From positions 1 through 36,827 of the forward strand of contig RQOI01000083.1 of the NCBI GenBank assembly GCA_003854995.1: a stretch of DNA of 36,827 bases. The letters are read 5' to 3'. The notes below the pieces were generated by a model. It saw only the letters and a program-made list of their open reading frames with translations, made no database searches and was not told the origin of the DNA. The DNA comes from Candidatus Zhuqueibacterota bacterium (GTDB taxonomy: Bacteria > Zhuqueibacterota > Zhuqueibacteria > Residuimicrobiales > Krinioviventaceae). Positions 1-36,827 of the stretch are shown piece by piece. Within the stretch, counting starts at the first letter, position 1. Each line of letters opens with the position of its first letter. The translations under genes were made by a program, and so were the position numbers.

Positions 1-1377
1 ATAGCGCTGGAGAGCGGTGCACCCGGCGTCGCGATTCTTCCCCGTCAACCCATCATGGATCCCCAGATAAAGTCGGCTTTTGAATCACGGGTGCAGAACA
101 TGTGGTCGGAACCGGCGTCGCCGGCGCCAATGCCCTGGAAAATCTATACCAAAGACAATCTGGGTCCGGCATTTTCGCAAATCCAGACGATCCCCTCTCC
201 CCTTCCTCCCCATACGCCATTCCGCATTGTGGCCAAAATCACCGATCCTTCCGGTGTTTATGATGACACGGCGGCGCCGGGAGGCCAGGGCGTCTACCTC
301 GAATATGGCGCCACCTGGCCGCCGCCTGATTCACTCTTTGTGACCCTGTCACCTGTTGAAAAAGCACAAGACTGGTATATCAGCGACAGCTTTTTGCCTG
401 GCCAACCGGCCGGTGCTGTATTGCACGCTCGACTGTACGCCCATGACAATTATCACGAGGGCTTGAATAGCCCCAAACGCAATGCGGGGCACAGCGATGT
501 CGAGTATTTTCCGGTCATCCACAGCATCTCATCGTTTGAATATGCCGGCGATATTGGCCCCATTCTGTGGCAGCCGGGCGCAGTGACAGTGGATTCACGA
601 CATCAGCTGTGGGTGACGACGGGCGATGGTTCGCTGGTGATCATGGATTCGACGGGCAAACCGCTGAGCTTTTCGCCGCTCAGCAGCGGCATGAGCGGCG
701 ATTATCAATCCATGACAATGACGAGCATTGTCGGATGTGCGACCGATGCCTACAGCAATATGCTCGTCGCCTGCAACACCAATCCGCCCATGATCTTCCG
801 TTTCAACATCCTGGACGGCGAGCCGTTGCCCGGCCTGTCCGTCAACATGGCCATAGGGAGATCGGACAGCATCCGCGCGTTCACCACCGATGACCATGGC
901 AATTTGTACATCCTGGAAAAACAGTCCGCTCGATGGTTCATCCTTTCGCCAACAGGCGATGACCTGAAAGGGATGCCCTACGGTGATCCGCAAAGGACCG
1001 GCACAGACATCGCTGTGCTCGGAAACAGCGCCATGGTTTTCATATCGGATCGAACATCCGATGTCGTGCAGTGCTGGTACGGCGCTGTCGAGGGCAGCCA
1101 TTCGCAGTATTGGAGAGCGGATAATTTCCTGCCCAGCACGGTTGGCCTGGGAAAACTCTATGTGGGAAAGGACGATCATATTTTCGTGCCCCACAGGCGC
1201 CATCATTTCATCGCCGAATACGATCGCGCGGGTCGGTTACTGGGCCACATTTTCGGCGCGGGTGAGCTCTTTGCGCCGCAGGCGCTGGCGTTTTCACCGA
1301 ACGGTGAGTTCCTGTACATCACGCAGGTCGTGGGCGACGGCCCCGACCGGATCAAGCGATGGAGACGAAAAGGATAG
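1..1377 (+). CDS. 5'-truncated multidomain protein: probable end of a GHL10/DUF187-like glycoside hydrolase domain, Ig-like domain, C-terminal NHL/beta-propeller repeats
   Basis: Frame is open from base 1 (IALESGAPGVAILPRQPIMD...), so ATG 55 is probably internal. 'NMWSEPASPAPMPWK' resembles the GHL10 C-terminal P..P.MPWK motif. Repeats such as 'PGAVTVDSRHQLWVT', 'FTTDDHGNLYILE' and 'APQALAFSPNGEFLYIT' are NHL-like. Confidence 0.6.
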   Translation: MALESGAPGVAILPRQPIMDPQIKSAFESRVQNMWSEPASPAPMPWKIYTKDNLGPAFSQIQTIPSPLPPHTPFRIVAKITDPSGVYDDTAAPGGQGVYLEYGATWPPPDSLFVTLSPVEKAQDWYISDSFLPGQPAGAVLHARLYAHDNYHEGLNSPKRNAGHSDVEYFPVIHSISSFEYAGDIGPILWQPGAVTVDSRHQLWVTTGDGSLVIMDSTGKPLSFSPLSSGMSGDYQSMTMTSIVGCATDAYSNMLVACNTNPPMIFRFNILDGEPLPGLSVNMAIGRSDSIRAFTTDDHGNLYILEKQSARWFILSPTGDDLKGMPYGDPQRTGTDIAVLGNSAMVFISDRTSDVVQCWYGAVEGSHSQYWRADNFLPSTVGLGKLYVGKDDHIFVPHRRHHFIAEYDRAGRLLGHIFGAGELFAPQALAFSPNGEFLYITQVVGDGPDRIKRWRRKG

Positions 1378-1389
1378 AGAGGGAAGATT

Positions 1390-2493
1390 ATGCCATTCGC
1401 CAAGATTGAACCGGAACAGGTCAGAGTGTTTCCGCTCGCATCGCGCAAGAGCAAGAGTGCCATCGAGGCGGTCGCCATCGACCCAACGGAAAAGCCGGCC
1501 ATGAGCGGTGACATTGAAATCATCCTGCGGGAAACGGCGCAGCGCATCAGGCGCGCGCGCGAAAAGGGCGCTTCGGTCATACTCGCATTTGGCGCACATC
1601 TGATCAAGAACGGCCTTGGGCTGGCGGTCATCGAACTGATGAAAAGCGGCTGGGTGACGCATATCGCCACCAACGGCGCAGGTGGTATTCACGATTGGGA
1701 ATTCGCCTGGCTCGGACGCTCTGAGGAAGACGTGCGCGCCAATGTCGCAACCGGCACATTCGGGACATGGGAAGAGACCGGCAAATACATCAACCTTGCG
1801 GTGCAGACTGGCGCTCTCGCCGACATGGGCTATGGTGAATCGCTCGGCGCGCTGATCGACCGGGAAGAGCTCTCTTTCCCTGATCCCTCTGAACTTGATG
1901 CAGAGATGAAATCTTCCTCAACAGCAGATGATCTCTTCCTCAGCGCCCGGGTCGAGCTGCTGCAGACGATGCGAAAATTTCAGCTGGCGGGCCGCTGGCG
2001 CATCGCGCATCCCTATAAAAAATACTCTGTCCTGGGACACGCTTTTGAACTCGGAATCCCGGCGACGATCCATCCCGGCATCGGCTATGACATCATCTAT
2101 CTCAATCCCTACGCCAATGGCGCAGCCCTGGGACGCGCAGCGCACACAGATTTCAAGATCATGGTCAATTCTGTGGCCAATCTGTCGCATGGCGTGTTTT
2201 TGTCGGTCGGCTCTGCCGTCATGGCGCCGCAAATTTTCGAAAAAGCGCTCTCCTTTGCCAATAACATAAAGATACAGGCCGGCGATCCGATCGTTCACGA
2301 TCATTGCATGGTTGTCAATGATTTGCAGCAAGGGGCATGGGACTGGCAGCAGGGCGAACCGCCGAGAGAGACGCCTGACTATTATTTTCGTTTTCTCAAA
2401 AGCTTTTATCGCATGGGCGGTGCGGTGCACTATGTTGCTGCGGACAATCGGACTTTTTTATTGAATCTATATCATCTGCTGATCTCGGGATAG
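1390..2493 (+). CDS. Conserved hypothetical protein with a deoxyhypusine-synthase-like fold
   Basis: 367-aa ORF with purine-rich RBS (GAGAGGGAAG). Motifs 'VILAFGAHLIKNGL', 'THIATNGAGGIHD', 'GIPATIHPGIGYDI' and 'GVFLSVGSAV.APQIFEK' parallel the DHS-like alpha/beta fold. Confidence 0.6.
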   Translation: MPFAKIEPEQVRVFPLASRKSKSAIEAVAIDPTEKPAMSGDIEIILRETAQRIRRAREKGASVILAFGAHLIKNGLGLAVIELMKSGWVTHIATNGAGGIHDWEFAWLGRSEEDVRANVATGTFGTWEETGKYINLAVQTGALADMGYGESLGALIDREELSFPDPSELDAEMKSSSTADDLFLSARVELLQTMRKFQLAGRWRIAHPYKKYSVLGHAFELGIPATIHPGIGYDIIYLNPYANGAALGRAAHTDFKIMVNSVANLSHGVFLSVGSAVMAPQIFEKALSFANNIKIQAGDPIVHDHCMVVNDLQQGAWDWQQGEPPRETPDYYFRFLKSFYRMGGAVHYVAADNRTFLLNLYHLLISG

Positions 2494-2606
2494 GGGAATA
2501 TGCGACATAATCGGACTGTTAACAAAAGCATCAAGTTTAAATGGTAGGGGGCGAACAGCAGATCCGCCAGTCATGGGGAATGCATAAAATGGGAGGATGA
2601 AGCACC

Positions 2607-4151
2607 TTGGGGAAACGCCAGAAAAGTTTCAGCGAACCAAAATACGAAATCAATGTAGAATCGAAAGACAAGGTCCTCATCAGGCAAGAGAAGCGGAATC
2701 CTCTCTGGCGTCTTTTCGTGCAAATGATCGTCACATCCGTCATCGCTTATGCAGTGATCCTCATCTTGGCACTCCTCTATAACAGCACCAGTCATCTTTT
2801 CGTCCCGTCAAAAATTGTCATCTCACCCCTTTACGGTGTCAATGCAGAACCGTTGTCAGGGCAGGCGTGTGAGGAGATCAATGTCTATATCGATGGCCGT
2901 AAAAAGCCATTGCCGAAAAAGATATCCCGCGACGGGATTTCCGTGCCCTTCAAACGGCGCGGACAACACCTCATCGGCATCGAAAATGTCAATAGCCGCC
3001 TGGACTCACTGGCGTTTGCGCAGGAAAAAAGAGCGCTCGACTCACTGGACCTGGCCAAAGACGTATATTCTGCCATACGCCCACTCTCTGATTATGTTTT
3101 TCACCAGGTCGTCGATGAAAGAGATTTCTCCGCCTCGCGGTTTTTATATTTCATTCAGCGCAAACCGTACGCTGACAAGCCCTACCTGCTTTTTTTCTCC
3201 AAACCTGACAAAGCCGCTATTCATTTCGGAGAGGCGGCAGTCAAAAACATGTCCGAAAACTCGACCGTATTGAAAGATTTTTACAGCAGCCTCTATTCCC
3301 GTATTTCACCCTTCTGTCCGGACGTGGGTCACTTGACAGACGACTTTCTCAATCGCCTTGAACAAACCTATGCCGTCGACATTCCCCGGTTCGATGGATT
3401 CGAATGGTTTTCGGAGAACCGAATGAAGCGATTCCGCTATGCCGATGGCATGCGACAACTTTTCCGGAGCTCTGTTTTCATTCTGCCCTATATTGAAAAA
3501 GATCCGCGGAGCAGGCTAGTCGCCAGGCTCGTGCTCTCGTTTGCGGATGTGGGCGCCACTCAATTCGACGCCATTGAAATTAAGAATATAGAGCTCACTG
3601 AAAGAGAGATTGTGCCGCCAGATGCTGCTCTTTTTGAAATCATTGGCGCGTATCTCCACATTTATTATTCATTTTTATCATCCGGCAGCACAGACGAGTC
3701 TGATCTGCGCGACTTGATCGCCGTATGCAATCGTTCCAGTCCAGATGTCGATGCGCTCGACCTGCTCGGCAACAGGGTTGTGCGTCGCAGCTCAATGCCG
3801 CACGTTCGTGCGCTGGCTGATTTTTTTGCCAGGATCGAGCGCCTGCAATGCCGTCAACTCTATGACGAGCTGGCCTCTTTTTGGCAGAATGATCCGTATA
3901 ACCTTGGTGCAATCGGATTCACGGCGCAAGAAAAAGAGGTCATGCGCGCCATCATCAAATATACCCTGGCGTTAAAAGAGAACGAACATCGTTGCGTTGC
4001 GCAGGAGTGGCCGAATATCGACCAGCGTCTGGCTCTCTTTTCTCAGGCAAAAAAAATGATCGACACGACGGTGTCGCTCGCCTGGCTGCAGGACGAAGTT
4101 TTGTACGCTGTCTTAAAGGCGGAGATAGCGAACCTCGATCAAAAATTATAG
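2607..4151 (+). CDS. Hypothetical membrane-anchored protein (one N-terminal TM helix, possible PEGA-like domain)
   Basis: 514-aa ORF, TTG start with GGAGG at 2592-2596. Hydrophobic 'LFVQMIVTSVIAYAVILILALLY'; 'INVYIDGRK...GQHLIGIEN' is PEGA-like. Confidence 0.7.
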   Translation: MGKRQKSFSEPKYEINVESKDKVLIRQEKRNPLWRLFVQMIVTSVIAYAVILILALLYNSTSHLFVPSKIVISPLYGVNAEPLSGQACEEINVYIDGRKKPLPKKISRDGISVPFKRRGQHLIGIENVNSRLDSLAFAQEKRALDSLDLAKDVYSAIRPLSDYVFHQVVDERDFSASRFLYFIQRKPYADKPYLLFFSKPDKAAIHFGEAAVKNMSENSTVLKDFYSSLYSRISPFCPDVGHLTDDFLNRLEQTYAVDIPRFDGFEWFSENRMKRFRYADGMRQLFRSSVFILPYIEKDPRSRLVARLVLSFADVGATQFDAIEIKNIELTEREIVPPDAALFEIIGAYLHIYYSFLSSGSTDESDLRDLIAVCNRSSPDVDALDLLGNRVVRRSSMPHVRALADFFARIERLQCRQLYDELASFWQNDPYNLGAIGFTAQEKEVMRAIIKYTLALKENEHRCVAQEWPNIDQRLALFSQAKKMIDTTVSLAWLQDEVLYAVLKAEIANLDQKL

Positions 4152-4158
4152 AAAGATT

Positions 4159-5652
4159 ATGCGGACTCTATTTTTACTGCTCATCATTGGCGAGATGACC
4201 CTGGCGGCCACAGTTGATGGCACGCTCATCACCCAGATAAAGGGAATACCGGACAATGCGACGATCCGCAGTTCCTCAAATCCCGCCATCCTGCAACGTT
4301 CGCTGCCAAATGGATCATATTCCGTTCAGGTCGCATCACCCGTCAATGACTATATCATCATCAGCCCGGCAGAGGGCGATGCGAATCTCTACGCCCCGCG
4401 CATCATTCGGGCTGCCAACGCGGGTACGGACACTCTGTATATCATTCCGCCTATGAATGAGCGCATTTCGATCTTTGTCGATAACAAGACCGGCAGAGAT
4501 TTTGCGTTTATCGTTGACAAAGCCGTCGTTTCGGACAAGTTGGTCACATCAGAAAAAGACTACCGACTGGAGATCACGCCGCAGCGCGTCGGCATATCGC
4601 AGCTGCTCATCGCGGCTTTCGCATCGGATTTCCCGGCGGTCGTGCGTCGAGTTGCCATACTGCCAGGTCAAGGGAGAGGATATCTGGTCATTGAACGACA
4701 AGATATCGGTCTCGCGCCACTGCCCGTCGCCGTCTCTCCACCGCCAAGCTACACACGCGCGCGGACTGAAGAGCGGCTTTCAGCGCCTCACATCGCAACC
4801 GAGCGGAACAAGCCTTTAGGGCGCGAGTCCGCGTCGCCTTCCGCTGGCCTCGAGCGCGCGGAAGAACTCTACGTCCCCCTGTCGAGGGCGCCGGCGGTTC
4901 GGCCGCTCACTCAAGAGCGCGACACAAATAAAGACCGCGAACGGGCCATTGACGCCGCCCAGTCGGCCTACTATTTTTCTGACCGATTGATGGTCAAGGA
5001 CAAAATCAATGGCTCGCTGGCCATCCATGGCAGCTACCAAACGTTTCTCCATGGCGCCGAAGCAGTTGAGTTCCTGCATTATGGCCTGGAGGTTTATAAC
5101 ATCCGCCTGTTCGGAAGCTTTTATGATCTCAGCATGGAAGCAGCAAAATCTGAACAGTTGCCCGATGCATACTATTCGGGATCGCTCACCTGGCATCACT
5201 CGCCGTACGCCGCCATTGATCTCGCGTACAAATCAGGGCTTGATGATGCGTGGTATTCGCGCTATGATGCTGCCCGGATGTCGCTGGGCGTGAACGGCTG
5301 CTATAAAAGTCGCGGTGAAAAATTTCAAATCGGCGTGGGGGTGCGTTTTCAAGTGGACTATGGTGATTTTGCCGCCCATGTCAATGAGACAGAGGAGAGT
5401 CAATTTCGCTACCTACCTGGCTTTTATCTGATCGCCGGCAGAAATTTTGCCGGCACAACAGCATCGGTCGTCGCCGGCGTCATCGATGAAGCGTTCTATG
5501 CCAGCGCATCCATACTGATTGCCCGGCATGTTGGTCTGACCTATGCTTACAAAGGGGAGACTCTTGGCAGCGCACCGCTGACGTCACTGGAGAAAGAGCC
5601 CTATCACAAGCTGACGCTCGCGTTAAGCTTGACAATGAAGAAAAGGCCTTAA
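4159..5652 (+). CDS. Hypothetical exported protein, probable C-terminal outer-membrane beta-barrel
   Basis: 497-aa ORF 7 bp after the previous stop. Signal-peptide-like N-terminus, Pro/Glu/Arg-rich linker, and alternating aromatic/Gly beta-strand pattern in the C-terminal ~220 aa. Confidence 0.65.
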   Translation: MRTLFLLLIIGEMTLAATVDGTLITQIKGIPDNATIRSSSNPAILQRSLPNGSYSVQVASPVNDYIIISPAEGDANLYAPRIIRAANAGTDTLYIIPPMNERISIFVDNKTGRDFAFIVDKAVVSDKLVTSEKDYRLEITPQRVGISQLLIAAFASDFPAVVRRVAILPGQGRGYLVIERQDIGLAPLPVAVSPPPSYTRARTEERLSAPHIATERNKPLGRESASPSAGLERAEELYVPLSRAPAVRPLTQERDTNKDRERAIDAAQSAYYFSDRLMVKDKINGSLAIHGSYQTFLHGAEAVEFLHYGLEVYNIRLFGSFYDLSMEAAKSEQLPDAYYSGSLTWHHSPYAAIDLAYKSGLDDAWYSRYDAARMSLGVNGCYKSRGEKFQIGVGVRFQVDYGDFAAHVNETEESQFRYLPGFYLIAGRNFAGTTASVVAGVIDEAFYASASILIARHVGLTYAYKGETLGSAPLTSLEKEPYHKLTLALSLTMKKRP

Positions 5653-5671
5653 CCGATTCGCCAGTCAAACC

Positions 5672-7444
5672 TCATGCCGCTTCATCATCGAGGTTCAAGA
5701 ACTCTTTTCGCGATCCCTTCACTTTGGCCGGCACACCCATGGCCACTGAATAGGGAGGGATATCTCGCGTCACCACAGAGCCGGCGCCAATGACGCTGCC
5801 GTTGCCGATGGTGATGCCATCGAGAACCTTGACATCCGTGCCCAGCCAGACATCATCCCCTATCAAAACGCCGCCGCGATTGGCATAGCCCTGGCGCATG
5901 ATCGGCACATCGGTTCGATGGTAGTTATGTTGCGCCCCGCCAATGTAACAGTTCGCCGCCAGCAAGACGTGCTTGCCGAGCTTGATTTCAGACGTCGTGC
6001 CCAGGCGGCAATTGCCGCCGATGTTGGAGAAATCGCCGATCTCGATTCGACCGTCGCGCGTCCCCAGCACTGTGCCGCGTCCGAGCAGCACTTCATTGCC
6101 CAGAACAATCTCGGACTCGCCATTGCCTTGCGCACTCAGCTTGCAATACTCATCAATGACGCATTTTCGGCCAATGGTGATCTTTTTGCCATGCTGGATG
6201 GTCATGCTGCGGCCAAAAAGCGTACCTGGGCCCACTTTTTTGAACAGCGACGGGAAGAGCAGCTTTCTGAGAAAATAGCCGAGAATGCCCGGCAGGTAGC
6301 CGCAAAAGAAGGTGACCAGTTCGAACGTGCACAGGGTGAAAAGGTTATACGAGCCAATTTGAATGTCCTGATATTTTTTCAAGGCGGACTTGCGCTGTCG
6401 CATGATATCCTCAAAGCTACTAAAATATTTGACATCTCCCTTGACATCGCCGGCATCGATGTGATAGGTTATCTTATCGCCAATGATAACACTCTTGACG
6501 TGAATGCCCAGAGTCGCATAGTACAGTCCGCCGACAATGCCGGCGACAAGTGCTTTGGCGCGCAAAAGCAGAGCGACGGACAATCCCACGGCGCCCGCCA
6601 CGCCCATTCGCGAAAAGACAATAAAGTAGGCGCTTTCCGCCAATCCAATGCCACCGATCGAAATGGGTATCATGGTGATGGTCATGACGATGGGCGTTAT
6701 GATCAGAGCATCCATAAAAGTGATGGAGGCGCGGAAGGCCAGGGCGCTCACATAGACGTTGAAAGAAGCCAATAAATAGAAAAGGACAGAGTTGATCATG
6801 GCGAACAGAAAGGCACTCCGGTTATTCTTCAGCGACAGGGTGGCTTTTTGAAATTTGAGCAATTTGCAGAAAATCCTTTGTGCCGCGGTCCATTTGATCT
6901 GTTGTGAAAAGCGATGCAATATCTTTGGATTGAGAATGATGATGAGAATTGAGGCATAGCCGAAGAGGCAGATCGCCAAGCCGACCATCAGCCAGAGGCT
7001 GTTCAATTGATGCAAAGCGATGCCAAAAGCGATGATAGCCATGAGCAACAGTACGGACAGTCCGGTGAAGCGCTCGACAAAGACCGACGAAAATGTTTCA
7101 GCAGGCTTTTGGGTGGATTTTCCCAAGGCATAGGCGCGCACGACATCCCCTCCCACATTCGTCGGCAATATCGTATTAAAAAAATAGCCGACGATATAGA
7201 GCCAAAAGCATCGCCACAGCGTCACATTGATGTTGAACGCCTTGAGGATCACCTGCCATTTCCAGGCGCTGCAAAAAACAAGCATTGGCGTGATGGCGAT
7301 CGACAGCAACAAATAGTTCACGTCCGTTTGTTTTATGGTTTGCCAGATCTGCGCAAAGCCTGCCTTATAAAACACATAGGCGATGAGAGCCAGGCTCACG
7401 CCGATGCGCAGGAAAAATTCGAGGCTGTTCGCTTTTTTGCCCAT
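5672..7444 (-). CDS. Fusion of a lysylphosphatidylglycerol-synthase TM (UPF0104, flippase-like) domain and a hexapeptide-repeat (LbH) O-acyltransferase
   Basis: 'GYFFNTILPTNVGGDVVRAY', 'SVFVERFTG' and 'IPISIGGIGLAE' mark the TM family. 'IGDDVWLG...IGNGSVIGAGSVVTRDIPPYSVAMGVPAK' marks the LbH acyltransferase. Start moved to ATG 7444 to avoid overlap with the upstream gene. Confidence 0.85.
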   Translation of the reverse strand: MGKKANSLEFFLRIGVSLALIAYVFYKAGFAQIWQTIKQTDVNYLLLSIAITPMLVFCSAWKWQVILKAFNINVTLWRCFWLYIVGYFFNTILPTNVGGDVVRAYALGKSTQKPAETFSSVFVERFTGLSVLLLMAIIAFGIALHQLNSLWLMVGLAICLFGYASILIIILNPKILHRFSQQIKWTAAQRIFCKLLKFQKATLSLKNNRSAFLFAMINSVLFYLLASFNVYVSALAFRASITFMDALIITPIVMTITMIPISIGGIGLAESAYFIVFSRMGVAGAVGLSVALLLRAKALVAGIVGGLYYATLGIHVKSVIIGDKITYHIDAGDVKGDVKYFSSFEDIMRQRKSALKKYQDIQIGSYNLFTLCTFELVTFFCGYLPGILGYFLRKLLFPSLFKKVGPGTLFGRSMTIQHGKKITIGRKCVIDEYCKLSAQGNGESEIVLGNEVLLGRGTVLGTRDGRIEIGDFSNIGGNCRLGTTSEIKLGKHVLLAANCYIGGAQHNYHRTDVPIMRQGYANRGGVLIGDDVWLGTDVKVLDGITIGNGSVIGAGSVVTRDIPPYSVAMGVPAKVKGSRKEFLNLDDEAA

Positions 7445-7457
7445 CGCTGACCTGTTT

Positions 7458-8645
7458 TTAATTCGTATATCCGCGCAATAAAGACCGCAGATGATGTGCT
7501 GCCGCACGAGCTTTGGCTTTTTCTTTGACGAGCAACGGCACCATTTTATTCTTCAGGGCGTCGCGGTTCTCGTATGAGCGCACGATTAGCTCGAGATATT
7601 TTTCCAACGAGAGATCGCTGAAATCAATGAGGTTGTCTTGCATACCGATTGTGCGCATAAAACCGCGATTTTTCGGATAGGTGTTGATGCCGACCGGCAC
7701 GACGCCCATCGCTGACGAGAGAATCAGCGAATGCGTTCGCATGCCGACAAAAAGCTCCATTCGTTTGAGAATCGCGCAGATATCCTGGTAACTGTACTTT
7801 TTGTTTGTCACCAGTCGGATTCGTTCCTTTGTCTTGACTCTCTGCAAAACCTGGCTTGCGATACCCATGTCCATATGTTGAGTCTCAACAAAAATGACAT
7901 CGACATCCAGGGCGGCGATGACCCTGTCTACGGTTTCAGCATACAATTCGACAAGGTTGTCGCGGCCAAAAGCAGATCCGTCACCTTTCACAAATGCATC
8001 CACATAACTGTTCACATTAAATCCGATCACGGATTTGCCGGTCTCGAACAGGCGTTCCGAACGCTTCACTTCTTCAAAGCGCTTCTCCCCTGACGCTTCA
8101 GCGTTGAGGGCGCAATCCGCCCCTTCGATGATATTGGGATGCGTCAGGTTGAGCTTTTCGAGCAGTTCGACGGAAGCCTGGTCGCGCAGGATCAGAGCAT
8201 CCGCACAATCGACGATCCATTGCAGCGCCTTTTTGCCTGCGTCGGTGCGGACTGGCCCGAGGCTGCTGTTGTAGAGGACGATCGGGATTCGTCGTTTCTT
8301 CGCCATTGGCAGGATTTTTGAGAGCGTCCAAAGGTAATTGTAAAGCGGGTTATAGAGTTTGCGATCAAACAAGATCGCATCGGTCACGAGTACAAGATTC
8401 GAACGCAAGACCGTTCTCAGCGTGGGAATGCCAAATATTTTCACGCTGCCATTCCAGGGCAGCAAACTGACCGGCTTGACGCCGAACTTTTCAAACGAAT
8501 GCCGCACAAATGCCGGATTGATGGTGGGAACGAGGAATTCCACACGTTTGTAACGAGCAGCAATGTCCGTCAGCAGACACCCGAGAATGGCCGCATCGCC
8601 CGCGTTACGACCGGAATTATTGCCAATGACAGCGATCTTTTTCAT
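7458..8645 (-). CDS. Polysaccharide pyruvyl transferase family protein (WcaK/CsaB-like)
   Basis: 'GNNSGRNAGDAAIL', 'SSLGP', 'LILRDQAS', 'FVGMRTHSLILS' and 'YPKNRGFM' motifs. Confidence 0.85.
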   Translation of the reverse strand: MKKIAVIGNNSGRNAGDAAILGCLLTDIAARYKRVEFLVPTINPAFVRHSFEKFGVKPVSLLPWNGSVKIFGIPTLRTVLRSNLVLVTDAILFDRKLYNPLYNYLWTLSKILPMAKKRRIPIVLYNSSLGPVRTDAGKKALQWIVDCADALILRDQASVELLEKLNLTHPNIIEGADCALNAEASGEKRFEEVKRSERLFETGKSVIGFNVNSYVDAFVKGDGSAFGRDNLVELYAETVDRVIAALDVDVIFVETQHMDMGIASQVLQRVKTKERIRLVTNKKYSYQDICAILKRMELFVGMRTHSLILSSAMGVVPVGINTYPKNRGFMRTIGMQDNLIDFSDLSLEKYLELIVRSYENRDALKNKMVPLLVKEKAKARAAAHHLRSLLRGYTN

Positions 8646-9640
8646 GCCTTTTTTCTCATGTTTAGATGACCTTTTTCAATGTACCAGTTCGCCGTCCGGT
8701 GAACGCCCTCTTTCATGCCAACGTGCGGCGCATAGCCCAATTCGCGCTTTGCTTTCGAGATATCAAACGCACGGTCATGCGTAAAAATGTGAACCCGGCG
8801 CGGGTAGATGGGCGGTTGCAGTCGAAGAGGCACGCAGATTTTTTCGCACACCTGCGCGGCAATTTCCAACGGCCACACCGGTGGTTTCCACTGCGGCGGA
8901 CGTACGCCTAGCTCTTCGGCGACCATGTTGGCAAAAGCCTTCAGCGTGGTGTGGGATTCGCCGGCGATGATGTAGGTTTGTCCGACAGCCTTTTCGTTTT
9001 CTGCGGCAAGTCGGAAACCCTCGACCGTATCGGTGACATAAGTGAGGTGATAGAGGACCTGTCCGCCGCCAAACATCATGAATCGCTGCTTCTGAATCGA
9101 CCGATATAACTTGAGCATGCGGGTATCGCCAGGACCATAAATACCAACCGGGCGGACAACGGTCACGGGCAATCCAAAGTTCGCATGATAGTGGTGCGCG
9201 AGCTTTTCACCTTCATATTTTGTCGTCTGATAAATATCCTCCGGCTCTATGGGTGCATTTTCATCTGCCGGCGGATTTTTGATATCGCCATGTACGCCAC
9301 ATGTGCTGCAATGGAGAAAGCGATGCACGCCGACCGCGTGCGCCGCTTTCAGCAGATTGGCCGTGCCTGTCACGTTGACAGCCCAGTAAGCGCTATCGGG
9401 CACATTGGCAGCCCGATAGAGCGCCGCAATATGAAAGACAGCGTCGACGCCATCGACCGCATCCAGAACCTGCCTTTCATTCTGCAGATCGCCATAGGCA
9501 AATTCGATCGGCAAATGCTGTAATGCGGAGAGAACGCTCTGCGGACGCACGAAAGCTCGAACAGCATAACCGTGCTCGAGAAGGTTCCGAACCATATAGC
9601 CGCCGGTAAACCCGGAGGCGCCTGTGACCAGTGCTTTCAT
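8642..9640 (-). CDS. NAD-dependent epimerase/dehydratase (extended SDR)
   Basis: 'LVTGASGFTGG' Rossmann motif, catalytic 'YQTTK' (YxxxK) and 'RPVGIYGPGD'. 4-bp ATGA overlap with the downstream gene. Confidence 0.9.
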   Translation of the reverse strand: MKALVTGASGFTGGYMVRNLLEHGYAVRAFVRPQSVLSALQHLPIEFAYGDLQNERQVLDAVDGVDAVFHIAALYRAANVPDSAYWAVNVTGTANLLKAAHAVGVHRFLHCSTCGVHGDIKNPPADENAPIEPEDIYQTTKYEGEKLAHHYHANFGLPVTVVRPVGIYGPGDTRMLKLYRSIQKQRFMMFGGGQVLYHLTYVTDTVEGFRLAAENEKAVGQTYIIAGESHTTLKAFANMVAEELGVRPPQWKPPVWPLEIAAQVCEKICVPLRLQPPIYPRRVHIFTHDRAFDISKAKRELGYAPHVGMKEGVHRTANWYIEKGHLNMRKKA

Positions 9641-9661
9641 CTCGTAGCGACTCCGTTCTCG

Positions 9662-10483
9662 TCACTTTTTCGCCACGACACAAATGGCATGACCGAATTT
9701 TTTCCGAATCCCAGTTGGCAGCAGGTTATAGATCGGTACAAAAATGTGATTGAACAAGCCGGCGAGGAATCCTTTTCGGGGGGACGTTGTCGCGCGGATA
9801 TAATCCAAAAAGACCTCAACCTGTCGAAAATCCGAAAACAGCTCGCGAATATTTTTTTTATCGTACAGGCGCGTGATCGGGGCGTCCTCATGCGCGAACT
9901 CAAAGTTCACTTTGCCAAGCTTGGTGAGAAGAATTTTCCAGGAATACTTGTAATAGAGCGTGATCAACGCCTCACCGCCGGGCTTTAAAACTCGCAAGAC
10001 CTCTGCCACTGCATTCTCAGTGCTCTCTGTCTGATGCAGCACGCCGAGTGAAGCGACGATATCGAATGTATTGTCGGCAAAAGGCAACTTTTCCGCACTG
10101 CCGTGTTCAAATTTGGCTTGCAGGCGGTTATGCTGAAAATTCTTTTTCGCCAGCTCTAAAGCGGCCGCAGATAAATCCAGTCCTGTCGCACGCATACCAC
10201 AGCGAGCCCAGTGCAGCAATTCCCAGCCCGCACCACAGCCAATTTCCAAAATTGATCCGCCGGGGAATTTTGCCGCTTGCTTTTCAATCAGACGATACCG
10301 ATGCTCATAATTTTTCCTGATGAACGAAGCCACGGTATCAAAGAACTCGCCGGAGCCAATCTGCCGTGGATCTCCCTGCCAGAATTGAGTTGTATTGACA
10401 TTATCGGTCCAATATCGTTGCACCTCATCGATCGTCTTTACGTCACTCCCCTTCCACAAATAGGTACCTATAGAATCGGTCAT
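9662..10483 (-). CDS. Class I SAM-dependent methyltransferase
   Basis: 'ILEIGCGAG', 'GLDLS', 'LPFADNTFDIV' and 'RVLKPGG' motifs. Confidence 0.9.
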   Translation of the reverse strand: MTDSIGTYLWKGSDVKTIDEVQRYWTDNVNTTQFWQGDPRQIGSGEFFDTVASFIRKNYEHRYRLIEKQAAKFPGGSILEIGCGAGWELLHWARCGMRATGLDLSAAALELAKKNFQHNRLQAKFEHGSAEKLPFADNTFDIVASLGVLHQTESTENAVAEVLRVLKPGGEALITLYYKYSWKILLTKLGKVNFEFAHEDAPITRLYDKKNIRELFSDFRQVEVFLDYIRATTSPRKGFLAGLFNHIFVPIYNLLPTGIRKKFGHAICVVAKK

Positions 10484-10505
10484 TTCATCATCCGTTTTTC
10501 AATTT

Positions 10506-12164
10506 TCATGATTTATAAATTTTCTTGTAATCATCTATCTCGTCGTTCCGCCGCTCCGGCGTCCACTGCAGCTCCTGCGTCATCAGGTCAGCAACAGCAG
10601 AAATCTGCGTCTCTGTTGCCAGGCCTGCAGTGCCAAGCTCTGTTCTCCGCATCAGCATATCGGACAGTGTGTACGCCATTTCGTGCCGAATAGCAAAAAT
10701 GATTTCAGCCTTGAGGATGTGCGAGTCGCTGCTCACTGGTTCGGCCATTCGGGGATTGCCATTCGCACAAGCGAGGACATCGCGATAGCGAGAGCCATAG
10801 GTATGGAGCAGATGCTCTTTGCTGTCATCTGGCAGGGCGTGCAGATTTGTCATGCCATCGCCGACAAATTGATCCGTAGAGTTGATATCGCCACCCCATA
10901 CTGGGGTGGAGCGACTCGCGCGGCTTTTATCGCCATAGCCGAGTTTCTCGACAATCCGATCGACGGCCGCCTCAGAGACGCCGCGAGCTGTCGTATATTT
11001 GACGGTCAGCAGAGAGAGCAGGCCATCGAGACCGTCTTTTTGCTTGTGGTCAATGATGTCAAAGTGTTTTGTGAGGGTCACGTCGCCTGATTCTTTGTTG
11101 ACACCGGACATCGGCAGCAGACCAGCGTGAACGTGATCGATTTCATCGCGCCTGATTTTTTCATCTGGCAGGGAGCTTTTGACTTGGTCCAGAAACTCGC
11201 CAATATCCGCCTCGGTGACTGAATAATCCTCGGCAGCTCCATAATAGGGCTTGTGCGCCGTGCCGGCCAACGTCTTGCCGCGCCACGGCACAAAGAACAA
11301 CATTCTCGATCCCTTGTTGATGAGGGCATCGCTATCCCTGAAAGCTGCCCTGGTGGGAGCGGCAAAGGCCATTTTCGCCAATGGTCGATTGATGATGAGG
11401 TTCATGGCTGTCGAGAATTGAATTTTTTCTCTTTCAGGCCGATGATCGGCAATAAGATCATTGATCCACGGGCCGAGGGTGGTGATGGTCATCTTTGCCC
11501 TGACATCAAAAGAATCACCGCTCAACAGATCGCGCGCCTGTACGCCGTACACGCGGCCGTTCTTGCTGAGCACCTTTTCGGCTTTGACATAATTTGCCGC
11601 GACAGCCCCCTTTTCAACGGCTGCGTGCAAAAAAGAAAAAAGCAGCCGTTCCGAATTGATCATGTGACCGTCGTACCACATTGCGCCGCCATTGACATCC
11701 TTTCGATTCACTGCCGGAATTGACTGCAGCACCTGCTTTTTCGTCAATATCTTGCCACGCGGCAGCTGATGAGCTGCATCCAGTCCCCTATTCCGATCCG
11801 CGCTGAAAAGGTCGTTCATCAACAGGCCGAGTCGCATCACTTCCGGACCCTTCATCGCATGTCCGAACGTCGGCATGACACACCGCATTGGGAAGACGAG
11901 ATGCGGTGCGATCCTGAGCAAGATGCGTCGTTCGGTGATGGATTCGCGCATACGGATGAAATCCGCGTGCTGCAAATAGCGTAATCCGCCGTGGATGATT
12001 TTCAGGCTGTTGGAAGATGTTCCCGAGGCAAAATCTTTTTTTTCAATGAGCGCCACGCGTAATCCGCGCAGCACAGCATCCCAGGTCAACGTCGCGCCAT
12101 AGATGCCGCCACCGATGACGAGCAGGTCAAACTCTTCCTCCAGGCTGTGCAGATCTCGAATCAT
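10506..12164 (-). CDS. GlpD/GlpA-like FAD-dependent oxidoreductase (divergent glycerol-3-phosphate dehydrogenase family)
   Basis: 'DLLVIGGGIYGA', 'DFASGTSSNSLKIIHGGLRYL' and C-terminal 'AIRHEMAYTLSDMLMRRT'. ATG 12164 has GAGGA upstream. Confidence 0.85.
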   Translation of the reverse strand: MIRDLHSLEEEFDLLVIGGGIYGATLTWDAVLRGLRVALIEKKDFASGTSSNSLKIIHGGLRYLQHADFIRMRESITERRILLRIAPHLVFPMRCVMPTFGHAMKGPEVMRLGLLMNDLFSADRNRGLDAAHQLPRGKILTKKQVLQSIPAVNRKDVNGGAMWYDGHMINSERLLFSFLHAAVEKGAVAANYVKAEKVLSKNGRVYGVQARDLLSGDSFDVRAKMTITTLGPWINDLIADHRPEREKIQFSTAMNLIINRPLAKMAFAAPTRAAFRDSDALINKGSRMLFFVPWRGKTLAGTAHKPYYGAAEDYSVTEADIGEFLDQVKSSLPDEKIRRDEIDHVHAGLLPMSGVNKESGDVTLTKHFDIIDHKQKDGLDGLLSLLTVKYTTARGVSEAAVDRIVEKLGYGDKSRASRSTPVWGGDINSTDQFVGDGMTNLHALPDDSKEHLLHTYGSRYRDVLACANGNPRMAEPVSSDSHILKAEIIFAIRHEMAYTLSDMLMRRTELGTAGLATETQISAVADLMTQELQWTPERRNDEIDDYKKIYKS

Positions 12165-12177
12165 ATGAATAGCATCC

Positions 12178-14073
12178 TCAAGTTTTCGTGCCATGTTTCA
12201 TATACAAGTCATACCACAGGTGAAACACCATCAATGCCCATAATCTGTGACTATGATTCTCTCTGCTCTTCAGGTGTTCACTGACAAGTCGCTTGACAAA
12301 CTGCGGATCAAAATAGCCCTTTTCCTTCACATTCTTTTCCGATAACGACTCGAGCATCATCGGCTTGAGCTCATTTTTGATCCAGTTTTTGATCGGAATA
12401 CTGAAACCTTCTTTACCGCGCTCAATGATAGAGAGCGGCAGCTCATTCTGCATGCAGGTCTTGAGAATATGTTTTGTCCGTTTGCCTTTCAAGCGCAAAT
12501 GGCTTGGTATCGTCGCGGCAAACTCGACAAACCGAAAATCGAGAAAAGGTACGCGCGCTTCCAGCGAATTGGCCATGCTCATGCGATCAACCTTGACAAG
12601 GATATCATCAACCAGATAGCTTTTGATGTCCACATATTCCTGTTGGTCGAGAGGTTCGCGTGAGGTCACGCGCGCGAAATACTCTTCGATGAAACCAAAA
12701 GAATTGTAGCCGTGCAAAGACCGGGAGAACTCGGGCGAGTACAAAAGATCTTTTTCAGCCTTTTGCATAAATATCATCCAGCGGACATGTTGCAGATTGC
12801 CGGGTAATCTCGCACCTTCAATGAAGCGTTTGGCTCTGTTGATCAGTCCTTTCTTCTTTTCCGTTGGCGGCAGGGCGTCTATTATAGGATCAATTGATAA
12901 TTTTCGCAGAAATCCAGGCAATCTTGCATATTTTTTCGCCAGTCTCTGCGCGATGTAGGTGTCATAGCCGGCGAGCAGTTCATCACCGCCATCGCCCGAG
13001 AGCACGACCGTCACATTCTTGCGCGCCATTTGCGAGACGAGGTATGTCGGGAATACGGAAAAATCTCCAAAGGGTTCGTCGAGCATCCACACTATTTTTT
13101 CCGTCAGGTCGGCTGCGTCGGGCTTTATAATTTCTTCAAAATGCTCTGTCCGGAATCTCTCGGCAACGGCGCGCGCGTAGGGGAGCTCGTTATAGGTCGT
13201 TTCGTCAAAACCGATGGAAAAGCTTTTGACCGGACCAGTGTTGTTGCGGCTCATCATCGCGACAATAGTGCTTGAATCAAGACCACCGCTCAGAAAAGCG
13301 CCGAGAGGTACGTCACTCATCAATCGAATTTTAACTGCGTCCGCAAGAAGCTCATCCAGACGTTCGTTCAGTGCTGCCTCACTGGCCGTGGAGCAGTTGT
13401 ACTGCACATCCCAGTATTGTCGCACCAAAAGTCGGCCATCGCGATAGGACAGCCAATGCCCTGGCGGCAATTTGTGGATGTTGGTGAAAATGGTGTATGG
13501 ACTGGGAATATACTCAAAAGTGAGGAAAGCATCCAGCGCTTTCGGCTCAATCTCTTTCGGAATGGAATCGAGTTGTACAATCGATTTGAGTTCCGACGCA
13601 AATACGAGTTGCTGTGCATCGCAGTAATAATAGAGCGGTTTGATGCCGATGCGATCTCGAGCGAGGAAAAGTCCCTTTCGCCGGCCATCCCAAATGGCAA
13701 AAGCAAACATGCCGTTCAATCTTTCGAGACAGTTTATCCCCCACTCTTCATACGCATGCAGAATCGCTTCGGTGTCTGTTTTCGTAACGAAGACATGGCC
13801 TTTTGCCGTCAGCTCTCTGCGGATGTCGACATGGTTGTAAATCTCGCCATTGAAGACGATGGCCATTGATCGGTCCTCATTGAAAATCGGCTGATGGCCG
13901 GTGGACAGATCGATGATGCTCAGTCGTCGCATTCCGATGCCCACATTGTCGCAGACGAATTGACCTTCGTCATCCGGGCCACGATGTTTGATGACATTGC
14001 ACATTTTTATCACATCAGCGCGCGCAACCGGATGCTCTTTTTCCCGATGGATGATGCCGCAGATGCCGCACAT
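12178..14073 (-). CDS. asnB: Asparagine synthase (glutamine-hydrolysing) family amidotransferase
   Basis: N-terminal 'MCGICG' Ntn nucleophile, 'HRGPDD', 'RRLSIIDL', 'FLSGGLDSS', 'LSGDGGDE' and 'SLEARVPFLD'. The start overlaps the upstream stop (TAATG). Confidence 0.93.
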   Translation of the reverse strand: MCGICGIIHREKEHPVARADVIKMCNVIKHRGPDDEGQFVCDNVGIGMRRLSIIDLSTGHQPIFNEDRSMAIVFNGEIYNHVDIRRELTAKGHVFVTKTDTEAILHAYEEWGINCLERLNGMFAFAIWDGRRKGLFLARDRIGIKPLYYYCDAQQLVFASELKSIVQLDSIPKEIEPKALDAFLTFEYIPSPYTIFTNIHKLPPGHWLSYRDGRLLVRQYWDVQYNCSTASEAALNERLDELLADAVKIRLMSDVPLGAFLSGGLDSSTIVAMMSRNNTGPVKSFSIGFDETTYNELPYARAVAERFRTEHFEEIIKPDAADLTEKIVWMLDEPFGDFSVFPTYLVSQMARKNVTVVLSGDGGDELLAGYDTYIAQRLAKKYARLPGFLRKLSIDPIIDALPPTEKKKGLINRAKRFIEGARLPGNLQHVRWMIFMQKAEKDLLYSPEFSRSLHGYNSFGFIEEYFARVTSREPLDQQEYVDIKSYLVDDILVKVDRMSMANSLEARVPFLDFRFVEFAATIPSHLRLKGKRTKHILKTCMQNELPLSIIERGKEGFSIPIKNWIKNELKPMMLESLSEKNVKEKGYFDPQFVKRLVSEHLKSRENHSHRLWALMVFHLWYDLYMKHGTKT

Positions 14074-15290
14074 TAGCCTGTCGTCCTCATCACTCGTTCC
14101 ACAATCCATTTTGTCTTTTGCAGATAATCATCATAGCTGTAATGCTGTTCAGCCAGATGCTGCGCTGCAGCGACAAGACGCCGTTGAGCATCTCTATCGT
14201 CCAGAATAGAGAGCAGGGCCTCCGCAAATGCTTCCGGATTCGGATCGGCTAAAACAGATGTGGAGTCACTGAGTATTTGTGTGTGTGTGATGTGACGCGT
14301 GGCCACAATGGGCTTGCCGCTCCTCAAATAGGAATAGATCTTGAGGGGGGAATTGCTCCCCTGCAATCGCGGCGAGACGAGCACATCGCTGAGTGAGACA
14401 AAACCGGGGATCATGTTGGGCGGCACAAAGCCGGTGAAGGTGAATTTAGATTCAACTCCGAGTTTTTGTGCTTGCGCCCGATACATCGACACCTGCTGTT
14501 CATTGCCGCCGACCATTAAAAATCGGACGTCTCCGCGGCGTTTTTCCACCCGAGCGGCGCTTTCGACGAGCATATCAATCCCCTGATACGCCTCAAACGT
14601 GCCATAGTAGAGCACTATCTTTGCGCCATTGATATTGTACTGCTTTTTCAAGCTTTCCTGCAGGGCAGCGGTCGCCGGGAAGACAATGCTGTTATCCGCG
14701 ACGTTTTCAATGAGCATACAGCGCTGATCGGGAAATTTTTTTTCGACATAGCTCTGCAACTCTGGGCAAATCGTTATCACGCCGGCAGATTTCCTGATCG
14801 TCTGTCGCTCCAGTGCTTCAAACAGCTCGAGCAGCAGCTTGGACGTGGAGAATTTGAAATTACCGAGCTGCTGCGGCAAACTGGAATGCATGTCATACAG
14901 ATGCGGCAGGCCGTATTTCGCGGCCAGAGAAACGCCAAAAAAACCGGCTTCTTCGTGAGTGTGCAGATAGTCATAGCGGAATTTCTTCAGCAATTCCACA
15001 GCTTTGAAATAGAGGGCGATATCCAGAAATATCTTGGGCAGCGATGGTCCGATCTTTACTTTTTTGATGAACGGCACCTTTGCCGCACGATGGATGGAGA
15101 GGTTATCGATCGACACATCTTCACCGACATGATAGGTGACCAAATCGACTTTGTGGCCAAGCAGCGACAATGCCTTGATGCGATGCAATACACTGAAAGG
15201 CGTACCACGAGGCTGGAACCACGGTTGGGGCGCGATCATGAGAATGCGCAGCTTTTCCACTTCATCGCCATCATGGATGTTAACATTCAT
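14073..15290 (-). CDS. Glycosyltransferase family 4 (GT-B)
   Basis: 'RILMIAPQPWFQPRGTP', 'YYGTFEAYQGID' and 'SPLKIYSYLRSGKPIVAT'. Start could alternatively be GTG 15260. Confidence 0.9.
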   Translation of the reverse strand: MNVNIHDGDEVEKLRILMIAPQPWFQPRGTPFSVLHRIKALSLLGHKVDLVTYHVGEDVSIDNLSIHRAAKVPFIKKVKIGPSLPKIFLDIALYFKAVELLKKFRYDYLHTHEEAGFFGVSLAAKYGLPHLYDMHSSLPQQLGNFKFSTSKLLLELFEALERQTIRKSAGVITICPELQSYVEKKFPDQRCMLIENVADNSIVFPATAALQESLKKQYNINGAKIVLYYGTFEAYQGIDMLVESAARVEKRRGDVRFLMVGGNEQQVSMYRAQAQKLGVESKFTFTGFVPPNMIPGFVSLSDVLVSPRLQGSNSPLKIYSYLRSGKPIVATRHITHTQILSDSTSVLADPNPEAFAEALLSILDDRDAQRRLVAAAQHLAEQHYSYDDYLQKTKWIVERVMRTTG

Positions 15291-15320
15291 CGAAAAACAC
15301 CTTTGATAAAATTTTGAGAC

Positions 15321-16778
15321 TTATTGAGCACCGTAGCCGGTGATGACAACCCAAAAGGTTCGAAACATCAGTTTGAGATCCAATACGAGAGACCAATGAT
15401 CGATGTATTCCAGATCCATCCTCATCCACTCTTCAAAACCGATTTTGTTCCGGCCGCTGACCTGCCAGATACAGGTAATTCCGGGCTTGAGAGAGAGCCT
15501 TCGGCGCTGCCAAATCTCATAGTGCTCGACTTCGCTTCGCAAGGGTGGCCGCGGGCCGACAATGCTCATATCACCTTTCAACACATTGAAGAATTGCGGA
15601 ATTTCATCGATGCTGGTTTTACGGATGAGATATCCGATGGGTGTGATACGCGGGTCATGCTTGATCTTGAACACCGGGCCATCCATCTCATTATGATGCG
15701 CAAGCGACTCTTTTAACGCTTCCGCATCTGAGACCATAGACCGGAATTTGTACAGCGAAAATTTACGTCCATTCAGCCCGATACGTTCTTGTCGGAAAAA
15801 GATGGGGCCCTTCGACGTGATGCGGATCAAGAGTGCGACAAGCATGATGAGTGGTGAGAAGAAGACGATGGCACAGGCTGAAATGCAAATGTCCAGCACT
15901 CTTTTGATAAAGAGCTGCCATTCCTTTGCGTAAAAGGTCTGGAATTCCAGCAGCGGAAAGCCGTTAAAATCGGTCTGCCTCGCTTTGGCAATGTGCAGAT
16001 TATAGAGGTCCAAAGAGATTGAGGTCGAGACGCCCACCTTTTCGCACTCCAGTATTGCACCTTCGATTCGATCCAACCAAATCCGCGGCACGACAAAAAT
16101 GACCCGGTCAATGACGAGTCGGTTCACAATGAAACCGATGTCCTGAATGCGACCGAGGACGCGATACCCTTCGATCTCTTTGCCAAAATAGCGCGGATCA
16201 TCATCAATCAAGCCGACGATGTGCAATCCCCAGTTCGAGTGACCCTTGACATTGCGAATGAATTCGCGGGCGCGATTGCCGGTTCCAACGATGAGTAAAT
16301 TTTCCTGGTTATAACCTTTGGCATGCATCCGTTCCAAAATGAACAGGAGCATGGCTTTTTCCAATATGATCAACGTGTAAGCTGTGCCAGAGTAAACGAG
16401 GAAGAATAACCGGCTGGCCATATCAAATTTGAGAAAGAAGACAAAACTGCCGCACACGAAACTGGCCCAAATGGAGGTGACAAAAAGAATCCACGCCAGA
16501 TTTTTAAAAGTGCGCGTCCTGTACTCCTGATAGATTTTATTCAGCTTATACAGCACCCACCAGATGAGCGGAAAACCAATGAACATGATCCAGTATTTTG
16601 AGGCAAAATACATTAGACCGGATACATCGACGCTGGTCGCATAGGCCTTCACATTCCAGAACGTAATGTAGCGAATGAATTCGTCGACATAGTACGCCAA
16701 TGGAAATGCGACATAAAGAATGAGCAGATCGATGAACTGCATCACATTCTGAATGAACTTTTCTTTATCGACCAACAT
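15321..16778 (-). CDS. Polyprenyl-phosphate glycosylphosphotransferase (WcaJ/WbaP-like priming sugar transferase)
   Basis: N-terminal TM helices, then 'IKRVLDI', 'YKFRSM', 'DPRITPIG', 'SIDEIPQFFNVLKGDMSIVGPRP', 'KPGITCIWQVSGRN' and 'DLEYI'. Confidence 0.93.
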   Translation of the reverse strand: MLVDKEKFIQNVMQFIDLLILYVAFPLAYYVDEFIRYITFWNVKAYATSVDVSGLMYFASKYWIMFIGFPLIWWVLYKLNKIYQEYRTRTFKNLAWILFVTSIWASFVCGSFVFFLKFDMASRLFFLVYSGTAYTLIILEKAMLLFILERMHAKGYNQENLLIVGTGNRAREFIRNVKGHSNWGLHIVGLIDDDPRYFGKEIEGYRVLGRIQDIGFIVNRLVIDRVIFVVPRIWLDRIEGAILECEKVGVSTSISLDLYNLHIAKARQTDFNGFPLLEFQTFYAKEWQLFIKRVLDICISACAIVFFSPLIMLVALLIRITSKGPIFFRQERIGLNGRKFSLYKFRSMVSDAEALKESLAHHNEMDGPVFKIKHDPRITPIGYLIRKTSIDEIPQFFNVLKGDMSIVGPRPPLRSEVEHYEIWQRRRLSLKPGITCIWQVSGRNKIGFEEWMRMDLEYIDHWSLVLDLKLMFRTFWVVITGYGAQ

Positions 16779-16785
16779 GTCTCAA

Positions 16786-17772
16786 TCACGTCCTCGAAAG
16801 GTCTTGTTCATGTCGTTGATTATTCTGCAGGAACCATTGCACAAAATACCTTATACCATCTTCGATCTGAATCTGCGGATCATATTCAAGCTCTCTCCTC
16901 GCCTTTTCGACATTCGAAAAGGTGACAGGCACATCACCCGGCTGATCCGGCCTGAATTCGAGGAGCGCTTCAATGCCGAGAGCGTCCTGTATCAGTCTGA
17001 TGAGCGCAATGAGTTCGATCGTCTTTGATTCGCCGAGATTATAAATATTATAGCCATCGCAATGGTGGATCGCTGCTGTGATGCCCTGAATGATGTCGGA
17101 AATATAGGTGTAATCGCGACGACTGGCGCCGGCGCCAAAGACTTGAATCGGTTTTTTGCTGTAGATGAGACGGGTAAATTTATGAATCGCCATGTCCGGG
17201 CGTTGCCGCGGACCGTATACGGTGAAAAAGCGCAGACAATTGACCGAAATATCGTAAAGGTGGTGATAGGTGTAGCAGATGAGCTCACCGGCCTTCTTTG
17301 TCGCGGCGTAGGGTGAAATCGGATGATCGACAAGATCTGTTTCTTCAAACGGCACTTTCTCATTGGCGCCATAGACAGACGAAGAAGAGGCAAAGACAAA
17401 TTTTTTTATGTTATGAATTCTGCACTGCTCGAGCACATTCATCGTGCCGCGCACGTTCACGCTCTCGTAGAGCAAAGGGTGCTCGATTGAGGGACGAACA
17501 CCGGCTCTCGCTGCGAGATGAACGACGAGATCAAAAGGATGCTGATGAAAAAGTTCCTGCAGGCCGGACTCATCCAGGATGTCCAATTCAGCGAGTCTAC
17601 AGTTTGCCGACCGCAACGCCGCACTGATATTTTGTCGTTTGATGGCTGGACTGTAATAATCATTGAAATTATCCAGACAAACGATATTATGCTTTTCTTC
17701 CACCAGCCTTTCGATCAAATGCGAACCGATAAAACCGGCGCCACCTGTGACGAGAATATTCAAAGCGCTCAT
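16786..17772 (-). CDS. UDP-glucuronate 4-epimerase-like SDR
   Basis: 'TGGAGFIGSH', 'DNFNDYY', 'HLAARAGVRPS', 'SPYAATKKAGE' and 'RFFTVYGPRQRPDMA' fit the GAE/CapI subfamily. Confidence 0.88.
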   Translation of the reverse strand: MSALNILVTGGAGFIGSHLIERLVEEKHNIVCLDNFNDYYSPAIKRQNISAALRSANCRLAELDILDESGLQELFHQHPFDLVVHLAARAGVRPSIEHPLLYESVNVRGTMNVLEQCRIHNIKKFVFASSSSVYGANEKVPFEETDLVDHPISPYAATKKAGELICYTYHHLYDISVNCLRFFTVYGPRQRPDMAIHKFTRLIYSKKPIQVFGAGASRRDYTYISDIIQGITAAIHHCDGYNIYNLGESKTIELIALIRLIQDALGIEALLEFRPDQPGDVPVTFSNVEKARRELEYDPQIQIEDGIRYFVQWFLQNNQRHEQDLSRT

Positions 17773-17779
17773 CTTCCTC

Positions 17780-20101
17780 TTAGTAATGATAATAGCTGTA
17801 CGAACTTTTCATGTTTGCCTCTTCCGTACCATTCATGACGACGCCGACGAGATTAGCCGGCACTGTGTTAAATATGTCCAATCTTTCTTTTGCATTGTTA
17901 CGATTGGTCTTGCCCGCTTTCACGACGATGACGACCGCATCAACCAGGGTGCTGATGACAACCGAATCGGTTGCTGCATCAAGTGGCGGTGCATCAAATA
18001 TGATAAAGTCGTACTTTCTCTTCACCTCGGCGACAAATCGCCGCATCTGCATTGAGCCGAGCAATTCTGATGGATTGGGAATTAAGGAACCGCAACTCAG
18101 CACAGAGAGATTGGGAACATGCGTCGGCTGGACCAGTCCGACGAGGGTCGCCTTATTGCTCAGATAGTTAGTCAAACCAGGATCCTTTGAGGTGCTAAAG
18201 GTATTATGCTGAACGCCGCGACGCAAATCGGCGTCAACCAACAGCGTATTCGTGCGTTGTTGGGCCATGATGATGGCGAGATTGCTCGCGGTGAACGATT
18301 TCCCCTCCTCCGGGCTGATGCTGGTGATGAGTAATGTCCGGATCCGTTCCGAGCCGCGCGCGAACAGCAGCTGTGTTCGTAACGCCCGATACGCTTCGCC
18401 GACCGGTGTCGGCGAATAGTCATGCGTCACCAGCTGGCGATCAATTTGCAGCGCTTTTTGGTCATCGCGAAAATCGGGAATATCTTTGAAAGAAACAACT
18501 GGTATTGTTCCGAGCACCGGCAAGTTCAGATACCGTTCGACATCGCGAAGTGTATACAACGATCGATCCGCGATGTCAAGGCCAATCGAGAGGAAGAGCC
18601 CAAACAGCAAACCAAGACCACTGCCCAGCATGACCTGCCTTTTTTTGCTCGGATTGACCGGAGTGGTCGGCCGCGCGGCGCGGTCCAGGATGCGAATGCC
18701 GGCATCCGAACCGGTGCCAGAAACCTGCAGTCTTTTCATTTCAACATAGAAAGTCGTGAACAGCTCTTCATCGACCTGTTTTTTTCGCTCCAGCTCCATC
18801 AGCCGTCTTTCATCACTCGGCAGGGTGTGCAGCTTTGCCTCAAGTTCCACTTTTTCCTTGCGTTGAGCAGATTCTTGCTCGGCAAGAATATTTCGATAGT
18901 TGGATGCAAATTCAATAATTTTATCCTGCGTCTCCTGGATCCTTTTGGCATAGTTGATGACATCTTTGTGCTCAGCGGAAAACTCGGAATACAATCGATC
19001 ATATTCCTTTTCCAAATTCTCGAGGTTTTGTCGATAGATTATTAATTCCGGCTCTTGCGTCATGGCGCCAAAAGAGGCAAGCTGATGAACGACGACGCGT
19101 CGATATTCGCGCTCGTAGCCATCTTCAGGATTTTCAAGCTTCATGAGTAGATTTGAAAGCATTCGACGCTGATGAGGTAAATCCCTCAACGCGCTTTCGT
19201 TAGCTGCCAATCGATTCATGAGGCTCTTTTTCTCAGCATCCAGGGAAAGCGGATACTGGGAATAGAATCGGTGCAGGCCCTCTTCACTATTCTTCATATT
19301 CTCTTCGGCTGCGGAAAGGTTTCGGCTCAGCATATCCCGATAGGTGTCCGAATCCATCAACTTGAGTCTCTTGATTTCGAGCAGATAAGCCTCGGCAATC
19401 CGATTGAGAAGTTTTGGTATCAGATCAGGATTTTCATCTTCAAGCTCGATCACCAAAAAATTCCCGGCCCGGTTGAAAGTTTTTTCAACAGAATAATAGA
19501 GGAATTTAAATCCCTTGATAAACGGCCTGATGCGGAAATGAAATTCTCCCGGCTTGTAGCTGAAATTTGGATTAAGGCGATATGAAATGCCGTTTATAGA
19601 GCGCGGCGTATCGACAGCCTCCCAGACGTCGGCGCTATCGACCGGCGTCGCCATATCGCTGTCTTTTCGATACAAGTAATAAGTGCCCAGTTTATCAATG
19701 ACGATTTTGTACTGCGCCTCAACGGGATTCGTTGTCGTGTGATATTCAAGGAACACTTCATCAAAATCTTTATATACAGAGTCTAAATTCACAAATGCCA
19801 AACCGAGGACAGCTGCCATGCGCTCGGTGAAGGATTGACTGCGAATTTCGGCCTGTGTATCACCATCAAAAATATTATACTCGTCGGTGCCAACCTTTTT
19901 TGACTGTATGACAACCCTGCATCGATATCTGGGCACCTGATTCTTGGCAATAAAATAAAAAGGGATGGCAAAGACAAGGCTCAAACTGATGATGAGCCAC
20001 TTGCGTCTCCATATGCCTCGAAAAAATTTTGCAAAATCTATTTGACTGGACAGCTCTTTATCAATCGGCTCTTCAAATGTCTCGAAATCTTCCATTGCCA
20101 T
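17780..20101 (-). CDS. wzc: Polysaccharide co-polymerase / tyrosine autokinase
   Basis: Two TM segments flank a coiled-coil periplasmic region. 'EAYRALRT', Walker A 'SPEEGKS', 'VDADLRR', 'IIFDAPP' and the C-terminal Tyr cluster 'SYSYYHY' are present. Confidence 0.93.
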   Translation of the reverse strand: MAMEDFETFEEPIDKELSSQIDFAKFFRGIWRRKWLIISLSLVFAIPFYFIAKNQVPRYRCRVVIQSKKVGTDEYNIFDGDTQAEIRSQSFTERMAAVLGLAFVNLDSVYKDFDEVFLEYHTTTNPVEAQYKIVIDKLGTYYLYRKDSDMATPVDSADVWEAVDTPRSINGISYRLNPNFSYKPGEFHFRIRPFIKGFKFLYYSVEKTFNRAGNFLVIELEDENPDLIPKLLNRIAEAYLLEIKRLKLMDSDTYRDMLSRNLSAAEENMKNSEEGLHRFYSQYPLSLDAEKKSLMNRLAANESALRDLPHQRRMLSNLLMKLENPEDGYEREYRRVVVHQLASFGAMTQEPELIIYRQNLENLEKEYDRLYSEFSAEHKDVINYAKRIQETQDKIIEFASNYRNILAEQESAQRKEKVELEAKLHTLPSDERRLMELERKKQVDEELFTTFYVEMKRLQVSGTGSDAGIRILDRAARPTTPVNPSKKRQVMLGSGLGLLFGLFLSIGLDIADRSLYTLRDVERYLNLPVLGTIPVVSFKDIPDFRDDQKALQIDRQLVTHDYSPTPVGEAYRALRTQLLFARGSERIRTLLITSISPEEGKSFTASNLAIIMAQQRTNTLLVDADLRRGVQHNTFSTSKDPGLTNYLSNKATLVGLVQPTHVPNLSVLSCGSLIPNPSELLGSMQMRRFVAEVKRKYDFIIFDAPPLDAATDSVVISTLVDAVVIVVKAGKTNRNNAKERLDIFNTVPANLVGVVMNGTEEANMKSSYSYYHY

Positions 20102-20111
20102 AATTCAACCT

Positions 20112-20777
20112 TTAATTTTTATCACTGAATGCGTAGTATAAAAGCACGAGCGATGCGAAAAAGTTGACATATCTCGTAATCGCATCAAAACTGATTCTGC
20201 TAACTCGCGGAACGACGATCTCATCACCAGATACAAGTCTCAGCTCGCGAATGGATGTCCCTTCATACAAGGAATTCCAAAAATCTGCGTAAATGATTTC
20301 GCCATTTCGCACGACGTAAATATCTTCAGCTGCGAGGTTACTCGACAGTCCGCCCGCCTCGGCAACTACATCCCAAAAAGAGGTCGTCGGGCTAAAGCGG
20401 TACATTCCTGGTTTGCCGAACTCTCCCTTCAGGATCAGCCGAATGAGAGGATTGATCATGATGGTCAAATTTTTTCCGTACGTTTTAAACTTTTCTTCAA
20501 ACAGCTTTGTCACTTCCTCGAGCGACATGTCTGCCACATAGACTCGGCCAAATGATCCCAATTGTACATAACCTTCGCCATCAATCACAAATTCGACATC
20601 ATGAAAGTTTGACAGGATTCTATTGCGGTTAGGCTCCATTTCATTGTCGTAGATCAATATTTTCAAGCCATCGGCCTTTTTAAATCTGAAATCTTCTGTT
20701 GCATGCGCAGTAAGGTGCACGGCGAAAAATAATGCGATGATCAAACTCTTGCATAAAGTTTTCTGAACCACGTCCAA
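20112..20777 (-). CDS. Polysaccharide export protein (Wza-like; Poly_export + SLBB)
   Basis: TTG start with GAGGAG RBS. 'VIDGEGYVQLGSFGRVYVADMSLEE', 'GEFGKPGMY', 'VAEAGGL' and 'LVSGDEIVVP'; C-terminal hydrophobic helix; adjacent to wzc. Confidence 0.85.
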   Translation of the reverse strand: MDVVQKTLCKSLIIALFFAVHLTAHATEDFRFKKADGLKILIYDNEMEPNRNRILSNFHDVEFVIDGEGYVQLGSFGRVYVADMSLEEVTKLFEEKFKTYGKNLTIMINPLIRLILKGEFGKPGMYRFSPTTSFWDVVAEAGGLSSNLAAEDIYVVRNGEIIYADFWNSLYEGTSIRELRLVSGDEIVVPRVSRISFDAITRYVNFFASLVLLYYAFSDKN

Positions 20778-20789
20778 TCTCTCCTCAAT

Positions 20790-21530
20790 TTACCGTGAGC
20801 GGAAATAACGAAATCTCTTGGTCTTTGTATCCAGAGACAAGCTTTTCAATATGTTGTATAGTTTGAGCAAACCGACCCTGGTATAGCCAAAGCGTGGTGA
20901 AAAGAGCATCCTTTTCAATCCCCAGGCGCCAAGAATCGGATTCTCCAGAACGATCTTTTTTATTTTTTCATTGATCGGCAATAGAGTTTCATCGATTTCC
21001 CTGCTGTGGGATCGACTCGGCTTCGAATCAGAGGGCGTGATCGCAGCAGCGGGTGTCCGATGCTGTCGATCGATCTGATCGCTGACCAGCGCACTCTTTG
21101 TCGACGCATTGACGCTCATGCCGGCGACAGGGCGGATGTAGGAAGATGGAGCTGCCGCGCTGTTGAGTCCACGACAAAAATCAAAATCCTCAATAGCTTC
21201 CTCGATCGAGTCATAGCTGGAAAGGATGCGATGAAATTCGAGCATTTCGAATACTTCAAAAACCTCCGATGACATCTGCGTGATTTTCAAATCACCGCCT
21301 TTTTCCTGCAATCTGCGTATTTCGCCGACAAACACGCCCCATCCTGCGCTGCTGACATATTGAACCGCCGCCATATCGATGATAAATTGACAGATGCCCT
21401 GTTCAATCGTCTGCCCCAGCAACTTTTGCAGCTCAGACGATGTGTTCGTATCGACATAGCCATGCGTTTTAAGCAATGCGATATCCTTCAACGCTCCGAC
21501 CCGATACTCTTCAATTTGAATACCTTCCAT
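20790..21530 (-). CDS. STAS-domain anti-sigma-factor antagonist fused to a C-terminal HTH-like domain
   Basis: 'GYVDTNTS...IIDMAAVQYVSSAGWGVF...GGDLKI...VFEVFEMLEF' is a STAS domain with the conserved Ser. ATG 21530 has an AAGGAA RBS and lies downstream of the sigma-54 promoter. Confidence 0.88.
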   Translation of the reverse strand: MEGIQIEEYRVGALKDIALLKTHGYVDTNTSSELQKLLGQTIEQGICQFIIDMAAVQYVSSAGWGVFVGEIRRLQEKGGDLKITQMSSEVFEVFEMLEFHRILSSYDSIEEAIEDFDFCRGLNSAAAPSSYIRPVAGMSVNASTKSALVSDQIDRQHRTPAAAITPSDSKPSRSHSREIDETLLPINEKIKKIVLENPILGAWGLKRMLFSPRFGYTRVGLLKLYNILKSLSLDTKTKRFRYFRSR

Positions 21531-21619
21531 AATTTCCTTTTCACCTGTTCGTTCGCTTTTTTCCAGCGCGACCGCACCACACGCATTGAGGGTCACTGCC
21601 TGCAGAGAGCGGTTTATTG

Positions 21620-21636
21620 AGCAAAGTTGGTGCCAA
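21620..21636 (-). promoter_or_regulatory. Sigma-54 (-24/-12) promoter of the polysaccharide operon
   Basis: Minus strand reads TTGGCACCAACTTTGCT, matching TGGCAC-N5-TTGC(A/T) with exact GG-N10-GC spacing, 90 bp upstream of ATG 21530. Confidence 0.85.
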
Positions 21637-21792
21637 TGGAAGAGATCATGCGGCAAATGAAAGGGGGATGAAACGGCGCAGGTTTGTATGCCAGTAATTC
21701 TATATTTTTATTAGTCTAATAGCGGAAAGTTTTGCAAGAATATGCACGCCTTTGATTCCGATTCAAGCCGGCGGCATAAAATAAAACAGGTC

Positions 21793-21830
21793 TGTCAAGG
21801 CACGAGACAAAGATGTCCCACCCTAATACA
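21793..21830. promoter_or_regulatory. Tandem TGT-N11-ACA enhancer-like sites (putative UAS for a sigma-54 activator)
   Basis: TGTCAAGGCACGAGACA (21793-21809) and TGTCCCACCCTAATACA (21814-21830), centres 21 bp apart, about 190-215 bp upstream of the predicted start site. Confidence 0.6.
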
Positions 21831-21835
21831 TCAGT

Positions 21836-21862
21836 AAAAAAACCGCATCACTTGCGTTTTTT
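21836..21862 (-). terminator. Weak possible intrinsic terminator overlapping the glgA stop codon
   Basis: Minus strand AAAAAA-CGCA-AGTGA-TGCG-G-TTTTTTT; only a 4-bp core stem. Confidence 0.3.
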
Positions 21863-23329
21863 GCTCTCCAGCTTTTGATAGACCTTGATATAGTTCTCAG
21901 CTGACTGTGTCCATGAAAAATCAACCTTCATCCCGCGTCGCTGGATTTTGATCCAATTCTTTTGATCCTGAAAAGCCGTGACGGCGTGATGAATGGCGGT
22001 CAGCATGGCGTTGCTGCTATAGTCGGTGAAAACAAAGCCAGTGCCTTTTTCAGGTTCCAGGACAAAATCAATGATCGTATCCGCCAGCCCGCCGGTTTTT
22101 CGAACAATGGGGACAGTGCCATATCTGAGGCTATACATCTGATTGAGTCCACAGGGTTCGAACCGGGAAGGCATCAAAAACATATCACTACCCGCTTCGA
22201 TCAGGTGAGCGAGTTCTTCATCAAAGGTGAGAAAAGCGGCGATTTGATTCGGGTTGGTTTTGGCGGCTTTTTTGAAAAACTTGTGGTATCTCTCATCGCC
22301 GGTGCCCAAAACGACGAGCTGGACTTTCAATGATATCAGCTTGTCAATGACATCAGCAATGAGGTCAAAGCCTTTTTGATCAACCATTCGCGAGACGATG
22401 CCGATGATCGGCGTTTTTTCATCGAACGGCAGCTTGGCTCGGGCAGTCAGCGCTTTTTTATTTTCAAGCTTGCCACTCAGATTGTCAGCATCATAGGGAG
22501 AGATGAACGGATCTTTCTCGGGATTCCAGACAGAATAATCAACGCCGTTCAAAATGCCGTGAATATCATTTTTACGTCGCCGCAGAATATCCAAAAGGCC
22601 GGCGCTCTGCTCCATATCTGTCTGTATTTCTTCGGCATACGTCGGGCTGACCGTCGTGATGAGGTCGGACGTCACCAAACCACTCTTTAGGAAATTGATT
22701 CGGTCCCAGATCTCCAGATCGCTGGTATTCACCTCGGGGCCGATGCCGATCCTCGGCAGCACCGATTTATCAAAGCTGCCTTGATAAGACAAATTATGGA
22801 CCGAGAGCACCGTTGCAGTGCCGGCAAAGAACGGATCCTGGGCGTATTCGTGCTTCAATAACCAGGGTATCATAGCTGTCTGCCAATCGTTGCAGTGGAT
22901 CACCTGCGGCTGCCAATGAAGCAGTTTTGTCGTTGCCAGGGTGGCCCGGCACAACAGCATGAATCGCTCGGCATTGTCTGGAAAATCTGTGCCTGTTTTT
23001 GCATCCACATAGAGTTCCGGACGGCTGAAATAGGCGGGATAATCCAGAAAATAGACCTGCACTTTCGAATCGGGAATGAACGCTGACTTGGCGCACGTCA
23101 CATGTTCCTTGCTCCCCATGCGCACCGGAATTTTTTTGAGTCGAATGACCTCGCGCAGGATATATTTCCGTTCACTGATGATCCCGTATTTGGGCATTAT
23201 AATCCGGACATCATGCCCCATATCGTACAGAGCTTTGGGCAGCGAACTCGTCACATCCGCCAGACCGCCGGTTTTTGCAAACGGGGATACCTCTGAAGCA
23301 AGAAATAGGATTCTGAATCGATTTTTCAT
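21848..23329 (-). CDS. glgA: Glycogen synthase
   Basis: 'SEVSPFAKTGGLADV', 'IHCNDWQT', 'HNLSYQG', 'TVSPTYAEEI' and 'MPSRFEPCGLNQMYSLRYGTVPIVRKTGGLADT'. Confidence 0.95.
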   Translation of the reverse strand: MKNRFRILFLASEVSPFAKTGGLADVTSSLPKALYDMGHDVRIIMPKYGIISERKYILREVIRLKKIPVRMGSKEHVTCAKSAFIPDSKVQVYFLDYPAYFSRPELYVDAKTGTDFPDNAERFMLLCRATLATTKLLHWQPQVIHCNDWQTAMIPWLLKHEYAQDPFFAGTATVLSVHNLSYQGSFDKSVLPRIGIGPEVNTSDLEIWDRINFLKSGLVTSDLITTVSPTYAEEIQTDMEQSAGLLDILRRRKNDIHGILNGVDYSVWNPEKDPFISPYDADNLSGKLENKKALTARAKLPFDEKTPIIGIVSRMVDQKGFDLIADVIDKLISLKVQLVVLGTGDERYHKFFKKAAKTNPNQIAAFLTFDEELAHLIEAGSDMFLMPSRFEPCGLNQMYSLRYGTVPIVRKTGGLADTIIDFVLEPEKGTGFVFTDYSSNAMLTAIHHAVTAFQDQKNWIKIQRRGMKVDFSWTQSAENYIKVYQKLESKKRK

Positions 23330-23405
23330 ATCATCGCCTTAGTATGAGAACACTGATACAACATCCCCTTGCATATGAATACAAGCAATCTAATTAAGAA
23401 TCCTA

Positions 23406-23433
23406 AAGTTAGCAAAATTTTTGTGAAATGCAA
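23406..23433 (-). promoter_or_regulatory. Putative sigma-70 promoter for glgA
   Basis: Minus strand TTGCAT-N16-TAACTT with an extended TGn -10, immediately after the upstream terminator. Confidence 0.5.
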
Positions 23434-23434
23434 T

Positions 23435-23460
23435 AAAAAAGGGTAACGTTCGTTACCCTC
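23435..23460 (-). terminator. Rho-independent terminator after the cpoB-like gene
   Basis: Minus strand AGGGTAAC-GAAC-GTTACCCT-TTTTT: perfect 8-bp stem plus U-tract, about 6 bp after the stop. Confidence 0.85.
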
Positions 23461-23465
23461 TTGAC

Positions 23466-24230
23466 TCAAAGCTGACCGAGATGTGATTGTGCTCGGCCGG
23501 CATATTCACTGGTGGGATGTTCTTTGAGCAGTTTCTCAAACTCCCTTTTTGCCTGCGCTTTATCATTCAATTGAATATAGCATAATCCCAGCTTGAGCTG
23601 AGCGTCATCTAGTTTATTCGAATTTGGAAAGTTGAAAACCTTTTGGAACTCCATGATGGCTTGGTTATAGTTGCCCAATCCATAGTAGCATTCACCTTTC
23701 CAGTACTGGCAATTATCTGACAGAGAGTTGTTTTCGCCCGATGCCAACAACTGATCGAACGCGAAAATAGCGTCGTTGTATCGCCGGCTGTAATAAAGTC
23801 GCAGCGCGTCATCATATCGGCTCTTAAAGCTCGTCCCGGTCGGCACCGTTATTTGCGTGAGGGTTTGCGATTTGGCTTGAATTTGCGCATCCTTTTCCTC
23901 AAGTTGGTTCTTCAGCGACGCCAGTTGCCGATCTCTTTCAGTGACTTCGCTTTCCAGACGCCCAATTTCATCCTGCAATATCTGTTGTTCGTCCTTTGTC
24001 TCGGTCGTCGGCGGTTCAGTCTCCACTTGCTCATCTTTTATACCGAGCAGGCGCAGCACTTCATCTTCATCGGAAGAGGCGGCTTGATCATCGGTCATCG
24101 TCTCGCCGGGATACAACTCTTCCTCACCGTATGCACCTGCCTGATTACCCGCGCACGAAAAGATGAGAAAACCAGAAAGAATAAAAGTGAATAAAAGCGA
24201 ATAAATCCAAATCAGGCGTTTCATGTTCAT
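23466..24230 (-). CDS. CpoB/YbgF-like TPR lipoprotein
   Basis: Lipobox-like 'LIFSC', coiled coil, then TPRs 'LSDNCQYWKGECYY', 'SNKLDDAQLKLG' and 'LLKEHPTSEYA' typical of the YbgF C-terminus. Confidence 0.8.
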   Translation of the reverse strand: MNMKRLIWIYSLLFTFILSGFLIFSCAGNQAGAYGEEELYPGETMTDDQAASSDEDEVLRLLGIKDEQVETEPPTTETKDEQQILQDEIGRLESEVTERDRQLASLKNQLEEKDAQIQAKSQTLTQITVPTGTSFKSRYDDALRLYYSRRYNDAIFAFDQLLASGENNSLSDNCQYWKGECYYGLGNYNQAIMEFQKVFNFPNSNKLDDAQLKLGLCYIQLNDKAQAKREFEKLLKEHPTSEYAGRAQSHLGQL

Positions 24231-24234
24231 TCTC

Positions 24235-25407
24235 CTAATTTTGCTTCGTCATGACGATATAAGTGGCTGCACCCCAGCCGAAGAATGCTACTAATGCCGA
24301 GACGATTCGCCAGTTACGGCCACTGCTCGCGACCTTGACCTGGATGGGCCGTTTTGGCAACCCGGAATATCCAATGCCTTTCAGATCTGTGTCAACAGCC
24401 ACAACACAGTATTCGATTCCAGCGGTCGTCACATAGGCCCCATTGATGACCGCTTCGTAATAGACATCCCCCATATTTTTCAACGGCGCCAGTTTCCATT
24501 TTTGCGTTCCTGTCGTGCGATAGATGACGGTCGCTGTCCGAATTGGTATCTCGGATGTGATGACAGCTGTCAAACGCAAGTCCCGTCCCTCTTCCGCCTG
24601 AAAAACAGGATAATGGATGACCGTCGGCGCTTTGGTCGGCTTGGGTGGTTTTCCCAAATCCGGCTTGCCATCATGGTCCCAAAAACCATTTCGATCTTCC
24701 GGGCGATAGAGATCGAGGTCCAGCCTCTTTGTCACGTTATCGCGATCCAAATCGAGCGGATCCTTTTTTAGGAAAGAATAGTTGATTCCAGCCCAGATGG
24801 AGGTGATGCCGTCATTCAAGTCGCCTGTATCGCGCTGATCGAGCAGATCCACCCCGGTATAGCGGAAATCAGCGCCGATGGCCAGACCCAGTCCGTTGTC
24901 AAAATTGAACTCCAGGCCGCCGGACGTTTTGAAAAACAGGTCAAAATTTTTCTGTTCTTTTCCTTCGCGAACGACCGTGCTGCCATCATATTTGGATTCC
25001 CAGTTAACCCCGCCAAAGCCGAGCGAGGCAAACGGATTGACCGTGTTGCGCGGGAGAAAATTGAATTTAAAGTCGAGCTCAATGGGCATCGCAACTGTCT
25101 GAAATTCATTTATATCAACTTGATCGACCGGAAGATAATGGGCGACCTCATGGAGGTCTTTGCTCTCTTTCGTCATCAGGTTCGAATAGTTTACCTCGAC
25201 ACCAATGGCAAAATATGAGATGGGAGAGTACGAGATCAACAATGATCCCATGGGATTGAATCGTGGTGTGTACCAATCCCCCTCAAGTTTGTTGACGCCA
25301 GCTTTCAAGCCGATGCCGAATTTATCGTCGGCCGCGTGCAAGCTGTTTTTCGTCAACAATTGGACAAAGAGGGAGACGACAAGCAGAGTGAAAACGGCTC
25401 TTCTCAA
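24235..25407 (-). CDS. Outer-membrane beta-barrel protein with degenerate TSP3-like repeats, an Ig-like domain and a C-terminal hydrophobic helix
   Basis: TTG 25407 with AAGGAAG RBS gives signal peptide 'MRRAVFTLLVVSLF...SLHA'. OmpA-type barrel strands ('VNPFASLGFGG', 'SIWAGINYSF'); 'PEDRNGFWDHDGKPD'; ends 'WRIVSALVAFFGWGAATYIVMTKQN'. Confidence 0.7.
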   Translation of the reverse strand: MRRAVFTLLVVSLFVQLLTKNSLHAADDKFGIGLKAGVNKLEGDWYTPRFNPMGSLLISYSPISYFAIGVEVNYSNLMTKESKDLHEVAHYLPVDQVDINEFQTVAMPIELDFKFNFLPRNTVNPFASLGFGGVNWESKYDGSTVVREGKEQKNFDLFFKTSGGLEFNFDNGLGLAIGADFRYTGVDLLDQRDTGDLNDGITSIWAGINYSFLKKDPLDLDRDNVTKRLDLDLYRPEDRNGFWDHDGKPDLGKPPKPTKAPTVIHYPVFQAEEGRDLRLTAVITSEIPIRTATVIYRTTGTQKWKLAPLKNMGDVYYEAVINGAYVTTAGIEYCVVAVDTDLKGIGYSGLPKRPIQVKVASSGRNWRIVSALVAFFGWGAATYIVMTKQN

Positions 25408-25452
25408 AGTGGCTTCCTTTCTACCAAACACCCTTTGTTCGTTTATGCTCTC

Positions 25453-25481
25453 AAGATATTAAAGTTGCCATTGAATGTCAA
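25453..25481 (-). promoter_or_regulatory. Putative sigma-70 promoter for the barrel-cpoB operon
   Basis: Minus strand TTGACA-N17-TATCTT in an AT-rich intergenic region. Confidence 0.7.
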
Positions 25482-25537
25482 GTTCTTTTTGACTCAAAAT
25501 TAATGGATACAATATATTAGGCCAATTTAGAAGACAT

Positions 25538-26371
25538 CTATGAAGAGACTTTGCCGGCTGCTGTTCTTTTTATTTTATTATAACCAATTATAAGTAAAAT
25601 AATTCCAGCAAGGACAAAGATTATGCTTATGCCCTGGTTGAGGCTGATCCCTCTGTCGCCCATCGGCAGGATGACCATGCTGTCCTCGTAATAGCGATAG
25701 ATGTCGATGATGAAACGGGCAATGCCATACAGGATCAAAAAAATGGCCAGGAGAAAACCATCAAATTTTTTCCAGCGCTCGACGAGCAGCAGCGCGATGA
25801 ATATGATCAAGCCATAGAGGGAAGAATAGAGCTGCGCCGGTACGAGCGGCACGCCCGGGAATTGGCTTCCAGCAGCGCTGTTGAGCGGAAAGGTGACGCA
25901 GAGATGTCCATGGCCTTCGCATGGCAATCCAAAGCAGCAGCCGTTCAAAAAGCAGCCGATTCGCGTCAAAAAAATGCCGAATCCGACCGCCGGCATCAAG
26001 ACATCGGCAAATTTATAGAATGGCAGCTTTTTCATTCTGAGGTAGATGACGGCGCTGATGAAGCAGAGGACAATGCCACCCAGCACCGTCAATCCCGCAA
26101 TGCCGATCTGGCCATCACTCTGAAAAGGATTGACCGTGTCAAGCCAGTGCCCGCGAAACTCGTCCAGATGAAAAAGGACGTAGAGAAGACGAGAGCCGAC
26201 GATGGCGCTCACAATCAGGATGACCGAGAGGTCCATGATGTGGTTCGGATCTATGCCGCGGGATTTTGCGCGCCGCACGGACAGGTATATCCCGATCAGA
26301 AAAGACAAGGCCAGCAGCAGTCCATAAGCGCGGATCTCAAGCGCGCCAATTCTCAGCAATACAGGGTACAC
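25538..26371 (-). CDS. lgt: Prolipoprotein diacylglyceryl transferase
   Basis: 'MYPVLLRIG...AYGLL', 'IVGSRLLYV', 'RIGCFLNGCCFG', 'PAQLYSS' and 'YGIARFIIDIYR'. Confidence 0.92.
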   Translation of the reverse strand: MYPVLLRIGALEIRAYGLLLALSFLIGIYLSVRRAKSRGIDPNHIMDLSVILIVSAIVGSRLLYVLFHLDEFRGHWLDTVNPFQSDGQIGIAGLTVLGGIVLCFISAVIYLRMKKLPFYKFADVLMPAVGFGIFLTRIGCFLNGCCFGLPCEGHGHLCVTFPLNSAAGSQFPGVPLVPAQLYSSLYGLIIFIALLLVERWKKFDGFLLAIFLILYGIARFIIDIYRYYEDSMVILPMGDRGISLNQGISIIFVLAGIILLIIGYNKIKRTAAGKVSS

Positions 26372-26381
26372 GAGCTCCTCC

Positions 26382-27164
26382 TCAAATTATAAATTTACGA
26401 TTGCCCGGCGGAAAGGTCGGAGAGTGGGGAATTCCTTTTTCACCATTCCATACATACAAGCCGGGTTCACCATTGTCAACAACAGCATAAGTGTAATCCA
26501 TGCCCCAAAAACCGGGATTGATATAATGGCCGTTCTTATAAGGCGCGAGCGCAGCCCAGTGCGTGTGTCCCAGCACGACCATATCATAGCCAGCATCAAT
26601 TTTTTCCTGAGCATACTCCCGATAGTCATCATCCATATAGACAGTGCTCTTTTTCTCGCGCGAGCTCCGGCTGAGATTTGAGAAGAACAGGGCCAGGGGA
26701 ATTCCGATATCAGGATGCAAAAGCTGATATAGAACGATATTCATCTTGTTTCTCAACACTCTCTTGAGCAAGCGATAGCCATGGTCAGTTTTCAACAGGC
26801 CATCGCCATGCGTGATATAGATGCGGCGTCCGCCGTTCTCGAGGACAAGATCGTGCTCGTGAATGCTCAGGCCTATCTCATGACTCATGAAGGAATCGAG
26901 CCAAAAGTCGTGGTTGCCGGCCGTATAATAGACTTTATGGCGAGCGCTCAGCAGCGACAACAGACCGAGAACGCGCAAGTGTCTTCGTGGCACGACGGTC
27001 TTGTACTCAAACCAGAAATCAAACAGATCGCCGACAATGACGAGTTCAGCATCCTCTTTTTCCACCATCTGCAAAAAAGAGACGAGCCGCTGCTCTTTTC
27101 GTTTTTCCAGCTCTTCCGAATGCGCGCCCAGGTGCACATCGGAAAAAAAATAGATTTTACTCAT
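26382..27164 (-). CDS. lpxH: UDP-2,3-diacylglucosamine diphosphatase (LpxH-like metallophosphoesterase)
   Basis: 'FFSDVHLG', 'GDLFDFWFEY', 'GNHDFW', 'HGDGL' and 'LGHTH'. Start at ATG 27164, or GTG 27182. Confidence 0.8.
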   Translation of the reverse strand: MSKIYFFSDVHLGAHSEELEKRKEQRLVSFLQMVEKEDAELVIVGDLFDFWFEYKTVVPRRHLRVLGLLSLLSARHKVYYTAGNHDFWLDSFMSHEIGLSIHEHDLVLENGGRRIYITHGDGLLKTDHGYRLLKRVLRNKMNIVLYQLLHPDIGIPLALFFSNLSRSSREKKSTVYMDDDYREYAQEKIDAGYDMVVLGHTHWAALAPYKNGHYINPGFWGMDYTYAVVDNGEPGLYVWNGEKGIPHSPTFPPGNRKFII

Positions 27165-27194
27165 AAAACTCTTTTCTGGCACATGAACTTTGCT

Positions 27195-27223
27195 AAATTA
27201 AGGATAAACCTGCTGAAATGCAA
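27195..27223 (-). promoter_or_regulatory. Putative sigma-70 promoter for lpxH-lgt
   Basis: Minus strand TTGCAT-N17-TAATTT in the divergent lpxH/ispE intergenic region. Confidence 0.45.
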
Positions 27224-27324
27224 GATGCAGGTTGAAGAATCGCGCAGAGGCTTCGGCAGAGTGGCGATTCTCATGTCAGCGTTATTATGCACATATCAGT
27301 CGTCTGCAAAAAGCGAGAGTCTGC

Positions 27325-28170
27325 ATGCAATTGAATTCTTATGCCAAAATCAATATTGGCTTACGGATTGTCAGCAAGCGTCTCGATGGCTTCCACAACA
27401 TTGAGACATTTTTCCAGCAAATCGATCTGCACGATACTTTGTGCATCGAGACGGCCGAGGACGGTCAGATCACTCTGCAGACGAGCGGGCGCGATTGTCC
27501 ATCGGATTCCACCAACCTGGCTCATCGCGCTGCCGAGTTGCTCAGAGAGACGATCGGCGACAGATCGCTCGGTTGCCGGATAGAGTTGACAAAGCGCATC
27601 CCGATCGGCGCCGGCTTGGGCGGAGGCAGCAGCAATGCTGGCGTGACCCTCGCGGCGCTCCGGCAATTGTGGCCGAACGCTCTTTCGAGACAGGACATAG
27701 CGGCGTGTGCGGCCAGGCTCGGCTCGGATGTGCCGTTCTTTCTGCAGGGTGGTTTCGCGTTGGGCGAAGGCAAGGGCGACATCCTCACAGCCATTGCAGC
27801 AAAGCTCGACTATTTTGGCCTCCTGGTCTATCCGCACATTCATCTCTCGACGGCATGGGTTTACCGCAACTTTAACTTGACAAGAAAGAATAAAATAGCT
27901 AAATTTAAAAGCTTTATTCCAAAGATTTCGAAACAGCATCTTTGGAGAAAAGAGCTGGGAAATGACTTGACGCAAGTCGTTTTCGCAAAGCATCCTGAAT
28001 TCGCGAGCATTGTAGATCAATTTTACGACTGCGGCGCTTTTTATGCGCAGATGTCCGGAAGCGGATCGACGTTTTTCGGTTTGTTTGCAGAGCGAACGCA
28101 GGCGAGGCGTGCGGCGCATCTTTTCAGGGAGCGATACGAGACGATACCGTTCATTCCCATCAGCCTATAG
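27325..28170 (+). CDS. ispE: 4-diphosphocytidyl-2-C-methyl-D-erythritol kinase
   Basis: 'YAKINIGL', 'KRIPIGAGLGGGSSNA', 'LGSDVPFF' and 'MSGSGSTFFG'. Start at ATG 27325. Confidence 0.95.
   Translation: MQLNSYAKINIGLRIVSKRLDGFHNIETFFQQIDLHDTLCIETAEDGQITLQTSGRDCPSDSTNLAHRAAELLRETIGDRSLGCRIELTKRIPIGAGLGGGSSNAGVTLAALRQLWPNALSRQDIAACAARLGSDVPFFLQGGFALGEGKGDILTAIAAKLDYFGLLVYPHIHLSTAWVYRNFNLTRKNKIAKFKSFIPKISKQHLWRKELGNDLTQVVFAKHPEFASIVDQFYDCGAFYAQMSGSGSTFFGLFAERTQARRAAHLFRERYETIPFIPISL
27877..27905 (+). promoter_or_regulatory. Sigma-70 promoter internal to ispE, upstream of tRNA-Gln/prs
   Basis: TTGACA (27877-82)-N17-TAAATT (27900-05) in an abruptly AT-rich patch of a GC-rich gene. Confidence 0.65.
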
Positions 28171-28242
28171 TGGGGCGTCGGCAAGTGGCAAGCCACTGGG
28201 TTTTGGCTCCAGTATTCGGAGGTTCGAATCCTCCCGCCCCAG
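28171..28242 (+). tRNA. tRNA-Gln (UUG), CCA not encoded
   Basis: Acceptor stem TGGGGCG/CGCCCCA, D arm GGC...GCC, anticodon arm CTGGG-TTTTGGC-TCCAG, T arm GGAGG-TTCGAAT-CCTCC. Confidence 0.96.
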
Positions 28243-28253
28243 CAGCCGAATAT

Positions 28254-28286
28254 GACGAAAGTCGAGCTGATTTTCGTCTTTTTTTT
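28254..28286 (+). terminator. Intrinsic terminator-like hairpin between tRNA-Gln and prs
   Basis: GACGAAAGTC-GAGCT-GATTTTCGTC (10 bp, one G-U) followed by 8 T. Confidence 0.65.
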
Positions 28287-28320
28287 CGTCTCATGACCGT
28301 GTTATAGAGTCAACCTTGAC

Positions 28321-29289
28321 ATGAACACACCGCGCAATGGTGAAGCTAAAATTTTCGCAGGCCGTTCGAATCCCGATCTGGCGCTAAAGATTGCAGAATG
28401 TCTGAACAAACCCATCGGCCATGTCATCACGAAAAATTTTTCCGATGGCGAAATCTGGGTCAAGTATGAAGAGAACATCAGGGGGACGGATGTCTTCATC
28501 GTTCAGTCAACGAACGCGCCGGCAGACAATTTAATAGAGCTGCTCATCATGCTGGACGCGGCGCGGCGATCATCGGCGCATCGCATTACAGCAGTCATTC
28601 CTTATTTTGGTTATGCGCGCCAAGATCGTAAGGATCAGCCGCGAGTCTCCATCACCGCCAAGATGGTCGCCAATCTCATCGTCCATGCGGGCGCGGATCG
28701 GGTTCTCACGCTGGACTTGCATGCGCCGCAAATTCAGGGCTTTTTCGATATACCGCTCGATCATTTGTATGGCGCCACTATTTTCGTCAAGCATATCAAC
28801 GATATGCATCTCAAGGATTTGGTGGTGGTCTCTCCGGACATCGGCGGGGTCCATCTTGCCCGCTCTTATGCCGGTCGACTGAACACCGATTTAGCCCTGC
28901 TGAACAAGAGACGCGTTGGACATAACGTCTGCGCAGTGACCGAAATCATCGGCGATGTCGATGGCAAAAACGTCCTCATCGTTGACGACCTCGTCGATAC
29001 GGGCGGAACGCTGCTCAAAGGAGTGGAAGTGCTGAAAAGCAAAGGTGCAAAAGAGATCTATGTGGCCTGCACGCACCCTGTTCTATCCGGAAACGCGGCC
29101 GAGCAGATCGAGTCCTCGCCCATCACGAAGATTTTTTTCACCGATTCGATTCAATTGCCGCCAGAGCGCATCACGCCCAAAATGCAAATCCTCAGTCTGG
29201 CATCACTTTTTGCTGATTCGATCATTCGAATTCATAATGAAATATCTATTTCTGATCTCTTTCCGCAAAAGAACGGACCAATGCACTAG
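28321..29289 (+). CDS. prs: Ribose-phosphate pyrophosphokinase
   Basis: 'FSDGEI', 'PYFGYARQDRK', 'DLHAPQIQGFF', 'VSPDIGG' and 'VDDLVDTGGTL'. Confidence 0.97.
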   Translation: MNTPRNGEAKIFAGRSNPDLALKIAECLNKPIGHVITKNFSDGEIWVKYEENIRGTDVFIVQSTNAPADNLIELLIMLDAARRSSAHRITAVIPYFGYARQDRKDQPRVSITAKMVANLIVHAGADRVLTLDLHAPQIQGFFDIPLDHLYGATIFVKHINDMHLKDLVVVSPDIGGVHLARSYAGRLNTDLALLNKRRVGHNVCAVTEIIGDVDGKNVLIVDDLVDTGGTLLKGVEVLKSKGAKEIYVACTHPVLSGNAAEQIESSPITKIFFTDSIQLPPERITPKMQILSLASLFADSIIRIHNEISISDLFPQKNGPMH

Positions 29290-29319
29290 GTGTGAAAATT
29301 TACTTATTGGAGATATAAC

Positions 29320-29958
29320 ATGTCGGATATCACTTTAAATGTCGAAACACGCCAGGGAACTGGCACCCAGATGGCAAAAAAATTGCGCAGCCAGAATAAA
29401 ATTCCCGGCATCTATTATTTTCACGGCAGTAAAAGCATTCCTTTGTCCCTGGAGCGCACCGAGTTGCGCTCGATATGGGGCCATGAATCGGGCTTGATTG
29501 AAGTCATTTTCGATGGCAAAGAGCACAAAAAGTGCGTCATCCGTGACATCCAGTTCGATCCGATCAAAGGCACTCCCATCCATGTCGATTTTCTGGGCAT
29601 CAAGATGACTGAAAAGCTGACCGTTCGCACGCCCATCACACTCGTAGGGACATCGATCGGTGTGAAAAATAATGGCGGCATCCTGCAACAAGTGGTGCGC
29701 GAACTGGAAATAGAGTGTCTGCCGGCAGATATTCCGGATCACATTGAGATTGATGTCACGGCACTCGAAATTGGCGACAGCATATCTGTGTCTGATATCG
29801 TGCCGGAGAATTATACGATTCTGGCGGATCCGACAACCGCGCTCGTCACGGTGAGCGCACCGCGGATAATTGAAACTGAGGCTGAGGTGGCAGTTGAAGA
29901 AACCGCCGAACCGGAAGTCATCACACAGCGAGCCGCGGAGCCAAAGCAAGAGGACTGA
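29320..29958 (+). CDS. rplY: 50S ribosomal protein bL25/Ctc (long form)
   Basis: 'KIPGIYY', 'IQFDPIKGTPIHVDF', 'GGILQQ', 'CLPADIP' and 'LEIGDSI'; lies between prs and pth. Confidence 0.95.
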   Translation: MSDITLNVETRQGTGTQMAKKLRSQNKIPGIYYFHGSKSIPLSLERTELRSIWGHESGLIEVIFDGKEHKKCVIRDIQFDPIKGTPIHVDFLGIKMTEKLTVRTPITLVGTSIGVKNNGGILQQVVRELEIECLPADIPDHIEIDVTALEIGDSISVSDIVPENYTILADPTTALVTVSAPRIIETEAEVAVEETAEPEVITQRAAEPKQED

Positions 29959-29969
29959 TATCTATCCAT

Positions 29970-30566
29970 ATGTCCGAAAAATACATGATTGTCGGTCTTG
30001 GAAATCCGGGATCAGAGTACGAAAAGACGCGTCATAATATCGGTTATATGGTTGTTGATCGCCTGGCGCAAGAGTTCAATGCGTCGTTTAAAAAAGGTCG
30101 TGCCGGCTGTTATTATCATGCGACCGCAGTGATAGAAGGCCAGCCCGCGATCGTGGCCAAGCCGCTCACTTTTATGAACAACAGCGGCGTCGCGGTGGCG
30201 CGCCTTTTAGACTATTACGACATTCATCTGTCGCGTTTGTTGGTCATTTTTGATGAAGTTGACCTGCCATTTGGTCGCCTGCGCCTGCGGAAGCAGGGCG
30301 GCTCTGGTGGGCACCACGGCATCGACTCCATCATACAATATGTGAATTCAAATGAGTTTGCTCGTTTGCGCATCGGCATCGGGACTGAATACGCAAAGAA
30401 GGACATGATAAAGTTTGTCTTGTCCGACTTTTCCAGAAATGAGCAGCAAGAGCTCGACGCTGTCATAGCGACGGCCATCAGGGTCATCGTCAGTTTTATA
30501 GGCAACGGAATTGAGAGAACGATGAGCACCTTCAATCAGACGCCACCGGAAGCTCAATCGCTGTGA
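29970..30566 (+). CDS. pth: Peptidyl-tRNA hydrolase
   Basis: 'IVGLGNPG.EY..TRHNIG', 'KPLTFMNNSG', 'GGSGGHHG' and 'RLRIGIG'. Confidence 0.96.
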   Translation: MSEKYMIVGLGNPGSEYEKTRHNIGYMVVDRLAQEFNASFKKGRAGCYYHATAVIEGQPAIVAKPLTFMNNSGVAVARLLDYYDIHLSRLLVIFDEVDLPFGRLRLRKQGGSGGHHGIDSIIQYVNSNEFARLRIGIGTEYAKKDMIKFVLSDFSRNEQQELDAVIATAIRVIVSFIGNGIERTMSTFNQTPPEAQSL

Positions 30567-30710
30567 CGATCTCGCCGATGAGCTCTTGCAGTGGGTGGCT
30601 GCTGTTTCTGCGATTTCCATTCTTCCCCCGCCGAAAAAGGCCCTTGCGCGGAGCACTTGAGGATTGATTAGATTCTGATTTTCATGTACCTTAAAAAAAC
30701 GGAGGATAAT

Positions 30711-31214
30711 TTGCAAAAGTATGAAACAATCTTTATCATCGATTCACTGCTGAAAAGTGAAGAAATTGACAGCATCATCAACAAGTACGAACGTTTTCTG
30801 TCCGCAAATGGCGGTCAGATCGAGACGGTCGAACGGTGGGGCAAGAAGCGGCTGGCCTACGAGATAAAAAAACGCCAGTATGGCTATTACGTCGTCATTC
30901 GCTTTTCTGGTCCGCCGACAATGATCAAACAACTGGAACGCGAATACAGATTGAACGAATCCTTGCTGCGCTTTAAGACTCTGGCAATGCCCAAAGGTGC
31001 TGTTCAAGCCGTGGAATCAAAAATCGCTGCCGACAAAACGCAAAAGCCGGAAGCTGCCGTTGAAAAGGCGCCGCTGCCAGAACCCCAAGCTGCAACAGAT
31101 GTCGCTGATGATGCAGCAGCTGGCCCGGCAAGTGAGCCGCAATCGGTCGAATCGGCCCAGGAAACAGCCGACGACGAGACGGCGAACGCCACGGCTGAAA
31201 ATAAAGCTGAATGA
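30711..31214 (+). CDS. rpsF: 30S ribosomal protein S6 with a long acidic/Ala-rich tail
   Basis: TTG start after GGAGG; 'KYETIFI' and 'WGKKRLAYEIKK..YGYY'. Confidence 0.95.
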   Translation: MQKYETIFIIDSLLKSEEIDSIINKYERFLSANGGQIETVERWGKKRLAYEIKKRQYGYYVVIRFSGPPTMIKQLEREYRLNESLLRFKTLAMPKGAVQAVESKIAADKTQKPEAAVEKAPLPEPQAATDVADDAAAGPASEPQSVESAQETADDETANATAENKAE

Positions 31215-31261
31215 CGAGCGTTCATGAACTGATTTCATAACCGGACGATAGGAGTCCAGGA

Positions 31262-31720
31262 ATGCCAGATTTAAAAATGCCGGACATCAATAACGTTCTG
31301 ATTGCCGGCAATGTCAGTAACGAGCCGACGCTGCGGCGCACATCGAGTGGTACGCCGGTGGCCAATTTTTATATCAGCTCAAATCGAAAGTATAGAGACA
31401 ATTCGGGTATCTGGCGAGAAAACGTATGTCATGTGGGCATCGTCGCGTGGCACAAACTCGCTGAAACATGTATCACAACGCTGAAGGTCGGCAGCTCTGT
31501 ACTCATCGACGGTGAACTGCAGAGTCGCAGCTGGAAAAATGATGACGGATCGACTCGCAGTGTCGTCGAGATCAGGGCGCGGCGGATCCAATTCCTTGAA
31601 CCAGGCATGACCCAGGATGTGGAAGAACTCGCCACTGAAAGATCCGAGCCAAAGATGGATACACTGCAACAGATTGAACCGACTGAATTTGATTTTGGTT
31701 ACCAGAATTTGAAAATTTAA
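31262..31720 (+). CDS. ssb: Single-stranded DNA-binding protein
   Basis: 'INNVLIAGN..EP.LR.T.SG.PVANF', 'VAW.KLAE' and 'GELQSRSW'; rpsF-ssb-rpsR context. Confidence 0.9.
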   Translation: MPDLKMPDINNVLIAGNVSNEPTLRRTSSGTPVANFYISSNRKYRDNSGIWRENVCHVGIVAWHKLAETCITTLKVGSSVLIDGELQSRSWKNDDGSTRSVVEIRARRIQFLEPGMTQDVEELATERSEPKMDTLQQIEPTEFDFGYQNLKI

Positions 31721-31738
31721 AGGACAGAGAGGGTGCAT

Positions 31739-31960
31739 ATGCTGAAAAAGAAAAGAATTTGCCGATTTTGTGAAGAAAGAATCGACTATATTGATTTCAA
31801 AGATGAAAAACGATTGAGCCGTTTCACAACCGAGCAGGGCAAAATTATACCCCGCCGTACGAGCGGGACGTGTGCAAAACACCAACGTCAGCTCGTCAAA
31901 TCGATAAAAATCGCTCGTGAACTTGCATTGATTCCGTACATTTCAGACATGGCCAAGTAA
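31739..31960 (+). CDS. rpsR: 30S ribosomal protein S18 (Zn-binding form)
   Basis: 'CRFC', 'IDFKD' and '[17 protein letters not shown]'. Confidence 0.96.
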
Positions 31961-31982
31961 TCATAGAATAGGAAAGCTGCGA

Positions 31983-32426
31983 ATGAAAATTATCTTGAAA
32001 AAAGACATGGAAAAGCTCGGAAAAGCCGGCGAAATTGTCGTGACGAAAACCGGATATGCGAGGAACTATCTGATCCCACAAGGCTTTGCAATAGCGGCAT
32101 CACCAGCAAATTTAAAGATATATGAACAAGAACGCCTGGCAGAACAGCGAATCATGCAAAAAGAGATGCTGGAAGCTCAAGCCCTGGCCGAAGAACTCGA
32201 CAAGGTTTCGATCACTGCCACCGTCCAAGTCGGAGAAGAAGACAAAGTCTTTGGCGCTGTCACAAACCAGCACATCGCTGACCTGCTGAAAGAGAAGGGT
32301 TTTGATATCGATCGTAAAAAAATCATCCTCGAAGAACCGCTGAAAGCTCTTGGCGTCTTTGAGGTCCCGATTAAACTCCATAGCGAAGTCGAAGCACGAA
32401 TCAAAGTCTGGATTGTGAGAGAATAG
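31983..32426 (+). CDS. rplI: 50S ribosomal protein L9
   Basis: 'MKIIL...LGKAGEIV..KTGYARNYLIPQG', 'FGAVT' and 'KLHSEV'. Confidence 0.96.
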   Translation: MKIILKKDMEKLGKAGEIVVTKTGYARNYLIPQGFAIAASPANLKIYEQERLAEQRIMQKEMLEAQALAEELDKVSITATVQVGEEDKVFGAVTNQHIADLLKEKGFDIDRKKIILEEPLKALGVFEVPIKLHSEVEARIKVWIVRE

Positions 32427-32452
32427 GGGGCCAAATCCTGGGCGAAACCACC

Positions 32453-33166
32453 ATGTTCTTTTGGAGCCTATTACTAGCCCACGTGATTGGCGATTTTCCT
32501 CTGCAGACTGATGCGATCTTTCGTCTGAAGACGAGATATTCCTGGGGTGTGTTGCCGCATGTCCTCATCTGCTCAATCGTCAACACCCTGGTGCTCATCC
32601 CCTATCTGAGCAACATCAGAACGTGGATGGCCATCTTTCTCCTCGGATTCATTCATATCGTTTTGGATCGGACGAAAATAAGCGTTTCGGAAAAAATTTC
32701 AAGAGACAATTTTTTTCAGTTTTTCATCGATCAGGCGCTGCACGTTTTTTCTGTCTGGCTCGTCGCTCTCTGGTTGTCAAAGACGGTCAATAGAGAGGAC
32801 TATGCCGTCGTCGGTATTTTAGCCAACCGCGATCTCATCATACAACTGACAGCGTATATTTTCGCGGCTTTTGCCGGAGTCCCCATTATCTTTTACGCGC
32901 TCAAATTTTGGCTCAAATTTAAACACAGCGCGCTACCCGTCTTGTACCCAAATTTTCTGCAGCGCGTGCCCGGCTATTTTGAACGATTCCTCGCCACATT
33001 GGGAGTTGTCTGGAGCGGCTGGTGGCTCCTCCTGACAATAGGCGCCTTCCTGCCGCGACTCATACTCAAATGGAGGGATGCAGACCGCCCCATCATGAGC
33101 AGAACTGCGGCTGTTGGCTTGCTCCTGAGTCTGTTGTGCGGCATTGCTGTTCATCTTTTAACCTAG
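32453..33166 (+). CDS. DUF3307-like integral membrane protein
   Basis: 'LLLAHVIGDFPLQT', 'H..LD..K' and 'FFIDQALH' His/Asp motifs, with several TM helices. Confidence 0.8.
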   Translation: MFFWSLLLAHVIGDFPLQTDAIFRLKTRYSWGVLPHVLICSIVNTLVLIPYLSNIRTWMAIFLLGFIHIVLDRTKISVSEKISRDNFFQFFIDQALHVFSVWLVALWLSKTVNREDYAVVGILANRDLIIQLTAYIFAAFAGVPIIFYALKFWLKFKHSALPVLYPNFLQRVPGYFERFLATLGVVWSGWWLLLTIGAFLPRLILKWRDADRPIMSRTAAVGLLLSLLCGIAVHLLT

Positions 33167-33185
33167 CGCAATCTGAAAAAATTGA

Positions 33186-33214
33186 TTGACTTTCAGATAA
33201 TTAACCCGTAGTTT
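33186..33214 (+). promoter_or_regulatory. Putative sigma-70 promoter for the 63-aa gene and downstream genes
   Basis: TTGACT-N17-TAGTTT in an AT-rich intergenic region, flanked by two inverted repeats. Confidence 0.6.
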
Positions 33215-33277
33215 TAATAATAACAATATTAGAGGTAATTTCTAATCATCCGATAGAGTACAAGCCAGGAAAAAGAA

Positions 33278-33469
33278 ATGGAAAACTCGTATCCCGCATG
33301 CTTAAAATGCAATATTGGCGTTCTCATTCCACTCTCAGATTACGGTCGAGAAGGCTCCTCCATCCGCTATAAAGCGTGGGTATGCACCAATCCGGAATGC
33401 GGATTCAGCATTCGCATCGATAACGGTGAAATCAGCCGCGGCAGTGAGATTCGAATGGCCACCAAGTAA
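33278..33469 (+). CDS. Small Zn-ribbon-like protein (63 aa)
   Basis: CxxC ('CLKC') plus CxxxxC ('CTNPEC'); AGGA RBS; fills an otherwise empty gap behind its own promoter. Confidence 0.75.
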   Translation: MENSYPACLKCNIGVLIPLSDYGREGSSIRYKAWVCTNPECGFSIRIDNGEISRGSEIRMATK

Positions 33470-33534
33470 AAGACCAACCGGGGATGTCTCACACTCTAAC
33501 AATTTTCTCCTGATTTGATTGAAGACTATGTTGT

Positions 33535-34503
33535 ATGACCTATAACCGCACAGCCTTTCAAAGAGAAAAGAATTTTTGGCATCAACACAAGATCAAGATT
33601 TTTTCGACATTGCTGGCGATTCTCATCTGGTTTCTCGTGGTCACAGGAAATGTATACGAATACGAGACAACCATCCCGATCGAACTGAGCCAAAATAATC
33701 CCGACTATATCATCACTTCCAAAATTCCGACTAAAGCCCACATCATTTTGCAGGGATCAGGACGCTATTTGTTCAGCTATATGCTGTTTCGGGAAGCGCG
33801 CTTGCGTCTGGACGTCAATTGGTCGCCGGGTGAGCATATCCTGCACCCTTCACGTGAAAATATCTTCCTCTCCGGCAATGCCAAAAATCTTCTCATCAGA
33901 CATTTCCTGGGGCCGGATTCAATCCATTACCGAGTCGAAAGGTTGGTGACGTTGAAAATTCCGGTTCGGAACAATATCGTCTTGAAACCACAGCCTGGCT
34001 ATACGATTGTCGGAGATGTCATCATGGAGCCGGATTCTGTTCGAGTTCAGGGTCCGGAAAAACTCGTCGCCCAACTGGACTCTCTGGACACCCCAAGCCA
34101 GGTGCGCGACAACTTGAGATTCCGAATTCAGGAAGAAATTTCCCTGCTCCAGCCGGATGACGGACAAATCAAAATTCTGGATCCAAAGGTGACAATTGCG
34201 GCCGACGTTCAACGGCTCTTGGAAAAAGTCATTCATCAGATTCCCGTCACCGTTCGCTACCTGCCGCAGAACATCGATGCGCTCGTTCATCCAACCCACA
34301 TCTCGATCAAAGTTCAGGGCGGCATGCAGAGGATCTCGCTCTTGAATGCGAATGACATCAATGCCTACGTCGAATATCAAAGCCTGCCTGACTCGATGCT
34401 GACCAATGCAGCCATCAGCATAGAACCAATCTCGGGAGTTACCTTTCGAGAGCTCAGTTCGGAACGCGCTAAAATTACATTCATCCGCAACAGAGATCAA
34501 TAG
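33535..34503 (+). CDS. YbbR/CdaR-like membrane-anchored protein
   Basis: 'KIFSTLLAILIWFLV' anchor and YbbR-type repeats ('KIPV...PQPGY......PDSVRVQGP', 'IPV......HPTHISIKVQG'). Confidence 0.8.
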   Translation: MTYNRTAFQREKNFWHQHKIKIFSTLLAILIWFLVVTGNVYEYETTIPIELSQNNPDYIITSKIPTKAHIILQGSGRYLFSYMLFREARLRLDVNWSPGEHILHPSRENIFLSGNAKNLLIRHFLGPDSIHYRVERLVTLKIPVRNNIVLKPQPGYTIVGDVIMEPDSVRVQGPEKLVAQLDSLDTPSQVRDNLRFRIQEEISLLQPDDGQIKILDPKVTIAADVQRLLEKVIHQIPVTVRYLPQNIDALVHPTHISIKVQGGMQRISLLNANDINAYVEYQSLPDSMLTNAAISIEPISGVTFRELSSERAKITFIRNRDQ

Positions 34504-35523
34504 ATGATGCATATGACCGTATTGGGCATCGAGACATCGTGCGACGAGACAAGCGCTGCTGTTGTGAACGATCAGGCGATTCTGTCTAATATCATCAGGA
34601 CGCAGACCATTCATCAAAATTACGGCGGCGTCGTCCCCGAGTTTGCCTCGCGCGCCCACCTGAAACAACTCGTGCCGATCATCAACATGGCCCTGGCAGA
34701 GGCGGAGCTGAGCCTCTGCGATCTGGACGGCATTGCGGTCACGCACGGCCCTGGATTGGCCGGCTCACTCCTGGTGGGACTCGGCGTCGCGAAAGGACTG
34801 GCTCTCAGCCTGAATATACCCTTCATTGGCGTCAATCACATAGAGGGACATATCGTCGCCGGCGCCGGCGAGTCTCCGGCTATCGATCACCCCTATATAG
34901 CAATGGTCGCTTCAGGTGGACACTCGCTGCTGATTTTTGTGGAAAAGCCGTGCAGCTATAAAATAATTGGCCAAACGATAGACGATGCCGCAGGTGAAGC
35001 ATTTGACAAGGTGGCAAAAGTGCTGGAGCTTGGTTACCCCGGCGGACCTCTCATCGAAAAAAAAGCACGGGAGGGAAATGATCAAGCCGTCAATTTTCCC
35101 CGGGCGCTCCTGGACAAGAACAACCTCGATTTCAGCTTCAGCGGCCTGAAAACATCTGTCCTCTACTATGTCCAGAATAAAAAGCGCCGCGCTGAGACGT
35201 TCTCTGTCGCCGATGTCGCGGCAAGTTTCCAGAAAGCCGTTGTGGACGTACTGGTCGAAAAATCATTTCGCGCATTAGGCCTCTACGGCTGCAAGCAACT
35301 CGTCCTCGCCGGCGGCGTCATTCGAAACAGCGCACTGCGTGCAGAATTCGAATCCAGATGCGCGCGGGAACAGATTGTACTGCGCATCCCCGATCCCGTT
35401 CTCTGCACGGACAACGCCGGGATGATCGCTCGCGCCGGGCACTTTCGCCTGCAACGGGGCGAGCGCTCAGACTTTGGCCTGGATGTTCATCCAAATCTGT
35501 CTATCGAAAGAGATCTGGCATGA
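34504..35523 (+). CDS. tsaD: tRNA N6-threonylcarbamoyltransferase subunit
   Basis: 'LGIETSCDETSAA', 'GGVVPEFASRAH', 'HIEGH', 'DDAAGEAFDK', 'FSFSGLKT' and 'CTDNAGMIA'. Start could be 34504, 34507 or 34513. Confidence 0.97.
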   Translation: MMHMTVLGIETSCDETSAAVVNDQAILSNIIRTQTIHQNYGGVVPEFASRAHLKQLVPIINMALAEAELSLCDLDGIAVTHGPGLAGSLLVGLGVAKGLALSLNIPFIGVNHIEGHIVAGAGESPAIDHPYIAMVASGGHSLLIFVEKPCSYKIIGQTIDDAAGEAFDKVAKVLELGYPGGPLIEKKAREGNDQAVNFPRALLDKNNLDFSFSGLKTSVLYYVQNKKRRAETFSVADVAASFQKAVVDVLVEKSFRALGLYGCKQLVLAGGVIRNSALRAEFESRCAREQIVLRIPDPVLCTDNAGMIARAGHFRLQRGERSDFGLDVHPNLSIERDLA

Positions 35524-35531
35524 TTGTCAAA

Positions 35532-36827
35532 ATGGCACTGGACAGTCTCTATTTATCATTTTCACGGCACGCAGCCGTTCTCTTTCCCCTGCTGCTGATC
35601 GCCATCCTTTTTTCCATTTTTGTCTATCGTCGCACGAATCCGGCTGTATCGCTCTTCCTGCGCGGCACGCTGACGACTCTGCGGACGCTCAGCCTCTTGC
35701 TCCTGCTCTTTGTCATATATGAAACCACGCTCCATTTTCGCCAGCACAAAAACAATCCACCCATTTTGGCGATCGCTCTCGACAACACCGCCAGCATGAC
35801 CATCACGGACAGCAAAGGTCCTCGCCGGGCGATCCTGCGCGACATCCTCCAGAGTGATCCGCTGGCCGAACTGGAGCGCACGTTTGACGTCGTTTATTAC
35901 TCCTTTGCCAACGGCATTGAACCTTTTCAGCCCAAGCAGGGGGATTCGCTGAGCTTTGCCGGAGATGTGACCGACATCCGCGCAGCTGTCGAGCTCATCA
36001 AGGCGCAACATGCCACGCAGAACCTGACCGGCATTCTTTTAATTTCAGACGGCAGCTACAATGACGGCGGGAATCCTGTCCGCGATGCAGAGGGACTGGG
36101 CATCCCCATACACTCCATCGGCATCGGCTCCAGCGATCCAATGACCGATCTGGCGATCACCCGCGCAGAGGCCAATCCCTTCTCCTACGTCAATCAAAAT
36201 ACTCCAGTTCAAATGACAGTGCGAAATATGGGATTTGGAGAAATGGCCGTCCCCGTTGAACTCCGCCAGGATGGCGTGGTGATCAGTCGAGAAATCGTGC
36301 AGCTTGCCCCGGCACCCGCGGAAAAGACGGTGACCCTGCCTTTCACACCGCAAACGGTTGGCCGGCTGAAACTCGACCTCACCGTGCCGCAGCAGGTGGG
36401 TGAACAGATCATCGACAATAACTCGCGCACCCTGTACATAAATGTGCTCAAATCAAAGCTCAAGATCTTGCTGATCGCCGGCGCAGTAACGCCGGACATC
36501 ACGTTCATGAAAAAAATCCTGCAAAACGATCGCTATGAGATCGAAAATGTCGTTCACAAATCGAGTGGTGATTTTTATCAGCCGCCGCCGTCGCTCGCTG
36601 CGCTGCAAGAGATCGACATCTTTATATTCTATGACTACCCCATACGCGGCGCCGCGCCCTCATTCAACCAGAATCTGGCAGCCAGCCTGGACTCGAAAAA
36701 GCAGTCGGTCCTGTTCATCCCGGGCACGAATACATCGCTGCCAGATGTGGCAAAATTTGCCAATTTCATTCCCCTGCAAAACGCTGCCATGCTGCAACGG
36801 GAACAGCCCGTCATCGCCGAACCCTCA
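35532..36827 (+). CDS. 3'-truncated membrane-anchored VWA-domain protein
   Basis: Not in the ORF track because it has no stop in the window. ATG 35532 gives MALDSLYLSFSRHAAVLFPLLLIAILFSIFVYRRTNP... with two TM helices, MIDAS-like 'ALDNTASM', 'TDI' and 'LISDG', then a beta-rich domain. Confidence 0.85.
   Translation, partial: MALDSLYLSFSRHAAVLFPLLLIAILFSIFVYRRTNPAVSLFLRGTLTTLRTLSLLLLLFVIYETTLHFRQHKNNPPILAIALDNTASMTITDSKGPRRAILRDILQSDPLAELERTFDVVYYSFANGIEPFQPKQGDSLSFAGDVTDIRAAVELIKAQHATQNLTGILLISDGSYNDGGNPVRDAEGLGIPIHSIGIGSSDPMTDLAITRAEANPFSYVNQNTPVQMTVRNMGFGEMAVPVELRQDGVVISREIVQLAPAPAEKTVTLPFTPQTVGRLKLDLTVPQQVGEQIIDNNSRTLYINVLKSKLKILLIAGAVTPDITFMKKILQNDRYEIENVVHKSSGDFYQPPPSLAALQEIDIFIFYDYPIRGAAPSFNQNLAASLDSKKQSVLFIPGTNTSLPDVAKFANFIPLQNAAMLQREQPVIAEPS

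Follow-up and report, generated by a model that had tools for sequence, protein, structure and literature searches.

How is a polysaccharide operon headed by a STAS gene controlled in an uncultured sediment bacterium? The window studied here, a stretch of 36,827 nucleotides from Candidatus Zhuqueibacterota bacterium, contains 12 co-oriented genes on the minus strand, running from 21530 to 5672. A sequence-only reading had proposed that they are governed by two layers, enhancer activation of a sigma-54 promoter and partner-switching phosphorylation. From our analysis, the locus is probably an inducible polysaccharide operon, controlled by sigma-54 and an enhancer-bound activator, with the STAS-CTD protein as a second checkpoint.

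Operon layout and conservation

The operon begins with the genes for STAS, Wza, Wzc, an epimerase and the priming glycosyltransferase, followed by seven enzymes that build and decorate a glycan (Table 1). Pfam families were assigned to all 12 products, each consistent with the earlier description, and they confirm that the operon is headed by the STAS gene and wza-wzc. Computed from the longest-ORF starts, the intergenic distances from gene 1 to gene 12 are 12, 10, 7, 7, 30, -37, -17, 22, 21, -4 and -50 nt. The largest gap is 30 nt, as had been claimed, while four overlaps are counted instead of two, a number that varies with the start codons chosen. For the STAS gene the most likely start is the ATG at 21530, which has a GGTGA/AAGGA ribosome-binding site in front of it, rather than the TTG further upstream at 21656.

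Table 1. Features of the operon and its upstream region
Feature	Position	Strand	Evidence
STAS-CTD regulator, 246 aa	20790..21530	-	Pfam STAS 64 bits; TIGR00377 61 bits, above cut-off
Short Wza-like outer-membrane polysaccharide export protein, 221 aa	20112..20777	-	Poly_export and one SLBB; N-terminal signal-like segment
Wzc-like co-polymerase and BY-kinase, 773 aa	17780..20101	-	Wzz, GNVR; TIGR01007 177.6 bits, above cut-off
NAD-dependent sugar epimerase/dehydratase	16786..17772	-	Pfam and NCBIfam profile matches
Polyprenyl-phosphate glycosyl-1-phosphate transferase (priming)	15321..16778	-	Bac_transf and CoA_binding_3; TIGR03025 418.5 bits, above cut-off
GT4 glycosyltransferase	14073..15290	-	Pfam
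AsnB-like amidotransferase	12178..14109	-	Pfam
GlpD-like FAD oxidoreductase	10506..12194	-	Pfam
SAM methyltransferase	9662..10483	-	Pfam
SDR	8642..9640	-	Pfam
Pyruvyl transferase	7458..8645	-	Pfam
Flippase-like LPG_synthase_TM domain fused to hexapeptide acetyltransferase	5672..7507	-	Pfam
glgA (glycogen synthase), upstream neighbour	21848..23329	-	317-nt spacer to STAS gene
Sigma-54 -24/-12 promoter element TGGCACCAACTTTGC	21621..21635	-	Exact TGGCAC-N5-TTGC, 90 nt upstream of ATG
Paired enhancer (UAS), two 17-bp TGT-N11-ACA palindromes	21793..21830	-	Sequence and invariant alignment columns
Distal palindrome TGTATTAGGGTGGGACA	21830-21814	-	
Proximal palindrome TGTCTCGTGCCTTGACA	21809-21793	-	

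The Wzc-like protein has two TM segments, a Walker A GKS and a conserved C-terminal tyrosine cluster, YSYYHY. With these components, the operon would make, decorate and export a surface or extracellular polysaccharide as a single inducible unit by the Wza/Wzc/priming-transferase route. Among the 12 products, Pfam gave no match to the Wzx, Wzy or Wzb families. Profile matches also revealed no activator gene and no partner kinase or phosphatase gene in the window, so none lies in or near the operon.

The linkage between STAS and wza is kept in relatives, a Wza-like gene directly following STAS in 77 of 80 related loci, and glgA precedes STAS in 75 of the 80. The epimerase is found at the same position in 64 of 80, every miss being a locus that ends earlier. 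Generally, the order STAS-wza-wzc-epimerase-transferase is maintained wherever loci are long enough to show it, and the full 12-gene order is preserved in 4 of 10 longer loci of relatives, including two other families of the order.

Sigma-54 promoter, paired enhancer and candidate activator

The consensus sigma-54 promoter reported earlier is present as an exact box. The -24/-12 box with at most one mismatch has 4 matches against 3.45 expected, which is statistically unremarkable alone, and the strict pattern is no more frequent in the whole genome (28 matches) than in shuffles (about 30). The weight of the box rests on its conservation in relatives. Aligning 11 divergent intergenic regions leaves only TGT..ACA..TGT..ACA and the box as invariant columns, and the paired enhancer-like sites described before are real, matching these columns exactly. 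A TCTT spacer lies between the two palindromes, whose starts differ by 21 nt; the distal one starts 195 nt upstream of the box start, and its first base, 21830, is the end coordinate given earlier for the locus.

In order to compare, 2146 control blocks were drawn from the same related loci. The paired site (at most one mismatch) is found in 49 of 77 related loci vs 6 of the 2146 blocks, and TGGYAY-N5-TTGY within 250 nt of the ATG in 46 of 77 vs 2 of 2146, so the promoter is conserved in relatives as well. Both elements occur in 43 of these loci, the paired site only in 6, the box only in 3 and neither in 25. Measured start to start, site and box are 96-228 nt apart (median 142). Among 30 genomes of the order, the exact pair is found in 25, at least one exact site in all 30 and the box in 26. 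The genome itself contains rpoN and 28 Sigma54_activat matches, 21 of them strong, which agrees with the expectation that rpoN and activators would be found.

About one third of related loci do without these elements and STAS is joined directly to glgA, so sigma-54 control is not universal. In 17 of the 25 loci with neither element, STAS lies at most 58 nt after glgA, and the length of the glgA-STAS spacer tracks the presence of enhancer and box. The box and palindromes might then be non-functional here too, the operon being transcribed by read-through from glgA, as in these spacerless relatives, or from an unrecognised housekeeping promoter; downstream of glgA there is a weak hairpin (z -0.54), which was not called by the terminator scan. 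We regard this as very improbable, as these two are the only islands of conservation in a spacer that otherwise varies freely, are hundreds of times commoner than in control DNA, and are shared by both groups that the deepest split of the STAS tree separates. From the above, the predicted control of the operon by sigma-54 and an enhancer is strongly supported by sequence comparison.

In the 78%-complete genome only two distinct paired sites are found (about 1.2 in shuffles), that of the operon and one at C35:20896-20930. The latter sits about 55 nt past the stop of a gene on contig C35 (19457-20843) that encodes an NtrC-type REC-AAA+-Fis-HTH protein, and lies about 85 nt before a TGGTAT-N5-TTGC box. 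Because the genome's only other paired site adjoins its gene, before a sigma-54 box, the C35 protein is likely the regulator of the operon. A single ortholog (78-97% identity; paralogs at most 51%) exists in 30 of 31 genomes, followed downstream by the exact pair in 19 of 30 loci and by a TGGTAY-N5-TTGC box in 26 of 30. Moreover, the STAS-site and activator-site sets have a common motif, TGTTTCA-N3-TG..ACA, at positions unfixed by the search pattern.

In a comparison of 5 + 5 distant genomes, which is confounded by relatedness, 4 of the 5 with the STAS enhancer carry an activator ortholog (76-80%) followed by pair and box, against 0 of the 5 without it that have a pair or box after the best activator homolog. 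Two genomes depart from this pattern: in G013 the STAS enhancer is present while no activator ortholog exceeds 51%, and G032 has a 75% activator homolog with the enhancer at neither place. The C35 protein contains the Walker A motif GESGTGK, and its loop reads GSFTGA in place of GAFTGA, the canonical loop of sigma-54 activators.

Sigma-54 RNA polymerase would thus sit at the box in a closed state until opened by the activator, dimers of an NtrC-family response regulator, most likely the C35 protein, binding the two palindromes and contacting the promoter by DNA looping. Since the same pair and a sigma-54 box follow the activator's own gene, a single phosphorylation signal would activate both operons.

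The C35 protein scores below every named NCBIfam equivalog cut-off (AtoC 517/714, NtrC 472/559, PrsR 444/503 bits) and is the genome's best PrsR match (443.6 bits). Together with matches of the operon to associated models (TIGR03108 amidotransferase, 680 bits; TIGR03018 tyrosine kinase, 146 bits; stp3 glycosyltransferase), this recalls the PEP-CTERM/exosortase (XrtA) type of exopolysaccharide locus under a PrsK/PrsR sigma-54 two-component system. Such an identity is hardly credible: all scores fall under the curated cut-offs (817, 231 and, for PrsR, 502.6 bits), and neither exosortase nor PEP-CTERM has a match in the 78%-complete genome, the PEP-CTERM control likewise giving none.

The STAS-CTD protein as a possible second checkpoint

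The STAS-CTD protein consists of a STAS domain (1-120), a disordered linker (about 127-177) and a basic 4-helix C-terminal domain (180-246; about 68 aa). The best structural match of its AF2 model is SpoIIAA (1tid_B; Z 17.9, rmsd 1.9 over 116 residues), and the STAS domain has an invariant Ser60-Ser61, of which Ser61 is aligned with the leading Ser in the SpoIIAA motif D-S-S-G. Partners of the expected kinds are encoded elsewhere in the genome, RsbW-like kinases (5 HATPase_c_2 proteins above cut-off) and SpoIIE phosphatases (13 matches). In 12 of 12 fetched loci, the gene immediately preceding a STAS-CTD paralog of like architecture encodes a SpoIIE-TPR (PP2C) phosphatase. As a SpoIIAA/RsbV-type STAS protein with a phosphorylatable Ser61, the first product of the operon would probably be toggled by a serine kinase and a PP2C phosphatase encoded elsewhere, through putative phosphorylation of Ser61, and would act as the second checkpoint. 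Of the proposed two-layer logic, the sigma-54/enhancer part is well supported, while partner switching is only plausible, no kinase or phosphatase being encoded near the operon.

The C-terminal domain, described earlier as an extra HTH, is real, conserved and confidently folded (pLDDT 93 in the AF2 model; pI 10.6), and weak matches suggest its HTH nature. HTH_21 is matched weakly in 8 of 32 family members, and with E allowed up to 10 the window's own domain still has no Pfam family match. In structure comparisons it scores no higher than Z 5.9, and Foldseek gives an E-value of 1.5 at best; the neighbours are almost all nucleic-acid-binding, with HTH or winged-helix domains most similar. This basic, HTH-like domain may give the output, to DNA or to a partner.

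The TGT-N11-ACA pair, which precedes the protein's own gene, could be STAS-CTD operators serving autoregulation, with another of the about 21 activators as the enhancer-binding protein. The charge, the fold and the HTH_21 matches would suit this reading, which is nevertheless quite improbable. Palindromes and box go together, with 43 loci having both, 25 neither and 9 only one, while the STAS-CTD gene is present in all those loci, and the genome's only other pair adjoins an activator gene, not a STAS gene. At 96-228 nt upstream of the box, the palindromes are where activator sites are normally found, and their 7-N3-7 geometry is that of NtrC-type sites.

Alternatively, with a C-terminal domain that does not bind DNA, the protein could act post-transcriptionally like SypA, this domain docking unphosphorylated STAS onto the export or priming machinery (the Wzc kinase domain or the priming transferase) and so licensing synthesis. 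The conserved STAS-to-transferase order and a near-universal protein would suit a structural partner, the HTH likeness is under decisive thresholds, and SypA, when unphosphorylated, is described in the cited excerpts as acting on an unknown target (PMC4517449, PMC8256260). We consider docking unlikely, as nearly all structural neighbours are nucleic-acid-binding. Moreover, the paralog adjoins Obg and DprA with no polysaccharide genes, and FHA-STAS-CTD proteins carry the same module in another phylum, contexts which indicate that the C-terminal domain is not specific to Wza/Wzc machinery.

The two-domain STAS-CTD regulator is uncharacterised and has 847 homologs; it is found in almost every member of the phylum (142 of 146 genomes).

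Relation to known systems

The analogy with the syp locus of Vibrio fischeri drawn earlier is fair, because in the excerpts cited sypA is the first gene of the locus and PsypA depends on SypG (PMC4517449, PMC10162802). As described there for SypA (STAS), SypG (activator) and SypE (kinase/phosphatase), both are polysaccharide loci led by a STAS gene, with a sigma-54 promoter, an NtrC-type response regulator at an upstream enhancer (activation here being predicted) and a STAS protein with a conserved phosphorylatable serine. Unlike syp, which has four operons, the locus here is one operon, with no activator, sensor kinase or serine kinase/phosphatase encoded in it, and its STAS protein adds a linker and a conserved 68-aa C-terminal domain to what in SypA is described as a single domain. 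The enhancer motif, a TGTTTCA-N3-TGAAACA-like pair, was derived from these loci.

Sigma-54 is generally linked to exopolysaccharide genes, according to the part of PMC3162934 cited here. A STAS-based partner-switching module tied to polysaccharide secretion is also described for hmp of Nostoc punctiforme (HmpU/HmpV/HmpW); compared by description, the STAS gene in hmp is accompanied by genes for the kinase and phosphatase, and the cited excerpt mentions no sigma-54 link (PMC8256260).

The STAS domain resembles SpoIIAA/RsbV in fold, in its TIGR00377 score and in the serine at the phosphorylation position, but it has no adjacent gene for an RsbW-type kinase or a sigma factor, carries the extra C-terminal domain and is linked to polysaccharide genes. 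Two dyad-symmetric 17-bp sites about 100-200 nt upstream of a GG-N10-GC promoter and a REC, AAA+, Fis-type HTH activator are features of NtrC-type enhancers, while the site sequence differs, the activator is under all named equivalog cut-offs and the regulon as seen comprises two operons. In the manner of Wza/Wzc systems (group 1 capsule, colanic-acid type), the operon encodes an OPX protein, a PCP-2a BY-kinase with Walker A and C-terminal tyrosine cluster, and a priming phosphoglycosyl transferase; it differs in the short Wza with one SLBB, in having no Wzx/Wzy/Wzb among its 12 products and in being conserved across an order, not hypervariable.

In summary, the earlier label of a candidate new system was too strong, as the locus resembles the known syp-type logic. 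The bacterium belongs to the FCB group and syp to Gammaproteobacteria. By this comparison, the Vibrio syp logic has a genuine analogue here, one that extends across the phylum.

A twelve-gene glycan operon and its conservation

Twelve minus-strand ORFs, running from 21530 to 5672, make up the operon, and a clear Pfam and NCBIfam assignment was obtained for 12 of 12. In gene order, the intergenic distances are 12, 10, 7, 7, 30, -37, -17, 22, 21, -4 and -50 nt. The sequence-only reading had proposed a co-oriented 12-gene operon headed by a STAS gene; its gene set and gene order stand, while its overlap count and its STAS start codon had to be corrected. The STAS start (ATG 21530) lies behind GGTGA/AAGGA and is common to the homologs.

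OPX (Wza), PCP/BY-kinase (Wzc) and the priming transferase are all present in the operon, and no Pfam family of the Wzx flippase or the Wzy polymerase was found among the 12 products. Wzc contains two membrane segments, a Walker A GKS motif and a C-terminal YSYYHY cluster, which is kept in 23 aligned relatives. The operon product may be a polysaccharide or a glycolipid. Against hopanoid-associated models, the SDR scores 181 bits (HpnA) and the membrane domain of the last gene 65 bits (HpnL), both below cut-off (minus-strand stretch 5672–9640). A beta-barrel outer-membrane protein (398 aa) is encoded three genes upstream and a TPR lipoprotein-like gene lies two genes upstream, a stretch kept in most relatives. 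The barrel may complete the export channel, as in composite OPX/beta-barrel translocons.

The 80 loci used for comparison come from species-representative genomes encoding a relative of the STAS protein (39–68% identity). The expected STAS-wza linkage is kept in these relatives: Wza follows STAS in 77 of 80 loci, and the other three break off no more than 300 nt past the STAS stop. Counts for the genes that come next are 68 loci (Wzc), 64 (epimerase) and 63 (priming transferase), and each miss is a locus ending before the expected position. On the other side, glgA lies ahead of STAS in 75 of 80 loci; of the remaining five, four do not extend far enough upstream and L111 lacks it. Among ten longer stretches from the order, four contain the 12 genes in the same order (two from the same genus and one from each of two further families), one is cut off by its contig end after nine, and five keep eight to eleven. 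The operon is best read as a conserved glycan pathway rather than as a hypervariable antigen locus.

NCBIfam matches below threshold prompted a look at a PEP-CTERM/XrtA reading. The amidotransferase scores 680 bits against TIGR03108 of the XrtA system (cut-off 817), and the best PrsR match is 443.6 bits (cut-off 502.6). This reading is not supported, with no exosortase found in an incomplete genome (metagenome-assembled, 3.54 Mb, 661 contigs, 78% complete); PF09721 and PF07589 gave no match there, and the PF07589 control matched in no genome.

Four co-oriented plus-strand ORFs converge on the end of the operon. Three of them (440, 514 and 497 aa) have no Pfam or NCBIfam family, one encodes a GSU2086-family protein, and the last two occupy the same position in two genomes of the same genus. 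A tRNA gene is the sole Rfam match in the window, and the Rfam scan of the operon 5' leader gave no match. Three metatranscriptome runs from the same study yielded 3 short contigs, all in one run (6862–7020, 7631–7837 and 22275–22425), too little for transcript structure.

Coordinates of the operon genes, regulatory elements and related features (window coordinates unless a contig or locus is named)
Feature	Location	Strand	Basis or remark
Gene 1: STAS protein	starts at ATG 21530	-	Pfam/NCBIfam
Gene 2: short Wza-like exporter, 221 aa, Poly_export + one SLBB	20112-20777	-	Pfam
Gene 3: Wzc-like co-polymerase + tyrosine kinase		-	Pfam/NCBIfam
Gene 4: NAD-dependent epimerase		-	Pfam/NCBIfam
Gene 5: polyprenyl-phosphate glycosyl-phosphate transferase		-	TIGR03025, 418 bits
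Gene 6: GT4 glycosyltransferase		-	Pfam/NCBIfam
Gene 7: AsnB-like amidotransferase	12178-14109	-	Pfam/NCBIfam
Gene 8: GlpD-like FAD oxidoreductase		-	Pfam/NCBIfam
Gene 9: SAM methyltransferase		-	Pfam/NCBIfam
Gene 10: second SDR		-	Pfam/NCBIfam
Gene 11: pyruvyl transferase		-	Pfam/NCBIfam
Gene 12: flippase-like membrane domain (LPG_synthase_TM) fused to hexapeptide acetyltransferase		-	Pfam/NCBIfam
glgA	directly upstream of STAS gene		
Sigma-54 box	21635-21621		TGGCAC-N5-TTGC, exact
Paired palindromes	21830-21793		putative activator sites
Second -24/-12-like match	9994-10008		1 mismatch
Beta-barrel and TPR lipoprotein-like genes	23466-25431	-	
Converging ORFs	55-5652	+	
GSU2086-family protein	1390-2493	+	320 bits
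tRNA gene	28171-28242	+	Rfam
C35 regulator	C35:19457-20843		candidate activator
Second paired place	C35:20896-20930		
Locus L151	C35:14000-27938		
L151 ORFs	L151: 7048-8265, 8361-9026, 9115-10878, 10875-12074		operon beside C35 regulator
Box with single upstream site	C295:3571	+	site 151 nt upstream
Box with single upstream site	C397:2695	-	site 227 nt upstream
STAS-CTD paralog	C375:2487-3140		217 aa
Locus L232 (paralog)	C375:1-5589		

A probable sigma-54 promoter and paired enhancer, and two spacer architectures

The sigma-54 box lies 90 nt upstream of the STAS start codon. Allowing at most 1 mismatch, this box is matched 4 times in 37 kb against 3.45 expected, and a single match is not significant alone. 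A second -24/-12-like match, inside the methyltransferase gene, was rejected as chance level. Scans for sigma-70 promoters (23 versus 18.2 expected) and terminators (15 versus 19.1) were likewise at chance level, and the hairpin after glgA does not stand out from shuffled sequence (z -0.54).

Once relatives are considered, the observed arrangement is confirmed, at the level of sequence, to be far beyond chance. In an alignment of eleven divergent glgA-STAS spacers, the only invariant columns are the box and TGT..ACA..TGT..ACA about 150–190 nt upstream of it, the latter being the paired enhancer-like sites first noticed in the window; the spacer sequence around both elements is not conserved. 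In the window the putative activator sites are the palindromes TGTATTAGGGTGGGACA and TGTCTCGTGCCTTGACA, 17 bp each with starts 21 nt apart, which begin 195 nt upstream of the box start (96–228 nt among relatives), a placement in keeping with activator sites, which lie roughly 80–200 nt upstream.

For the census, a paired site was defined by at most 1 mismatch in 12 fixed bases at an offset of 18–22 nt, and a box by TGGYAY-N5-TTGY no more than 250 nt from the ATG. Upstream sequence sufficed at 77 loci: both elements are present at 43, the pair alone at 6, the box alone at 3 and neither at 25. The predicted conservation of the box is borne out (46 of 77 loci, compared with 2 of 2146 control blocks taken from those loci), and the paired site is found in 6 of 2146 control blocks; because kin are not independent, these counts are not probabilities. 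Of 30 genomes from the window's own order, 25 carry the exact pair, 26 the box and all 30 one exact site or more. A putative control layer of sigma-54 promoter and paired enhancer is thus well supported.

The loci differ in the spacer between glgA and STAS. Where neither element was found (n = 25), it is 7–242 nt long with a median of 52 nt and is at most 58 nt in 17 loci, whereas in loci with both elements and glgA placed (n = 42) it is 195–435 nt long with a median of 316.5 nt. In these 17 loci, among L112–L142 (e.g. L126:5990–6000 and L113:5946–6000), STAS begins 7–58 nt past the glgA stop. The short spacers indicate that STAS directly follows glgA in about one third of lineages, and in these it is probably co-transcribed with glgA.

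Sequences of 78 STAS proteins and the paralog were used for a quick maximum-likelihood tree, which has a midpoint root on the paralog's long branch and is provisional. On this tree the sigma-54 architecture is found on both sides of the deepest split, and the state with neither element takes 4 changes, at least 3 of them forced by well-supported branches. Provisional as the tree is, it fits an old sigma-54 module that was lost a few times. Loci with a sigma-54 spacer and loci with STAS joined to glgA are in effect a natural experiment in promoter rewiring.

A candidate activator elsewhere in the genome

The genome encodes RpoN (PF04552, 206.9 bits, C337, open frame of 486 aa), 28 matches to Sigma54_activat (PF00158), 21 of them at E of 8e-42 or better, 10 STAS matches, 5 RsbW-like HATPase_c_2 matches above cut-off and 13 SpoIIE matches. 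Genes of all the kinds that the sequence-only reading had called for are present (rpoN, activators, RsbW-like and SpoIIE proteins: 1/28/5/13). The 5 RsbW-like kinase genes are all outside the window, two of them adjoining other STAS genes; on the window's contig (C516) no rpoN, Sigma54_activat, HATPase_c_2 or SpoIIE match was found, and the operon's own STAS gene is the one STAS match there.

A whole-genome scan for the paired site, in which each palindromic site scores on both strands, gave two distinct places, against about 1.2 distinct in five shuffles (0–4 matches). The second place lies about 55 nt past the stop of a response regulator gene with REC, Sigma54_activat and HTH_8 domains (the C35 regulator), and about 85 nt before a TGGTAT-N5-TTGC box that is itself upstream of a 405-aa ORF. 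The C35 regulator contains the Walker A motif GESGTGK and a GSFTGA loop. One clear ortholog (78–97% identity) is present in 30 of 31 genomes of the order, where no paralog exceeds 51%. After these orthologs, the exact pair is found at 19 of 30 loci and a TGGTAY-N5-TTGC box, about 100 nt further on, at 26 of 30; the four loci without pair and box are also without the adjacent 405-aa gene.

Position profiles were summarized from 38 and 39 distinct sites upstream of STAS and from 18 and 17 downstream of the activator gene. The two sides agree at positions outside the fixed search pattern, the distal site reading TGTTTCA-N3-TG(A/G)nACA and the proximal site TGTTTC(G/A). Among distant genomes with the STAS enhancer, 4 of 5 have an activator ortholog (76–80%) followed by the pair (at most 1 mismatch) and the box. 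Among genomes without the STAS enhancer, 0 of 5 have a pair or box after the best activator homolog (75, 64, 60, 49 and 45% identity), in a comparison of 5 + 5 genomes that is small and confounded by relatedness. One genome, G013, has the STAS enhancer, and no activator ortholog was found in it. From the paired site, the ortholog conservation, the shared motif and the co-variation, we infer that the C35 regulator is the best candidate activator of the operon.

The operon beside the C35 regulator (locus L151) has the same paired enhancer and sigma-54 box. It encodes the 405-aa protein, which has no family, two REC-DUF4388 proteins and a 221-aa protein with a faint zf-HC2/anti-sigma likeness (E 0.014 and 0.00087); lpxB, a DUF374 gene and lpxK lie upstream. 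A genome-wide search for a single TGT-N11-ACA before a box gave 4 combinations (1 in shuffles), the two paired places included. The other two, on C295 and C397, have a TGGYAY-N5-TTGC box and may be extra regulon members or chance matches.

The STAS protein, its C-terminal domain and known systems

The first product of the operon (STAS-CTD) joins a STAS domain through a linker to a C-terminal domain (CTD). We found 847 homologs at E up to 0.001; the best 120 are 231–282 aa long, 119 of them cover the whole query, and the closest matches are named candidate division KSB1, Calditrichaeota/Calditrichota and Candidatus Oleimicrobiaceae; contigs of relatives bear names that include Candidatus Zhuqueibacterota. 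A protein-atlas search with the homolog P0081 gave no usable match. An alignment of 26 sequences shows conservation over the first 120 and the last 68 residues but not over the linker, and the AlphaFold2 model has a pLDDT of about 90 for STAS and 94 for the CTD, with a disordered linker at 127–177. Of phylum genomes with 80% completeness or more, 142 of 146 encode STAS-CTD, as do 104 of 105 high-quality ones; it occurs in 88 of 88 genera, in a tally that takes in one unpublished genome (G152).

Like SpoIIAA/RsbV, the protein has a STAS fold (Foldseek E 4e-8 against SpoIIAA/RsbV structures; 1tid_B at Z 17.9, rmsd 1.9 over 116 residues), a TIGR00377 score above cut-off (61 bits versus 53.45) and a conserved phosphorylatable serine. 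S60 and S61 are invariant in the 26 sequences, and Ser61, a putative phosphorylation site, aligns with the first serine of D-S-S-G in SpoIIAA, the phosphorylated one there. Unlike SpoIIAA/RsbV, no cognate kinase gene (RsbW-type) or anti-sigma factor gene adjoins the operon's STAS gene in the window.

Each genome also contains a STAS-CTD paralog, here 37% identical and of the same STAS-linker-CTD build. Its gene (locus L232) immediately follows one for a SpoIIE-TPR phosphatase, with obg and dprA next, and 12 of 12 loci sampled across other genera and families keep this order. The neighbouring phosphatase gene supports serine phospho-regulation of the STAS-CTD family, and the paralog's context does not identify the enzymes acting on the operon's own STAS-CTD. 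A phospho-switchable STAS protein is a plausible second layer. Complex prediction for the Wzc cytoplasmic domain with STAS-CTD scored 0.00 twice, which counts neither for nor against.

The CTD is strongly basic (pI 10.6 versus 4.5 for the STAS domain) and folds alone into a compact four-helix structure (pLDDT 93.3, pTM 0.77). A CTD-only profile gave 313 matches at E up to 0.001 among 1.84 billion representative proteins, almost always at the very C-terminus, in proteins of 60–566 aa. Pfam was run on 48 of 150 CTD proteins listed, picked mainly because their length departs from the family norm. In this sample a STAS domain stands just before the CTD in 39 of 48, and three proteins consist of tandem transposase-type HTH repeats. 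Four of the 39 are FHA-STAS-CTD proteins (P0199, P0205, P0247 and P0262; one named from a Chitinivibrionales MAG), a fusion that ties the module to signalling by phospho-threonine in a second FCB lineage. The profile also matches P0128 (487 aa) and P0203 (661 aa), made of 5 and 11 tandem HTH-like repeats and by name from Chlamydiales and Clostridiales MAGs, and P0259 (1937 aa), which has HTH_28 and GT2 domains.

The extra domain had been called an HTH from the window alone. That a conserved extra CTD exists is upheld, and because the matches stay below decisive values, the HTH label is reasonable but unproven. The window's own CTD matches no Pfam family at E up to 10; the CTD of 8 of 32 aligned relatives, the window's copy not among them, matches HTH_21 (best E 7e-6), and one relative reaches 29.7 bits against HTH_Tnp_Tc3_2 (cut-off 31.5). 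An hhalign comparison with the Fis-type HTH_8 regions of 14 genome activators gave a probability of 1.7%, and Foldseek with the CTD alone found nothing at E up to 0.001 (best E 1.5). In the structure search, the top Z values are 5.0–5.9, below the tool's meaningful Z of about 8. HTH or winged-helix DNA-binding domains (ArgR/AhrC, Fur, MarR, MecI, LexA) take nearly all the top places, led by ArgR/AhrC N-terminal domains (Z 5.9 and 5.8, rmsd 2.7 and 2.6, 58 and 55 residues), and a sigma-54 RpoN domain also ranks there (Z 5.4, rmsd 2.0 over 53 residues).

These neighbours bring up a reading that we hold to be very improbable, in which STAS-CTD would be a phospho-switchable DNA-binding "one-protein partner switch" acting directly at sigma-54 promoters, where it would help or compete with sigma-54. 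In this reading the anti-sigma-antagonist fold would gate an HTH whose nearest structural neighbours include the RpoN domain reading the -24 element. If such a switch were true, serine phosphorylation would be coupled to enhancer-dependent cell-surface transcription across the whole phylum, and the kind of target of SypA-type STAS proteins would be hinted at.

The likeness to the Vibrio fischeri syp locus, proposed from the window, holds in part. SypA is a STAS protein encoded by the first gene of syp, its phosphorylation at Ser56 by SypE is inactivating, and its target is given as unknown in the same accounts (PMC4517449, PMC8256260). SypG is described as activating the sigma-54-dependent syp promoters including PsypA, covering all four operons (PMC10162802). 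As in syp, the STAS gene comes first, behind a sigma-54 promoter with an NtrC-type activator (a candidate here). Unlike in syp, the activator, the sensor kinase (SypF) and the kinase/phosphatase are not in the locus, with no matches on contig C516; there is one operon instead of four; and, compared with the single-domain SypA, the STAS protein is 246 aa long with a conserved C-terminal domain. Since these three defining features of syp are lacking, the system works like syp and is not a member of it.

Association of sigma-54 with exopolysaccharide genes is reported as established (PMC3162934). The main text of the Zhuqueibacterota paper (PMC11683472) contains no mention of sigma or STAS, and its supplementary tables might list the genes described here. 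No description of this system was found in the literature collection searched; the papers listed there for Wza, Wzc and sigma-54 do not name the STAS domain, and a review of STAS-only proteins has no mention of helix-turn-helix, DNA-binding or fused forms.

In summary, control of exopolysaccharide by sigma-54 and gating of biofilm polysaccharide by STAS proteins are each known, mainly from Vibrio; what is new is the STAS-CTD module, with two paralogs plus FHA-STAS-CTD in another lineage, and a phylum-wide, evolutionarily dynamic wiring. The target of SypA has been unknown for years, and the natural fusion of STAS to an HTH-like domain gives a hypothesis for it, nucleic-acid binding. In this uncultured phylum of the FCB group, the two-layer arrangement appears as a core feature conserved throughout an order, and the enhancer motif, the candidate activator and the STAS-CTD module, which had not been described before, are now defined well enough for direct testing.
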